Shown: piece by piece, positions 1 to 64,000 of the stretch
Numbering within the stretch: the stretch's first letter is position 1
Layout of the letters: each line of letters starts with the position of its first letter
Assembly: GCA_963709115.1 (NCBI GenBank)
Contig: CAVPVF010000016.1
Span: 429,986 to 493,985 of the forward strand
Length of the DNA stretch: 64,000 bases
Reading direction: 5' to 3'
Source: an uncultured Actinomycetota bacterium
Lineage (GTDB): Bacteria > Actinomycetota > Actinomycetes > Actinomycetales > Microbacteriaceae
Notes under the pieces: generated by a model
The model's database searches: none
The model's input: only the letters and a program-made list of their open reading frames with translations
Told to the model about the DNA's origin: nothing
Translations under genes and position numbers: made by a program

Positions 1-606
1 TCGACATCCCCGTGCACCTCGCCGACCCCGAGCAGCTCGAGGCGATCACCGGCTACCGCGTGCACCGGGGGGCCCTCGCCGCATTCGAGCGGCCCGGCGC
101 TGCCCGACCCCGCCGTGCTGCTCGCGGACGCGCGCCGGGTGGTCGTGCTCGAGGACATCGTCGACCACACGAACGTCGGTGCGATCTTCCGCTCGGTCGC
201 GGCGCTCGGCGCCGACGCGGTGCTGGTGAGCCCGCGGTGCGCCGACCCGCTCTACCGGCGCAGCGTGCGGGTGAGCATGGGCACGGTGTTCCAGGTGCCG
301 TGGACCCGACTGCCCGAGTGGCCCGAGGCGGCAGCGGATGCTGCGCGCCCACGGCTTCTCGATCGCCGCCCTCGCCCTCGCCGACGGCGCGGTCTCGCTC
401 CGCGACCTCGCCGCCGACCCGCCCGAGCGGCTCGCGCTCGTGTTCGGCGCCGAGGGCGACGGGCTCAGCAGCGCACGCGCTCGAGGCCGCCGACCGCGTC
501 GTCACGATCCCCATGGCGCACGGCGTCGACTCGCTCAACGTCGCGGCCGCCGCGGCCGTCGTGCTCTACGCCCTCGCCGTCGATGCGCGAGGGCCGGGCG
601 CGATGA
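1..606 (+). CDS. TrmH/SpoU-family RNA 2'-O-methyltransferase, 5'-partial at the window edge; reading frame broken about 3 times
   Basis: Conserved SpoU segments appear in three different frames: VVVLEDIVDHTNVGAIFRSVAALGADAVLVSPRCADPLYRRSVRVSMGTVFQVPW, ERLALVFGAEGDGLS, and RVVTIPMAHGVDSLNVAAAAAVVLYAL. The stop TGA at 604-606 overlaps the next ATG (ATGA). Confidence 0.7.
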   Translation, partial: STSPCTSPTPSSSRRSPATACTGGPSPHSSGPALPDPAVLLADARRVVVLEDIVDHTNVGAIFRSVAALGADAVLVSPRCADPLYRRSVRVSMGTVFQVPWTRLPEWPEAAADAARPRLLDRRPRPRRRRGLAPRPRRRPARAARARVRRRGRRAQQRTRSRPPTASSRSPWRTASTRSTSRPPRPSCSTPSPSMREGRAR

Positions 607-1899
607 GCCCGGACCGTTCCGCGCCCGACGCGCGCAGCGCGTGTACCGCCGACGCCGCATCGTCGTGTTCGGCGCCCTCGCCCTGGTGCTCGCGCTGCTC
701 ACGACCGGCGGCGTTCTACACCGCGAACGCGCTCGGCGCGCCCATCCCCGCGGCCGCGCCCGCAGGTCACCGACCCCGACCCGATCGTCGCGGCGCCGCA
801 GGCGCTCGCGCTGCCGGGCTTCGGCGAGCTACGCGGTGGGCGCGGTCGGGTTCGACGGCCTGCTCGCCGCCGGCAACGAGCAGCAGCCCGATGCCGACGG
901 CGAGCATCACGAAGGTCATCACCGCGCTCGTGGTCCTCGAGCGACACCCGATCCCGGCGGGCGAAGGCGGCCCCGAGATCGCCTACACCGAGGCCGACGT
1001 CGACATCTACTGGGACATGGTCGCCCAGAACGGCGTCGGTGGCGCCCGTGCGCGCCGGGTCGACGCTCACGCTGCGCGAGAGCCTCGAGGCGATGCTGCT
1101 GCCCTCGGGCAACAACTACTCGATCTCGATCGCGAACTGGGCGTTCGGGTCGGTCGACGCGTTCCTCGAGCGCGCCCGCACCTGGCTCGACGAGCACGGC
1201 CTCGTCGAACACCCGCATCGCGGACTCGAGCGGCCTCTCGCTCGACAACGTGAGCACGGCCGCCGACCTCGTCGCAGCTCGGCAAGCTCGCGCTCGCAGA
1301 CTCCCGCCCTCGCCGAGATCGTGGCGACGCAGTCGGTCGACATCCCCGAGCTCGGCACGCTCGACGAACGGCAACAAGCTCCTCGGCACGCACGGCGTCG
1401 ACGGCATCAAGACCGGCACCACCGACGATGCCGCGAACCTGCTCTTCTCGGCGGACTACGCGGTGGGCTCGTCGACCGTGACGGTCGTCGGCGTGGTGCT
1501 CGGCGGCGAGACGCACGCCGTGCTGAACGAGCGCGATCGCCGCGCTGCTCGACTCGCGTCGCGCCCGGGTTCCACGAGGTGGCGCCGCTCGAGGCCGAAC
1601 GAGGCCCTCGCGGAGTACGACACCCCGTGGGGCGATACCGCCCGCGCGCGCACGACCGGCGGGGCATCCGTCGTCGTGTGGAGCGACACCCCGGTCGACG
1701 TCGAGGTGCACGCCGACCCGCTGACGCTCGCGGACCGCGGCGACGAGGTGGGCACGGCCGTCGTGCGCGCCGGCTCGCAGGAGATCACCGTGCCCGCTCG
1801 TGCTCGACGCCTCGCGATCGACGATCCGGGCACGTGGTGGCGCCTCACGAACCCCGGCGCGCTCGACGCCGCGGACGACTCAGTCGGGCGAGCGAGTAG
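603..1899 (+). CDS. D-alanyl-D-alanine carboxypeptidase (serine peptidase S11, PBP5/DacB-like); multiple frame breaks
   Basis: Segments ASITKVITALVVLERHP (SxxK), LLPSGNNYSISIANWAFGS (SGN) and GVDGIKTGTTDDAANLLF (KTG) carry the classic S11 active-site triad. The N-terminal TM/signal RIVVFGALALVLALL is present. The pieces are spread over three frames; the end could be anywhere in 1899-1930. Confidence 0.75.
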
Positions 1900-2675
1900 G
1901 GCCCGGCATCCGGTCGCTTCGCCGAGATGAGGTCGCCCGACGACTGGTGGCGGATGCGGCGGAGCACCCACGGCACGAGGTACTCGCGCGCCCACGAGAG
2001 GTCCTCGACGCGCGCCTGCCGCCAGGTGCCGGTGGGGAGCGGCTCGGGCTTCATCGGCTCGAGGTCGTTCTCGACGTTCAGCGCGGCGAGCACCATGCGC
2101 GCGACCGTGTGGTGGCCGAGCGAGTTGAGGTGCAGCCGGTCGGGGGACCACATGCGCTGGTCCTGGATCTCGGTGAGGGCCCACTGGTCGGCGACGATGC
2201 AGTCGTACCGCTTCGCGATCGTGCGGAGGTTCTCGTTGTAGATCGCCACCTTGCCGCGGATGCCGCGGAACACCGGCGAGAAGCCGACGTCGACGCCGGT
2301 GAAGATGACGATCGTGGCGTGGTCGCGGGACAGTCGCTCGATCGCGTACTCGAACCGCGCCGAGATCTCGTCGGGGTCGGTGCGGGGCCGGATGACGTCG
2401 TTGCCGCCCGCCGAGATCGTGATGAGGTCGGGGCGCAGCGCGAGCGCCGGCTCGAGCTGCTCGTCGATGATCTGCTGGATGAGCTTGCCGCGCACCGCGA
2501 GGTTCGCGTACGCGAAGTCCTCGGTGCCCTGCGAGAGCACCTCGGCGACGCGATCGGCCCAGCCGCGGTGGCCGCCGGGCACGGTCGGCTCGGGGTCGCC
2601 GATGCCCTCCGTGAACGAATCGCCGAGGGCGACGTAGCGGGACCAGGGATGCTGCTGCGTGACCATGCCCTCCAT
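1845..2675 (-). CDS. SGNH/GDSL-family hydrolase (lipase/esterase), intact
   Basis: Intact 276-aa ORF with the N-terminal GDSFTEG block (GDS motif), a GGND block and a DxxH-like C-terminus. Confidence 0.85.
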   Translation of the reverse strand: MEGMVTQQHPWSRYVALGDSFTEGIGDPEPTVPGGHRGWADRVAEVLSQGTEDFAYANLAVRGKLIQQIIDEQLEPALALRPDLITISAGGNDVIRPRTDPDEISARFEYAIERLSRDHATIVIFTGVDVGFSPVFRGIRGKVAIYNENLRTIAKRYDCIVADQWALTEIQDQRMWSPDRLHLNSLGHHTVARMVLAALNVENDLEPMKPEPLPTGTWRQARVEDLSWAREYLVPWVLRRIRHQSSGDLISAKRPDAGPYSLARLSRPRRRARRGS

Positions 2676-2731
2676 TGTGCCAAGCCGCTCCGGTTCGAGG
2701 ATGTCGGGCCCCTCCGCTACCCTCGAATCCA

Positions 2732-4539
2732 GTGAGCACCGCGACCCCCTCCGGCCACCAGCCGGGCACCTCGGCCGCCGAACACCTCTCCCCGTCGTTC
2801 CCCGAGCGGGCGGCTTGGGGCACCGCCAGCAAGCTGCGCGCCTGGCAGGCCGAAGCCCTCGAGCAGTACCTCGCCGAGCAGCCGCGCGACTTCCTCGCCG
2901 CCGCGACCCCCGGCGCCGGCAAGACCACCTTCGCCCTGCGCCTCGCCGCCGAGCTGCGGGCCCAGCGCGTCATCGACCGCATCACGGTCGTCGCGCCCAC
3001 CGACCACCTCAAGCGCCAGTGGGCGGATGCCGCGGCCCGCGCCGGCATCCGGCTCGACCCGGGGTTCCGCAACGCCCACGGCCAGAGCGCCCGGCACTTC
3101 CACGGCGTCGCCGTGACCTACGCGCAGGTGGCGATGCGGCCCGGCGCTGCACCGCGAGCTCACGATCTCGGGCCGCACCCTCGTGATCCTCGACGAGGTG
3201 CACCACGGCGGCGACGCGCTCTCGTGGGGCGACGCGATCCGCGAGGCGTTCGAGCCCGCGACCAGGCGGCTCTCGCTCACCGGCACCCCGTTCCGCTCCG
3301 ACACCGCGCCGATCCCGTTCGTGCACTACGAGCCCGACGCGCAGGGCGTGCGCCTCTCGAAGACCGACTACGACTACGGCTACGGGCGCGCCCTCGCCGA
3401 CGGCGTCGTGCGCCCGGTGCTCTTCATGATCTACGCCGGGCACATGCGGTGGCGCACCAAGGCCGGCGACGAGATGGAGGCGCGGCTCGGCGAGGACAAC
3501 ACGAAGGACATCACCTCGTCGGCCTGGCGCACCGCGCTCGAGCCGACCGGGCGAGTGGATCCCGGCGGTGCTGCAGGCCGCCGACCGCCGGCTCACCGAG
3601 GTGCGGCACGGCATCCCCGACGCCGGCGGGCTCGTGATCGCGACCGACCAGACCGTCGCCCGCGCCTACGCGCAGATCCTCGAGGGCATCTGCGGCGAGC
3701 CGGTCACGGTCGTGCTCTCCGACGAGAAGGAGGCGAGCGCGCGCATCGAGGAGTTCTCGGGCAACACGCGCCGGTGGATGGTCGCCGTGCGCATGGTGTC
3801 CGAGGGCGTCGACGTGCCGCGCCTCGCGGTGGGCGTCTACGCCACGAGCGCCTCGACGCCGCTGTTCTTCGCGCAGGCGATCGGCCGCTTCGTGCGCGCG
3901 CGCCGCCGCGGCGAGACCGCGTCGGTGTTCCTGCCGAACGTGCCGACGCTCATGAACCTCGCGGCGCAGCTCGAGCTCGAGCGCGACCACGCCCTCGACC
4001 GGCGCAGCGGCGACGGCGACGACGACGGACTCGACGACAGCCTGCTCGAGTCCGCGAACCGCGAGGAGCGCGCCTCGGAGGAGGCGGGGCTCGGCACGTG
4101 GGAGGCGATCGGGTCGGACGCCTCGTTCGACCGGGTGCTCTACGACGGCACCGAGTTCGGCACGCTCGCCGAGCCCGGCAGCGACGAGGAGTACGACTTC
4201 ATCGGCATCCCCGGACTGCTCGAACCCGAGCAGGTGTCCGAGCTCCTGCGGCACCGGCAGGCGCGGCAGGCCCGTCGGGCGGGGGAGCGGCGCAGGCACA
4301 CGGCCGACGACGAGGAGTCCGGCCGCGCCGAGCCGGTGGCGCTCTACCGCACCCTGAAGGAGCAGCGCTCGCTGCTCAACAGCCTCGTCGGGCTGTGGGC
4401 ACGGCACACCGGCGAGGCGCACTCCCAGGTGCACGCCGAGCTGCGCCGGGTGTGCGGCGGTCCGGCCGTCGCGCAGGCCACCGTGACCCAGCTGCAGGCG
4501 CGCATCGACCTGCTGCGGCGGCGGCTCGGCAGCCGCTGA
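2732..4539 (+). CDS. DEAD/DEAH-box superfamily-2 helicase (conserved actinobacterial ATP-dependent helicase, acidic C-terminal tail); 2 frame breaks
   Basis: Walker A TPGAGKTTFAL and DEVH box ILDEVHHGG are present, followed by SLTGTPFRSD (motif III-like). The helicase C-domain segment VIATDQTVARAYAQIL...MVAVRMVSEGVDVPRL is also present. The tail is Asp/Glu-rich. A GTG start at 2732 is in frame with the ORF beginning 2675. Confidence 0.65.
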
Positions 4540-4610
4540 CGCGATCGCCGCGAAGGCGGGCCGGATGCCGCATCCGCTCGCCCGTCCGTCGCCTGTGCGA
4601 GCATGGGCGG

Positions 4611-6042
4611 ATGGACCGTCGCACCCGGGTGCTCGTCGTCGCCATCGTCGTCTCGTTCATCGCGTTCCTCGACGGCGCCGTCATCAACGTGGCGCTGCCC
4701 TCGATCGCGGCCGAGCTCGGCGGCGGACTCGCCCTGCAGCAGTGGGCGGTGGACGCGTACCTGCTGACGCTCGGCTCGTTCATCCTGCTCGCCGGCTCGC
4801 TGTCGGACTCGTTCGGCCGGCTCCGCATGATCCGCATCGGCCTCTACGGCTTCGCCGCGACGTCGGTGCTCTGCGCGCTCGCGCCGACGGGCGTCGTGTT
4901 CGTCATCGGCCGAGCGCTGCAGGGAGGAGCGGGCGCCCTGCTCGTGCCGAGCTCGCTCGCGCTCATCATCGCCACGTTCCCCAAGTCCGAGCAGGGCCGC
5001 GCGATCGGGCGATGGACGGCGTGGACCACGAGCGCGTTCCTGATCGGACCGCTGTTCGGCGGGGTGCTGGTCGACCTCCTCTCGTGGCGGGCCGCGTTCT
5101 GGATCAACGTGGTGCCGATCGCGGTCGTCCTCGTGCTCATGCACGCGTTCGGGCGCGACGAGCCGAACCCGAACCGCGAGCGGATCGACTGGCTCGGCGC
5201 GGCGCTCGGCGTGATCGGGCTCGGCGGCACGGTGTTCGCCCTCATCGAGCAGGAGCGCTACGGCTGGGGTTCGCCGATCGTGTTCGTGCCGCTCGTCGTC
5301 GGCCTCGCCGCCCTCGTGGCGTTCGTGCTGTGGGAGCGACGAGCACCGCAGCCGATGCTGCCGCTCAGCCTGTTCGACGCCAGGAACTTCGCCGCCGGCA
5401 ACCTCGCCACCGTCTTCATCTACGCGTCGTTCTCGCTCGGGCCCTTCGTGATGACGATCTTCCTGCAGCAGACGGCGGGCTTCTCGGCGACGGTGGCCGG
5501 GCTCGCCACCCTGCCGCCCACGATCATGCTCGTGCTGCTGGGGTCGTGGTTCGGCGGCCTCTCGACGCGGTTCGGCCCCCGCATCTTCATGACGCTCGGC
5601 CCCATCCTCGTCGCGCGTCGGCTACCTGCTCACCCTCGGCGTCGAGCCCGACCTGAACTACTGGGTGCAGTTCCTGCCCGGCCTCATCGTCGTCGGACTC
5701 GGCATGGCGATGACCGTCGCGCCGCTCACCTCGGCGATCCTCGGGGCGGTCGATCCCGATCGCGCGGGCATCGGATCGGCCGTGAACAACGCGGTCGCCC
5801 GCATCGCGGGGCTCGTCGCGATCGCCAGCCTCGGCGTGATCGTCGGAACGCAGATCGACGTGACCGGGTACCACCGCGCGGCGATCGCCACGGCGGTCTT
5901 CCTCGTCATCGGCGGCGTCATCTCCTGGATCGGCATCCGCAACCCCGTGCCGACACCGGGTGCGACGGGCGCGACCCCGCGGCCGACGGCGTCGGCGCCG
6001 TCGACCGGATCGACGCACGTCCCGCCGCACACCGCCGAGTGA
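4611..6042 (+). CDS. MFS transporter (DHA2/EmrB-QacA-like, 14-TM drug:H+ antiporter type); 1 frame break near 5620
   Basis: MDRRTRVLVVAIVVSFIAFLDGAVINVALPSIAAELGG is the typical DHA2 N-terminus. Hydrophobic helices run throughout. The C-terminus continues in ORF 5665..6042. Confidence 0.75.
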
Positions 6043-6056
6043 GCGGCAGGCCGCGC

Positions 6057-7285
6057 TCAGCTCGTGGCGGTGCCCGCCTGCTCCGGCGCGACGAGCCCGA
6101 CGAGCTCGGCCGCCGCGTCGAGGGCGGCCATCAGGTCGTCGGTGAGGTCGTCGACGTGCTCGAGGCCGATCGAGAGCCGCACGACCGCGGCGTCCGGCTT
6201 CGCCTCGCCGGCGACCGGCCGGTGCGTGAGCGAGGCCGGGTGCTGCACGAGGGAGTCGACCCCGCCGAGCGACACGGCGTGGGTCACGAGCTCGCACGAC
6301 TCGGTGAACCGCGCCGCGGCGTCGTAGCCGCCCGCGAGCTCGAGCGCGATGATCGAGCCCGGGCCCGCGAGCTGCGTGCCGACGAGGCCGGCGGGGTCCT
6401 GCCCGGGCAGGCCCGGGTAGTGCACGCGCGCGACGGCCGGGTGCGCGAGCAGGCGCTCGGCGAGCACCCGGGCGGTCTCCTGCTGGGCGCGCACGCGCAC
6501 CGGCAGGGTGCGGAGGCCGCGGTGCAGCAGGTAGGCGGCCATCGGATGCAGCAGCCCGCCCGTGAGCGCGCGGACGCGGCGCAGCCGCTCCACCCACTCG
6601 CGGTCGGCGGCGACGACGCCGCCCATCACGTCGCCGTGTCCGCCGAGGTACTTCGTGGCGCTGTGCAGCACGAGCGTGGCGCCGAACTCGGCCGGACGCT
6701 GCAGCACGGGGGTGGCGAAGGTGTTGTCGACGAGCACGCGGCACGTCGCCCGCGGCATCCGCCACCTGTCGCAGGTCGAGCGAGCTCGAGCGTCGGGTTC
6801 GCGGGGGTCTCGACGACGACCAGGCCGGTGTCGGGCTCGATCGCCGCGGCGATGCCCGCGGCATCCGTCCACGTGACCCGCGTGCCGAGCAGGCCGCCCT
6901 CGAGCACGTGGTCGGTGCCGCCGTAGAGCGGGCGCACGGCGACGACGTGCGGCTTGCCGGCCGACGCGGTGGCGATGAGCGTCGCGGCGAGCGCCGCCAT
7001 GCCGCTCGCGAACGCGACGGCGCCCTCGGTGCCCTCGAGGCCGGCGAGGGACTCCTCGAAGCGGGCGACGCCGGGCTGCCAGAGCCGCTGGTAGACCGCG
7101 GAGCGCCCCTCGCCGAGGTCGTGGCCGGTGGCGAGCTCCTCGTAGGAGAGGCCGCCGGTCTCGACGGAGCCGAGCGGGTTGGTGGTGGAGAAGTCGATGA
7201 CGGGCACGTGGGATCCGCTCGCTCGGACCCCGGCCATGCCGCCGTGGACGGCGCGGGTCTCGAACTGCGACGACGATGTCTGCAT
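6057..7285 (-). CDS. Cys/Met-metabolism PLP-dependent enzyme (cystathionine gamma-synthase / O-succinylhomoserine sulfhydrylase family, MetB-like); 1 frame break
   Basis: N-terminal QFETRAVHGG, then an SATKYLGGHGDVMGGVV segment typical of the PLP-lysine region and a C-terminal GGVDSLVQHPASLTH. ATG start at 7285 found by ORF arithmetic. Confidence 0.8.
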
Positions 7286-7395
7286 GCCTTGAATGAAGCA
7301 GAACCTGTCACAAACAGCAACTCGGCCTGCACGATCAGTGCGATACACTCGAAATCTCGCAGCTTCTGCAATCCGATCCCGGGGGAGACCAACCC

Positions 7396-7872
7396 ATGGC
7401 GCAGAAACCCGAACTCGACCGCGTCGACCGCGCGCTGCTCCAGGCGCTCTCGACCAACGCGCGCGCCTCGGGCGCCGCACTCGCCGCCGAGGTCGGCGTC
7501 GCCGAGTCCACGGTATCGCTCCGTCTCCGCCGCCTGCAGAGCCTCGGCACCGTGCGCGGCTACCGGGTCGACGTCGACCTCGCCTCGCTCGGCGTCTCGC
7601 TGCAGGCGCTCATCGCGATCCGGCTCGTCAAGCACGACCGCAGCGAGATCGACGCGTTCCGCGCGCAGGTGCCGCACCTGCCCGGCGTGCTCGGCGTGTT
7701 CCACATGGCCGGCGCCGAGGACTACCTGCTGCACGTCGCCGCCCGCGATGCCGAGGAGCTGCGCGAGTTCGTGCTCGCGCACCTCACGGGGCATCCCGCC
7801 GTCGCGCACACCGAGACCAACCTGATCTTCGAGCACGTCGACGGCGACGGCTGGAACAAGCTCGTCGGCTGA
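7396..7872 (+). CDS. Lrp/AsnC-family transcriptional regulator, intact
   Basis: Intact 158 aa with an N-terminal HTH (LDRVDRALLQALSTNARASGAALAAEVGVAESTVSLRLRRL) and a RAM domain. It is divergent from the metB-like gene across a 110-bp low-GC intergenic region. Confidence 0.85.
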   Translation: MAQKPELDRVDRALLQALSTNARASGAALAAEVGVAESTVSLRLRRLQSLGTVRGYRVDVDLASLGVSLQALIAIRLVKHDRSEIDAFRAQVPHLPGVLGVFHMAGAEDYLLHVAARDAEELREFVLAHLTGHPAVAHTETNLIFEHVDGDGWNKLVG

Positions 7873-7947
7873 GGCGACGTGCCGCTCGGCGCGGCGGCGT
7901 GACCGTCGGCGGCCGACGCCGAGGCTCGCCGATCGGCCGCGGTCGGA

Positions 7948-9107
7948 TCAGCCGATCGTGGTGCCGAACGCGAGGCCGAGCAGGTAGGTCACCGCGGCGG
8001 CGCCGAGGCCGATGCCGAGCTGGCGCATCGCCCGCTTCATCGGCGACGCACCCGAGAGCAGGCCGACGGTCGCGCCGGTGGCGAGCAGCGCGATGCCCAC
8101 GAGCACCGTCGCCGTGATGATGGCGGCCGCGCCGTCGAGGCCGAAGATCCAGGGCAGCACCGGGATGAGCGCGCCCGATGCGAAGAACAGGAAGCTCGAG
8201 ATCGCCGCGGCGAGGCCGGTGCCGACCGCCTCGTCGTCGTGCGCGACCGACGGCGAGCGCGTCGGTGGGCGCCTGCACCTGGCCGGCGGCCTGCACGCGC
8301 GCCACGACGAGGGCGGCGTGCTCGCGCGCCTCGGCCTCGTCCATGCCGCGAGCCCGGTAGACGAGCGCGAGCTCGTTGGCGTCGATGTCGAGGTCGACGA
8401 GCGCCTCGCGGGTCGTCGGGTCGGGGGCGGATGCCTCGAGCAGCTCGCGCTGCGACCGCACCGACACGTACTCGCCCGCACCCATCGAGAGCGCGCCGGC
8501 GAGGAGGCCCGGCGATGCCGGTGAAGAGCACGACCGAGCGCGGGGACGCCCGTCGCGCCGATGCCGAGCACGAGCGCGAGGTTCGAGACGAGCCCGTCGT
8601 TCGCGCCGAAGACCGCCGCACGGAAGGTGCCGGCGAGCCGTCGCCGGCCGCGTGCGGCGAGCCCGCGCACGACCTCGCCGTGGATGCGCTCGTCGGCGGC
8701 CATCGCCGGGGTCGCGTCGGGGTCGGTCGCGTACGGCGATCGGGCCTCGGCGCGCTGGGCGAGGGCGAGCACGAAGATCGAGCCGAACCGGCGCGCGAGC
8801 GCGCCGAGGAGGCGCGTGCGCACGTCGGCGCGCGGGATGCCGGTCGTCGTCGCCGCCGAGCAGCGCGAGCCAGTGCGCCTCGTGGCGTCCCTCGGCGGCG
8901 GCGAGCGCGAGCAGGATCTCGCGCTCCTCGCCGTCGCGGCGCGCGGCGAGCTCGCGGTAGACCGCGGCCTCCGCGCGCTCGTCGGCGAGGTACCGGCGCC
9001 ACCTGGCCCGGTCGGCAGCGGTTCCCGTGCCGCTGCTCGTCGCTCATCTGCTCCACATCCCACTCGGGAGCCGCGGACGCTCGCCCGAGTCGCTCCCGCT
9101 CCGTCAC
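7948..9107 (-). CDS. VIT1/CCC1-family protein (iron/manganese vacuolar-type transporter domain) with N-terminal ferritin-like region; frame breaks
   Basis: C-terminal TM region DGLVSNLALVLGIGATG ... AAISSFLFFASGALIPVLPWIFG ... TYLLGLAFGTTIG is VIT-like. A GTG start at 9107 overlaps the stop of the upstream DUF3097 gene (GTGA). Confidence 0.6.
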
Positions 9108-10091
9108 GTCGCTGCCGCCTGCGCGGCCTCAGCCACGATATCGGCGCGCGCCGCGGCATCCGCCCGATTCGCCGGGATTGGCAGCATTTCGGAGCGCCGA
9201 AGCGCGGCGGCGGCGTCAGCGGCTCCTGCGGGCGCCGTGACGAAGTCGATGAGCTCCTCGACCCGGCCGAGCAGCGCGGGCTCGAGGTCGCCGTAGCCGC
9301 GCACCCGGCCGAGGATGCGCTGCCAGGCGCGCGCGATGTCGGCCTGGTCGGCGTGCGGCCATCCGAACGCCTCGCAGACGCCGTGCTTCCACTCGGTGCC
9401 GCGCGGGATCACCGGCCACGCCTCGCGGCCGAGGCGGGCCGGCTTCACCGCCTGCCAGACGTCGATGAACGGATGCCCCACGACGAGCACGTGCCGGCCG
9501 TGCGGGCCGCGCGCCACCGCGTCGGCGATGCGCTGCTCCTTCGAGCCCGGCACGAGGTGGTCGACGAGGATGCCGGCGCGTCGGCCCGGGCCCGGGCCGG
9601 AACTCGTCGAGCTGCTCGGCGAGCACGTCGACGCCCTCGAGGTACTCCACGACGACGCCCTCGACGCGGAGGTCGGCGCCCCAGACCTTCTCGACGAGCT
9701 CGGCGTCGTGCCGGCCCTCGACGAAGATGCGGCTGGGCAGCGCGACGCGCGCGTGCGCCGGCTCGACGGCGAACGACCCGGACGCGGTGCGGAGCCGCCC
9801 GGTGGGCGCCTTCGGCGTCGGCGCGACGAGCTGCACCGCCTCGCCGTCGACGAGGAAGCCGTGCCCGAGCGGGAACATCCGCTTCGCGCCCAGGCGGTCC
9901 TCGAGGGTGACCGTGCGCTTGTCGACCGCGACGACCGCGCCGCAGAACCCGTTCGCGGCGAGCTCGACCACGAGGTCGCGCTCGGCCTCGACGGTGGGGA
10001 TGGTGCGGCGGCCGCGCGCCCGCCAGTCGCCGGCGAGCACGTCGGCGCCGTAGCGGTCGGGTCCGTTCGGGTCGTGGGTCGCAGTCGGCAC
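9104..10091 (-). CDS. DUF3097-family conserved actinobacterial protein; 1 frame break near 9590
   Basis: N-terminus MPTATHDPNGPDRYGADVLAGDW...LVVELAANGFCGAVVAVDKRTVTLEDRLGAKRMFPLGHGFLVDGE. C-terminus LVDHLVPGSKEQRIADAVARGPHGRHVLVVGHPFIDVWQAVKPARLGREAWPVIPRGTEWKHGVCEAFGW. Confidence 0.6.
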
Positions 10092-10100
10092 CGGTCGAGG

Positions 10101-11408
10101 CTAACGGACGTCGGCGGGCCGGCCGGGCGCCGACACGGTGCGAGGCGCGAACCCGGTCGCCGGCATCGGCGCGGGTCGATCCGCCGATGCGTCGACTCCG
10201 CCGGCGGCTGCCGGCGGACCGCCGGCGACCCGGCGGCGACGACCGTCGACCGACGTGCGCCGTCGCAGCAGGAGCGTCCACAGCGCGCCCGCCACCGGCG
10301 ACCGCGGCCCCGACGCCGAACGCCCACTGGATGCCGAACGGGCCGGCGACCAGGCCGAGCAGGATCGGGCCGAGCCCCAGCCCGAGGTCGATCGCGGCGC
10401 TCGCGGTTCCGGATGCCACGCCGCGCTGCGACGGCGAGGCGGTCGCGAAGATCGCCGAGAAGAACGCGGGCGTGCTGAACGGCGACGCCGACGGCCGTGA
10501 TCACCGCACCCAGCAGCAGGCCGGCCGGCGACGGCCACGATGCGGCGAGCACGAGTCCGAGGGCGATCATGCCGAGCGCCGCGGCGCCGAGGGCGAGCGG
10601 CGGCAGCCGATCGGGGACGCGTGCGAAGGCGACGCGGCAGACGACGACCACGCCGCCGTACACGAGCAGCGCGAGGCTCGCGTTCGCGAGGCCGACGCGG
10701 ACGGCGTACAGCGACGCGAAGGCGAGGAACCCGCCCATCGCCACGAGCGAGGCGAGGAACCCGAGCGCGATCGGCAGGGCGGGGCGGTGGATGAGGTGAC
10801 GCTCGCCGTCGTCGGGTGGCGTGTCCGCCCGCGTCTCGCCGACGAGCAGGGACAGGCCCGCGGCCGCCACGGCGAGTGCGGCGGCGCCGGCCCACGCGAA
10901 CCCGAAGCCGGACATCCGGACGAGGACCTCGCCGAGCGGCGGCCCGAGCGCGATGCCGAGGTAGAGGCCCAGCGAGTTGTACGAGAGCGCTTCGCCGAGG
11001 CGCGCGGGCGGCGCGAGGTCCGCGAGTGCGGCGAACCCGGCGACGAAGAACGCCGCCTCGGCGACGCCGGCGAGGAGCCGGAGCGCGACGATCACGACGA
11101 AGTTCTCGGCGAGCGCCATCAGCGCGAGGCTCGTGGCGGCGAGCAGGGCGCCGCCGAGGAGGAGCGGGCGGCGGCCGTGCACGATCGGCGAGTCGTCCGG
11201 CGAGCGGCCGGAGCACGAGGGCCGAGAGGGCGAACGCGCCGAACGCCAGCCCGGCCGCCGCGTCGTCGCCGCCGATCGGGCCGGTCACGTAGAGGGGCAG
11301 GGCGAAGATGGCGACGCCGGTCGCGGTGAAGTAGCAGAGCTCCGCGACGCCGAGCGCGATGAACGCGGGCGTGAACAGGCGCTCCGTCGCCGGTCGGCGC
11401 GTCATCAC
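10101..11408 (-). CDS. MFS transporter (12-TM); at least 2 frame breaks
   Basis: MMTRRPATERLFTPAFIALGVAELCYFTATGVAIFALPLY at the N-terminus. Later segments such as LAGVAEAAFFVAGFAALADLAPPARLGEALSYNSLGLYLGIALGPPLG sit in another frame. Confidence 0.65.
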   Translation of the reverse strand: MMTRRPATERLFTPAFIALGVAELCYFTATGVAIFALPLYVTGPIGGDDAAAGLAFGAFALSALVLRPLAGRLADRARPPPAPPRRRPARRHEPRADGARRELRRDRRAPAPRRRRRGGVLRRRVRRTRGPRAARAPRRSALVQLAGPLPRHRARAAARRGPRPDVRLRVRVGRRRRTRRGGRGPVPARRRDAGGHATRRRRASPHPPPRPADRARVPRLARGDGRVPRLRVAVRRPRRPREREPRAARVRRRGRRLPRRLRTRPRSAAAARPRRRGARHDRPRTRARRIVAVAGRPAAGCGDHGRRRRRSARPRSSRRSSRPPRRRSAAWHPEPRAPRSTSGWGSARSCSAWSPARSASSGRSASGPRSPVAGALWTLLLRRRTSVDGRRRRVAGGPPAAAGGVDASADRPAPMPATGFAPRTVSAPGRPADVR

Positions 11409-11505
11409 GTGACACCTCGGCCCGGCGCGGTTCGGCTCGGCGATCGTGGATCGCGGGCGTCCACGACCTCAGGATATTCCCGCGAGCGCGGGCGCGGCGG
11501 CGGGT

Positions 11506-14500
11506 TCAGCGGAAGTCGCGCGAGCGGGCGGGCGCCGACACGATGAGGCGCTCGAATCGGTCGGCCACGAGGTTGGTGACCCCCTCGGGCGAGCGTTCGA
11601 GGATGCCGCGCACGATCATCGCGGGCGCCTCCCGGGCGATGCGGCGGTAGCGGTTCCACACGCCGACGCCCGCGATCACGTTGAGCGTGCCCGACTCGTC
11701 CTCGAGGTTCATGAAGGTGATGCCGCTCGCCGTCGCCGGCCGCTGCCGGTGGGTGACCACCCCGCCGACCTCGATACGCCGGCCGCTCTCGGCGTGGCGC
11801 AGCAGGTCGATGCGGATCGCACCGCGCTCGTCGAGCTGCTCGCGGATGTGCCGGATCGGGTGGTCGTCGGGCGAGATGCCCGTGGCCCACAGGTCGTAGA
11901 CGACCTGCTCGGCCGGGCTCAGCATCGGCAGCAGCGGCGGCTGCACGACGACGATCGAGCCCGGCGAGGTACTCCTCGCGGTCCTCCGCCGCCTCGCCCG
12001 CGAGCCAGAGCGCCTCGCGCCGCTGCAGGCCGAACCCGTCGAATGCGCCCGCCGCGGCGAGCGCCTCGAGCTGCTCGGCGTTGAGGCCGGCCCGACGGGA
12101 GACGTCGGCCATGTCGCGGTACGGTCCGCGCGCCTCGCGCTCGGCGACGATGCGTTCGGCGACGGTCGTGCCGATGCGAGGAGACGTCGGCGAGCCCGAG
12201 CCGCACCGCGAACGCGCCGTCGCGCCGGTGCTCGGCCGAGCGGTCGGGGGCGTTCCGGTCGAACCGGCCGATCGGCGGCTGCGCGGGGTCGGCGCATCCG
12301 CGCATGCCGGTCGGCTCGCGCGGATCCGGCTGCGCGGTCGTCGATCGCCGGCCCGGCCACCGCCGCCGACCGGCCGCGCGTCGCCGATCGCCTCGAGCCC
12401 GCGTCCACGCCCGAGCGCAGGATGTCGGGCCGCAGCATCTCGACGCCGTGCCGCCTGGCGTCGGCGGTGAGCGTCTGCGGCGAGTAGAAGCCCATCGGCT
12501 GGGCGCGCAGGAGCGCGGCGAGGAACGCGGCGGGGTAGTGCAGCTTCAGCCAGGAGCTCGCGTACACGAGCAGGCCGAAGCTCAGCGCGTGGCTCTCGGC
12601 GAAGCCGAAGTTCGCGAACGCCTCGATCTTGGCGTAGATCGAATCGGCGACCTCGGGCTCGATGCCGTTCTCGGCCATGCCCGCGTAGAGCTTCGACGCG
12701 CAGCCGCTCGATCTTCTCGACGCCGCGCTTCGACCCCATCGCCCGGCGCAGCAGGTCGGCGTCGGCGGCGCTGCAGTCGCCCACGGCGACCGCCATCTGC
12801 ATGAGCTGCTCCTGGAAGAGCGGCACCCCGAGCGTGCGGGCGAGCACCGGCTCGAGCTTCGGATGCAGGTAGCTCACCTGCTCCTCGCCGGTGCGCCGGC
12901 GGATGTACGGGTGCACCGCGCCGCCCTGCACCGGGCCCGGGCCGGATGAGCGCGATCTCGACGACGAGGTCGTAGAAGCAGCGCGGCTGCAGCCGGGGGA
13001 GCGTGCCCATCTGCGCGCGGCTCTCGACCTGGAACACCCCGATCGAGTCGGCCCGGCAGAGCATGTCGTAGACGGCCGCCTCCTCCTTGGGGATCGTCGC
13101 GAGCTCCCACTCCTCGCCGGTGTGCTCGCGCACGAGGTCGAACGTGTACTGCAGGGCGGCGAGCATGCCGAGCCCCAGCAGGTCGAACTTCACGAGGCCC
13201 ATCCACGCGCAGTCGTCCTTGTCCCACTGCAGCACCGTGCGGTTCTCCATGCGGGCGTGCTCGATGGGGCACACCTCGCCGACCGGCCGGTCGGTGAGCA
13301 CCATGCCGCCCGAGTGGATGCCGAGGTGCCGCGGGAACGTGAGCAGCTGCTCGGCGAGCTCGACGACCGGCGCCGGGGATGTCGTGGTCGTCGGTGGAGA
13401 CCACCGCGCCCCAGCGCTCGACCTGGCGCGACCAGGCATCCTGCTGCCCGGTGGAGTAGCCGAGCGCCTTCGCCATGTCGCGCACCGCGGCCTTCGGCCG
13501 GTAGCTGATGACGTTCGCGACCTGCGCGGCGTTGTTCCGCCCGTACTTGCCGTAGACGTACTGGATGATCTCCTCGCGCCGGTCGGAGTCGAAGTCGACG
13601 TCGATGTCGGGCTCCTCGTCGCGCAGGGCGGAGAGGAACCGCTCGAACGGCAGGTCGAAGAAGATCGAGTCGACCGCGGTGATGTCGAGCACGTAGCAGA
13701 CCGCCGAGTTCGCGGCCGAGCCGCGCCCCTGGCACAGGATGCCGCGGCTGCGCGCCTCGCGCACGAGGTCGTAGCACGATGAGGAAGTAGCCGGGGAAGT
13801 CCTTCTGCTCGATGACGTCGAGCTCGCGTGCGAGCCGCTCGCGCACGTGGTCGGGCATGCCCGGGGTAGCGCTCCTCGGCGCCCGCCCACACGAGCTCGC
13901 GCAGCCAGCTCATCGGCGTGTGGCCCGCCGGCACCTCCTGCCGCGGCAGCCGGGGGCGCGCGCTCCGCAGCCGGAAGCCGAGCTCCTCGGCGAGCGTCAC
14001 CGAACGGGCGACCGCGCCCGGGTAGCGCTCGAAGCGGCGCATCATCTCGGCGCCGCTGCGCAGGTGCAGCCCGTCGGAGGCGGGCAGCCACCCGTCGAGC
14101 TCGTCGAGGCTGCGCCTGCGCCCGCACCGCCGCGAGCGCGGAGGCGAGCCGGTGCTCGCCGGGGGTGGCGTAGTGCACCGCGTTCGTCGCGAGGAGCGGC
14201 AGCCGGGCGCGTTCGGCGAGCCCGGCCAGCGCGTCGTTCGCCTCCTGGTCGAGCGGATGCCCGTGGTCGAACAGCTCGACGACGACGTTGTCGCGCCCGA
14301 AGAGCGCGACCAGCCGGTCGAGCTCGCGCCACGCGGCATCCGTGCCCGCCGTCGCGCGAGCGCCCGCCGCACCGCGCCCTTGCGGCATCCGGTGGGCACC
14401 ACCCACTCGCCGCCCGACTGCTCGGCGAGCTGCTCGAGCGCGTACGACGGGCCGGCCCTTCTCGCCGCCCGCGAGCTGGCCGGCGGTGATCGCGGCTCGC

Positions 14501-14975
14501 GAGGCGGTGGTAGCCCGCCTCCTGCCGGGCGAGCACGAGCAGGTGCTCGCCCTCGGGGTCGGCGACGCCGATCTGCGGCTCGCTGAGCCCGAGCGAGAGC
14601 TCGGCGCCGAACACGGTCGCGAGCTCGGGGAAGCTCTCGGCCGCCTCGGCGAACCGCACGATGCCGTAGAAGCCGTCGTGGTCGGTGACGGCGAGGCCGC
14701 GAGAGCCCGAGCCGGTGCGCCTCCTCGACCAGCTGCTCGGGCGTCGAGGCGCCGTCGAGGAAGCTGAACGTGGAGTGCGCGTGCAGCTCGGCGTAGGGCA
14801 CGATCGGCCCGGCGGGCGCCTCGAGGCCCTCCGACGGGCGGTACGGATGCCGCTTGCGGCTCCACGCGGGGCTGTCGCCGCCGTCGGCGATGAGCGGCGG
14901 CCCGCCCGGCCGCCGCTGGTCGGAGAGCTTGCGCTCGAGCTCCGACCACGGGATCGACGGATTGTTCCAGCCCAT
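11506..14975 (-). CDS. dnaE2: Error-prone DNA polymerase DnaE2 (PolIII alpha-like, ImuC); many frame breaks
   Basis: N-terminal PHP domain [31 protein letters not shown]. Catalytic core [51 protein letters not shown]-terminal OB region [30 protein letters not shown]. Sits directly downstream of imuB. Confidence 0.85.
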
Positions 14976-14998
14976 CGCTCACCCACCCAGTCGGGCCA

Positions 14999-16544
14999 TC
15001 AGTCGTACCTGGCCTCGGCCCACCAGCCCTCGCGGTCGCGCACGAGGAGCCACGCGCAGCCGTCGTCGTCGACGACCTGGAACCGGTGCACGCGCTTGGC
15101 GTGCTCGGCGTCCCACCAGCGCTCGACGACCGGCCACGGGCCCGCCCAGGCCCGCACGGGCGCCGCCTCGCCGCCGCCGACCGCGAATCGCTCGGGCGCT
15201 GCCGAGATCGCCCCGCGCGCGTCGATCGCGACGGTCTCGCCCCGCGCGTCGAGCAGGGCGATCGGCAGCCGCTCGCGGAAGACGCTCGCGGGCGCGAGCG
15301 CGGGCAGGCTGCCGGGCCACGGCGCGTCGCCCGTGCGCTCGGGCGGCCGGTCGCCCCACGGCACGAGCACCTGGCGGTCGGCGAGCATGCGGCCGCCGCC
15401 GATCGTCGCGGTGACGACCGCCTCGTGGCCGAGCATGCTCTGCACGCGGGTGAGCCCGTGGTGCACGCGCTCGTCGGGCCCGCCGCCCCACAGCCCCTCC
15501 TCGTGGTTGCCCGTGGAGTCGATGCGCTCGGGCACGACCCGCAGCCGCACGATCGGCGAGGCGAGCCCGCTGTCGGCGGTGCCCGCGCCCTGCAGCTGCC
15601 ACCGCACGCGGTCGACGACGTCGGCCGGCGTGAACCATCGCGGATGCAGCCAGCTGCGGCTCGAGTGCCCGCCGCCCTCGTCGTCGAGCTCGATGCGCAG
15701 GCCCGTGCACACGAGCCGCACCGCCCGCATGCGCTCGATGAACTCCTCGGCGCCCACCCGGAACGCGAACGCGAGCTGGTCGACGCGGTCGAGCGGCGGC
15801 TCGAAGTGCTGCTCCACCTCGAACTCGGGCGGCGGCGTGCGCGCGACGACCCGCGCCTGCTCGCGCCCCGCCGCACGGTCGTGCGCGAAGGCGCCGGCCG
15901 CGCCGAAGCGCCGACGCACGTCGTCGGCGGGCAGCGCGGCGAACTCGCCGAGGGTGCGCACGCCGAGCCGGTTGAGCAGGGTCGTCGTGCGCGGGTCGAC
16001 CACGAGCCCGACGGGCAGCGGGGCGATGAAGGCGGCGGATGCCCCGGGCGGCACGATCGCCGACGGCGGACTCGCGTGCGGCCCGCGCGGCCTGCTCGGC
16101 CGCGAACGGCCCGTCGGCGATGCCGACCCGGGCACCCGGCACCCCGAGCTCCGCCACGGTCTCGAGGAGGGCCGCCGCCGCGGCCTCCTCGCCGCCGTAG
16201 TAGCGTGCGGGACCGCGGGCGCGCATCGCGAGGGTGCCGGGCCGGATGAGCTGCACGCCGGGCACGGTGGCCTCGACGCGGCGCACGACGGGTTCGAACA
16301 CGCGCATGTCGAGCGCGGCGTCGTAGTCGAGCACGATGAGCCCGGGGGAGCGGTACTGCGCCTCGCGCAGCTTCAGCCCGCGCGCGACGCCGTCGCGGCG
16401 CGCGGCGGCGGAGCAGGCGAACACGAGACCGTCCTCGGTGAGGGCGATGGGCGCCGCCGCGTCGAGCCCCTGCTCGCGGCACACGGCGAAGATCGGCCAG
16501 TCGGGGCACCACAGCACGATGGTGCGGCCGGGGTCGGCGGTCAT
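14999..16544 (-). CDS. imuB: ImuB (inactive Y-family polymerase-like mutasome subunit); 1 frame break near 16080
   Basis: [63 protein letters not shown] matches the UmuC/DinB-like N-terminus. The C-terminal part is in ORF 14999..16135. Positioned between imuA' and dnaE2. Confidence 0.8.
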
Positions 16545-17275
16545 CCGGTGGCCCTCCGCTCGAGGTCGTCGAGGCGGATCGGCTCGGCCGCGTCGGCGCG
16601 GTCGACCTGGTCGGCCGGGGCGAACTCCAGCGAACGGCCCGGGCAGCCGCAGCCGCGACCTGGCGCGTGCGCACGAACTCGCCGCGGCCGGCCACGCTCA
16701 CCGACGACCTCGCGCTCGGCGAGGCGCCCGTGCCCGCGCTCGAGCCCCTGCCACTCGCTCGCCTCGACCCCGAGCCGGGCGTCGCTGCCCGGCCACTCGC
16801 CCGCGACGAGCAGCGTCGCGCCGCGCTGGCGGAGCCGGGCCTGCAGGCGACTCGACTCGGCGGGGGCGACGCGGCCCGCCGGCCGCACCGCGACCACGGG
16901 GATGACGTCGGCGAGCGCGGCGACGACGGTGAGCCACTGGCGCCCCGGATCGGGCACGAGCACGAGCCGCTCGAGGGCGATGCCGAACCGGGCCGCGGCC
17001 TCGACGCCGAACTCGGGCATGCCGGCCACCGCGACCCAGCGCCCGCTCGCGCTCGGCCCGGCGAGCAGCGCCATGAGCAGGGTCGTCGAGCCCTCGACCT
17101 GCACGACCGTGCCCTCGCGGAGGGTGCCGCCCGGCAGCACCGATTCGAGGGCCGGATGCGTCGGCACGGCCTTGGAGTCGAGCCGCGTGGCCTGCATCCC
17201 GCGGATGCGGGCCTGCAGCTCCTCGACGCGTGCCGGCCGCGGGGCGGGGGCGACGAGGGGAGCGGTCATGGTCAT
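16541..17275 (-). CDS. imuA: ImuA' (RecA-fold/SulA-like mutasome component)
   Basis: [28 protein letters not shown]...[59 protein letters not shown]. First gene of the imuA'-imuB-dnaE2 cassette. A LexA box lies 10 bp upstream of the ATG at 17275. Confidence 0.75.
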
Positions 17276-17284
17276 ACCCCAGTT

Positions 17285-17300
17285 TCGAACATATGTTCGA
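17285..17300. promoter_or_regulatory. LexA (SOS) box TCGAAC-ATAT-GTTCGA, perfect actinobacterial consensus, 10 bp upstream of the imuA' start codon
   Basis: Read directly from the sequence: agtt-TCGAAC-atat-GTTCGA-atcc, a perfect palindrome of the GAAC-N4-GTTC type. Confidence 0.85.
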
Positions 17301-17416
17301 ATCCGGCAAGTCGAGGTGCCGACCGTCCACCCCGCGTTCCGGGGCCGATCGACGACCGCACGTCGACGCGCAGCGCACGGATGCCGCGATCCGAGGATCC
17401 GCGCCCGGAAACGCGA

Positions 17417-17445
17417 GAAGGCCGGATCATCATGATCCGGCCTTC
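17417..17445 (-). terminator. Strong hairpin (13-bp perfect stem, 3-nt loop) immediately 3' of tRNA-Leu on the minus strand, between the tRNA and imuA'
   Basis: gaaggccggatca-tca-tgatccggccttc. The flank on the minus strand is TTCTCGCGTTTCC, a modest U-tract. Confidence 0.5.
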
Positions 17446-17456
17446 TCGACAACGCG

Positions 17457-17540
17457 TGCGCGAGGGGGGACTTGAACCCCCACGCCCGTTAGGGCACTAG
17501 CACCTCAAGCTAGCGCGTCTGCCATTTCCGCCACCCGCGC
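17457..17540 (-). tRNA. tRNA-Leu (anticodon GAG), class II with long variable arm
   Basis: Reverse complement GCGCGGG-TG-GCG-GAAATGGCAGA-CGC-G-CTAGC-TTGAGGT-GCTAG-TGCCCTAACGGGCGT-GGGGG-TTCAAGT-CCCCC-CTCGCGC-A. Acceptor stem is 7 bp with one G-U. D-stem is 3 bp with G18G19. Anticodon loop has U33-GAG-G37. T-loop is TTCAAGT. Discriminator is A73. Confidence 0.85.
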
Positions 17541-17653
17541 GTTGTCTCAGGCCTCGATCGCTCGGAGGCCCGAGAGAAGACATTAGCACGGATTCCGAGG
17601 CGCCTCGAACGCCGCAGGGCCGCCGCTGGCCCGCCCCGATCGCGGCGGCTACG

Positions 17654-18990
17654 GTGAAACGCATGGCCGAGTCATCCGCAGTCCAGCAGCCGATCACCGA
17701 GCTCGACGAGACCGCGGTGATCGCCCGGGATCTCATCCGATTCGACACGACCAACTACGGCGAAGGGCGGGCGAAGGGCGAGCGCGAGGCCGCCGAGTAC
17801 GTCGAGGCGAAGCTCGCCGCGCTCGGCCTCGCACCGCAGCTCTTCGAGCCCGAGCCGCGCCGCGACGAGCGTCGTCGCGCGCGTGCCGGGGCGCAACCCC
17901 GACAAGCCCGCGCTCGTGCTGCACGGCCACCTCGACGTGGTGCCCGCCGACCCGCGCAACTGGAGCGTCGACCCGTTCGCCGGCGAGATCCGCGACGGCA
18001 TGCTGTGGGGCCGCGGCGCCGTGGACATGAAGGACATGGACGCGATGATGCTCACCGCGCTCGGCGACATCCTCGGGTCGGGCTCGCTGCCCGAGCGCGA
18101 GCTCGTCGTGGCGTTCTTCGCCGACGAGGAGGCGGGCGGCGGGGTCGGCGCGAGCTGGCTCGTCGACCGGCATCCCGAGCTCTTCGACGGCGCGACCGAG
18201 GCGATCAGCGAGGTCGGCGGCTACTCGATCACGGTCGGCGGCGAGCGCGCGTACCTGCTGCAGACGGGGGAGAAGTCGCTGATCTGGGTGCGGCTCGTCG
18301 CCCACGGCGTCGCCGCCCACGGCTCCCGCCTCATCCGCGACAACGCCGTCACCAAGCTCGCCGAGGCCATCGCGCGGCTCGGCCGCACCGAGTGGCCGCT
18401 GCACCTCACCGACACCACCCGCGAGCTGCTCGCCGCGATCGCCGACACGCTCGGCGTGGATCCCGAGCAGGTCGCGCCCGACGAGCTGGCCATGGCGACC
18501 GGCTCGGCGTCGGGGTTCATCACGGCCACGCTGCGCACCACGACGAACCCGACCAAGCTCGAGGCCGGCTACAAGCACAACGTCATCCCCGATCGCGCGG
18601 AGGCGCTCGTCGACATCCGCACGCTGCCCGGCCAGGAGGACGCCGTGCTCGCGCGAGGTGCGCGAGATCATCGGCGACGACATCGAGATCGAGTTCGTGC
18701 ACCGCGACGTCGGCCTCGAGGCCTCCACGTCCGGCCCGCTCGTCGACGCCGTCACGCGGTCGCTCGCGACGCACGACCCCGGGGCGCGCGTGTTCCCCTA
18801 CCTGCTCTCGGGCGGCACCGACAACAAGTCCCTCTCGCGGCTCGGCATCGCGGGCTACGGGTTCTCGCCGCTGCGGCTGCCGGCCGACCTCGACTTCCCG
18901 GCGATGTTCCACGGGGTCGACGAGCGCGTGCCGCTCGACGCACTATCCTTCGGAAGGAGGGTCCTGACGGACCTCCTGCTCGACTACTGA
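17654..18990 (+). CDS. M20/M25/M40-family metallopeptidase (dipeptidase-like); 2 frame breaks
   Basis: Metal-binding motifs [13 protein letters not shown] and GRGAVDMKD are present, then FFADEEAGG, and a C-terminal [14 protein letters not shown]...[13 protein letters not shown]. Confidence 0.8.
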
Positions 18991-19044
18991 CCAACGACCG
19001 GTCTCGTTCCTCCGGCTTCCGCGGAGGCGGAAGGCGGACACCAC

Positions 19045-19869
19045 GTGCTCGAAGCGCTCATCCTCGGATTCGTGCAGGGACTCACCGAGTTCCTCCCCAT
19101 CTCGTCGAGCGCGCACCTGCGGATCCTGGGGGAGTTCCTCCCCGGCGCGCAGGACCCGGGCGCCGCGTTCACCGCGATCACGCAGCTCGGCACCGAGACG
19201 GCCGTCGTCGTGTTCTTCTGGCGCGACATCGTGCGCATCGTCTCGCACTGGTTCGGGTCGCTGTTCGGGCGCGTCCCGCGCAGCGACCCCGACGCGCGCA
19301 TGGGCTGGCTGATCATCGTCGGCTCGATCCCGATCGTCGTGCTCGGCATCCTCTTCCAGGACGAGATCGAGACGACGTTCCGCTCGCTCTGGATCGTCGC
19401 GACGATGCTCGTCGTGTTCGGCATCATCCTCGGCCTCGCCGACTGGGCCGGCGCGAAGCGCCGCAAGCTCGACCAGCTCACCGATCCCGCACGGCATCGT
19501 CGTTCGGGTTCGCCCAGGCGCTCGCGCTCATCCCCGGCGTCTCGCGCTCGGGCGGCACCATCTCGGCCGGGCTCTTCCTCGGCTACGAGCGCGCCGCGGC
19601 GGCCCGCTACGCGTTCCTGCTGGCGATCCCCGCCGTCTTCGGCAGCGGGCTTCTTCCAGCTCGTTCGAAGAGCCTGGGGGAGCCCGCCGGTCTACGGTCC
19701 GATCGAGACCGCGGCGGCCACGCTCGTCGCCTTCGTCGTCGCGATCCTCGTCATCGCGTTCTTCATGAACTACATCTCACGGCACAGCTTCCTGCCGTTC
19801 GTGATCTACCGCATCCTGCTCGGCGGCACGATCTTCGCGCTGCTCGCGACGGGCGTCATCGACGCGTGA
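19045..19869 (+). CDS. uppP: Undecaprenyl-diphosphate phosphatase (UppP/BacA); 2 frame breaks
   Basis: [25 protein letters not shown] is the BacA signature. Later [27 protein letters not shown] sits in a second frame. The C-terminal TM segments return to the first frame. Confidence 0.85.
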
Positions 19870-19901
19870 CGGATGCCGCGGCGGCATCCGCTCGATCGGC
19901 C

Positions 19902-20848
19902 TCAGGCAGCCGTCGCGCGGCCGCCAGGGCTCGTCGCGCGGACCCTCGCGCCCGTCGGCGCGGCCCTCGGGCCCCTCGCCGCGGCGGCGCAGGTAGCGCT
20001 CGAACTCCTGGGCGATCGCCTCGCCGCTCGCCTCGGGCGCGTCGACCGCGTCGCGCGCCTGCTCGAGCTGGGTGATGTAGCCCGCCATGTCCTCGTCGTC
20101 GGCCGCGAGCGCGTCGACGCCGGCCTCCCACGCCTTGGCCTCGGTCTCGAGGTTGCCGCGCGGGATGCTGAGGCCGGTGAGCTCCTCGAGCTTGCCGAGC
20201 AGGGCGAGCACGGCCTTCGGGCGACGGCGCGTTGTGCACGTAGTGCGGCACGGACGCCCAGAGCGACACGGTGGGGATGCCCACGCGCTCGGCCTGGTCG
20301 GCGATGACGCTGAGGATGCCCGACCGGGCCCTCGTAGCTCGACCGGTCGACGCCGAGCGCCTCGCGCACCTCGCGGTTCTCGCTCGACGCGAACACCGAG
20401 AGCGGACGCGTGTGCGGGGCGTCGGCGAGCATGGCGCCGAGCAGCACGATGCCCTCGATGTCGGCCGTGAGCGCGGCATCCACGAGCTCGGCGGCGAAGC
20501 CCTTCCAGCTGCGCGCCGGCTCGGCGCCGATCAGCACGTGCAGCGTGTCGGCGCCGGGGCCGGTGACCCGCTCCTCGTCGTCCGAGGTGGGCGTGCCGCC
20601 CGGGCCGAGGATCGCGGCGCCGGGCCATTCGAGGCGCCGCGACGCCGTCGTCGCCGACGACGACCGTGGGCCGCGTGAACTGGTAGTCGAAGTAGAGCTC
20701 GGGGTCGACCGCGGCGATCTCGACGAGGCCGAGGCGCTCGGCCAGGAGCTTCGCCGCCCCGGTCGCCGCCTCGCCGGCGTCGTTCCATCCCTCGAAGGCG
20801 ACGACGAGCAGCCTTCCGCCCTCGAACCCGGCCGGCTGATTCACTCCA
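19902..20848 (-). CDS. PAC2-family protein (proteasome assembly chaperone-like); frame breaks; C-terminus uncertain
   Basis: [54 protein letters not shown] at the N-terminus with a GTG start and GGAG RBS. Middle segment [46 protein letters not shown]. Downstream segment [11 protein letters not shown]. Confidence 0.7.
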
Positions 20849-20898
20849 GGTGCCCCGCTTCCCGCCCCGGACGCCCGGGGTCCCTCCCACAATAGGCC

Positions 20899-21591
20899 GT
20901 GCCCGTAGACTTGCGGGTTGTGACCACTCGCCTTCCCGCCGCCGTCCTCTGGGACATGGACGGAACCCTCGTCGACACCGAACGCTACTGGATGGCGGCC
21001 GAGGAGGAGCTCGTCGAGTCCTTCGGGGGCCGCTGGACCCACGAGGACGCCCTCGGGCTCGTCGGCAGCGGACTGTGGGAGTCGGCGCGGGTGTTCCAGG
21101 CGGCGGGCGTCGACCTCGACGCCGACACGATCGTCGCGCGCCTCACCGCGCGCGTGCAGGAGCAGCTCGCCGAGCACGGCGTGCCGTGGCGGCCGGGCGC
21201 GCGCGAGCTGCTCGAGGCGCTCCGCGTGGCATCCGTGCCCACCGCGCTCGTCACCATGTCGGTCCGCTCGATGGCCGACGACATCGTGCGCGCGATCCCG
21301 TTCGAGGCGTTCGACGTGATCGTCACCGGCGACGCGGTCGGCAACGCGAAGCCGCATCCCGAGCCCTACCTCACCGCGGCCGACGCCCTCGGCGTCGACG
21401 TGCGCGACTGCGTCGCGATCGAGGACTCGCCCGCGGGCCTCACGTCGGCGTGGTCGGCCGGCGCCGTCACCGTCGGCGTGCCGAACTTCCTCGTCGCTCG
21501 ACGAGGCGCCCGCCCACGTGCTCTGGGAGACCCTCGCCGACAAGTCGGTGTCGGATGTCGCGGCGCTCCTCGACGCGCGGGAGGCCAGCGC

Positions 21592-21595
<4 letters not shown>
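20899..21595 (+). CDS. HAD-superfamily hydrolase (subfamily IA, beta-phosphoglucomutase/phosphatase-like); 1 frame break near 21490
   Basis: Motif I AVLWDMDGTLVDTE is present, with ...TGDAVGNAKPHPEPY and AIEDSPAGLTSAWSAGAVTVGVPN downstream. An alternative GTG start at 20920. The stop TGA overlaps the trmI ATG (ATGA at 21592-21595). Confidence 0.75.
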
Positions 21596-23621
<2,026 letters not shown>

Positions 23622-23658
23622 GCCGGCGGTCGCGGCCGTCGGCCGCCCGCCGTTCAGT

Positions 23659-24694
23659 ATGATCGCTCCTGTGTCGGGTGCATCGCGCAAGGGTGAGCCG
23701 AGGATCCCGGTCGAAGATCGGCTCTTCAGCCTCGTGCTGGCGCTGCTCGCCACCGAGGCGGGCCTGCTGAAGTCCGAGATCCTCTCGTCGGTGCGCGGCT
23801 ACGCCGAGCGCTACGACGACTCGGGCCAGAACGCCAACCTCGAGCGCCAGTTCGAACGCGACAAGGACGACATCCGCGAGCTCGGCATCCCGCTCGAGAC
23901 CGTCGAGTCGCCCGATCGGCCGGGCGACAACCAGGCGCTCAGGTACCGCATCCCGAAGGGCCTGTACGACCTGCCCGACGAGGTGCGCTTCACGCCCGAC
24001 GAGCTCGCGCTGCTCGGCCTCGCCGCCGAGGTGTGGCGCGAGGCGTCCCTCTCGGCCGACTCGCAGCGCGCGCTCACGAAGCTGCGCTCGCTCGGCATCG
24101 AGCCGCGCGAGCCCGTGATCGGCTACGCCCCGCGGCTGCGCGTGCGCGACGCCGCCTTCGAGCCGCTGCGGCAGGCGCTCGACCGTCGCCAGTCGGTGCG
24201 CTTCCGCTACTTCAAGCCCGGCGAGGGCGCGCCGCGCGAACGCACGGTCGATCCGCTCGCCGTGGTGCTGCACGAGGGCCGGTGGCACCTGCACGCGTTC
24301 GACCGCGACGCGCAGGGTCCGCGCACGTTCCTGCTCTCGCGCATCATCGGACCCGTCGAGCCCGTGCCCGGCATGACGTTCGACGCGCCGCCGGCCGACA
24401 TCCAGGACCGCATCCTCGCGGAGCTCGACGAGCTCCGGTCGCGCAACGCGGCCGACCTCGCGGTCACCGCCGGGTCCGACGCCGAGGTGCGCCTCGGCCG
24501 GCGCGCGGTGCTGCGCGACGAGGATGCCGGGCGTCATCCGCCTGCACTACACGGATGTCGCGGTCTTCGCCGACGAGCTCGCCGGCCTACGGTCCCGAGG
24601 TGCGGGTCATCGCCCCCGAGTCCCTGCGCGAGGCCGTGCGTGAGCGCCTCGCGACCGTCGTCGCCGCGCACCGCGGACGGAGGAGTCGGCGTGA
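23659..24694 (+). CDS. pafB: HTH-WYL transcriptional regulator PafB; 2 frame breaks near the C-terminus
   Basis: N-terminal wHTH RLFSLVLALLATEAGLLKSEILSSVRGY. WYL region RQSVRFRYFKPGEGAPRERTVDPLAVVLHEGRWHLHAFDRDAQGPRTFLLSRI. Followed by pafC, tatA, tatC and helY as in mycobacteria. The stop overlaps the pafC ATG. Confidence 0.8.
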
Positions 24695-25759
24695 TGGCCA
24701 AGCGCTCGAAGCCGCTGAAGGCGCCCGACAAGCTGGTCTTCCTGCTGTCGTTCGTGCCGTACCTGCTCGAGCAGCGGGTCGTCGACGTCGCCGAGGCGGC
24801 GCAGCACTTCGGCATGACCGAGGAGGAGATCCGCGACGCGGTGCGCCTCATCGCGACCTCGGGGCTGCCCGGATCGACCGGGCACGTACCAGCCCAACGA
24901 CCTCTTCGACATCGACTGGGACTCGTTCGAGGACGACGACGTCATCGTGATCGTGCACCACGTCGCGATCGACGACGCGCCCCGGCTCTCCGCGCGCGAG
25001 GCGGCGGCGCTGATGGCCGGGCCTGCAGTACCTCTCCGCCTCGCCCGAGAGCGCCGGCAGCGCCTCGCTCGCGTCGCTGCGGGCGAAGCTCGCGGCCGGT
25101 GCGTCGTCGGCGCCCAGCCGCCTCGCCGTCGCCGAGACCGAGGCCGACGCGTCGCTCGGGCTCATCCGCGAGGCGGTGGCCGAGGGCCGCCAGCTCGAGT
25201 TCGACTACCTGAACGCCAGGGGCGAGCGCGGACGCCGCAGGGCCGACCCGCTGCGCATCATCTCGCAGGACGCCGACTGGTACCTGCAGGCCTACTGCCA
25301 CACCCGGGAGGACGTGCGGAACTTCCGCGTCGACCGCATGAGCGACCTCCTGCTCACCGACGAGCCGATCGGCGACCACTCGCACCGCATCGTGCCCGAC
25401 ACCCTGTTCCAGGGCTCGGACTCCGACCTCGACGTGGTCGTCGACGTCTCCCCGGCGGCCCTTCCGCTGCTGTCCGACTACCTCGCCGACTCGAGCTCCC
25501 GCGAGGTCGACGGGCGACTCCGGGTCACGCTCCGCCTCGCGCACGTGCACGGCCTGAAGCGGCTCGTCGCGGGGCTGCCCGGGCCTCGTCACCGTGGCTC
25601 GCCCCGGCCGAGGCGCGTGCGGCGGTGGCGGACTGGGCGAGCGCCGGGCTGGCGGGCTACTCCGAGCGCGGAACGGCCGAATCCGATGGCGCGAGCCGCC
25701 CGTCCCGACGACGGCTCGGCCTGACCGCGTCGCCTGCGCGGGACATCTCGTTGGGGTAG
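24694..25759 (+). CDS. pafC: HTH-WYL transcriptional regulator PafC; 1-2 frame breaks
   Basis: LVFLLSFVPYLLEQRVVDVAEAAQHFGMTEEEIRDAVRLI (HTH) ... QLEFDYLNARGERGRRRADPLRIISQDADWYLQAYCHTREDVRNFRVDRM (WYL). Confidence 0.8.
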
Positions 25760-25818
25760 TGTGCTGCCGCGACAGGTAGACTGTCGTCACGAACCCTCCC
25801 GAGAACGGACGAACACCC

Positions 25819-26098
25819 ATGTGGCAAGGCTTCACCGGTTGGCACGCGCTGATCATCCTCGTGGTCATCCTGCTGCTCTTCGGCGCCCCCAAGCTCCCGG
25901 CCCTCGCCCGTAGCCTCGGTCAGTCGATGAAGATCCTCAAGAGCGAGGTCCGTCCCGAGAAGGACGAGTCCGACACGACCGAGACCCCCGCCGCCGACGC
26001 GGGCACGACGGGCGCGACGGCGAGCAGCACGAGCGCGGCAGACACGCACCGTCAGCTCGACCGAAGACCGACGAGGCCGATTCCGGCAAGAGCCGCTG
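25819..26098 (+). CDS. tatA: Sec-independent translocase TatA/E; C-terminal end uncertain (frame break)
   Basis: MWQGFTGWHALIILVVILLLFGAPKLPALARSLGQSMKILKSEV is the canonical TatA TM plus amphipathic helix. Confidence 0.85.
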
Positions 26099-26104
26099 AA
26101 CCCG

Positions 26105-26903
26105 ATGTCCGCGGTGAAGGATCGCGGGGAGAAGAACCGCGAGAAGCGATGTCGCTCGGCGCGCATCTCATCGAGCTGCGCAAGCGCCTGTTCATCTCCG
26201 CGCATCGCGATCGTCGTCGGCATGGCGCTCGGCTGGTGGCTCACCGACGCCTTCGTCTGGCAGGCGATCCAGGAGCCGGTCGAGCGCGTCGCCGAGGCGC
26301 AGGGCAGCGACACGGCGATCATCTTCCCGACCATCTCCAGCGCCTTCGACCTGCGACTGCAGATCGCGTTCACGCTCGGCATCGTGATCTCGAGCCCCGT
26401 CTGGCTCTACCAGATCTTCGCGTTCCTCGTGCCCGGGCTGAACACGCCGTGAGCGCAAGTTCACGTTCGCGTTCTTCGCCACGGCCATCCCGCTGTTCTT
26501 CGCCGGCTGCGCCGCGGGCTGGTTCGTGCTGCCGAACATCGTGAAGCTCATGACGAGCTTCGTCCCCGAGGGCGGCGAGTCGCTGCTCACCGCGAAGGAG
26601 TACATCGACTTCGTGCTGAAGCTCGTGGTCGCGATCGGCATCGCCTTCGTCGTGCCCGTCTTCATCGTGCTGCTGAACTTCGCCGGCGTCATCAGCGCAG
26701 CCGCGATCATCAAGTCGTGGCGCGTGGCGATCCTCGTGATCGTGCTCTTCACCGCGATCGCGACCCCGTCGGCCGACGTCATCTCGATGTTCATGCTCGC
26801 GATCCCGATGATCGCCCTGTACTTCGCCGCCTGGTTCATCGCGCACCTGCACGATCGCCGTGTCGAGCGCCGCAACCGCCTGGAGTTCGAAGCCGCTGTC
26901 TAG
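26105..26903 (+). CDS. tatC: Sec-independent translocase TatC; 2-3 frame breaks
   Basis: The N-terminal extension MSAVKDRGEKNREKR then MSLGAHLIELRKRLFIS resembles mycobacterial TatC. The six TM segments are spread over three frames, ending ...IAHLHDRRVERRNRLEFEAAV. Confidence 0.85.
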
Positions 26904-26912
26904 GCTGGAGGG

Positions 26913-29347
26913 GTGATGAGCCTCTCACCGGCCGAGCGGTACGCGAGTGCTCGCGAGCCAGCGCCGGAAACCCCGACTCGTCGAGTTCGCGTCGAGGCTC
27001 CGCTTCGACCTCGACCCGTTCCAACGCGCCGCCTGCGCCGCGCTCGACGAGGGTCGCAGCGTGCTCGTCGCCGCGCCGACCGGTGCGGGCAAGACGGTCG
27101 TGGCCGAGTTCGCCGTCTTCCTCGCGATGCGGGAGCCGGGCGCGAAGGTCTTCTACACGACGCCGATCAAGGCGCTCAGCAACCAGAAGTTCCAGGAGCT
27201 CGCCGACGAGTGGGGCGCCGGCCGAGGTCGGCCTGCTCACCGGCGACACGAACGTGAACTCGGGTGCGCGCATCGTCGTGATGACCACCGAGGTGCTGCG
27301 GAACATGCTCTACGCCGACTCGCCGCTGCTCGACCGGCTGGCGTACGTCGTCATGGACGAGGTGCACTACCTCGCCGACCGGTTCCGCGGCGCGGTGTGG
27401 GAGGAGGTCATCATCCACCTCCCCGAGGAGGTGCGGCTCGTCTCGCTGAGCGCCACGGTGTCGAACGCCGAGGAGTTCGGCGACTGGCTGCAGGCCGTGC
27501 GCGGCGACACCGACGTCATCGTCTCCGAGGACCGGCCGGTGCCGCTCGAGCAGCACGTGCTCGTGAAGGCGAAGCTCATCGACCTGTTCGACTCGTCGGG
27601 GCAGGCGGCGACGAACCGGGTGAACCCCGAGCTCCAGCGCCTCGCGCGCGCGGGCGGTCGGTCGATCTCCTCGCGGTCGGCGCGCGGGCGCCGCGGCGGC
27701 GACCGCGGGCAGGTACCACCAGTCGTCGCAGGGGAGCGGGCGCGTCGAGCGCCCCGAGGTGGTCGAGCTGCTCCACGGCAAGCACCTGCTGCCCGCGATC
27801 GTCTTCATCTTCTCCCGCGCGGCTGCGACCAGGCCGTGCGCCAGGTGCTCCGCTCCGGCATCCGCCTGACCGAGACCGCCGAACGCGACGAGATCCGCGC
27901 GATCGTCGAGGAGCGCGCCCGGATGCTGCGCGACGAGGACCTCGCGGTGCTCGGCTACTGGGAGTGGCTCGAGGGCCTGCAGCGCGGGGTCGCCGCGCAC
28001 CACGCCGGCATGCTGCCGGCCTTCAAGGAGGTCGTGGAGGAGCTCTTCCAGCTGAAGCTCCTGAAGGTCGTCTTCGCGACCGAGACGCTCGCGCTCGGCG
28101 TCAACATGCCGGCGCGCTCGGTGGTGCTCGAGAAGCTCGAGAAGTTCAACGGCGAGGCGCGGGTGCCGATCACGCCGGGGGAGTACACGCAGCTCACCGG
28201 CCGGGCCGGCCGTCGCGGCATCGACGTCGAGGGCCACTCCGTCATCCAGTGGGTCGACGGCCTCGACCCCGAGGCGGTCGCGTCGCTCGCCTCGCGGCGC
28301 AGCTACCCGCTGAACTCGAGCTTCAAGCCGACCTACAACATGGCCGTGAACCTCATCGACCAGTTCGGCCGCGAGCGCACGCGGCAGATCCTCGAGCTCT
28401 CGTTCGCGCAGTTCCAGGCCGACCGAGCGGTGGTCGACCTCGCGCGCACGCTGCGCAAGCAGGAGGAGTCGATGGCCGGCTACGAGGAGGCGATGCGCTG
28501 CCACCTCGGCGACTTCGGCGAGTACGCGGCCCTCCGGCGGCGCATCGGCGAGCTCGAGCGGCAGGCCTCGAAGGGCAACCCGACGCACGCGCAGCGCGAG
28601 CGGCATGCAGCGCGAGCTCGGAGAGGCGCGCAAGGCGATGCGGGCGCACCCGTGCCACGGCTGCGCCGAGCGCGAGCAGCACGCGCGGTGGGCGGAGCGC
28701 TGGTGGCGCCTGAAGCAGGAGCACGACCAGCTGTCGCGGCAGATCCGCACGCGCACCGGGCAGGTCGCGAAGCGGTTCGACCGGGTCACCGAGGTGCTCG
28801 AGCAGCTCGGCTACCTCGAGCGCGATCGGCACGGCTCGCTCGTCTCGACGTCGGCGGGACGCATCCTGAAGCGCATCTACGGCGAACGCGACCTGCTCGT
28901 CGCCGAGTGCCTGCGGCAGGGCTTCTGGGACGGCCTCGACGTGCCGTCGCTCGCGGCGATGGCGGCGGCGCTCGTCTACGAGCCGCGACGCGACGATCGC
29001 GGCGAGCAGTTCCGCCTGCCGCGCGGGCGGTTCCGTGCCGCGTTCGAACGCACCACGGATGTCTGGAGCGAGCTCGACGACCTCGAGCGCGACCATCGGC
29101 TGGCCGGCAGCGACCAGCCGTCGCCGGCGCTGGCCACGGCGATGCACGCGTGGGCGAGCGGCGCGGGCCTCGGGCAGGTGCTCGCCGACACCGAGCTCGC
29201 GGCCGGCGACTTCGTGCGCTCACGAAGCAGGTCGTCGACCTGCTCGACCAGGTCTCGATCGTGGCGGACGCCGAGCTCGGCGCGACGGCGCGCGCGGCGA
29301 TCGACGCCGTTCGACGCGGCGTCGTCGCCTACGGCTCGGTCGCGTGA
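26913..29347 (+). CDS. helY: Ski2-like DEAD/DEAH RNA helicase HelY; many frame breaks
   Basis: FDLDPFQRAACAALDEGRSVLVAAPTGAGKTVVAEFAV (motif I), DEVHYLADRFRGAVWEEVI (DEVH), LSATVSNAEEFGDWL, and helicase-C GVAAHHAGMLPAFKEVVEELFQLKLLKVVFATETLALGVNMPARSVV. Downstream of tatC as in mycobacteria. Confidence 0.85.
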
Positions 29348-29377
29348 GCGCCCGGCCGCGTCGCCTAGGCTGATCTG

Positions 29378-30926
29378 GTGCCCGAGAACGATCCGCGTCC
29401 GCTGCTGCCGTTGTGGGTCGCGGTGCTCGTGGCGATCGCGGGCGGGCTCGTCTACGACCTCGGCTTCCCGGATGCGGGCATCTGGCCGCTCGCCTTCGCC
29501 GGCATCGCGCTCGCGCTCGTCAGCCTGATCGGCCGGAGCTCGTGGGCCGCCGCGCTCGTCGGCTTCGCGTTCGGCATGGCGTTCTACCTGCAGCACGTGT
29601 CATGGACCGACGCTGTACCTCGGACCCGTGCCGTGGCTCGCCCTGTCGGTGCTCGAGTCGCTCTTCGTCGCCGGTGGCGCGGTGCTGATCGCGCTCGCCT
29701 ATCGGTGGGTTCCGCGGGCGAGCACCTCACGGTGGGTGCGCCTCGTCTGGCTCCCGCTGCTCGTCGCCGGGCTCTGGTGCGTGCGCGAGGCGGCGACGGG
29801 CTCGATCCCGTACGGCGGGTTCCCGTGGGGCCGCGCCGCGCTCAGCCAGTCCGAGAGCCCGTTCGCCGACGTCGTGTCCTGGGTCGGATCGACCGGGCTC
29901 GGCTTCATCATGGTCGCGATCGTCGCGGGCGTCATCGAGTGGGTGCGCCTGCGCGGATGGCAGGACCTGCGGTCCGCGATCCCCGTGGCGGCGCTCGCGC
30001 TCGTCGCGCTGCTGCTGCCGGCCTGGCCCACGACGGCGACCGGGGAGATGCGGGTCGCCAGCGTGCAGGGCAACGGCCCGGCGGGCTACTTCGACGAGCG
30101 GGCGCCCGGCGACGTGCTCGCCGCCCAGCTCGAGGCGACGGAGCCGATCCTCGACGAGCCCGGCATCGACGTGCTGCTCTGGCCCGAGGGCGGCTCCGAC
30201 ATCGACCCGACGCGCAGCCCCGATGTCGCCGACATCTTCGACGACCTGAGCGAGCAGCTCGACGCGCCGGTCGTGTTGAACACCGTGACGACGCGCGACG
30301 ACGAGTTCTTCAACACGTCGCTGCTGTGGCGTGCCGGCGAGGGCGCCGTCGACAGCTACGACAAGCGCAACCCGGTGCCGTTCGGCGAGTACATCCCCGA
30401 CCGGGCGTTCTGGGAGCCGCTCGCGCCCGACCTGATCGGCCTGATCCAGCGCGGCTACACCCCGGGCACGAACGCGCCGGTCTTCGACCTCGGCAGCGCC
30501 GTCACGGGCCTCGCGATCTGCTTCGACGTGATCTACGACGAGCTGATCTGGGAGGGTGCGCGCGACGGCGCGGAGCTCTACATGTTCCAGACGAACAATG
30601 CCGACTTCCGCGGCACCGACGAGAACCAGCAGCAGCTGGCGATCGCGCGCCTGCGGGCGATCGAGACCGGGCGATCGGTCGTGAACATCTCGACGGTCGG
30701 CACCAGCCAGGTCATCGACCCGACCGGGCGCACGATCGATGCGCTCCCGGCCTACGAGCAGGGCGCGATGGTCACCGACGTCGAACTGCGCGAGGGACTC
30801 ACGCCGTCGGTCGTGCTCGGCGGCACCGTGCCGTTCCTGATCGTGGCCGTCTCGTTGGGCGGCCTCGTCGCGGCGGGCGTGCTCGCGCGGCGACGGTCAC
30901 GTCGCGAGGTCGGCTCCGAGGGCTGA
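29378..30926 (+). CDS. lnt: Apolipoprotein N-acyltransferase Lnt (stand-alone, no fused Ppm1 domain); 1 frame break near 29620
   Basis: An 8-TM N-domain followed by the CN-hydrolase domain RVASVQGNGP...LLWPEG...AICFDVIYDELIWEG (E-K-C triad context). GTG start at 29378. Confidence 0.8.
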
Positions 30927-30933
30927 GCGGAGG

Positions 30934-31298
30934 CTAGGCGCCGATCTTCTGCTGGCCGCGACGGGCACGCAGGTACTGAGGCGCTCCTCGAGCAGCTCCT
31001 CGAGCTCGGCACGGGTACGACGCTCGAGCAGCATGTCCCAGTGGGTGCGGGCGACCTTCTCGCCCGAGCGGTCGATCTCGACCGGCTTGGAGTCGACGAG
31101 CAGGGTTGCCGCGGCGCCGCAGTAGCGGCACTCCCAGCTCTCGGGAAGCTCGGCCTCGGTCGAGAAGGTCATCACCGTCTCGCGGCTGCACGTCGCACAG
31201 CGGTACGTGTAGTCGGCGCGGTCGGCGAAGATCACGCCGTCTTCGCTCTGCAGGCTCTGCGCGCCGATTCGCATGCCCCGAAGGCTCCGGTCCGCCAT
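30934..31298 (-). CDS. rbpA: RNA polymerase-binding protein RbpA; 1 frame break at the C-terminus
   Basis: MADRSLRGMRIGAQSLQSEDGVIFADRADYTYRCATCSRETVMTFSTEAELPESWECRYCGAAATLL...ARTHWDMLLERRTRAELEELLEERL. It is convergent with lnt, matching mycobacterial ppm1/rbpA synteny. Confidence 0.85.
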
Positions 31299-31384
31299 GG
31301 CGTACTCCTCTCGATCGTCTACTAGGTATAAACGATCAAGCTGGGCATTCCCCTTCCAACGACTGGGTGATTGCCGGGGAATTC

Positions 31385-32107
31385 TCAGCTTCGAGCGGAC
31401 GATGAGCGGCAGCGCGAGGTCGGCGCGGTCGGTGACGAGCCCGTCGACGCCGAGGTCGAGCAGCCGCGACATGTCGGCGGGGTCGTTGACCGTCCAGACG
31501 TGCACCTCGGCGCCCGCCTCGTGCACGCGCTCGACGAAGCGCGCCGTGACGAGCGGACCGGCCCGACCCGCTCGGGGACCTGCGAGCGCGGCCGCGCCGC
31601 GCAGCGCACGGACCGACCGCGTTCGCGCCCGGCGAACGCGGCGAGGCGGGCACGGATGACGCCGGCGCGGCCGGCCGAGGTCGCGGCGTCGGGCACGAGC
31701 TCGCCGAGGCGGCGGCGTCGACGATCCGGAGAAGCTCGTGAGCAGCACGCGTGCGTCCGCCGCGCGTGCGCTGCACCGCGTGCGACGGTCGCCGCGACGG
31801 CGGCCTCCTCCTTCACGTCGATGTTGAACCGCGTCTCGCCGAACGCGTCGAGGGCCTCCTCGAGCGAGCAGAAGCCCTGGCCGTGCCCGAGGTCGACGCG
31901 CCGGAGCTCGGCCATGGTGAGCTTCGACACGTCGACGTCGCGTCCGGCGACCCGTCGCAGCGACGGATCGTGCGACACCACCGCGATGCCGTCGGCCGTG
32001 ACGTGCACGTCGGTCTCGATGTACGACGCGCCGATCGCGACGGCGTGCGCGAAGGCGAGCAGCGTGTTCTCGGGCGCCTCCAGCGCGAGGCCGCGGTGCG
32101 CGAGCAC
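31385..32107 (-). CDS. Glycerophosphodiester phosphodiesterase (GDPD/UgpQ family); frame break about 31820; C-terminus uncertain
   Basis: GTG start, then VLAHRGLALEAPENTLLAFAHAVAIGASYIETDVHVTADGIAVVSHD (HR..E..D..H catalytic signature) ... EVHVWTVNDPADMSRLLDLGVDGLVTDRADLA. Confidence 0.75.
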   Translation of the reverse strand: MLAHRGLALEAPENTLLAFAHAVAIGASYIETDVHVTADGIAVVSHDPSLRRVAGRDVDVSKLTMAELRRVDLGHGQGFCSLEEALDAFGETRFNIDVKEEAAVAATVARGAAHARRTHACCSRASPDRRRRRLGELVPDAATSAGRAGVIRARLAAFAGRERGRSVRCAARPRSQVPERVGPVRSSRRASSSACTRRAPRCTSGRSTTPPTCRGCSTSASTGSSPTAPTSRCRSSSARS

Positions 32108-32141
32108 GCGCGGCCTCGGCGGATCGAAGTACGTCGAGGCT

Positions 32142-33104
32142 CACGCGGGTCAGGGGCGGTCGGTCGGCGTGGCGCCCGTCGCGGGCGGCGCCGCCGGAGC
32201 ATCCGTCGCAGCCGGGCTGCGGCGTGAACGCCTTGCCGATGCCCTTGAGCGCCTCGGTCAGTTCGCTCGGGATGATCCACAGCTTGTTCGCGGGCCCTGC
32301 GGCGATCTGCGGCAGCATCTGCAGGTACTGGTAGCCGAGCAGCTTCGGGTCGGGGTCGCCCTTGTGGATGGCGTCGAAGACCGTGAGGATCGCCTCGGCC
32401 TCGCCCTGGGCGCGCAGCACCGCCGCCTTCGCGTCGCCCTCGGCCTCGAGGATCGCGGCCTGCCGGGCGCCCTCGGCGGTGAGGATCGCGGACTGCTTGG
32501 TGCCTTCCGCGGTGAGGATGAGCGCGCGGCGGTCACGCTCGGCGCGCATCTGCTTCTCCATCGAGTCCTGGATCGAGTGGGGCGGGTCGATCGCCTTCAG
32601 CTCGACGCGGCCGACGCGGATGCCCCACTTGCCGGTCGCCTCGTCGAGCACGACGCGCAGCTGGCCGTTGATGTTGTCGCGCGAGGTGAGGGCCTCTTCG
32701 AGGTTCAGTCCGCCGACGACGTTGCGCAGCGTGGTGGTGGTGAGCTGCTCGACCGCGCCGAGGTAGTTCGCGATCTCGTACGTCGCCGCCCGGGCATCGG
32801 TCACCTGGAAGTAGACGACCGTGTCGATCGAGACGACGAGGTTGTCCTCGGTGATGACGGGCTGCGGCGGGAAGGAGACGACCGTCTCGCGCATGTCGAC
32901 GAGCGGGCGCAGCCGGTCGATGAACGGGATGAGGATGTTCAGGCCGGGGGTGAGGGTCTTGTGGTAGCGGCCCAGCCGCTCGACGACGCCCGAATACGCC
33001 TGCGGGATGATGCGGATCGACTTCGCGAGCACGACGATCACGAAGATGACGATCGCGACGATGATGACCGCCAGGATGATGGTCCCGACGTCGATTTCGG
33101 TCAC
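32142..33104 (-). CDS. SPFH/band-7 (stomatin/HflC-like) membrane protein; Ala/Pro/Thr-rich C-terminal tail after 1 frame break
   Basis: N-terminal TM MTEIDVGTIILAVIIVAIVIFVIVVLA, then IIPQAYSGVVERLGRYHKTLTPGLNILIPFIDR and the band-7 core ...LNLEEALTSRDNINGQLR. A coiled-coil AILTAEGARQAAILEAEGDAKAAVLRAQGEAEAI follows. Confidence 0.85.
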
Positions 33105-33573
33105 TGCGGGGTGCTCCTCTCAACGGGCACGACGACGGCCGTCGCACCATCGATGCCGGTCACGAGCACGCGCTCGCCGACCGCGACATCCGCCTGCTCG
33201 GTGATGGGGGAGAGCCGCGACGTCCAGACGTCTCCATTCTGGAGACGAACCTGCCCGCCCGCCGCGTGACCGTGCGCACGACCGAGCCCTCGGCCCCGAT
33301 GAGCGCGTCGATGTTGCTGCGCGCGGGATCGCCGCCGCGTCGGAGCATCCGCAGCAGCGGTGGCCGAAGCGTGAGGATGAGCGCGACCGCCACGACCGCG
33401 GCGATGATGAACTGCGCCCACCACGGGATGCCGAAGAGTCCGGAGAGCAGGCCGGCGACGCTGCCGAGAGCGAGCATCAGGAAGGTCATCTCGAGCGTGA
33501 AGACCTCGATCGTCGCGAACACCAGGATCAGCACCAGCCAGACGATCCACGCGTACTGGGTCAGCACATCCAT
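33101..33573 (-). CDS. NfeD-family membrane protein (OB-fold, SPFH partner); 1 frame break
   Basis: MDVLTQYAWIVWLVLILVFATIEVFTLEMTFLMLALGSVAGLLSGLFGIPWWAQFIIAAVVAVALILTLRP, then a C-terminal beta domain ...VRLQNGDVWTSRLSPITEQADVAVGERVLVTGIDGATAVVVPV. Directly upstream of the SPFH gene, with adjacent stop and start. Confidence 0.75.
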
Positions 33574-33706
33574 TCGGTCTCCTTCGCATGCGCCCCGCTT
33601 CGAAACTATCAGGGCGGATGCCGCGGCGGGGGAGTTGATAGTCTCGGTTCGGCGCACCGCCGAGGGCCTGCAGGGCCCCCATCCAGAGCTTCGAGGAGTC
33701 CCCGCC

Positions 33707-34476
33707 GTGACCAACCCACTCGCCCCCGGATCGCTCGACGGACGCGTCGCCCTCGTGACCGGCTCGTCGCGCGGCATCGGAGCCGACACCGTGCGCTACC
33801 TCGCCGCGGCCGGCGCCTCCGTCGTCGTGAACTACCGCAGCAAGGCGCCCCGTGCCGAGAAGGTCGTCGCCGAGGTGACCGAGGCGGGCGGCGCGCGCGA
33901 TCGCGGTCGGCGCCGACCTCACCGACGCGGCATCCGTCGCCGCGATGTTCGAGCGCACCGTCGCCGAACTCGGCCGCATCGACATCCTCGTGCTGAATGC
34001 CTCCGGCGGCATGGAGTCGGGTATGGGGGAGGACTACGCGATGCGCCTCAACCGCGACGCGCAGGTCAACGTCCTCGAGGGAGCGCTGCCGCACCTCGCC
34101 CCCGGCGCTCGCATCGTGTTCGTCACGAGCCACCAGGCGCACTTCATCCGCACCACGCCGACGATGCCCGAGTACGAGCCGGTCGCGCTCTCGAAGCGTG
34201 CGGGCGAAGACGCCCTGCGTGCGAAGCTGCCCGAGCTCGAGGCATCCGGTATCGAGTTCGTCGTCGTCTCGGGCGACATGATCGAGGGCACCATCACCGC
34301 GACCCTGCTCGAGCGGGCGAATCCGGGCGCGATCGAGGCGCGCAAGCAGGACGCCGGCCGGCTCTACAACGTCGCGGAGTTCGCCGCCGAGGTCGCATCG
34401 GCGGCCGTCGAGCCGGTGCCCGCCGATCACACCCGCTACGTCGGGCGACATCTCGGGCTTCGCCGCCGAGAGCTGA
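33707..34476 (+). CDS. SDR-family oxidoreductase (3-oxoacyl-ACP reductase-like); 1 frame break near 33900
   Basis: GTG start after a gaggag RBS. GRVALVTGSSRGIGADTVRYLAAAGASVVVNYRS (TGxxxGxG), then LVLNAS... and a catalytic-region segment. Confidence 0.75.
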
Positions 34477-34529
34477 CTCCCGCATCCGGTGCACGACGAG
34501 GCCGGTCGCGAGGCAGTCGCTCCGGACCG

Positions 34530-35170
34530 GCCTCGTCGTCGGTGCCCGGTGATACGCGGAGGCGGGCGTGCTGTCGCGCCCCGGCCGAACGTGAACGCGC
34601 GCACGATCTGGACGATGCCGAGCACGATGAGCGCGATGCCCGCGATGATGAACAGCAGCTCCGCGGCCCAGAGCGGCGAGAAGAGCAGGACGATACCGGC
34701 GACGATGCTGAGCAGGCCGAAGAAGATCGCCCAGCCCTTCGACGGCGCGTCGCCCGAGTTGCGCGAGCGCGACGATGCCCTCGACGATCCACAGGATGCC
34801 GATCAGCACGGCGATGAAGATCGCCGAGCACCTGCGGTCGTCTGCGACGGGTTCGCGAGGGCGATGATCGCGCCGACGATGAAGAGGATGCCGAGGATGA
34901 TGTCGAGCGCTCTCGCGCCCCCCGAGATCCCCTTCGAGAAGATGCCCATGCCGAGGTAGGCGAGGCCGGCGATGATGAGGTAGATCGCGAGGATCGTGGT
35001 GAGCACGACGCGCCGAGCGCTCGGGCCAGAACGTGATCAGGATGCCGATGATGAGCGCGACGACGCCGCTGATGCCGAGGGTCGTGCGGATGGTGTTGAT
35101 CGATGACTTCGAGAGTTCGGCGGAGTCGACCGAGAACGAGGCGAAGACCGGAGGGCTGCGGCGAAGACAT
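34530..35170 (-). CDS. HdeD-family (DUF308) acid-resistance membrane protein; at least 3 frame breaks; end approximate
   Basis: Recurrent DUF308 helices: TTLGISGVVALIIGILITFWPERSA, ILAIYLIIAGLAYLGMGIFSKGISGGARALDIILGILFIVGAIIALANP, WIVEGIVALAQ, GIVQIVRAFTFG. Confidence 0.6.
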
Positions 35171-35910
35171 GAGGAGTCCTTTCTGAGGGCGACGACGTGG
35201 TGCGTTGCAGGGTCAGGCTAAACCTCAGCAACCCCTGAGTGTCGGATGTGAACGCGCGCGTCATCGCACATCGCCGCGTTGCGGGATTTACTGAAGGGGA
35301 GTGGGAGGCGTTTCCTCACTCCCAGGGAACACACAGGTAGGGTATAGACATCCGCTCGCGAATCGCTCCCGCCCGCGGCGGAACGGCCGGGTCTACACTT
35401 TCGAGCAAGACCGGAACCGTCGGCGGCCTGCGCCGCTTGCCCACGGCATGGCCGAACCGCGCATGAACGCGCGCCCCTCGTCGCTGAGAGGGCTCAACAG
35501 GCTGCGGGGTCTTCCGGCCGCGCCGCGGGATCCGTGAGCGGAGTGAAGGGAGGCGGAGGCGCCGACCCTGGCCCTCGCCGAAGGCGGGGAGCGGGCCGGT
35601 ACCGACGGCTCGCACCCAGATCTCGGGATCGGGGGAGCTCACGGCCGACGACCTCGTCGACGTCGGTTCCGGGGCTCGACGCGGGTGCGTACGCCGACGT
35701 CGACGTCTGACTCGACCAGGTCAGCCAGGCGTCTCTCGGGATCGACCCCGACGGTCCTCGGCCAGGCGGCGCGGAAATCGCCCTGCCCTCGTGTCGCACG
35801 ACTGACGTCCGCCGCGACGCTGTATCGCGGCGGACCGAGGCCCTCAAGAGGTCGATCCCTCTCATCCGGAGAACCAGCGCCGGAACACTACCCGGCCGAC
35901 GTGGCGCGAC

Positions 35911-36622
35911 GTGGCCCTCGAGGGGGAGGCAGGAATGCGGCGATCGGCGACGTTGCGAGCGGTGCTCGGCGGCGTCATCGGTGCGGCGGTCATGATCGGC
36001 ATCGTTGCGGCGGTCGCGGGGGCGCAGCCCGCAAGGGTCGAGCGGACCTCGGCGCCGCGGGGGTACGCCGGTATCGAACGGGATGCCGAGCAGATCGGTG
36101 AGGGGGCGCTCGACGCGCGGCGGCTGCATCCGACCGCGTCGCCGCCGGGCGCCGACTCCGACGCAGGTCGAGCTCGAGGCCGCCGACGCGCGGCGGAGGC
36201 GGCCGACGCGACCGCTCCGTCGACCGCCGCCCGATCCGGTTCCCGCACCCGAGCTCGACGGCGCCGGGGACGCGTCGTTCACTCCGGAGCAGATGGAGTG
36301 GCTGGCGTTCCGCAGGTGGTCGCGCGACTGCATGGCCGGCGTCGGCCAGGAATACCTGTACTGGGAATGGTGGAGCGGAGCGGGCACCCCCGGCGGGATG
36401 CCGACGCGACCCGTCGGCGAGGCGAGGGTCGCGTGGGAGCTGGCGCTCTACGGCGGCAGCCCCGGCGGCGCCGAATACCGCTGGGAGGACGCCGGCTGCT
36501 GGGGGTACGCCGCGGAGCTGACTGGGCACCTCGAACTGATCGGTCGTCTGCGCGAAGCTGGTGGGATCGAGCAGGGGCGTCGATGGCGATGTCACAGGGC
36601 CCGGCCGACAGATGGAGACACG

Positions 36623-36626
<4 letters not shown>
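35911..36626 (+). CDS. Hypothetical membrane-anchored, Trp-rich protein; 1 frame break; stop overlaps the uvrA2 start (ATGA)
   Basis: MRRSATLRAVLGGVIGAAVMIGIVAAVAGAQPA is a signal/TM anchor. A second frame holds FTPEQMEWLAFRRWSRDCMAGVGQEYLYWEWWSGAGTPGG...YRWEDAGCWGYAAELTGHLELIGRLREAG. I recognise no family. Confidence 0.4.
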
Positions 36627-39009
<2,383 letters not shown>

Positions 39010-39035
<26 letters not shown>

Positions 39036-40197
39036 GTGGTCGCGGAGGATCCCGCGGAAGAACGTGCGCAGATCGCCGACGAGCAGATCCGGCTCCTCCA
39101 TGGCCGCGAAATGCCCGCCGCGGTCGAATTCCGTCCAACGGACGATGTTGTGCTCGCGGTCCGCGAAACGCCGAATCGGGATGAATGTCACGGGGGAAGA
39201 CCGCGACCGCGGTCGGTACTGAGGATGGCGGTTCCGGCTCGCCCCAGCTCGCCAGCCCCTCTTGTAGAGCGAGCCGACGAACCGCGGTGCCGGTGAACCA
39301 GTAGAGCTCACGTTGGTGAGCAGCCGGTCGCGGTCGACGGCGTCCTCGGGCAGCTCGGCGCGAGTCGGTCCACTCCTTGAACTTCTCGCGATCCAGGCGA
39401 GTTGACCGGCCGGCGAGTCGGTGAGCCCATAGGCGAGCGTCTGCGGCCGGGTCACTGGATGAACGCGTAGCCGTGCCGACCTCATCTACCGTTGTACGGC
39501 TTCGAGGCGCGCCTGCTCGGCCTCGTCAGCGTCGGAGCTCGGCCGGATCGCCCGATCGGGAACGCCGAGCGCGCGTTGACATGCACGCCGACCACCTGGT
39601 CGGACGATGCGGCCGAGCTCGGCGAGACTCGCGCGCCAAAGTCGCCGCCCTGAGCCCCGTAGCGCTGGTAGCCGAGCCGGCGCATCAGCTCGGCCCAGGC
39701 TCTGGCGATCCGCGACAGCTCCAGCCCGTCTCTCGCGTGGGGCCAGAAAATCCGAACCCGGGCATCGAGGGCACGACGTGGAACGCGTCGGCCGGGTCGC
39801 CGCCGTGGGCGCGGGGATCGGTAAGCGGCCCGATCATGTCGATGAACTCGACGATCGAGCCTGGCCAGCCGTGGGTGAGGATCAGCGGCATGGCATCCGG
39901 CTCGGGTGAGCGCACGTGCAGGAAGTGGACGTTCTGCCGTCGATCACGGTCGTGAACTGCGGGTACTCGTTCAGCCGTGCTTCGGCCGCCCGCCAGTCGT
40001 ACGAGGTCCGCCAGTACTCGGCCAGCGCCCTCAGGTAGCTCGACGGGGCGCCGTAGCCCCAGTCCACGCCGGGCAAATCGTCGGGCCAGCGGGTGCGCGC
40101 CAGACGGTCGTGCAGGTCGTCGAGGTCGGCCTGCGGGATGTCGATGCGAAAGCGATTTCCGGTGGGAACCCGAGGCAGGGGAGGGGGGAGGGCGCAT
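39010..40197 (-). CDS. Epoxide hydrolase (alpha/beta-hydrolase with EH N-terminal domain); at least 3 frame breaks
   Basis: [110 protein letters not shown]...[27 protein letters not shown]. Confidence 0.8.
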
Positions 40198-40405
40198 CCT
40201 GTAGGGAGGGTGACGAGGGTGACGAAACATCTAACGAGGTCCTGGAGATCGGCGGTCTGAGACGGACTGGCGCCTCTCGCACTATGGCGGCTTCCGGCCG
40301 CGGAGGGGAGTTCTCGGTGACGGCCGACGCGTGTGTGGGTCGACCTCAAAATCGAGCTCACGATGGCAGTACATCTGGGAGAGAGTCACGGCGAATGCGC
40401 TTGAA

Positions 40406-40430
40406 CCCGGCGAGGAGGCCGGGCTATTTT
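40406..40430 (+). terminator. Candidate intrinsic terminator (6-bp GC stem CCCGGC/GCCGGG, loop GAGGAG, then CTATTTTCGG) with no obvious upstream plus-strand gene
   Basis: Sequence cccggc-gaggag-gccggg-ctattttcgg. It lies about 210 nt inside the non-coding stretch that begins after the epoxide hydrolase start codon at 40197. Confidence 0.35.
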
Positions 40431-40581
40431 CGGCATGTCACCGTGGCACGCCTGCGGCGTCGAGCGGGAACTCTACGCTTCCTCGTGTCGGGGCATCGGC
40501 CAGGATGACAGGATGTCCTCGACGAGCGACCTCGTCTCGCTACGTCCCGCTCCCGGGGGCGACGGTCGTCCGAGCTGTCGG

Positions 40582-41038
<457 letters not shown>

Positions 41039-41237
41039 GGACGGAGACGAACTGGCCGCTATACCCTGCCCGGAGGACTCGGGAGCGCGCGCAGTCGATC
41101 GGGACATGCCATGGCGAAAAAGGGCGTGGGGACGGCTCGTCGCTTCTAAAGGTTCCTGAGCGGGCTTTCTAAATGGTCTCGCATCCAAACATCCATATCG
41201 GGGAGGGTGGAAGCCGGAGACGAGGGAGGCGCCGCGA

Positions 41238-41690
41238 CTACCGCCCGGACCTCACGGGCTCGAGCGATTGACGCGACGCGCCAATTCGCTCTGCGGGCGG
41301 CCGGAGCAGCCATGCCCAGACGGCGAGTGCGACTGCGACCAGGATCACGATGGCGCCCAGCGGAACATGGAGCGCAGACAGCGAACGGAACCCTGCGAAC
41401 GCCTGCAACGACATCAGTGCCAGCAATCCGACCGTGGCGCCGATCAGCCACCGCGGTGCCCTCCCGAGGCGGGTCGCCAGAACGGCAGCCACGATCGCGA
41501 TCATCAGCGCGGTGCCCGTCACGGTCGCCATCTCGCGGTGCCATGCGAATGCCCAGTGGGCGCCACCCATGAACAGGCCGGCCAGCACGGCCTGCCCGAA
41601 CATGAGGAGCGCGGTCACCGTCAGTGAGATCTGCAGGAACCGTACCGGCCACCGCCGCGTGTCGCGGGCCGCATCATCGAGAGAGGACAT
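41238..41690 (-). CDS. Hypothetical integral membrane protein (4 TM), intact, divergent from the MarR gene
   Basis: Intact 150 aa: ...VRFLQISLTVTALLMFGQAVLAGLFMGGAHWAFAWHREMATVTGTALMIAIVAAVLATRLGRAPRWLIGATVGLLALMSLQAFAGF... Confidence 0.6.
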   Translation of the reverse strand: MSSLDDAARDTRRWPVRFLQISLTVTALLMFGQAVLAGLFMGGAHWAFAWHREMATVTGTALMIAIVAAVLATRLGRAPRWLIGATVGLLALMSLQAFAGFRSLSALHVPLGAIVILVAVALAVWAWLLRPPAERIGASRQSLEPVRSGR

Positions 41691-41707
41691 GTCCTGAGCC
41701 TACTATG

Positions 41708-41742
41708 TTAGATCCGTTTGGATCAATTGCATCTGGATCTAA
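41708..41742. promoter_or_regulatory. Low-GC palindromic operator candidate TTAGATCC-N19-GGATCTAA with inner GGATCAATTGCATC(T)GGATC symmetry, in the membrane-protein/MarR divergent intergenic region
   Basis: ttagatccgtttggatcaattgcatctggatctaa. The outer 8-bp arms are perfect reverse complements, and the central caattg is itself palindromic. It abuts the first ATG of the MarR ORF. Confidence 0.55.
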
Positions 41743-42153
41743 ATGGGAGAGAATCGGAGCATGAGCATTGAAAAGGGAGAGGTGTCCATCGAGGTCGGAC
41801 TCCTGCTCAACCAAGTCCATTCCCTGGCGACCCAGAGACTGAACGCGGCGCTGAGACCGATGAGCCTCACCAGCAGGCACGTCGCAGTGATGTTCCTCAT
41901 CCGCGACGGGGTCGAGACCGAACGCGACCTGGTCGCGCGGATGAACAGCGACAAGACCGGCATGGTTCGCGTGGTCGATGATCTCGAGCGGCTCGGACAT
42001 CTCTCCAGGACGCCATCGACGACCGACCGGAGGGTCACCATCCTCAGGCTCACCGACGGGGGAGAGGCCGCCCTTCGAACGGCTCAGCGGCACACCAAGA
42101 GCGTCGCCGATGAACTCTTCCAGGCCGTCGGGCCGAGGATCTGGACACCTTGT
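41743..42153 (+). CDS. MarR-family transcriptional regulator; 1 frame break near the C-terminus. The start may be the second Met at 41761
   Basis: LLNQVHSLATQRLNAALRPMSLTSRHVAVMFLIRDGVETERDLVARMNSDKTGMVRVVDDLERLGHLSRTPSTTDRRVTILRLTDGGEAAL is a winged-HTH MarR core. Confidence 0.8.
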
Positions 42154-42479
42154 AGTGGATCCTGGCGCGGACGCTCGGTGCCGCCCTGCCGCCACGCTGA
42201 CTGCGCGCCAGGCGGCTGGTCCGATGCGCTTCCCATCCGACGTTCTCTCGCATCAGTGGAACTCGCGGCAGGTAGGCGCCGATAATGCACATTATGTCGG
42301 TTCGATGATCTCACCACTCGCATTTCTGCAACAGGTGACGAAGCGCGGATGAAGCGACGCCCGCCGTGCTCGCTCGCCACTCCCCGCTCGCTAGTCGGGC
42401 GCCCCGTCGCGCTCGCTTCGTTGGGCGAGGCGTTGCACTTGCCATTCGTGCACGTCGCTCACCCATTCCCATCCGGGCT

Positions 42480-43223
42480 TGGCCGATGAGCCGATCCGCG
42501 GGTCGTTGGGAACACTGGCCGTCCCGCAGGGCCTGCACGTAGGCCCGATCCTGGTCGATCCGTGCGCGCAGCTGGTCAGCGCCGCCGACGGACCCGTGGC
42601 CAGGGATGACGACATCGACGTCGTCCGCCACGCCCTCGAGCAGCCGCAGCGCGGCGAGGTAGTCCTCGATCGGGTCCGCGGCCTGCAGGTCGAGCATCGG
42701 AATCAGGACGTCGGAGAGCATGTCGCCGGCGACGAGGACGCCGCGCTCCTCGATCAACAGCGCCGCATGGCCCGGGGCATGCGCCTGATGCTCGATGATC
42801 CGGACCTCGGGGCCATCCCACGGAATCTGCGCGGCTTCGGCGGGCAGACCGGTGATGAGACCGAGCAGGTCCATCGGGATCGTCCTCGGCGAACTCCGGC
42901 GGCAGCCCCTCGGCGACGCGGGCCTCCCAGTCCGCGTTCGACAGCAGATCTCGGATGGATGCCGCGCAGCGGGCTGTGCCGTAGCGGGGCGCGTCGCCGA
43001 GCTCGGGGTGCCAGAGCACGTGGTCCCAATCGGGATGCGTCGAGAAGCCTGCCACGACGGGCTGGCCCGACTCGCGAAGGTCGTTCGCGAGGGCCGCCAT
43101 TTCGTCGCGCGTGATGCCGGGGTCGATGAGCAGCACGCCGGCCTCGCCCTGCACGACGACGGCGTTGCTCTGGATGCACTCGCTCTCGTGGACCAGCACG
43201 CCCTCGGCGACCTGCTTCAGCAT
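42480..43223 (-). CDS. MBL-fold metallo-hydrolase; 1 frame break near 42880; 3' end approximate
   Basis: GVLVHESECIQSNAVVVQGEAGVLLIDPGITRDEMAALANDLRESGQPVVAGFSTHPDWDHVLW (HxHxDH motif) ... LLIEERGVLVAGDMLSD...VVIPGHGSV. Confidence 0.75.
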
Positions 43224-43813
43224 CAGCTGGCCTCCCTCACATCGCGGATGGCGTAGCGGTGCATCGTGACGCCCCGCTCGAACGATCGCTGCTCGAGCAG
43301 ATCGAGTTCGATCGGCATGTCGTAGTCGTCGAACAGCGGCCTGCCGAAGCCGAGGATCGCGGGATGGGTGGCGAGCAGCAGCTCGTCGAGCAGCCCCGCC
43401 CGGAGCAGCTGCGTCGCCAGCGTCGCGCCGCCGACCCCGATCGTGCCGTCGGTCTCGGCTCGGAGGGCGGCGAGCTGCTCGATCGCGTCGTCTCCGCCGA
43501 TGATCCGGGTGTTGTGATCGGCGCTGCGGCGGGTGCGGGAGACGAGCACCTTGGGCTTGGCGGTCCAGATCTCGCCGTACTCACGGATGAAGTCCGGCGC
43601 CGACGCGTCCTCGTGCGCCCGTGGCCAGTACTCCTCCATGGTCTCGTAGAAGACCCGCCCGTGGACGATCAGCGCGAGCGCCCGCGTCCGGGCATTGAAC
43701 TCGCGGTGCAGTTCCTCGCCGATGCGGATCCACTCGCCTGCGCCGTTGTCGCCCGGGACCTGCTCGATCCGCAGATCGAGGGACACGTTCATCGAATACA
43801 CGAAGCGGCCCAT
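43223..43813 (-). CDS. Dihydrofolate-reductase-like (RibD C-terminal domain family) protein, intact
   Basis: MGRFVYSMNVSLDLRIEQ...LIVHGRVFYETM...KVLVSRT...IIGGDDAIEQLAALRAETDGTIGVGGATLATQLLRAGLLDELLLATHPAILGFGRPLF. Confidence 0.75.
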   Translation of the reverse strand: MGRFVYSMNVSLDLRIEQVPGDNGAGEWIRIGEELHREFNARTRALALIVHGRVFYETMEEYWPRAHEDASAPDFIREYGEIWTAKPKVLVSRTRRSADHNTRIIGGDDAIEQLAALRAETDGTIGVGGATLATQLLRAGLLDELLLATHPAILGFGRPLFDDYDMPIELDLLEQRSFERGVTMHRYAIRDVREAS

Positions 43814-43828
43814 CAGCTCCTCGTCTCC

Positions 43829-43856
43829 AATAGTGATTGCGTTTTGCAACCACTAT
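43829..43856. promoter_or_regulatory. Inverted repeat AATAGTGATTGC-gtttt-GCAACCACTAT in the DHFR-like/HxlR divergent intergenic region, an operator candidate
   Basis: aatagtgattgcgttttgcaaccactat has 11-12-bp arms with one mismatch. The local sequence is AT-rich and sits 34 bp upstream of the HxlR GTG. Confidence 0.5.
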
Positions 43857-43889
43857 AGTGAGAAGCGACATAGCTGTCAAGGAGGAATC

Positions 43890-44390
43890 GTGGAACCACG
43901 GTCCGGGGGTCCGATCAACGCCGCCGTCGAGGTGCTCGGAGATCGCTGGACGCTGCTCGTGCTGCGCGACGTCATCTTCGGCGACCGCCGCTACTTCCGG
44001 GCGCTGCTCACCGGGTCGATCGAGGGCATCGCTTCGAACATCCTCGCCGACCGCCTCAAGCGGCTCATCGACGCAGGGCTCCTCGCCCGCGGCGGCACCG
44101 CAGTCCGGGGGCAGCGCGCTCGCTTCAGCCTGACCGAAGCGGGGATCCAGACCGTGCCGATCATCTGCGCCCTGGGCAACTGGGGCCTCGACTGGCGTCC
44201 CGGCAGCGACGAGCTCCGGGCCCGGCAGCAGCTCATGCGCGACGAGGGTCCGGCGTTCATCGAGGAGCTCATGGACGAGCTGCGCGTCCGCCACCTCGAC
44301 GCCCCGCCGAAGCCGCACGCCGGCCCGGGCCCGTTCGAGCGCCTCGACGCCGCCTCGCGCCGCGGCATCCGACCCGACATCACCCTGACC
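43890..44390 (+). CDS. HxlR-family (MarR-like wHTH) transcriptional regulator; 3' end approximate (frame break)
   Basis: GTG start after an aggagg RBS. PINAAVEVLGDRWTLLVLRDVIFGDRRYFRALLTGSIEGIASNILADRLKRLIDAGLL is the HxlR/YtcD DUF24 HTH signature. Confidence 0.8.
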
Positions 44391-44446
44391 GATGGTCTTT
44401 TTTCACCAGCGGTCCGCACTCCCCCGCATCCGCCGCGAGAAGAGCA

Positions 44447-45024
44447 TCATGACCGCTATGTACACTTTGGACGTCTTCACCTCCCTCGACGGCTTCGGCG
44501 CCCACGGGGGCGACTGGGGTGGCTACTGGGGCAAGCAAGGCCCGGAGTTCCTCGCCTACCGGGTCGCATTGCTCGCCAGGACAGCGGATAGTGTACGGCG
44601 CCAACACGTATCGCGCGCACGCGCAGATGCTGGCCTCGAGCACCGAGGAGTCCGAGTCCGTGACCCATGGGTCACCCGGATGAGGAACCTGCCGGCAACC
44701 GTGGTGTCGACCACGCTGGAAGGACCCCTCGACTGGCCGGACGCGACCGTCGTGAGCGGCGACGCCGTCGACATCGTCGCCCGGCTCAAGGAGGAGTCCG
44801 AGGTGCCGTTGCGCTCGCACGGCAGCCTGTCGCTGAACCGGGCGCTGATGGCCGCCGGTCTGGTCGACCGCGTCCAGGTGACGCTCTTCCCCGTGATCAC
44901 CGGACAGACCGGACTGGACCCGATCTTCAAGGGTGGGGACGACTTCGACCTGGAGCTGATCGAGAGCCGGACGCTCGACGGCAACACCCAGGAGCTCATC
45001 TACCGACCGAGCCTGCATGGCTGA
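44447..45024 (+). CDS. Second dihydrofolate-reductase-like (RibD C-terminal domain family) protein; 2 frame breaks
   Basis: MTAMYTLDVFTSLDGFGAHGGDWGGYWGKQGPEFLAY ... VVSTTLEGPLDWPDATVVSGDAVDIVARLKEESEVPLRSHGSLSLNRALMAAGLVDRVQVTLFPVITGQTGLDPIF...LELIESRTLDGNTQELIYRP. Confidence 0.75.
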
Positions 45025-45123
45025 GTCATCATGGCTGGGACGACGGGGGGTCTGCGCACCGGCTCGTACCGGTGAGCGCGGCGCTTCCTCATTCTCTGAA
45101 GGGAAGCAGGAAGGAGAGCAGTC

Positions 45124-47403
45124 ATGCTCTCCACTTTCAGGATATCGGCTCGGAGGGGGCCTTGCCGCAAGGCCCCGGTCCGGGCGCATACTGGTCGGCC
45201 GAGACTCCGAGACCACGCGCCCAGACCGGAGCTGAGACGTGATTCCCTGACCACCAGCGTGTTCGACCTTCCCGACCGCCTCGCCGCCAAGGCCGACCCG
45301 GCGCTGATCGCCGCCGACGAGCAGCACTTCGCCGCCATCGCGCGAGAGCCTCGAGGAGTCGATCGCCGAACTGTCCGACCGCTGGATGCCGCGCGCAGGG
45401 AGCCCGGCGGCACGGGCCAGCAGGCGCTGGACCGAGACCTGGAGATCCACCGCCTGACCGCTCGCCTGCGCACGCTCCGACGCTTCGGGCTCGACCTGTG
45501 CCTCGGGCACATGGTCGGCGCCGACGACGCCGAGCCCGTCTACATCGGCCGGCTCGGCCTCGACGGACAGCGCCGGCCGCCGGCTGCTGATCGACTGGCG
45601 CTCCCCCGCCGCCGAGCCGTTCTTCGGCGCGACCCACGCGAACCCGATGGGCCTGGTCGAGCCGCCGCCGGTATCGCTGGACCCGCGGTCGGATCAGCGA
45701 CTACTGGGACGAGGTGTTCACGCCCGAGGGTCTCGAAGGGCGCGCCGCGCTCGACGACCAGTCCGCCTTCATCGCCAGCCTCGGCAGCAGCCGGTCGAGC
45801 CGGATGCGCGACGTGCTCGCGACCATCCAGGCCGACCAGGACGCCATCATCCGCGCGGGATCCCGCGGCGCGCTCGTCGTCGACGGCGGACCGGGCACGG
45901 GCAAGACCGTCGTCGCCCTGCACCGCGCCGCCTACCTGCTGTACTCCGACCCGCGCCTCGGCCGCCGCCGGGGCGGCGTGCTGTTCGTCGGCCCGCACCG
46001 GCCGTACCTGGCCTACGTCGCCGACGTCCTCCCCAGCCTCGGCGAGGAGGGCGTGCAGACCTGCACCCTGCGCGACCTCGTCCCGAGGGAGCGGCAGCGG
46101 CGACCGAGACCGACCCGGAGGTGGCCCGGCTGAAGTCGTCCGGCCGAACTGGTGCAGGCGATCGAGACGGCCGTCCGGTTCCACGAGGAGCCGCCCGCCG
46201 AGGAGATGCTCGTCGAGACGCCGTGGGCGGACGTCCGGCTCGAGCGCCGACGACTGGGCCGAGGCGTTCGAGGCGCCGGAACCCGGCACTGCCACACAAC
46301 GAGGCCCGCGATCAGGTCTGGAGGCGCTGCTGACGATCCTCATCGACAAGCACGACGACGATGTGCCGCCGCACCTGCTTCGCCGGTCGCTGCTGCAGAA
46401 CGAGGAGCTGCGCGCGGCCTTCAGACGGGCGTGGCCGCTGCTCGACCCGGCGGGCGTCGTCGGCGACCTGTGGTCGGTGCCCGCCTACCTGCGGCATCTG
46501 CGCCCCGTGGCTCGCCCCGACGAGGTCGCGGCGCTGCAGCGCGCGGACGCCGCACGCCTGGACGGTGTCCGACCTGCCGTTCCTGGATGCCGCGCGGCAG
46601 CGGATCGGCGACCCGGCGGCGTCCGCGACGCCGGCGCGGCGCGACGCCGCCCTCGCCGCCGAGCACGAGCGTCAGGGACCGGGTCGTCGACGACCTGATC
46701 GCGGCCGACGACTCGGAGATGCGGCGTCATGTCGATGCTGCGCGGGCAGGACGCCCAGAACACGCTCGTCGACGAGGCGCACTGCCCAGCGCCGACCCGA
46801 CCTGCTCGCCGGCCCGTTCGCGCACATCGTCGTCGACGAGGCCCAGGAGCTGACCGATGCCGAGTGGCAGATGCTGCTGCTGCGTTGCCCGTCCCGGAGC
46901 TTCACCGTCGTCGGCGACCGCGCCCAGGCCCGGCACGGGTTCACGGAGTCGTGGCAGGAGCGGCTCGAGCGCATCGGGCTCGACCGGATCGACTTGGCGA
47001 CCCTGACCATCAACTACCGGACGCCGGCCGAGATCATGGCGGAGGCCGAGCCGGTCATCCGGGCCGTGCTCCCGGACGCGAACGTGCCGACCTCCGTCCG
47101 CAGCAGCGGCATCCCCGTCGAGCACGGCGCCGCATCGCGAGCTGGGTCGATCCTCGGACGCTGGCTCGCCGCGCACGCCGAAGGCATCGCCTGCGTCATC
47201 GGCGACCGGCGACGTTCGAGCCGGCGCATCGAGCGACGCCCGCGTGCGGTCGCTGACCCCGGAGCTGTCGAAGGGACTCGAGTTCGACCTGGTGGTGCTG
47301 ATCGAGCCGGAGGCGTTCGGCACGCGGCATCGAGGGCGCGGTCGACCGCTATGTCGCGATGACCCGCGCGACCCAGCAGCTCGTCATCCTCACGACGGCC
47401 TGA
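45124..47403 (+). CDS. helD: HelD-like UvrD/Rep-family helicase (RNAP-associated); about 5 frame breaks; true start may be downstream of 45124
   Basis: ALVVDGGPGTGKTVVALHRAAYLL (Walker A), HIVVDEAQELTDAEWQMLLLRCPSRSFTVVGDRAQAR (motif II/III), RTPAEIMAEAEPVI, C-terminal LSKGLEFDLVVLIEPE...YVAMTRATQQLVILTTA. The N-terminal domain carries the HelD-type IGRLGL motif. Confidence 0.8.
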
Positions 47404-47513
47404 CGTCGGATTCACGCGTGCAACGATTCGGCGCCGAGCGATGGATACGACGACACTCGGGAGGTCAGTACGGTCCGCGGTCGAGCGCCCTCGCGCGCAG
47501 CGGCCCCTCATGT

Positions 47514-47869
47514 CAGCGCTGCTCGGCCTCTTCGCGTTCCTCGCGTTCCTCGCGTTCCTCGAACTTCTCGAGGCGACGCCCGGTCGCGGGCATTCCCAGC
47601 TCGTTGTACGGGCCCGAGACGTCGCGCTCGGGAAGCCGTTCGTCGGTGGGGCACACGAGCACCGTGTTGGCGCGTGGAGTGGTCGATCACGTGCTCGAAC
47701 ATCGGATGCCCGCAGATCGGGCACGCCTTCTGGTCGTCCGGCACCGCGGGTCTGTCATCTTCGGGGGACATCGGTGGAGCGCCGAACACGGGCTCGAGTG
47801 CCCGGTCGACGCGTTCGAAGAACCTCGTGAACGAGTTGCCCTCGGCGGGCTCGCCTCCTCGCGTGCCAT
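47514..47869 (-). CDS. Small conserved Zn-ribbon protein (CPICGHPMFEH...VCP) with an (EER)n acidic tail; 2 frame breaks
   Basis: RFFERVDRALEPVFGAPPMSPEDDRPAVPDDQKACPICGHPMFEHVIDHSTPANTVLVCPTDERLPERDVSGPYNELGMPATGRRLEKFEEREEREEREEAEQR. The tail is encoded by a 9-bp tandem repeat cgcgttcct x3 at 47533-47559. Confidence 0.5.
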
Positions 47870-47932
47870 GCGCCCGATGGTACGCCCGCTCCCGTCGCCC
47901 GCGCCAGACCCGCGTTCGCGCGCCATAGGCTG

Positions 47933-48703
47933 GTGACCATGCAGTCGGATGCCCCGAGCCGCCCCGTCACGATCGTCACCGGCGCCAGCCGGGGCATCGG
48001 TGCCGCCGTCGCCGAGCGGCTCGCGGCCGACGGTCACGACCTCGTGCTCACGTACCGCGACCGCGAGGCGGACGCCGCCCAGGTCGTGCGGGCGTGCGAG
48101 GAATCCGGCGCACGCGTGCTGCTGCTGCGCGTCGACCTCGCCGACCTCGACGCCGCCGCCACGGTGGTGCCGGCCGCGATCGAGCGATTCGGCACGGTCA
48201 CGGGGCTCGTGAACAACGCGGGCATCACGGGACGCATCGGCGGGTTCCTCGACGGATCGATCGAGGAGTCCGAGCTCCTGTTCCGCGTCAACGTCCTGGC
48301 CCCCATCGTGCTGACGCGCGCCGCGATCGCGCACATGGCGACCGACCGGGGCGGCGCGGGCGGCTGCATCGTCAACATCTCGTCGGGCGCGGCCACGACG
48401 GGCGCGCCGAACACCTACATCCCCTACTCCATGAGCAAGGCGGCGCTCAACGCGCTCACGACCGGCACCTCGAAGGAGTTCGGTCCGGTCGGCGTGCGCG
48501 TGAACACGGTGTCGCCCGGCACGACGCGCACCGAGATCCACGCCGCGGCGGGGCGGCCGAACGCGCCCGACGAGCGCGCCCCCGGCATTCCCATGCGCCG
48601 CCCCGGCGAGGTGCACGAGGTCGCCGGCGCGGTCGCCTACCTGTTCTCGGCGGATGCCTCGTACACGTCGGGTGCCGACATCCGGGTCGCCGGCGGCAAC
48701 TGA
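47933..48703 (+). CDS. SDR-family oxidoreductase, intact
   Basis: Intact 256 aa with TGASRGIGAAV, NNAG and the catalytic Y...K (YSMSKAAL). Confidence 0.85.
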   Translation: MTMQSDAPSRPVTIVTGASRGIGAAVAERLAADGHDLVLTYRDREADAAQVVRACEESGARVLLLRVDLADLDAAATVVPAAIERFGTVTGLVNNAGITGRIGGFLDGSIEESELLFRVNVLAPIVLTRAAIAHMATDRGGAGGCIVNISSGAATTGAPNTYIPYSMSKAALNALTTGTSKEFGPVGVRVNTVSPGTTRTEIHAAAGRPNAPDERAPGIPMRRPGEVHEVAGAVAYLFSADASYTSGADIRVAGGN

Positions 48704-48741
48704 GCCCCGGCTGCCACCGCAGTCCGAGCGGCCGTGCCGGC

Positions 48742-49459
48742 TCAGGCCTCGCCGAACCCCGACTCCGCCAGCGCGGCGATGGCGTCGACCGCCGCGCGCC
48801 CCTCCGGGTCCTCGCTCGCGATCTCCACCGTCGCGCCCTTCGTGAGGCCGAGCGACATGATGCCGAGCAGGCTCTTCGCGTCGGTGCCGTTGACCGTCAC
48901 CCGCTGCGGGAACGTGCTCGCGAGCTTCACGAGCTCGGCGGCCGGGCGCGCGTGCAGCCCGTCGGCGTTCACGAGCGTGACGCTGCGCGAATGAGCGGAT
49001 GCCGCGGCCGCCTGCTCCCCCGCGCCAGGCGCGCCCGCGCCGCCATCGGCGCCGCGGCTCGGCGCCGCCGCCGCGCGCCGACTCCGCCGCCGCGACCACC
49101 TGCTCGAGGTCGTCGCCGGCCTCGGCCGCCACCGCCGCGGCCACGCCGCCCTCGACGAGCGGCGCGTCGACGATGCGCACCCGGGCGCGCACGTCGTCGT
49201 CGAGGAAGTCGAGCGCGGTCTCCGCGGTGAGGATCGCGGATCCGAGGTCGCAGAGCACCGCGACGCCCTCCCCCGCGTCCGCCTCGGCGATGCCCGCGCT
49301 CACGAGGTCGAAGCTCGTGCCGATCCGCCCGTCGTCGGTGCCGCCCGCCGCGACCAGCGCCGCGCTCGGCGCCATCTGCCGCGCGAGGTCGACGAGGCCC
49401 TCCGCGATCCGCGCGGAGTGCGAGACGAAGACGATGCCGACCTTGCCGGGTGTCGCCAC
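48742..49459 (-). CDS. dhaM: PTS-dependent dihydroxyacetone kinase phosphotransferase subunit DhaM (EIIA-Man-like plus HPr-like); frame breaks in the linker
   Basis: GTG start. KVGIVFVSHSARIAEGLVDLARQMAPSA...VAVLCDLGSAILTAETAL is the EIIA domain. The C-terminal HPr-like domain is VNADGLHARPAAELVKLASTFPQRVTVNGTDAKSLLGIMSLGLTKGATVEIASED. Confidence 0.8.
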
Positions 49460-49460
49460 C

Positions 49461-50104
49461 TCACGCCCCCGCGGACGCGGACGCCGCATCGGCCGCGGCC
49501 TGCAGGAGCAGCGCCGTCGACTGGGCGCCGGGGTCGCGGTGCCCGGCCGAACGTTCGCCGAGGTAGCTCGCGCGACCCTTGCGGGCCACGAGCGGTTCGG
49601 TCGCCTCGGCGCCGGCCCACGCGGCGTCGCTCGCCGCGGCGAGCACGGCCGCGGCATCCGACCCGTTCGACGCGGCGGCGTCGGCGGCGTCGACCGCCGG
49701 CGTCCACGCGTCGATCATGGTCTTGTCGCCCGGTTCCGCCTTGCCCCGCAGCACGATGCCGTCGCGGGCCGCGGTGAGCACCGCGGCGATCGCGGGCCCG
49801 TCGAGCGACGCCGCCGACCCTGCTGCCACCGCGCCCTTCAGGTACGCGGTGCCGTAGAGCGGGCCGGCCGCTCCGCCGACCGTCGAGATGAGCGTCGTCG
49901 CGACGAGCTTCAGGACATCGCCCGGGGTGGACCCGGCCGGCAGGTCGTCGAGCTTCGGGAGCACGGCCTGGAAGCCGCGATCCATGTTCTCGCCGTGGTC
50001 GCCGTCGCCGATCTCGCGGTCGAGCGTGATGAGCTCGACCCGGTGCTCGGCGATCACGTCGGCGCTCAGCCGTACCCAGTCCACCGCCCAGGTGATGTCC
50101 AGAC

Positions 50105-50108
<4 letters not shown>
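49461..50108 (-). CDS. dhaL: Dihydroxyacetone kinase ADP-binding subunit DhaL, intact
   Basis: Intact 215 aa: ...[18 protein letters not shown]...[13 protein letters not shown]... Confidence 0.85.
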
Positions 50109-51129
<1,021 letters not shown>

Positions 51130-51287
51130 CCCTTCACCATGGCTGCCGCACGCCGCGCGACCGTGCATCGGCGCCGACGCAGCACTCCCCAGTCAACCTA
51201 CGCCCGACGGCGGGTCGGTGGTAAGAGCATCCCGGAAATCGGAGACCGCCCTCCACCAATACCTGCGCGCCCATTCCCAGTCGGATG

Positions 51288-51297
51288 CTCAGCTGAG
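51288..51297. promoter_or_regulatory. Perfect 10-bp palindrome CTCAGCTGAG in the 228-bp dhaK/glpF divergent intergenic region, a possible operator
   Basis: Seen directly in the sequence. No cognate regulator gene is present in the window. Confidence 0.3.
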
Positions 51298-51357
51298 TAT
51301 CGTGTGTGCTATCCGGTGGGCCGAGGCCCTCGTTACTCAGCGGAGAGGAAGGTCGAC

Positions 51358-52157
51358 ATGGACAATCTCGGGCGTCATATTCGTATCGGAGATGGTCGGC
51401 ACGGCGATGCTGGTGCTGCTCGGCTGCGGCGTGGTCGCCAACGTCGCCCTGGCGAAGACCAAGGGCAACGGCGGCGGCTTCCTGTTGGTCAACTTCGGCT
51501 GGGGCCTCGCGGTCTTCGCCGGCGTCATCGTCGTCGGTCGTGTCGGGTGCGCACATCAACCCGGCGGTCACCCTCGGCCTCGCGGCCAACATCGGGCAAG
51601 GGCGGCACGGAGTTCGTCCCGGGCATCCCGGTCGACGCGGCTTCGATCTCCACCTACATCGGCGCCCAGCTCATCGGCGCGATCATCGGTGCCGTCGTCG
51701 TGCTGGCTCGCCTACAAGCAGCACTTCGACGACGAGCCCGAGCCCGGCGCTCAAGCTCGCGGTCTTCTCGACCGGCCCCGCCATCCGCTCCTACGCCTGG
51801 AACCTCATCACGGAGATCATCGGCACGTTCGTGCTCGTGTTCGTCGTGATCAGCTTCGGCTTCTGGGGCGACCCCGACACCGTCGTCCCCGCGGGGCTCG
51901 GACCGCTCGGTGCGCTGCCCGTGGCCCTGCTGGTCGTCGGGATCGGCGCCTCCCTCGGTGGCCCGACCGGGTATGCGATCAACCCCGCCCGTGACCTCGG
52001 ACCCCGCATCGCGCACGCCTTCCTTCCCATCAAGGGCAAGGGCAGCAGCGACTGGGGATACTCCTGGGTGCCGGTCGTCGGCCCGATCATCGGCGGCGTG
52101 CTCGCCGGTCTCGCCGCGATCCCGCTCGGCGACATGGTCGCCACCGCCATGGGATGA
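51358..52157 (+). CDS. glpF: Glycerol uptake facilitator (MIP/aquaglyceroporin GlpF); at least 4 frame breaks
   Basis: [26 protein letters not shown]...[13 protein letters not shown] (first NPA) ... [27 protein letters not shown] (second NPA) ... [15 protein letters not shown]. Confidence 0.85.
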
Positions 52158-52261
52158 CTCGATTCGGGCCGGTCCGACCAGGGCCGGCCCCTCTCGCGTC
52201 CCGGCACCGGAGACACCAACACCCGTCGACGTCGACGGGCGCAACGAATTGAGAGGAAGTC

Positions 52262-53784
52262 ATGGCCGACTACATCCTGGCGATCGACCAGGGAACGACG
52301 AGCACGCGCTCGATCATCTTCGACAAGAAGGGGTCGATCGTCGCGTCGGGGCAGCTCGAGCACGAGCAGATCTTCCCGAAGGCCGGCTGGGTCGAGCACG
52401 ACCCGATGGAGATCTGGCACAACACGCGCGAGGTGATCGGGCACGCCCTCGGCAAGGCCGACCTCACCCGGCACGACATCGCGGCCGTCGGCATCACCAA
52501 CCAGCGCGAGACCGCGGTGGTGTGGGACAAGAACACCGGCGAGCCCGTCTACAACGCGATCGTCTGGCAGGACACCCGCACCCAGCCCATCGTCGACCGG
52601 CTCGCGGCCGACGGCGGCGTCGAGCGGTTCAAGCAGGACGTCGGGCTGCCGCTCGCGACCTACTTCTCGGGCACGAAGATCGCCTGGATCCTCGAGAACG
52701 TCGAGGGTGCCCGCGAGCGGGCCGAGGCCGGCGACCTGCTCTTCGGCAACACCGACACGCTGGGTGCTCTGGAACCTCACCGGCGGCGTCGACGGCGGCG
52801 TGCACGCGACGGATGTCACGAACGCCAGCCGCACGATGTTCATGGACCTCGAGACGCTCAGCTGGCGCGACGACATCCTCGCCGCGTTCGGCGTGCCCCG
52901 CTCGATGATGCCCGACATCAGGAGCTCCTCCGAGGTCTACGGCGCAGGTCGAGTCGTCGAGCCTGCTGCGCGAGGTGCCGGTCGCCGGCATCCTCGGCGA
53001 CCAGCAGGCGGCGACGTTCGGCCAGGCGGCGTTCGACGCCGGCGAGTCGAAGAACACCTACGGCACCGGCAACTTCCTGATCTTCAACACCGACACCGAG
53101 ATCGTGCACTCGAAGAACGGGCTGCTCACCACCCTCGGCTACAAGCTCGGCGACCAGCCGGCGCACTACGCGCTGGAGGGGTCGATCGCCGTGACCGGGT
53201 CGCTGATCCAGTGGCTGCGCGACAACCTCGGGCTGATCTCGAGCGCGCCCGAGGTCGAGGAGCTCGCGAAGACGGTGGACGACAACGGCGGCGCGTACTT
53301 CGTGCCGGCGTTCTCCGGCCTGTTCGCGCCGTACTGGCGCTCCGACGCGCGCGGCGCGCTCGTCGGCCTCACGCGGTACGTGAACAAGGGCCACATCGCC
53401 CGCGCCGCCCTCGAGGCGACGGCCTTCCAGACCCGGGAGGTGCTCGACGCGGTCAACGCCGACTCGGGCGTCGACCTCACGGAGCTGAAGGTCGACGGCG
53501 GCATGATCGCGAACAACACGCTCATGCAGTTCCAGGCGGACATCCTCGGCGTGCCCGTGGTGCGTCCGGTCGTCGCGGAGACCACCGCGCTCGGCGCCGC
53601 CTACGCGGCCGGGCTCGCGGTCGGCTTCTGGTCCGACCTCGACGAGCTGCGCGCCAACTGGCAGGAGGACTCCCGCTGGGAGCCGAAGATGGAGGCCGAG
53701 GAGCGCGAGCGCCAGCTCCGGCTGTGGAAGAAGGCCGTCACGAAGACCTTCGACTGGGTCGACGACGACGTGTCGCACGGCTGA
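52262..53784 (+). CDS. glpK: Glycerol kinase GlpK; 2 frame breaks
   Basis: [52 protein letters not shown]...[31 protein letters not shown]...[13 protein letters not shown]...[22 protein letters not shown]...[24 protein letters not shown]. Confidence 0.9.
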
Positions 53785-53889
53785 TCCGAGCGACCCGAAC
53801 GGCCCCGCGGCATCCGCGGGGCCGTTCGCATGCCGGGCGCCGGCTCTGGCGACACCCGAGCGGATGCGCGGGTGCGGCGGATGCCGCGA

Positions 53890-54944
53890 TCAGGCCTTCG
53901 TGGCGGCGATCCACTGCTCGAGCTTGCGCGCGGCCGCGCCGCTGTCGATCGCCTCCTCGGCGACCGCCATCTTGTCGCGGAACCGGTCGAGGATCGGCGC
54001 GCTGGAACTGGCTCGGATCCTTGGCCAGCTCGAACGCGACGAGGCCGGCGGCGGCGTTCAGCACCACGATGTCGCGCACGGCGCCGCGCTCCCCCGCGAA
54101 CACCTCGTGCACGATCGCGGCGTTGTGCGCCGCGTCGCCCCCGACGAGGTCGTCGATGCTCGCGCGCGGGATGCCGAGGTCGCGCGGGTCGAGGTCGTGC
54201 TCCTTCACCGTGCCGCGGGAGACCTCCCACATGTGGCTGTGGCCGGTGGTCGTGAGCTCGTCGAGTCCGTCGTCGCCGCGGAAGACGAGCGCGGTGGCGC
54301 CGCGGGTCTGGAACACGCCGACGATGAGCGGCACGCGGTCGAGGTGGGCGACGCCGACCGCGGAGGCCTCGGGGCGGGCCGGGTTGCAGAGCGGGCCGAG
54401 GAAGTTGAAGACCGTCGGCACGCCGAGCTCGGCGCGCACCGGCCCCGCGTGCCGGAAGCCGGGGTGGAAGGCGCCCGCGAACGCGAAGGTGATGCCGGCC
54501 TCGCCGAGCACCTGCGCCGACCCGCTCCGCGGGGAGCGACAGGTCGAGGCCGAGGGCGGCGAGCACGTCGGAGGATCCCGACGACGAGCTCGCGGCGCGG
54601 TTGCCGTGCTTGATCACGGGCACACCGGATGCCGCGGCGACGACGGAGGCCATGGTCGACACGTTCACCGTGCCGAACCGGTCGCCGCCCGTGCCGACGA
54701 TGTCGAGCGCCATCGGGTCGACGGGCAGCGGCACGGCGTGCTCGAGCACGGCGTCGCGGAAGCCCACGATCTCGTCGACCGTCTCCCCCTTCACGCGCAG
54801 CGCGATGAGGAATCCGGCGAGCTGGGCGTGCGTGACGGTGCCCGTCATCACCTGCTCCATGCACCACGCCGCATCCGACACGCTGAGATCTTCGCCGTCG
54901 AGGAGCGAGGAGATGATGGTCGGCCAGGTCTGTGCGGCGGGCAT
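53890..54944 (-). CDS. trpD: Anthranilate phosphoribosyltransferase TrpD (the paralog typically adjacent to ctaE in actinobacteria); 2 frame breaks
   Basis: [52 protein letters not shown]...[12 protein letters not shown]...[15 protein letters not shown]. The stop is TGA at 53890. Confidence 0.8.
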
Positions 54945-54998
54945 GCACCGATCCTAGCCATCGGATTCAGGGCGGATTCGCGGCGATCGCACACCGGA

Positions 54999-55016
54999 GG
55001 TTAGGGTTCCCTAACC
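54999..55016. promoter_or_regulatory. Palindrome GGTTAGGG-TT-CCCTAACC in the trpD/ctaE divergent promoter region, about 60 bp upstream of the ctaE start
   Basis: A perfect 8-bp inverted repeat with a 2-bp spacer. TTGACG and CATAAT hexamers lie just downstream. Confidence 0.4.
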
Positions 55017-55075
55017 CTTCAGACCTCGAAATGCCTCCCCCTGTTGACGAAAACTCAGGCCTGATTTCAGCCATA

Positions 55076-55714
55076 ATGGGGAGCGTGACGAGCACCTCAA
55101 TCACTTATCAGGCGACCGCGCCCGTGATCAAGCGCCCCAACACCGTAGCGGTGGGCACGATCGTCTGGCTCGGCAGCGAGGTCATGTTCTTCGCGGGGCT
55201 CTTCGCGATCTACTTCACGCTGCGATCGACGTCGCCAGAGCTGTGGGCGTTCGAGGCGGATCGCCTGAACTTCCCGTTCTCGCTGACGAACACGATCATC
55301 CTCGTGCTCTCGTCGTTCACCTGCCAGTTCGGCGTCTTCGCGGCGGAGCGGCTCCAGCCGTACGCCACCGGCTGGAAGCCGACGCAGTGGGGCATGGTCG
55401 AGTGGTTCTTCCTCACCTACGCCATGGGCGCGATCTTCGTCGCCGGCCAGATCTGGGAGTACGCCACGCTCGTCTCCGAGGGCATCGCCATCGACTCCAA
55501 CTCCTACGGGTCGGCGTTCTACCTCACGACCGGCTTCCACGGCCTGCACGTCACGGGTGGCCTGATCGCCTTCCTGCTCGTCATCGGCCGCGTGTTCGCG
55601 GTCAAGAACTTCGGCCACCGCGAGGCGACGAGCGCCATCGTCGTCTCGTACTACTGGCACTTCGTCGACGTCGTCTGGATCGGCCTGTTCCTCGTCATCT
55701 ACGTCCTCAAATAG
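55076..55714 (+). CDS. ctaE: Cytochrome c oxidase subunit III, intact
   Basis: [21 protein letters not shown]...[14 protein letters not shown]...[26 protein letters not shown]...[24 protein letters not shown]. Almost co-linear with mycobacterial CtaE. Confidence 0.9.
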
Positions 55715-55764
55715 CAGCAGCAGGAGCGCCACGAACAGCATGCCCGCGAACAGGAAGAAACTCG

Positions 55765-56559
55765 ATGAACCGCTCGAAGCGACGCACCGGACGCCGGCAC
55801 CCGCTCGCCACCGTCGCGCTGCTGGCGCTCGGACTCGTCTTCACCGGCGGCGCGTACGCGGCCATCAGCAGCGGCACCGCTGCGCAGGCCGAGGCGGAGC
55901 CGACGTCGCAGGAGACGATCGAGCAGGGCAAGAAGCTCTTCCAGGCCAACTGCGCCACCTGCCACGGCCTCGAGGCCCAGGGCACCGACAACGGCCCGAG
56001 CCTCATCGGCGTCGGCGCGGCCGCCGTCGACTTCCAGGTCGGCACCGGCCGCATGCCGATGCAGATGCAGGGCCCGCAGGCGCAGCAGAAGCCGCCGCAG
56101 TTCACCGACGAGCAGACCAAGCAGCTCGCCTACTACGTGGCCTCCCTCGGCCCCGGCCCCGACATCCCCGCCGAGCACCTCGTCAACGGCGGCGGCGACG
56201 CCGCGAACGGCGCGGAGCTCTTCCGCATCAACTGCGCGATGTGCCACAACGTCGCCGGCGCCGGCGGCGCGCTCACCGAGGGCAAGTTCGCTCCCCCGCT
56301 CACGGATGTCTCGGGCGTGCACATCTACGAGGCCATGGTCACCGGCCCGCAGAACATGCCGGTGTTCAACGACCTGAACATCTCGCCCGAGGACAAGCGC
56401 GACGTCATCACCTACCTCAAGTACGTGCAGGACAACCGCTCGCCCGGCGGCTTCGAGCTCGGCTCGCTCGGGCCGGTCGCAGAGGGCCTGTTCATCTGGA
56501 TCTTCGGTCTCGGCGCGATCGTCGCGGTCACCGTGTGGATCACGGCGAAATCCAACTAG
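55765..56559 (+). CDS. qcrC: Cytochrome bc1 complex di-haem cytochrome c subunit QcrC, intact
   Basis: Signal peptide, then two CxxCH motifs (CATCHG and CAMCHN), and a C-terminal TM anchor. Confidence 0.9.
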   Translation: MNRSKRRTGRRHPLATVALLALGLVFTGGAYAAISSGTAAQAEAEPTSQETIEQGKKLFQANCATCHGLEAQGTDNGPSLIGVGAAAVDFQVGTGRMPMQMQGPQAQQKPPQFTDEQTKQLAYYVASLGPGPDIPAEHLVNGGGDAANGAELFRINCAMCHNVAGAGGALTEGKFAPPLTDVSGVHIYEAMVTGPQNMPVFNDLNISPEDKRDVITYLKYVQDNRSPGGFELGSLGPVAEGLFIWIFGLGAIVAVTVWITAKSN

Positions 56560-56593
56560 CGCCCGGCACCGAAGCACCCGAAGAAGGAGAACC

Positions 56594-57673
56594 ATGGCCC
56601 AGGACGACCACAGCGGCACTGAGCTCGCCGCTGCCGACTCGTCGCACGCCGCGCTCGAATCCGACGGCCTCGCCGGGTACCGCGCTGATCGCATCCGACG
56701 CGTTCGAGAACCCCGGATTCCCGCCCCACCGTCCCCGCGTCACCGACGAGGACCCCAAGCGGGAGAAGCGCGCGACCAGCGCACGGTCTACACGCTCTTC
56801 TACCTCTCGATCCTCGGCAGCGTCTGGGCCGTCGCGGCGTACATGCTCTTCCCGATCGAGTCGAACGACGTCGGCGCGGTGCGCCTGAACAACATGTTCA
56901 TCGGCCTCGGCGCCACGCTCGCCCTCCTCGGCCTCGGCTTCGGCGTCGTGCACTGGGGCAAGTCGCTCATGGCCGACGTCGAGCTCGCCGACGAGCGCCA
57001 CCCGATCGGCGGCTCGCCCGAGACGCAGGCCGCCGCGGCCAAGGTCTTCTCCGACTCCAACGAGGAGTCGGGCTTCACCCGCCGTTCGGTCATCCGCAAC
57101 AGCCTCATCGGCGCGCTCATCGCCTTCCCGCTCCCCGCGGTGGTGCTCTTCCGCGGCTTCGCCCCGCAGGACCAGCTGCCCGTCGAGCTCCTCAGCCACA
57201 CCATGTGGGCCAAGGGCACGCGTCTCGCGCTCGACCCGTCGGGCGTGCCGATCAAGGCCGCCGACGTCACCATCGGCAGCGCGTTCCACGTCATCCCCGA
57301 GGGCCTCGCCGAGCTCGAGCACGGCAAGCTCGAGGAGAAGGCCAAGGCGGCCGTCCTCCTCATGCGCCTCGAGCCGAGCGAGCTCAACCAGGCACCCGAT
57401 CGCGAGTCCTGGTCGTACGACGGCATCGTCGCCTACTCCAAGATCTGCACGCACGTCGGATGCCCCGTTGCGCTCTACGAGCAGCACACCCATCACCTGC
57501 TCTGCCCCTGCCACCAGTCGCAGTTCGACGTGGCGAACCACTGCGAGGTCATCTTCGGCCCGGCCAAGCGGCCCCTCCCGCAGCTGCCGATCGCCGTCGA
57601 CGACGAGGGCTACCTCATCGCGCAGAGCGACTTCACCGAACCCGTCGGCCCGAGCTTCTGGGAGCGCAGTTGA
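56594..57673 (+). CDS. qcrA: Cytochrome bc1 Rieske iron-sulfur subunit QcrA; a compensating frame-break pair near the N-terminus
   Basis: Rieske boxes CTHVGCP and CPCHQSQF are present. There are three N-terminal TM helices, as in actinobacterial QcrA. Confidence 0.85.
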   Translation: MAQDDHSGTELAAADSSHAALESDGLAGYRADRIRRVREPRIPAPPSPRHRRGPQAGEARDQRTVYTLFYLSILGSVWAVAAYMLFPIESNDVGAVRLNNMFIGLGATLALLGLGFGVVHWGKSLMADVELADERHPIGGSPETQAAAAKVFSDSNEESGFTRRSVIRNSLIGALIAFPLPAVVLFRGFAPQDQLPVELLSHTMWAKGTRLALDPSGVPIKAADVTIGSAFHVIPEGLAELEHGKLEEKAKAAVLLMRLEPSELNQAPDRESWSYDGIVAYSKICTHVGCPVALYEQHTHHLLCPCHQSQFDVANHCEVIFGPAKRPLPQLPIAVDDEGYLIAQSDFTEPVGPSFWERS

Positions 57674-59281
57674 GAACCGCACCATCCACCAACGGTCACG
57701 CAGAAGCGATCGTTCACGGCCTCCGCGTCCGTCTACGTCAACGAGCGCACCAGCCTCGCCGGGTTCGTCAAGGAGCTCGGACGCAAGGCGTTCCCCGACC
57801 ACTGGTCGTTCCTGCTCGGCGAGATCGCGCTCTTCAGCTTCGTCGTCATCCTGATCTCGGGCACGTTCCTGACGTTCTTCTTCCAGGCGTCGATGGCCGA
57901 GGTGCACTACGACGGCTCCTACGTGCCCCTCAAGGGCGTCGAGATGTCGGTCGCGATGGCGTCGACGCTCGACATCTCGTTCGACATCCGCGGCGGCCTG
58001 TTCGTGCGCCAGATGCACCACTGGGCGGCCCTGCTGTTCGTCGCCGCCATCGGCCTGCACATGCTGCGCATCTTCTTCACGGGTGCGTTCCGCAAGCCGC
58101 GCGAGTTCAACTGGATCATCGGCTTCACCCTCTTCATCCTCGCGATGGGCGAGGGCTTCACCGGCTACTCGCTCCCCGACGACCTGCTCTCGGGCAACGG
58201 CCTCCGCATCATCGACGGCCTGGTCAAGGGCATGCCCGATCATCGGCACCTGGACCTCGTTCCTGCTCTTCGGCGGCGAGTTCCCGGGCACCGCGATCGT
58301 CGGCCGCCTCTACACGCTGCACATCCTGCTGCTGCCGGCGATCATCGTCGCGCTCATCGCGATCCACCTGGTGCTCGTCGTCGTGCACAAGCACACGCAG
58401 TACGCCGGCGCCGGGCAAGACCCAGCAGAACGCGGTCGGCCCGCCCATCCTGCCGATCTACGCGGCGAAGGCCGGCGGCTTCTTCTTCATCATCTTCGGC
58501 GTCCTGGCGCTCATCGCGTCGCTGTTCACGATCAACCCGATCTGGAACTACGGCCCGTACGACCCCTCGCCGGTCTCGGCGGGCACGCAGCCCGACTGGT
58601 ACATCGGCTTCGCCGACGGCGCCCTGCGCCTGATCCCGCCGGGCTGGGAGTTCGTGTGGCTCGACCGCACCTGGTCGTTCAACATCCTCGTCCCGCTCAT
58701 CGCGATCGGCATCTTCATCCTGCTCGTGGTCGCCTACCCGTTCATCGAGGCGTGGGTGAAGGGCGACAAGCGCGAGCACCACATCGCCGACCGTCCGCGC
58801 AACGCGCCGACCCGCACCGCGATCGGTGCCGCCGGTGTCACGTTCTACGCCGGCCTCTGGGCGGCGGCGAGCTCCGACATCCTCGCGACGCACTTCTCGC
58901 TCACGATGGAGGGCGTCATCCACGCCCTGCAGGCCATGGTGATCATCGGCCCGTTCGTCGCCTACTTCATCGCCAAGCGCGTCTGCATCGCGCTGCAGAA
59001 GAAGGATCGCGAGATCGTGCTGCACGGCTACGAGTCGGGTCGCATCGTCAAGCTCCCCGGCGGCGAGTTCATCGAGGTGCACCAGCCGCTCGACGAGTAC
59101 GACCGCTGGCGCCTCGTGAGCTACGAGACCTACGAGCCGCTGATGATCCGTCCGAACTCGCGCGGCAAGATCACCGTCGGCCAGCGGCTGCGCGCGGGCA
59201 TGTCGCGGTGGTTCTTCGAGGACCGCATCGCGCCGGTCACGAAGGGCGAGCTCGAGGCGTCGCACTCCGACGCACCACTGA
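57670..59281 (+). CDS. qcrB: Cytochrome bc1 cytochrome b subunit QcrB; at least 3 frame breaks; a TTG start overlaps the qcrA stop
   Basis: [31 protein letters not shown]...[44 protein letters not shown]...[11 protein letters not shown]...[22 protein letters not shown]...[24 protein letters not shown]. Co-linear with mycobacterial QcrB. Confidence 0.9.
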
Positions 59282-59313
59282 GCCGACCGCACTCGGATTC
59301 GGGCACCGGTCCC

Positions 59314-60180
59314 ATGTCGATCGACACGACATGGCTCCGGTGCCCGAACTGCTTCTCGGACCTCTCGGCGATCGATGAGCGCGTCTTCGGCTGCGCCGCC
59401 GGGCATCGCTTCGACCGCGCCAGGCAGGGCTACCTCACGCTGCTGCCGCCGCGCGCGCCGCGCACGGTCGGCGACGATCGGGAGATGCTCGCGGCCCGTG
59501 CCGCGCTGCTCGACGGTGGCGCCTACTCCCCCATCGCCGCGGCGATCGCCGACGCCGTCGCCGCCGTGCCGCCCGACGGGCATCCGGGCGCATCGCTCCG
59601 CATCGCCGACCTCGGGTGCGGCACCGGCTACTACTCGGCGAGCATCGCTCGCGCGGTGCCCGACGCCGCGTTCCTCCTCGCCGACCGATCGCCCGATGCG
59701 GTGCGGATCAGCCTGCGCGCGCTCCCCGCGGCGACGGGCGTGGTGCTCGACCTCTGGCGGCCGCTCCCGATCCGCGACGGCGTCGTCGACGTCGCCCTCA
59801 ACGTCTTCGCGCCCGCGCAACGGCGCCGAGTTCGCGCGCGTGCTCGGACCGAACGGACGGCTCGTCGTCGTCGTCCCAGCCGACGCGCACCTGCAGGAGC
59901 TCCGCGAGCCGGTGCGGTCCTCGACGTCCCCGCGGGCAAGGCCGACCGGGTCGCCGAGCAGCTCGCCGCGTCCGGCTTCGACGCCGAGCGTCGACGACGT
60001 CGATCGAGTACGCGCTCGAGACGGATGCCGCGACCCGCGGGCTCCTCGCCGGCATGGGCCCGTCGGCGCACCACGTCGACAGCCTGTCGTCGGCAGGCGA
60101 GTCCGGCGATGCGCCGATCGACGTCACGATCGCCGTCGATCGTCATCGTGTTCGCACGCTCGTCGGCGTCCTCCGCCTGA
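59314..60180 (+). CDS. RlmA(RrmA)-like Zn-ribbon SAM-dependent rRNA (guanine-N1) methyltransferase; about 3 frame breaks; 3' end approximate
   Basis: MSIDTTWLRCPNCFSDLSAIDERVFGCAAGHRFDRARQGYLTLLPP is an N-terminal Cys4 Zn ribbon like RlmA. LRIADLGCGTGYYSASIA is SAM motif I. ...VVDVALNVFAP...GRLVVVVPADAHLQELRE. Confidence 0.65.
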   Translation: MSIDTTWLRCPNCFSDLSAIDERVFGCAAGHRFDRARQGYLTLLPPRAPRTVGDDREMLAARAALLDGGAYSPIAAAIADAVAAVPPDGHPGASLRIADLGCGTGYYSASIARAVPDAAFLLADRSPDAVRISLRALPAATGVVLDLWRPLPIRDGVVDVALNVFAPAQRRRVRARARTERTARRRRPSRRAPAGAPRAGAVLDVPAGKADRVAEQLAASGFDAERRRRRSSTRSRRMPRPAGSSPAWARRRTTSTACRRQASPAMRRSTSRSPSIVIVFARSSASSA

Positions 60181-60254
60181 GCCGATCGGCGCGCAGGCGC
60201 GCGCGTCTCGATGCGTCGACGTCGGGACGAACCGCGTCCATCGGTTCCATACTG

Positions 60255-60927
60255 ATGGCATGGACGAGTGCTGCGGTGCCGCCGAGCCCCGACGGCTACG
60301 AAGAGGTCTTCGATGCGCGCTACGCCGGCAAGGTCGCACGTCGCTATCGCCGACGCGGGCTCACCTCGACCGAGCAGCGGCTCGTGGAGCTTCCTCGCCT
60401 CGACCGGCATCGAGGGTGCCTCCGTGCTCGAGGTCGGCGGCGGCGTCGGCGAGGTCCAGCTGGAGCTGCTCGCGCGAGGCGCGGCGCGCACGACGAACCT
60501 CGAACTCTCGGGCGCCTACGAGGCGGACGCGCAGCGACTGATCGACGAGGCCGGCGTCGGGGGCCGCGTCGACGCGGATCCTCGGCGTCGACCTCGCGCG
60601 AGCTCCCGGACGCCGTCGACCCCGCCGACGTCGTCGTGCTGCACCGAGTGGTGTGCTGCTACCCCGCCTACGAGCGCCTGCTGGGCGCCGCGGCCGATCG
60701 GGCACGTCGCACGATCGTCTTCACGCCACCCGCCCCGCACGATCTGGACGCGCGCGGCGGTCGGCGTCGAGCAACCTCATGGTCGGGCTCTCCGGGCGCA
60801 GCTACCGCGGGTTCGTCCACTCGCCCGACGGCGATGGCCGACGTCGCTTCGCCGGCACGGCTTCGAGCTCACGCTACCGCCACCGCGGGCTGGTCGTGGT
60901 GCGTCGTCGGGCGCGGTACGCGGATGA
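60255..60927 (+). CDS. Class I SAM-dependent methyltransferase (small, Methyltransf_23-like); about 3 frame breaks
   Basis: FDARYAGKVARRYRRRGLTSTEQRLVEFLASTGIEGASVLEVGGGVGEVQLELLARGAARTTNLELS...ADVVVLHRVVCCYPAYERLLGAAADRARRTIVF. Confidence 0.55.
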
Positions 60928-61015
60928 CCCGTGCGGCACGTGCGTGCGCACGCCGACGCGGAACGACGAAGCCCCGGCGCGATGCGCCGGGGCTTCGTCG
61001 ACGATGCGGATCGCG

Positions 61016-61439
61016 TCAGCGGGCGAAGTTGCCGCGGTAGTACTCGTAGACCCAGCCGACGAGGGCGACCACGACGATCGGGACGGCGATGAACGTGATC
61101 CAGAATCCGATCGCGAGCCCGAGGAATCCGAGCGCGGCGCCGCCGGCGAGCACGAACGGCCACCAGCTCCACGGGCTGAAGAACCCGAGCTCGGCGTCAC
61201 CGTCGTCGATGTTCGCGTCGAGGCGGTCTTCGGGCAGCTCGGCGCCCTGCGCCTTGTGCACCCGCCCGAGGTAGAACGCGATGAACGCGGCCAGGACGGC
61301 GGTCAGCGTGAGGGCGACGGTGCCGGCCCACTCCAAGCCGGGATCCTGCTCGTCGAGCGCGGACCAGATCGCGTAGACGACCGCCGATCAGGGCGAAGAA
61401 GGCGGCGAGGATCCAGAACAGGATGGCATTGGCGCGCAT
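61016..61439 (-). CDS. ctaF: Cytochrome c oxidase subunit IV (actinobacterial CtaF); 1 frame break
   Basis: MRANAILFWILAAFFALI...WAGTVALTLTAVLAAFIAFYLGRVHKAQGAELPEDRLDANIDDGDAELGFFSPWSWWPFVLAGGAALGFLGLAIGFWITFIAVPIVVVALVGWVYEYYRGNFAR. Sits immediately downstream of ctaD. Confidence 0.8.
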
Positions 61440-63173
61440 TTACTTGACTTCCTTCGTCGCCGCGTCGTAGACCGGTGCCTGCGGTGCATCCTTCGCCGGG
61501 CCGATGCCCACCGGGATGCCCGCTTCGGGGTGGTTGAGGTCGAACGCCGGCGCCTCCGAGCGGATGCGCGGGATCGACGTGAAGTTGTGTCGCGGCGGCG
61601 GGCAGCTCGTGGCCCACTCGAGCGAGCGTCCGTAGCCCCACGGGTCGTTGACGGTCACCTTCGGTGCGCGACGCGCGGTGATGTAGACGTTCAGGAGGAA
61701 CGGGATCATCGAGACGGCGAGGATGCCGGCGCCGATCGTCGACAGCTGGTTCATCCAGGTGATGTTGTCCTCGGGCAGGTACGAGTAGTACCGACGGGGC
61801 ATCGCGACGACGCCGAGCCAGTGCTGGATGAGGAAGGTCGTGTGGAAGCCGATGAACAGCAGCCAGAAGTGCCACTTGCCCAGCGTCTCGTTGAGCATCT
61901 TGCCGGTCCACTTCGGCCACCAGAAGTAGAAGCCCGCGAACATGGCGAACACGACCGTGCCGAAGACGACGTAGTGGAAGTGCGCCACCACGAAGTACGT
62001 GTCGGACACGTGGAAGTCGAGCGGCGGCGACGCGAGGATGACGCCGGTCAGGCCGCCGAACACGAAGGTGATGAGGAAGCCCAGCGACCAGAGCAGCGGC
62101 GTCTCGAACGTGATCGAGCCGCGCCACATCGTGCCGATCCAGTTGAAGATCTTCACGCCGGTCGGCACCGCGATGAGCATCGTCATGAGCGCGAAGAACG
62201 GCAGCAGCACCGAGCCCGTGACGTACATGTGGTGCGCCCACACGGTGACCGAGAGCGCGGCGATCGCGATCGTCGCGTAGATCAGCGTCTTGTAGCCGAA
62301 GATCGGCTTGCGGCTGAAGACCGGGAAGATCTCGGACACGATGCCGAAGAACGGCAGCGCGATGATGTAGACCTCGGGGTGGCCGAAGAACCAGAACAGG
62401 TGCTGCCACAGGATGACGCCGCCGTTGGCGGGATCGTAGATGTGGGCGCCGAAGATGCGGTCGGCGGCGGCGGCGAGGATCGCGGCGGCCAGCACCGGGA
62501 AGGCCATCAGCACGAGGATCGACGTGACGAGCGTGTTCCACGTGAAGATCGGCATGCGGAACATGGTCATGCCGGGCGCGCGCATCGTGATGATCGTCGT
62601 GATGAAGTTCACGGCGCCGAGGATCGTGCCGAAGCCCGAGAGGCCGAGGCCGAGCATCCAGAGATTGCCGCCGATGCCTGGCGAGAACGTCGTCGATGCG
62701 AGTGGTTGGTAGGCGAACCATCCGAACGAGGCGGCGCCCTGCGGCGTGAAGAAGCCGGCGACGGCGATCAGCGAGCCGAAGTTGAAGAGCCAGTACGCGA
62801 ACGCGTTGAGGCGCGGGAACGCGACGTCGGGCGCGCCGATCTGCAGCGGCATCAGCACGTTCGCGAAGCCGGCGAAGAGCGGCGTCGCGAACATCAGCAG
62901 CATGATCGTGCCGTGCATCGTGAACAGCTGGTTGTACTGCTCGCGGGTCTGGACGATCTCGAGGCCGGGCTCGAAGAGCTGCGCGCGGATGATGAGGGCC
63001 ATCACGCCGCCGATGCAGAAGTAGATGAACGCGGTGATCAGGTACAGGTACCCGATGACCTTGTGGTCGGTGGAGGTGATCCACCGGACGAGGATGTTGC
63101 CCTTGCGCTCGACCTTGGGAGTGCCGAACGGCGAGGCGCTCGCGGGACGAGCCGGTGCGGTCGTGGTGCTCAT
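61440..63173 (-). CDS. ctaD: Cytochrome c oxidase subunit I, intact
   Basis: Intact 577 aa with canonical haem/CuB ligand regions ([13 protein letters not shown], ...HFHYV...). Confidence 0.95.
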
Positions 63174-63179
63174 CGCGGC

Positions 63180-64000
63180 TTACTCTTCCTCTTTCAGCTC
63201 GGGCTCGCCCGTTCCGGGCAGGTTCTGGCGGCGGTCGTACTCGTTCGAGAGCTGGCCCTCCTGGCCGAGGTCGCGCAACGAGTCGATGTACTCCTCGTAC
63301 TCGGCCTCGGAGACGACCTGGACGTTGAAGAGCATCAGCGAGTGGTACTCGCCGCAGAGCTCGGCGCACTTGCCCTCGTAGGTGCCCTCGCGCTCGGGGA
63401 CGAACGACATGTAGTTCGTCTTGCCCGGGAACATGTCCTTCTTGTAGAGGAAGTCGACGACCCAGAACGAGTGGATGACGTCGCGCGACTCGAGCTCGAT
63501 CTCGACGTTCTTGCCGACGGGCAGGTACAGCGTCGGGAGCTCGGACTGGACGAGCGAGCCCGCGGCGCCCTCGTCGGAGAGCTGGCCCTGGATGCCGGGC
63601 GAGTAGACGTCTTCGTTGACGTAGTTGAAGTCCCACGCCCACTGCTTGGCGATGACCTCGACCTTGACGTCGATCTCGTCCTCGGCGAAGCGCTGCTCGA
63701 TCACCGGCCTGGTCGCGCGCGGTGAAGGCGAAGAAGCCGAGCACGAGGATCAGCGGCACGATCGTGTAGAAGACCTCGATCGGCATGTTGTAGCGCAGCT
63801 GCACCGGGAGGCCGGTCTGGCCCTTGCGGCGGCGGTAGGCGATGACGGCCCAGATCGTGAGGCCCCAGGTGATGACGCCGACGACGAGCAGCACGATCCA
63901 CGACGTGACCCAGAGGCCCGACACGAGCTCGGTGTGGTTCGTGACCGGCGGCTCACCCTCTTCGAACCCCGGGAGGAATCCGTTCAGCTGGGCCTGCGTG
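63180..64000 (-). CDS. ctaC: Cytochrome c oxidase subunit II (CuA), N-terminus beyond the window end; at least 1 frame break
   Basis: TM hairpin VSGLWVTSWIVLLVVGVITWGLTIWAVIAYRRRKG...NMPIEVFYTIVPLILVLGFF. C-terminal CuA domain ...DVIHSFWVVDFLYKKDMFPGK...GKCAELCGEYHSLM. Confidence 0.85.

Follow-up and report, generated by a model that had tools for sequence, protein, structure and literature searches.

Reductive evolution of the Mycobacterium leprae type produces pseudogenes en masse; the lesions are inherited, stop codons and deletions appear, and selection is relaxed. Gene-breaking indels have also been traced to the assembly process itself: in early FALCON, haplotype-merging long-read assembly put indels at heterozygous sites (Korlach et al. 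2017, PMC5632298). The long-read MAGs of the MFD project were built from Nanopore reads alone, with Flye as the assembler and a single round of Medaka polishing, and microdiversity was noted among them (PMC12313526). Here, we analysed a 64-kb stretch of DNA (hereafter, the window) in which many conserved genes are interrupted by frame breaks and their neighbours are intact. From comparisons with related sequences, we consider it very likely that these breaks are an artefact of the consensus, introduced when an unphased long-read metagenome assembly collapsed heterogeneous strains. The organism itself almost certainly carries the genes in unbroken form.

The window derives from the chromosome of an Agromyces (Microbacteriaceae) bacterium, given that its CtaD is 96% identical to that of A. 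aerolatus and that synteny is conserved. Its nearest relatives at the DNA level (94–96% identity) were a MAG (L005; MFD04850.bin.2.312) and ENA ERZ250395xx contigs named 'contig_N'. The exact protein sequence of the Lrp/AsnC regulator was common to 21 contigs of the same population, and among six related contigs found by the AsnC protein match, none was identical to the window, the best reaching approximately 95%. The nearest population haplotype changed along the window, forming a mosaic that fits a merger of strains, although natural recombination could be an alternative source.

A reference-free Viterbi frame map, built from codon-position GC with stops forbidden, placed 125 same-strand frame switches in the 64-kb window. 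It replaced a filter for coding segments based on the codon-position GC of whole ORFs, which failed because chimeric ORFs mix frames, and its junctions agreed with tblastn junctions obtained with Agromyces orthologues in ctaC, qcrB, trpD, glpK, and glpF. Indels were catalogued from 1-kb tiled MAFFT alignments with at least two references and up to nine relatives per tile, which covered 50 of the 64 kb; 4-kb tiles had been dropped because the demand for full HSP coverage left most of them without references. The 14 kb without two references (35–37, 39–48, and 59–62 kb) were judged by the frame map alone. Gene coordinates mapped via the DNA alignments replaced an incomplete gene table based on stop-to-stop ORFs and tblastn. 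In the 50 kb catalogued, the isolated 1-bp events private to the window comprised 99 insertions and 17 deletions (approximately 2.3 events per kb, with insertions and deletions at about 6:1), and none of the catalogued events was common to any relative aligned at the same site, including those with 94–96% identity. A 13.5-kb subset, in which six relatives agreed with one another, contained 42 private insertion events (41 of them 1 bp) and eight private 1-bp deletions. Isolate genomes carried roughly 0–0.2 private 1-bp insertions per kb (0–0.07 in L006, L087, L008, and L088), and Illumina or isolate assemblies were near zero. The earlier note on this DNA, which had counted at least 40 frame changes and proposed aligning the genes to orthologs and tabulating the indels, was therefore right about the breaks and conservative about their number: the catalogue holds 116 private 1-bp events, and the true count is about three times that figure of 40. 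The long ORFs at 3183–6926, 12874–16701, and 57205–60180 against which it warned are present, each is resolved by the frame map into several frames or genes, and its caution holds, ORF-finder output being unreliable in the window.

The insertions bear a characteristic mark. In 80 of the 99 private insertions, the extra base and its neighbour were the two alleles of one polymorphic column among the relatives. Such two-allele insertions made up 34 of 43 in one count, against a null of 9.1 ± 2.7, and 33 of 61 in a further count, against 4.9 ± 2.2; in both cases, 0 of 2,000 simulations reached the observed value. A polymorphic column flanked 37 of the 43 insertions. The deletions showed a similar preference, 12 of the 17 removing a polymorphic column against a background of 23.6% (binomial P of about 5 × 10^-5 by our own arithmetic). 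An example given in the earlier note, an extra c between tccgcg and atcgcg within tatC, is real and lies at position 26203, a G/C two-allele site. The same note had stated that the breaks were not confined to homopolymers, and indeed an identical base adjoined just 38 of the 99 insertions, 33 of 42 in the first set differed from both neighbours, and the longest homopolymer in the window outside a T/A tract was 6 nt. The indels did not behave as homopolymer-length errors, which lengthen or shorten runs, nor as uniform random indels, whose positions and bases are independent of population polymorphism. Nineteen of the 99 insertions had no sampled second allele; together with the 38 that touch an identical base, they suggest that a minority may be ordinary read-error residue. 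The per-kb indel count correlated weakly with the SNP density of the mixed reference sets (Spearman rho 0.20, P = 0.16), which we do not take as evidence because the relationship is confounded by changing reference sets. An exact 43-mer across one private insertion had no match in the JGI metagenomes.

Sister contigs from the same Agromyces population, in Flye-style ENA soil-metagenome assemblies, had private indel sets of their own with the same signature. The rates of private 1-bp insertions were 1.9 per kb in L085, 6.1 in L093, and 0.9 in L094, and ranged from 0.1 to 6 per kb across the sister Nanopore-only soil-metagenome contigs. Two-allele insertions accounted for 19 of 46 in L085 (null, 3.7), 18 of 74 in L093 (null, 8.9), 6 of 8 in L094, and 6 of 6 in L098, and the gene calls of these contigs were fragmented too, in different genes. 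The recurrence of one signature at different sites therefore indicates a specific, systematic artefact.

At the level of individual genes, all those called broken in the earlier note proved to be broken. The SpoU/TrmH-like methyltransferase gene (1–606, + strand) contained three frame switches; the gene for the S11 D-Ala-D-Ala carboxypeptidase (dacB-like; 603–1899, +) contained nine private 1-bp insertions, three private 1-bp deletions, and eight switches; and that for the DEAD/ResIII helicase (2732–4539, +) contained two frame switches and one catalogued insertion. The error-prone polymerase DnaE2 (11506–14975, −) was interrupted by 10 private insertions and one private deletion, with 14 frame switches, and ImuB (14999–16544, −) by one frameshift near 16058. 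Further along, the UvrA2-like ABC ATPase (36566–39020, +) had seven insertions and one deletion catalogued, with eight frame switches, and the UvrD/HelD-like helicase (45250–47403, +) had 13 frame switches, a call made from the Viterbi map alone because no tile there had at least two references. GlpF (51358–52157, +) was broken by five frame switches, GlpK (52262–53784, +) ran through frames 2, 3, and 1 in turn, with junctions near 52760 and 52950, and a private two-allele G insertion at about 63706 broke CtaC (63170–64000, −). Conversely, the GDSL lipase (1880–2675, −; 0 events), the Lrp/AsnC regulator (7396–7872, +), DhaL (49461–50108, −), CtaE and QcrC (both within 55076–56559, +), CtaD (61440–63173, −; 577 amino acids), and the RibD-like ORF were intact, as had been claimed. 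Both SDRs had also been described as intact, which holds for SDR2 (47939–48703, +) and not for SDR1 (33665–34472, +), in which a private two-allele insertion of G at 33892–33893 shifts the frame.

Repair consisted of the removal of catalogued events alone, and was read out as the single-frame coverage of the reference protein; this replaced the longest stop-free stretch, which is uninformative because off-frames lack stops at 72% GC. Eight genes (M20, WYL, DhaK, TrpD, QcrB, TatC, HelY, and Lnt) returned to single-frame, full-length alignment. The M20 peptidase (17663–18990, +; two private insertions), the HelY-like helicase (26904–29344, +; four insertions and two deletions), and DhaK (50119–51129, −; three private insertions) each became one frame with a coverage of 1.00. 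The same coverage was reached in the TatC region (reference ORF from stop to stop, 25914–26900, +; four insertions and one deletion), TrpD (53890–54944, −; two private insertions), and the apolipoprotein N-acyltransferase Lnt (29369–30923, +), in which a single private insertion at 29607 interrupts an otherwise intact gene. The coverage of QcrB (57670–59281, +; three private insertions) reached 0.99, and that of DnaE2 rose from 0.61 to 0.85. With this conservative catalogue, the frame was incompletely repaired in the dacB-like gene, UvrA2, GlpK, GlpF, FKBP, VIT1, the Cys/Met PLP enzyme, and ImuB, and PAC2 and QcrA were over-corrected. Repair exposed no nonsense mutations or large deletions in the eight restored genes. 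Furthermore, 76% of the differences in the repaired broken genes fell at codon position 3, compared with 79% in the intact genes, and the nonsynonymous (0.051 vs 0.044) and synonymous (0.157 vs 0.156) changes per codon were also close. The broken and intact genes thus display the same pattern of purifying selection.

The T/A tract mentioned above is a T46-A210 ... A101 tract at 40.58–41.04 kb of the window. A permissive Rfam search of it returned sub-threshold matches alone, driven by the homopolymers. Its 95-nt spacer had no match in any of the loci retrieved or in the JGI metagenomes, and no flanking repeats or palindrome were found at the tract beyond the T/A runs themselves.

In the mechanism that we propose, reads of several closely related strains co-occurring in a soil metagenome would have been collapsed to one consensus. 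At strain SNPs, the consensus would keep both alleles side by side, creating a +1 insertion, or, less often, would keep neither, creating a −1 deletion. Since strains differ by SNPs throughout their coding DNA, this process could yield some 2–3 one-base indels per kb and break most genes, and genes with no such call, or with three nearby calls, would read as intact. The platform and pipeline were probably those of the project of the closest relatives (Nanopore, Flye, and one round of Medaka). The algorithmic reason may lie in an error model in which indels are much likelier than mismatches, under which a consensus 'AB' could outscore either single base when A- and B-reads are about balanced. 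The observations are those to be expected of such an artefact: the indels are private, lie at polymorphic sites, and display both alleles as a dinucleotide; other assemblies behave alike; and repair restores the genes.

The low-quality consensus suspected in the earlier note is thus supported as the cause, and the question is of what kind. Ordinary long-read, 454, or Ion Torrent consensus error, that is, random or homopolymer miscalls arising from low coverage and unrelated to strain variation, would fit the insertions that touch an identical base or lack a second allele, as well as the 56 of 74 insertions in L093 without a sampled allele, and bins of low Nanopore coverage are known to retain indels (PMC9262707). 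However, we estimate that about 50% of random insertions would fall beside an identical base at this composition, homopolymers longer than 6 nt are missing outside the T/A tract, and the documented Nanopore residue consists of homopolymer indels (PMC9262707), which most events here are not. The two-allele association far exceeds the random expectation and the deletions likewise target polymorphic columns, making ordinary error an unlikely explanation. The same counts, together with the insertion bias, contradict the random indel noise that the earlier note had invoked. They also weigh against its other suggestion, intentional perturbation, in which random indels were planted in a clean genome. 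Although the high indel load and the very unnatural T/A tract could be read in that way, planted random indels would not match SNP columns or the second allele, as the simulations show, and public ENA contigs of the same population, assembled independently, carry the same type of error; we regard deliberate perturbation as exceedingly improbable.

Biological readings fare no better. That the lineage underwent genuine mass pseudogenisation or genome decay very recently might be suggested by the fact that most genes are struck, including those for respiration, Tat export, and lipoprotein maturation. The earlier note had judged this implausible, and we concur that its likelihood is vanishingly small: the lesions are absent even from the aligned relatives with 94–96% DNA identity, the sister assemblies have different private sets, and the fully repaired genes are free of nonsense mutations and large deletions and show the substitution spectrum of intact genes. 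Moreover, mutation would not place the exact alternative population allele beside the resident one. Conserved protein sequence resumes in a new frame after each break, and this is the sole observation in favour of biological recoding, in which programmed ribosomal frameshifting, transcriptional slippage, or RNA editing would restore the frames in vivo. However, the contexts are heterogeneous and share no common slippery motif, orthologues lack the sites even where the DNA is about 96% identical, and a density of some two sites per kb, with nearly every gene affected, would have no precedent, so that recoding deserves almost no credence. It is equally hard to believe that the extra bases are truly present in living Agromyces DNA, through an extremely recent burst of +1 insertions that struck polymorphic sites across the genome, or with large-scale correction of frames during expression; in that case, the T46-A210 ... 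A101 tract would be a genuine element of the genome.

The consequences are practical rather than biological: whatever is computed from this contig, be it ORF calls, counts of pseudogenes, estimates of completeness, dN/dS values, or protein databases, will be corrupted, and the sister contigs are affected likewise. Quality checks focused on homopolymers do not search for two-allele +1 insertions. The error nevertheless has a recognisable and correctable mark, in that a private +1 base turns a population SNP into a dinucleotide of its two alleles, and it should be removable by polishing with short reads or with strain-aware tools, or by frame correction guided by a reference.

Among the known systems, decay of the M. 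leprae type resembles the window in that many conserved genes are interrupted and their neighbours intact, but differs in its inherited lesions, stops, deletions, and relaxed selection, none of which was found here. The closest relatives of the window comprise an MFD MAG and soil-metagenome contigs with Flye-style names ('contig_N'), the tie between the ENA contigs and the MFD project being a putative one. In Nanopore-only MAGs (Sereika et al. 2022, PMC9262707; MFD, PMC12313526), fragmented gene calls are the visible symptom, as they are here, and the MFD project used no short-read polishing (PMC12313526). Whereas those studies mainly blame homopolymers and coverage below 40x, the indels in the window are mostly outside homopolymers and tied to strain SNPs. 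In the early FALCON case (PMC5632298), the haplotypes were the two of a diploid bird genome, and the reads were PacBio CLR, whereas the window concerns soil bacterial strains in a metagenome that was probably sequenced with Nanopore; the explicit two-allele dinucleotides, the 6:1 excess of insertions, and the frequency of about two events per kb were measured here and do not come from that study. The likeness lies in the process: in both, an unphased consensus turns nucleotide differences into small gene-breaking indels, an outcome that read phasing prevents.

The window has a G+C content of 72%, and its CtaD, which is intact, shares 96% identity with that of Agromyces aerolatus and 94% with that of Agromyces sp. 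CF514; the gene order ctaC–ctaD–ctaF … qcrB–qcrA–qcrC–ctaE–trpD–glpK–glpF is also common to the window and these two genomes. It is therefore a chromosomal stretch of Agromyces (Microbacteriaceae). The only RNA gene found in it by Rfam and ARAGORN, a tRNA-Leu(GAG) at 17456–17540 on the minus strand (Rfam, 50.5 bits), had no obvious indel damage. When Agromyces orthologues were compared with the window by tblastn, frame changes were needed in ctaC (one), in qcrB, trpD, and glpK (two each), and also in glpF, and CtaD, qcrA, qcrC, and ctaE aligned in a single frame. A Viterbi segmentation that used no references (six coding frames and one non-coding state, codon-position GC emissions, in-frame stops forbidden) recovered the junctions in these five genes and identified 125 same-strand frame switches across the window. 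The pervasive frame breaks described in the earlier note were thus confirmed, although its count of at least 40 was too low, the true load being about three times that figure. With reference gene coordinates mapped onto the window, every gene it had named as broken was broken, and nearly all those it had named as intact were so, except a short-chain dehydrogenase/reductase (SDR) gene (approximately 33.67–34.47 kb), whose frame changes precisely where a private G is inserted, at 33892. Two insertions in qcrA, one private and of 1 bp (56660) and the other of 2 bp (56774–56775), sum to +3, so QcrA reads as one ORF, probably with a stretch of about 38 scrambled codons; an ORF that looks intact in the window may still be wrong. 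At 59314–61018, where a close reference is absent, the RlmA-like methyltransferase of CF514 mapped for only about 560 of 867 nt, and 60.1–61.0 kb is mostly non-coding in the frame map.

Reference loci were gathered by scanning a genome collection with Lnt and by exact-protein look-ups of close DnaE2, SDR, and AsnC homologues. They comprised isolates (A. ramosus DSM 43045, 90.8% DNA identity; Soil535, 89%; and others), the MFD-series metagenome-assembled genome (MAG) MFD04850.bin.2.312 (L005; 96.3%), and long contigs with names of the form contig_N (92–96%) from the ENA metagenome assemblies ERZ25039464, -504, -532, -536, -547, -586, and -591; all of them are distinct from the window. A seven-way alignment of 19361–32921 revealed 42 insertion events (41 of them 1 bp) and eight 1-bp deletions private to the window, and all six relatives were concordant at these sites; L005, the closest relative, had three private 1-bp insertions. 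Alignments tiled at 1 kb with at least two references covered 50 kb, and the other 14 kb (35–37, 39–48, and 59–62 kb) was judged from the frame map only. In the tiled alignments, the window carried 99 isolated private 1-bp insertions (C, 41; G, 41; T, 10; A, 7) and 17 private 1-bp deletions, and the isolate genomes had 0–0.2 private 1-bp insertions per kb. This catalogue is conservative: events are under-counted where the error-prone references are gapped too, and a few in-frame multi-base differences (e.g., PAC2 and QcrA) are mishandled.

Neither random error nor homopolymer error accounts for the window indels. In the first insertion set (19361–32921), the inserted base was unlike either neighbour in 33 of 42 cases, and the alignments showed a consistent pattern in which one base that is polymorphic among the relatives is represented in the window by two bases, which are the two alleles. 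For instance, GAT-C-CC or GAT-G-CC in the relatives corresponds to GAT-GC-CC in the window, and GGG-GTC or GGC-GTC to GGG-C-GTC. The tatC break cited in the earlier note (26203) is such a G/C site. Two-allele insertions accounted for 34 of 43 events, compared with 9.1 ± 2.7 expected from random insertion of the same bases (none of 2,000 simulations was as high), for 33 of 61 in a second region (4.9 ± 2.2 expected), and for 80 of 99 in the full catalogue. Private deletions fell at columns polymorphic among the relatives in 12 of 17 cases, against a background of 23.6% (binomial P ~5e-5, by our own arithmetic).

The genes beneath the indels are healthy. When the catalogued insertions were deleted and the catalogued deletions padded, with nothing else changed, M20, WYL, DhaK, TrpD, QcrB, TatC, HelY, and Lnt aligned with their orthologues at full length in one frame, single-frame coverage of DnaE2 rose from 0.61 to 0.85, and the helicase, MFS-A, and PafC also improved. 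The genes so restored proved free of nonsense codons and large deletions. The conservative catalogue incompletely repaired the dacB-like gene, UvrA2, GlpK, GlpF, FKBP, VIT1, the Cys/Met PLP enzyme, and ImuB, and over-corrected PAC2 and QcrA. Relative to orthologues, codon position 3 accounted for 76% of the differences in repaired genes and 79% in never-broken genes, with 0.051 and 0.044 nonsynonymous and 0.157 and 0.156 synonymous changes per codon, respectively; this substitution spectrum bore no trace of relaxed selection in the repaired genes.

The ENA contigs of the same population also had fragmented gene calls, in different genes, and each carried its own set of private 1-bp indels, biased toward insertions. 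Private insertions per kb numbered 6.1 in L093 (ERZ25039586 contig_10070), 1.9 in L085, 0.9 in L094, 0.5 in L097 and L098, 0.3 in L086, and 0.13 in L096 (ERZ25039547 contig_21913), so that L093 and L096 differ about 50-fold within one population and assembly series. The two-allele enrichment recurred in these contigs, with 19 of 46 insertions in L085 (null, 3.7), 18 of 74 in L093 (null, 8.9), six of eight in L094, and six of six in L098. The insertions in L093 mostly had no sampled second allele, suggesting that this contig has an additional source of error, perhaps low coverage. Along the first 18 kb of the window, the nearest population haplotype changes from L094-like to L093/L098-like and then to L085-like. 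A collapsed or chimeric consensus could produce such switching, and so could recombination.

Gene content varies among strains as well. An MFS transporter gene (~512 aa; 4540–6083), present in the window, L085, L093, L094, L096, L097, and L098 and missing from L086 and isolate Soil535 (L087), is a presence/absence polymorphism inside the population. A strain-variable islet at 39016–42374, between uvrA2 and the Lactamase_B/RibD_C genes, contains a frameshifted epoxide-hydrolase gene (~39.05–40.15 kb, minus strand; ~77% identity to Streptomyces copies), a 150-aa membrane ORF (41238–41690, minus strand), and a MarR-like ORF (41743–42285, plus strand). At the same place, relative L090 instead encodes PadR and proteins of 464 and 83 aa, and A. 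ramosus diverges right after uvrA2. The islet also includes a T/A tract (40584–41035) of 46 T directly followed by 210 A, a 95-nt GC-rich spacer beginning GGGGGAAGTCAGGGCG, and 101 A, after which the sequence begins GGGGGACGGAGACG. No comparable tract occurred in 1.9 Mb of related loci, no other homopolymer in the window exceeds 6 nt, and neither the fetched loci nor the JGI metagenomes matched the spacer. The tract is probably junk from assembly or basecalling, or else a misjoin.

The frame breaks are not a biological feature. Genuine pseudogenisation is contradicted by lesions that are private to the window and repair cleanly, by a selection spectrum that is normal, and by the two-allele signature; programmed recoding is contradicted by the heterogeneous contexts and the absence of the sites from orthologues. 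The earlier note had likewise favoured a consensus artefact over decay, and this part of its interpretation holds; its attribution to random or deliberate noise does not, because the indels are associated with population SNPs and public sister contigs carry the same signature. Ordinary homopolymer or low-coverage noise, to which the 19 of 99 insertions without a sampled second allele and the 38 of 99 that adjoin an identical base could be assigned, can account for no more than a minority of the events.

The frame breaks are best explained as the product of an unphased long-read consensus drawn from a mix of closely related strains. Where the strains differ by a SNP, such a consensus would write both alleles (+1) or neither (−1). 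If the read-error model rates indels as much more probable than mismatches, two consensus bases could fit a balanced mix of reads carrying the two alleles better than either single base, which would explain both the 6:1 insertion bias and the large differences in load between contigs. The finding serves mainly to warn of a data-quality problem whose diagnostic signature is clear. L005 is one of the MFD long-read MAGs, which are Nanopore-only Flye assemblies with one Medaka round and no short-read polishing, and whose authors remarked on microdiversity in the sampled soils (PMC12313526). The contig_N names of the ENA relatives fit this Flye/Medaka pipeline. The same class of artefact is on record for diploid genomes, as merged haplotypes (PMC5632298).

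Follow-up and report, generated by a model that had tools for sequence, protein, structure and literature searches.

The analyzed DNA, a stretch of 64 kb in total (the window), very probably carries an ordinary, intact SOS-regulated imuA'-imuB-dnaE2 mutagenesis operon on the chromosome of an Agromyces sp. (Microbacteriaceae). The operon would be read from one promoter with a LexA operator in its spacer, the frame breaks in its genes would be assembly errors and its adjacency to a tRNA gene would be ancestral in the genus. This kind of system is already known. The data show gene identities, the presence and conservation of the operator, promoter geometry, conservation of a hairpin, synteny and the error pattern; that LexA binds, that damage induces the operon, where transcription starts and ends and what the proteins do at this locus is inferred from these.

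Gene content of the cassette

All features of the cassette as well as a tRNA-Leu(GAG) gene are located on the minus strand of the window. The three protein families were identified by curated profiles, which bears out the completeness of the cassette noted in the first-pass annotation. The gene imuA' (17275-16541, minus strand) has 244 codons as read and was assigned to NCBIfam NF058630 (ImuA') with 178.6 bits as read and 182.4 bits after correction, at a cut-off of 65. Private insertions of 1 bp each near 16703, 16668 and 16644 garble about 20 of its residues before the frame is regained; in the C-terminal region of ImuA', differences from relatives are confined to the stretch between these indels.

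The start of imuB (16544-14999, minus strand; 513 aa after correction) overlaps the imuA' stop codon (ATGA), and the gene contains one private 4-bp insertion near 16064. ImuB matches Pfam IMS with 36.1 bits (cut-off 23.2) and stays far under every Pol IV cut-off. Where Pol IV has its catalytic motif SIDE, the aligned residues of ImuB are TLAM, and the position of the clamp-binding motif reads HEEGLWG. By tblastn, 88-92% identity to the ImuB of A. bauzanensis was found, split over two frames.

The gene dnaE2 (14975-11506, minus strand) starts 23 nt past the imuB stop. As read, it is broken by private 1-bp insertions into about 11 frame pieces, which match NF004225 in all three frames. The corrected DnaE2 of 1153 aa reaches 1453 bits (cut-off 939) over profile positions 3-1047 of 1047, is equal in length to the A. 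ramosus protein and has no internal stops. Because of the ATGA overlap, the 23-nt gap and the lack of a second LexA box in the window, imuA', imuB and dnaE2 are predicted to form a single tricistronic operon with one promoter for all three genes. Genes for lexA and recA are absent from the 64-kb window.

LexA operator and promoter

The LexA (SOS) operator is a perfect 16-mer palindrome, TCGAAC-ATAT-GTTCGA (TCGAACATATGTTCGA), at 17285-17300 (no strand assigned), identified by exact match and conservation. It is the sole exact match in the window, with 0.01 matches expected by chance and one match-bearing sequence among 100 shuffles. The 12-nt core GAAC-N4-GTTC by itself is not significant in the window (0.65 expected; 51 of 100 shuffles). 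The imuA' ATG at 17275 is located 10 nt past the box and 180 nt from the tRNA gene, both distances agreeing with those given earlier.

Of 85 fetched loci, 67 have a perfect box directly ahead of imuA', and most of the others carry one to two mismatches. It agrees with the experimentally defined mycobacterial consensus (PMC3381160). The earlier reading of a LexA-operated SOS module is supported by this comparative evidence, as about 80 orthologous loci, spread over more than 10 genera, have the box at a fixed place within the core promoter.

The consensus scan of the window (9-of-12 match) called no promoter, and the hexamers of the locus itself are weak (TTGCCG and GAAACT); for this reason, the promoter assignment is a comparative one. 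The predicted -35 hexamer TTGCCG is located at 17304-17309 (minus strand), and all but one of the 67 distinct orthologous promoters have TTGnnn 3 nt ahead of the box; in sister genera this hexamer is TTGACA. The predicted -10 hexamer GAAACT (17281-17286, minus strand) lies 17 nt past the -35 and overlaps the final two bases of the LexA box. It corresponds to GAnnnT in all 67 distinct promoters; the second base (A) and the sixth (T) never change, and positions 3-5 vary. In these 67 promoters the LexA box fills the 17-nt spacer between -35 and -10, and in 56 of them the first ORF-opening start codon follows 5-6 nt past the -10. The position of the box in the spacer together with the short distance to the start codon implies that LexA occludes a tricistronic operon with no or almost no leader.

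Upstream of the -35, a conserved block was detected at 17318-17344 (minus strand) by conservation, in which a small GC hairpin, CCCCGgaacgCGGGG (17344-17330), precedes GGACGGTCGGC (17328-17318). This element might be a second, PafBC-like regulatory input. A dual control by LexA repression and an activator at this block, most plausibly PafBC, would parallel the mycobacterial SOS/PafBC control and is possible, though on the whole unlikely. It is favored by the motif GGAC-N3-YGGC, which keeps a fixed offset in 57 Agromyces promoters amid variable neighboring sequence, the sequence further upstream not being conserved. Sister genera carry TGTCGG-N10-CATATT, as in TGTCGGtGGCaaTTGACATATT, at the same place, which resembles the mycobacterial PafBC/RecA-NDp pattern and, apart from one mismatch in its -10 part, fits it. 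TGTCGG-N10-TAnnnT, the spaced form used here, is reportedly the RecA-NDp consensus of Gamulin et al. 2004. An exact match to this spaced form, TGTCGG-N10-TACCCT, is located at 2702-2723, 8 nt ahead of a helicase-like ORF, so that the motif family may be in use in this genome, and the pafBC genes are found 6 kb from the cassette promoter. However, the element in the window reads GGTCGG instead of TGTCGG, its distance to the box exceeds that in sister genera by 3 nt, TAnnnT is missing where the spacing would require it, and the motif count across the window is at chance level (4 found, 3.3 expected). The PafBC motif of mycobacteria comprises 22 nt with a conserved 5' TGTCGG, and mycobacterial imuA'/B is PafBC-dependent as well, both pathways being needed for expression (PMC8682763). 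Because of this co-regulation, control by LexA only may be incomplete here too.

The tRNA-Leu(GAG) neighborhood

The tRNA-Leu(GAG) gene reported close to the cassette was verified with ARAGORN and Rfam (RF00005, 50.5 bits at a gathering score of 29). It encodes an 85-nt class II tRNA at 17540-17456 (minus strand), has the same direction as the cassette and is divergent from the M20 peptidase gene. The first-pass annotation had asked whether the position next to this tRNA is conserved or acquired and had suggested a synteny comparison. This was carried out: an identical or nearly identical tRNA-Leu(GAG) is located upstream of imuA' in 57 of 57 Agromyces loci, and all of them share the gene order FKBP-TrmI-HAD-PAC2-BacA-M20-tRNA-Leu(GAG)-cassette.

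That the cassette is a genomic island, inserted by site-specific integration at the 3' end of the tRNA, and that the adjacency marks horizontal acquisition is improbable. It is true that tRNA and cassette are co-oriented, with 180 nt between the tRNA 3' end and the cassette start, and that the segment between tRNA and imuA' differs from one Agromyces species to another in length (104 nt to 3.8 kb) and in cargo genes. Furthermore, 24 loci of other Microbacteriaceae genera have no tRNA within 6 kb of the cassette and different flanks, and in one relative no cassette is found up to 10 kb from the M20-tRNA-Leu pair. Erill et al. 2006 (NAR) are also said to have found that the cassette moved during bacterial evolution. 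Against this stand the arrangement in every Agromyces locus, the lack of an integrase or recombinase in the window flanks or any inserted segment, the lack of a direct repeat of the tRNA 3' end anywhere in the window and a cassette G + C content (0.73-0.77) equal to that of the surroundings. Cassette identity also co-varies with the identity of the flanking genes (Spearman 0.59, 0.87 and 0.46). In Leifsonia, the M20-tRNA-Leu pair is likewise present and the cassette lies in the same neighborhood, yet 5.7 kb from the tRNA, which suggests local rearrangement over tRNA-targeted insertion. Because of the genus-wide arrangement, the lack of an integrase, att-like repeat or G + C anomaly and a cassette divergence that tracks the flanks, the position is regarded as genus-conserved: judged by synteny, the adjacency is inherited across Agromyces and no sign of recent insertion. 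An ancient integration at the root of the genus is conceivable.

Between tRNA and cassette, a 13-bp hairpin had been described at 17417-17445 as a terminator or insulator. The hairpin is real, but its stem is longer and stronger than claimed, comprising 16 bp (17448-17433/17429-17414, minus strand) with a TGA loop, followed by GCGTTTCC at 17413-17406. The resulting intrinsic-terminator-like structure (17448-17406) has a minimum free energy of -35.5 kcal/mol (z = -5.9), and none of 200 shuffles folds as well. The simple terminator scan of the window did not call it because of the short T-tract; the assignment as a terminator therefore rests on comparative conservation. In every Agromyces locus a hairpin of -27 to -39 kcal/mol follows 7-9 nt past the tRNA, and compensatory changes occur in 4 of 13 stem pairs. 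A regulatory element of the cassette (an attenuator or protein-binding palindrome) would suit the location between tRNA and cassette, the unusual length of 16 bp and the weak T-tract, but is very improbable, as the hairpin keeps its distance to the tRNA 3' end even where 0.9-3.8 kb of genes precede imuA', and in such species the promoter/operator block moves with imuA' and has no hairpin of its own. Since the hairpin stays with the tRNA where other genes part it from the cassette, its interpretation as the tRNA gene's own terminator is supported, which sharpens the earlier proposal.

Frame breaks and assembly quality

The cassette had been described as frame-broken. The breaks are real in the sequence, but not specific to the cassette: by tblastn, frame switches were found in nearly all neighboring genes. 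A five-way alignment over 12.8 kb revealed 45 frameshifting (non-triplet) indels private to the window, compared with one in the closest type-strain genome, four in a second isolate and 8-11 in two other MAGs. Against A. ramosus, 54 indel events were counted, of which 36 are 1-bp insertions, mostly outside homopolymers. By position, 21 of them fall within the 5.8 kb of the cassette and 28 within 6.9 kb of flanking sequence. Removal of the indels results in stop-free ORFs of 243, 513 and 1153 aa (A. ramosus: 242, 513 and 1153 aa); since these are of full length and pass the curated family cut-offs, the genes are read as intact.

Decay of the cassette into a pseudogene cluster with loss of inducible mutagenesis, for which the two frames of imuB, the roughly 11 of dnaE2 and the identical garbled ImuA' segment in the public protein P0001 could be cited, is extremely unlikely, because the indels are equally dense in flanking genes including conserved housekeeping genes such as trmI, pafB/pafC and the M20 peptidase gene, neither stop codons nor large deletions are left after their removal, each piece of the corrected proteins shares 88-97% identity with relatives, and poly-A/poly-T junk (tracts of about 45 T, 210 A and 100 A) is present elsewhere in the window. 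The shared segment in P0001 means that the errors sit in the deposited sequence, beyond the copy in this window. By these alignments, the frame breaks are single-base assembly errors and not gene decay, and the genes should be intact in the organism. The assembly is presumably a long-read MAG.

Comparison with known systems and proposed mechanism

The same three protein families make up the mutasome of M. tuberculosis (imuA'-imuB, Rv3395c-Rv3394c; dnaE2, Rv3370c), namely the Rv3395c-type ImuA', the catalytically dead Y-family ImuB and the error-prone C-family DnaE2. Both systems share the LexA consensus TCGAAC-N4-GTTCGA and an operator that overlaps the core promoter, with the start codon within about 10 nt. 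The top-ranking LexA ChIP-seq peak of M. tuberculosis is that of Rv3395c, whose transcription starts within the SOS box, 7 bp ahead of the start codon (PMC3381160); the imuA' and imuB genes are organized as an operon (PMC10421592). Here the three genes are contiguous behind one operator, whereas dnaE2 of M. tuberculosis has a box of its own elsewhere in the genome. The clamp-binding position of ImuB reads HEEGLWG here and QLPLWG in M. tuberculosis, the mycobacterial PafBC site (PMC8682763) has no clear counterpart in the window, and the tRNA-Leu(GAG) neighbor is Agromyces-specific.

The proteobacterial imuA-imuB-dnaE2 (imuC) cassette of Caulobacter, Pseudomonas and Myxococcus is a contiguous LexA-controlled three-gene operon too; its gene order (accessory protein, dead Y-family polymerase, DnaE2) and presumed function match those of the cassette described here. 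It differs in its first gene, a RecA-like ImuA in place of the actinobacterial ImuA', and in its LexA-box consensus. This comparison is partly based on the cassette as reportedly described by Erill et al. 2006 and Galhardo et al. 2005. The umuDC operon of E. coli (Pol V mutasome) is a functional analogue, being an SOS-repressed operon for an inducible error-prone translesion system; however, its polymerase, the active Y-family UmuC, is unrelated in role, activation proceeds through UmuD cleavage and RecA, and a DnaE2 homologue is lacking.

In the proposed mechanism, bound LexA would occlude RNA polymerase at the imuA' promoter until DNA damage leads to RecA-stimulated self-cleavage of LexA. 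The freed promoter would then give rise to an mRNA with little or no leader, on which imuA' and imuB would be translationally coupled via the ATGA overlap, with dnaE2 23 nt on. The tRNA-Leu(GAG) gene would be a separate constitutive transcription unit ended by its strong hairpin, and the repressed operon would thus be shielded from read-through. The products may assemble as an ImuA'-ImuB-DnaE2 translesion complex, in which ImuB, a Y-family protein without catalytic activity, would serve as adaptor to the beta clamp and error-prone synthesis would fall to the polymerase DnaE2.

Organization of the imuA'-imuB-dnaE2 locus

The window has a G + C content of about 72%, and its best protein matches all belong to the genus Agromyces of the family Microbacteriaceae. 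The first-pass annotation had described a tRNA-Leu(GAG) gene, a hairpin, a LexA box and the three genes of an error-prone polymerase cassette, and all of these elements could be found as described, with the correction that they all lie on the minus strand. The tRNA-Leu(GAG) gene (17540-17456) is followed after 7 nt by the hairpin (17448-17433 paired with 17429-17414, TGA loop, tail GCGTTTCC), whose perfect stem measures 16 bp instead of the 13 bp stated initially and which folds with -35.5 kcal/mol (z = -5.9). A spacer of about 110 nt separates the hairpin from the LexA palindrome TCGAACATATGTTCGA (17300-17285), located 9 nt before the ATG start codon of imuA' (17275). The start of imuB (16544) overlaps the imuA' stop codon (ATGA), and dnaE2 (14975 to 11506) starts 23 nt past the stop codon of imuB. 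Because of this tight arrangement and the single box in the window, imuA', imuB and dnaE2 most likely form one LexA-controlled operon. Downstream of dnaE2, the search for a terminator revealed no fold better than those of shuffled sequences (z = 0.0).

Frame breaks in the cassette

When the window was searched by tblastn with proteins taken from an assembly of Agromyces bauzanensis, one frame switch was seen in imuB and about 11 in dnaE2. Frame switches were also detected outside the cassette, namely in the pafB and pafC-like genes, trmI and the genes for the HAD hydrolase, the M20 peptidase, the MFS transporter, DUF3097 and VIT1. In a pairwise comparison with the genome of the A. ramosus type strain, which is 94% identical to the window, the 54 indel events found over 12.8 kb include 36 insertions of one base in the window. 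Counted from the listed positions, the cassette contains 21 indels per 5.8 kb and the flanks contain 28 per 6.9 kb. In a five-way alignment, 45 frameshifting indels are private to the window; the corresponding numbers are one for A. ramosus, four for a second isolate genome and 8-11 for two metagenome-assembled relatives. Deletion of the non-triplet indels alone restored stop-free ORFs of 243, 513 and 1153 aa, which compare with 242, 513 and 1153 aa in A. ramosus. A public protein identical to the ImuA' of the window has the same garbled stretch of 20 residues, so the errors belong to the deposited assembly.

The frame breaks in the cassette are errors of this assembly. A decay of the cassette into pseudogenes, as the broken frames could be read, was rejected since the flanks are equally broken, the indels are private to the window and the corrected ORFs have full length. 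An origin of the indels in homopolymers was ruled out by the A. ramosus comparison, in which the majority of the inserted bases lie outside of runs.

Elsewhere in the window, at 40585-41035, about 45 T in a row directly precede about 210 A, and a further stretch of about 100 A occupies 40935-41035. These tracts sit in a local dip of the G + C content to 0.54 in a genome of 72% G + C; they are almost certainly assembly junk, not native to such an actinobacterium, and fit the error-rich sequence. Split genes in the same region were also observed in four metagenome-assembled genomes labelled MFD... (loci L006, L009, L019 and L055), one of which, L009, is the nearest relative of the window among the fetched loci (96.1% identity). 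This suggests a common origin of such errors in long-read metagenome assemblies. For work with the present assembly, a rate of about 3.5 spurious single-base indels per kb is to be expected.

Protein families of the corrected products

The corrected ImuA', an accessory protein of the Rv3395c type encoded by the first gene of the cassette, matches NCBIfam NF058630 over profile positions 1-153 of 153 with 182.4 bits (cut-off 65), and its homologues bear PF27531. The corrected DnaE2 matches the whole profile of NF004225 ("error-prone DNA polymerase") with 1453 bits (cut-off 939); with the model of the replicative DnaE (NF004226) it reaches 699 bits, which is below the cut-off of 1002. For ImuB, the Pfam IMS domain was detected with 36.1 bits (cut-off 23.2), whereas the best Pol IV models gave 47 bits at cut-offs of 256-399. 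By these scores, ImuB is assigned to the Y-family polymerase fold as an orthologue of neither Pol IV nor UmuC.

A search of the PDB sequences with ImuB returned zero matches at E ≤ 0.01 and just weak Pol IV alignments at E ≤ 10. In the weak alignment with the Pol IV structure 7yll_A (E = 0.02), the catalytic SIDE motif faces T-L-A-M of the ImuB of the window, which is suggestive rather than firm for a protein lacking the catalytic carboxylates of active Y-family polymerases. The clamp-binding motif of M. tuberculosis ImuB is 352-QLPLWG-357 (PMC10421592). At this position, the ImuB of the window carries HEEGLWG (residues 346-352), which is conserved as HExGLWG across Microbacteriaceae; judged from the sequence alone, the two motifs have the LWG core in common and the leading Q is missing. 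A requirement of all three genes for damage-induced mutagenesis was demonstrated in mycobacteria only (Warner et al., 2010, cited in PMC10421592).

LexA operator and promoter of imuA'

The exact 16-mer of the LexA box, which corresponds to the consensus TCGAAC-N4-GTTCGA defined in PMC3381160, occurs once in the window, with a chance expectation of 0.01 and one occurrence in 100 shuffles; the 12-nt core GAAC-N4-GTTC by itself is not significant. No further GAAC-N4-GTTC was found in the window, which therefore contains no lexA or recA promoter with such a box. Allowing up to two mismatches to the LexA box, 17 sites were counted in the window compared to 4.6 expected from shuffles, among them the only two sites with one mismatch, inside dnaE2 (13643-13658) and inside the pafB-like gene (23840-23855). 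The excess of near matches may be an effect of codon usage or periodicity that is lost in dinucleotide shuffles, rather than a sign of real operators.

For the comparison of promoters, 85 loci were collected, 80 of them by scanning a collection with an alignment of ImuA' and five by context look-ups. Of these 85 loci, 67 have a perfect box immediately before imuA', and most of the others have a box with one or two mismatches. The geometry was counted in 67 distinct promoter sequences. In 66 of them a TTGnnn hexamer lies 3 nt before the box (TTGCCG in the window, TTGACA in sister genera), and in all 67 the hexamer beginning with the last two bases of the box is GAnnnT, with invariant A and T at positions 2 and 6 and variable positions 3-5. 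This pattern can be read as the signature of a -10 element. The spacing between the -35 and -10 hexamers is exactly 17 nt, the geometry of -35 hexamer, box and -10 hexamer is fixed, and the first start codon opening an ORF follows 5-6 nt past GAnnnT in 56 of the 67 sequences. A scan of 17150-17700 for consensus promoters and terminators yielded nothing at threshold; the hexamers of the window itself are weak, and both the promoter and the terminator are proposed here by comparison.

Because the operator takes up the spacer and extends into the -10 element, LexA bound to it should exclude RNA polymerase, and the imuA' transcript should be leaderless or nearly leaderless. In M. tuberculosis, LexA gives its strongest ChIP-seq peak at Rv3395c (imuA'), whose TSS is located inside the SOS box at 7 bp ahead of the start codon (PMC3381160); the promoter proposed for the window agrees with this placement. 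For Microbacteriaceae, the comparative map of -35 hexamer, operator in the spacer, overlapping -10 hexamer and leaderless start provides a testable model of the shut-off by LexA.

Conservation of the tRNA-Leu(GAG) neighbourhood

Whether the position of the cassette next to the tRNA gene is conserved or acquired had been raised in the first-pass annotation, and the synteny comparison proposed there showed conservation. All 57 Agromyces loci share the gene order FKBP-TrmI-HAD-PAC2-BacA-M20-tRNA-Leu(GAG)-imuA'-imuB-dnaE2, followed by an MFS or DUF3097 gene. The segment between tRNA-Leu(GAG) and imuA' varies from 104 nt to 3.8 kb and contains, depending on the species, a divergent gene with an MCGRF start, a membrane protein gene or an oxidoreductase gene. 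The gene starting with MCGRFV... was observed in several Agromyces species (L021, 2408-3244; L023; L026; L034-L036; L042, 5195-5905; minus strand in locus coordinates), where it lies between tRNA-Leu and imuA' and points away from the promoter region with the LexA box; the window lacks this gene. Its product is presumably of the SRAP type (SOS-response-associated peptidase, YedK/HMCES-like).

The M20-tRNA-Leu(GAG) junction predates the genus Agromyces. It is also present in Leifsonia, with seven other genes between the tRNA gene and the cassette at a distance of 5.7 kb, and in a further relative without a cassette inside 10 kb. At 24 loci of other genera, the cassette and the box have different flanks and no tRNA gene within 6 kb. 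In two Leifsonia loci, the block between tRNA-Leu and the cassette contains a second perfect LexA box (L083, 6036-6051; L084, 6048-6063), flanked by a DUF6504 gene and by a divergent gene that encodes about 170 aa and has no family assignment. In Microterricola pindariensis (L057), two identical tRNA-Leu(GAG) genes (1128-1212 and 2117-2201) lie about 1 kb apart adjoining M20, and this pair is separated from the cassette by other genes over about 3.8 kb, among them an ORF of 474 aa without family assignment. Two tRNA-Leu(GAG) copies seemed to flank the cassette at the Agromyces locus L042, but the downstream call is unrelated in sequence to the real tRNA, lies inside the DUF3097 gene and was taken as a false positive of ARAGORN.

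The G + C content of the cassette (0.73-0.77) equals that of the flanks, without any anomaly, and protein identities in the cassette correlate with those in the flanking genes (Spearman 0.59, 0.87 and 0.46). No integrase or recombinase was found in the genes to either side of the cassette in the window or in the 0.4-4.8 kb segments between tRNA and imuA' of 16 loci. In the window, the 3' end of the tRNA (26 nt or 17 nt, up to three mismatches) matched the tRNA itself and one site at chance level (6891), and the direct-repeat search for att sites returned GC-rich chance families only. The synteny within Agromyces, the lack of att sites and integrases, the inconspicuous G + C content and the co-divergence with the flanks indicate that the adjacency of tRNA and cassette is an inherited, genus-wide arrangement. 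It was probably produced by local rearrangement, an ancient insertion of the cassette at the root of the genus being a less probable origin. An integrative island targeted to the tRNA gene is improbable, as neither an integrase nor an att repeat, patchy presence or deviant composition was found.

The hairpin downstream of the tRNA gene

At each Agromyces locus, a hairpin with a folding energy of -27 to -39 kcal/mol lies 7-9 nt past the tRNA gene and is followed by a short T-run; compensatory changes were seen in 4 of 13 pairs. Where tRNA and imuA' are separated by 0.9-3.8 kb of other genes, the hairpin remains with the tRNA, and the block of promoter and operator remains with imuA'. The tail in the window (GCGUUUCC) has only three consecutive U and falls short of the rule of the terminator scanner, which asks for five or more T in 8; in Actinobacteria, it is common for terminators to have short U-tracts. 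The hairpin is best read as the terminator of the tRNA gene, which matches the initial description as an insulator or terminator. As a side effect, it would shield the repressed operon from read-through of tRNA transcription.

A possible second input by PafBC

Upstream of the -35 hexamer, the element GGAC-N3-YGGC is conserved in Agromyces promoters (17328-17318 in the window). It is part of a region on the minus strand (17318-17344) that consists of a small GC hairpin (CCCCGgaacgCGGGG) and a block conserved across Agromyces (GGACGGTCGGC); the hairpin (17344-17330) directly precedes the block in two Agromyces subclades, including that of the window. Sister genera carry TGTCGGtGGCaaTTGACATATT at this place, which resembles the PafBC (RecA-NDp) motif and nearly matches its pattern. 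The PafBC motif comprises 22 nt with a conserved 5' TGTCGG, and the expression of mycobacterial imuA'/B depends on LexA and PafBC (PMC8682763).

The element of the window reads GGTCGG, is shifted by 3 nt and has no correctly spaced TAnnnT, and thus departs from the PafBC pattern. The RecA-NDp consensus is reportedly TGTCGG-N10-TAnnnT (Gamulin et al., 2004). In the whole window, the RecA-NDp pattern occurs no more often than by chance, without a match at imuA'. One exact fit to the consensus in this form, TGTCGGGCCCCTCCGCTACCCT, was observed at 2702-2723 on the plus strand, 8 nt before a GTG codon at 2731. The ORF starting there is fragmented by frameshifts and, with the motifs GAGKT and DEVHH, looks by eye like a superfamily-2 helicase; the site may be a putative leaderless DNA-damage promoter of the PafBC type.

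Tandem genes for pafB and pafC-like WYL regulators, whose Pfam labels were taken from the A. bauzanensis orthologues, are located on the plus strand at 23671-25583, about 6 kb from the operon, and are followed by tatA. In Agromyces and Leifsonia, pafBC-like genes, M20, tRNA-Leu and the cassette are kept within 6-12 kb. As the element of the window deviates from the PafBC pattern, dual control of its imuA' by LexA and PafBC is only a hypothesis. It would be a bold and rather improbable reading that the imuA' promoter of Microbacteriaceae combines, within about 60 bp, an upstream activator site, a -35 hexamer, a LexA operator in the spacer and the -10 element of a leaderless tricistronic transcript. 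The activator site, GGAC-N3-YGGC in Agromyces and of the TGTCGG type in sister genera, may serve as a binding site for PafBC, which is encoded at a distance of 6 kb.

Significance of the locus

By each testable criterion, the locus can be classified as a family member of the LexA-regulated ImuA'-ImuB-DnaE2 mutasome of mycobacteria, and the cassette is nothing new in kind. In M. tuberculosis, dnaE2 is located at a separate place with its own box, whereas the window has three contiguous genes with one box. Contiguous imuA-imuB-dnaE2 cassettes with a layout like that of the window reportedly exist in other phyla (Erill et al., 2006). The significance lies mostly in the annotation: what looks like gene decay stems from assembly errors, the Agromyces cassette is a complete mutasome operon with predicted control by LexA, and the tRNA neighbourhood is conserved and not a trace of acquisition. 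If the two-input arrangement holds true, it would be a minimal switch of repressor and activator for induced mutagenesis, and its compact geometry would differ from the two separated promoters reported for M. tuberculosis. The conserved upstream block is the place to test the mycobacterial co-regulation by PafBC and the SOS response in other Actinobacteria.
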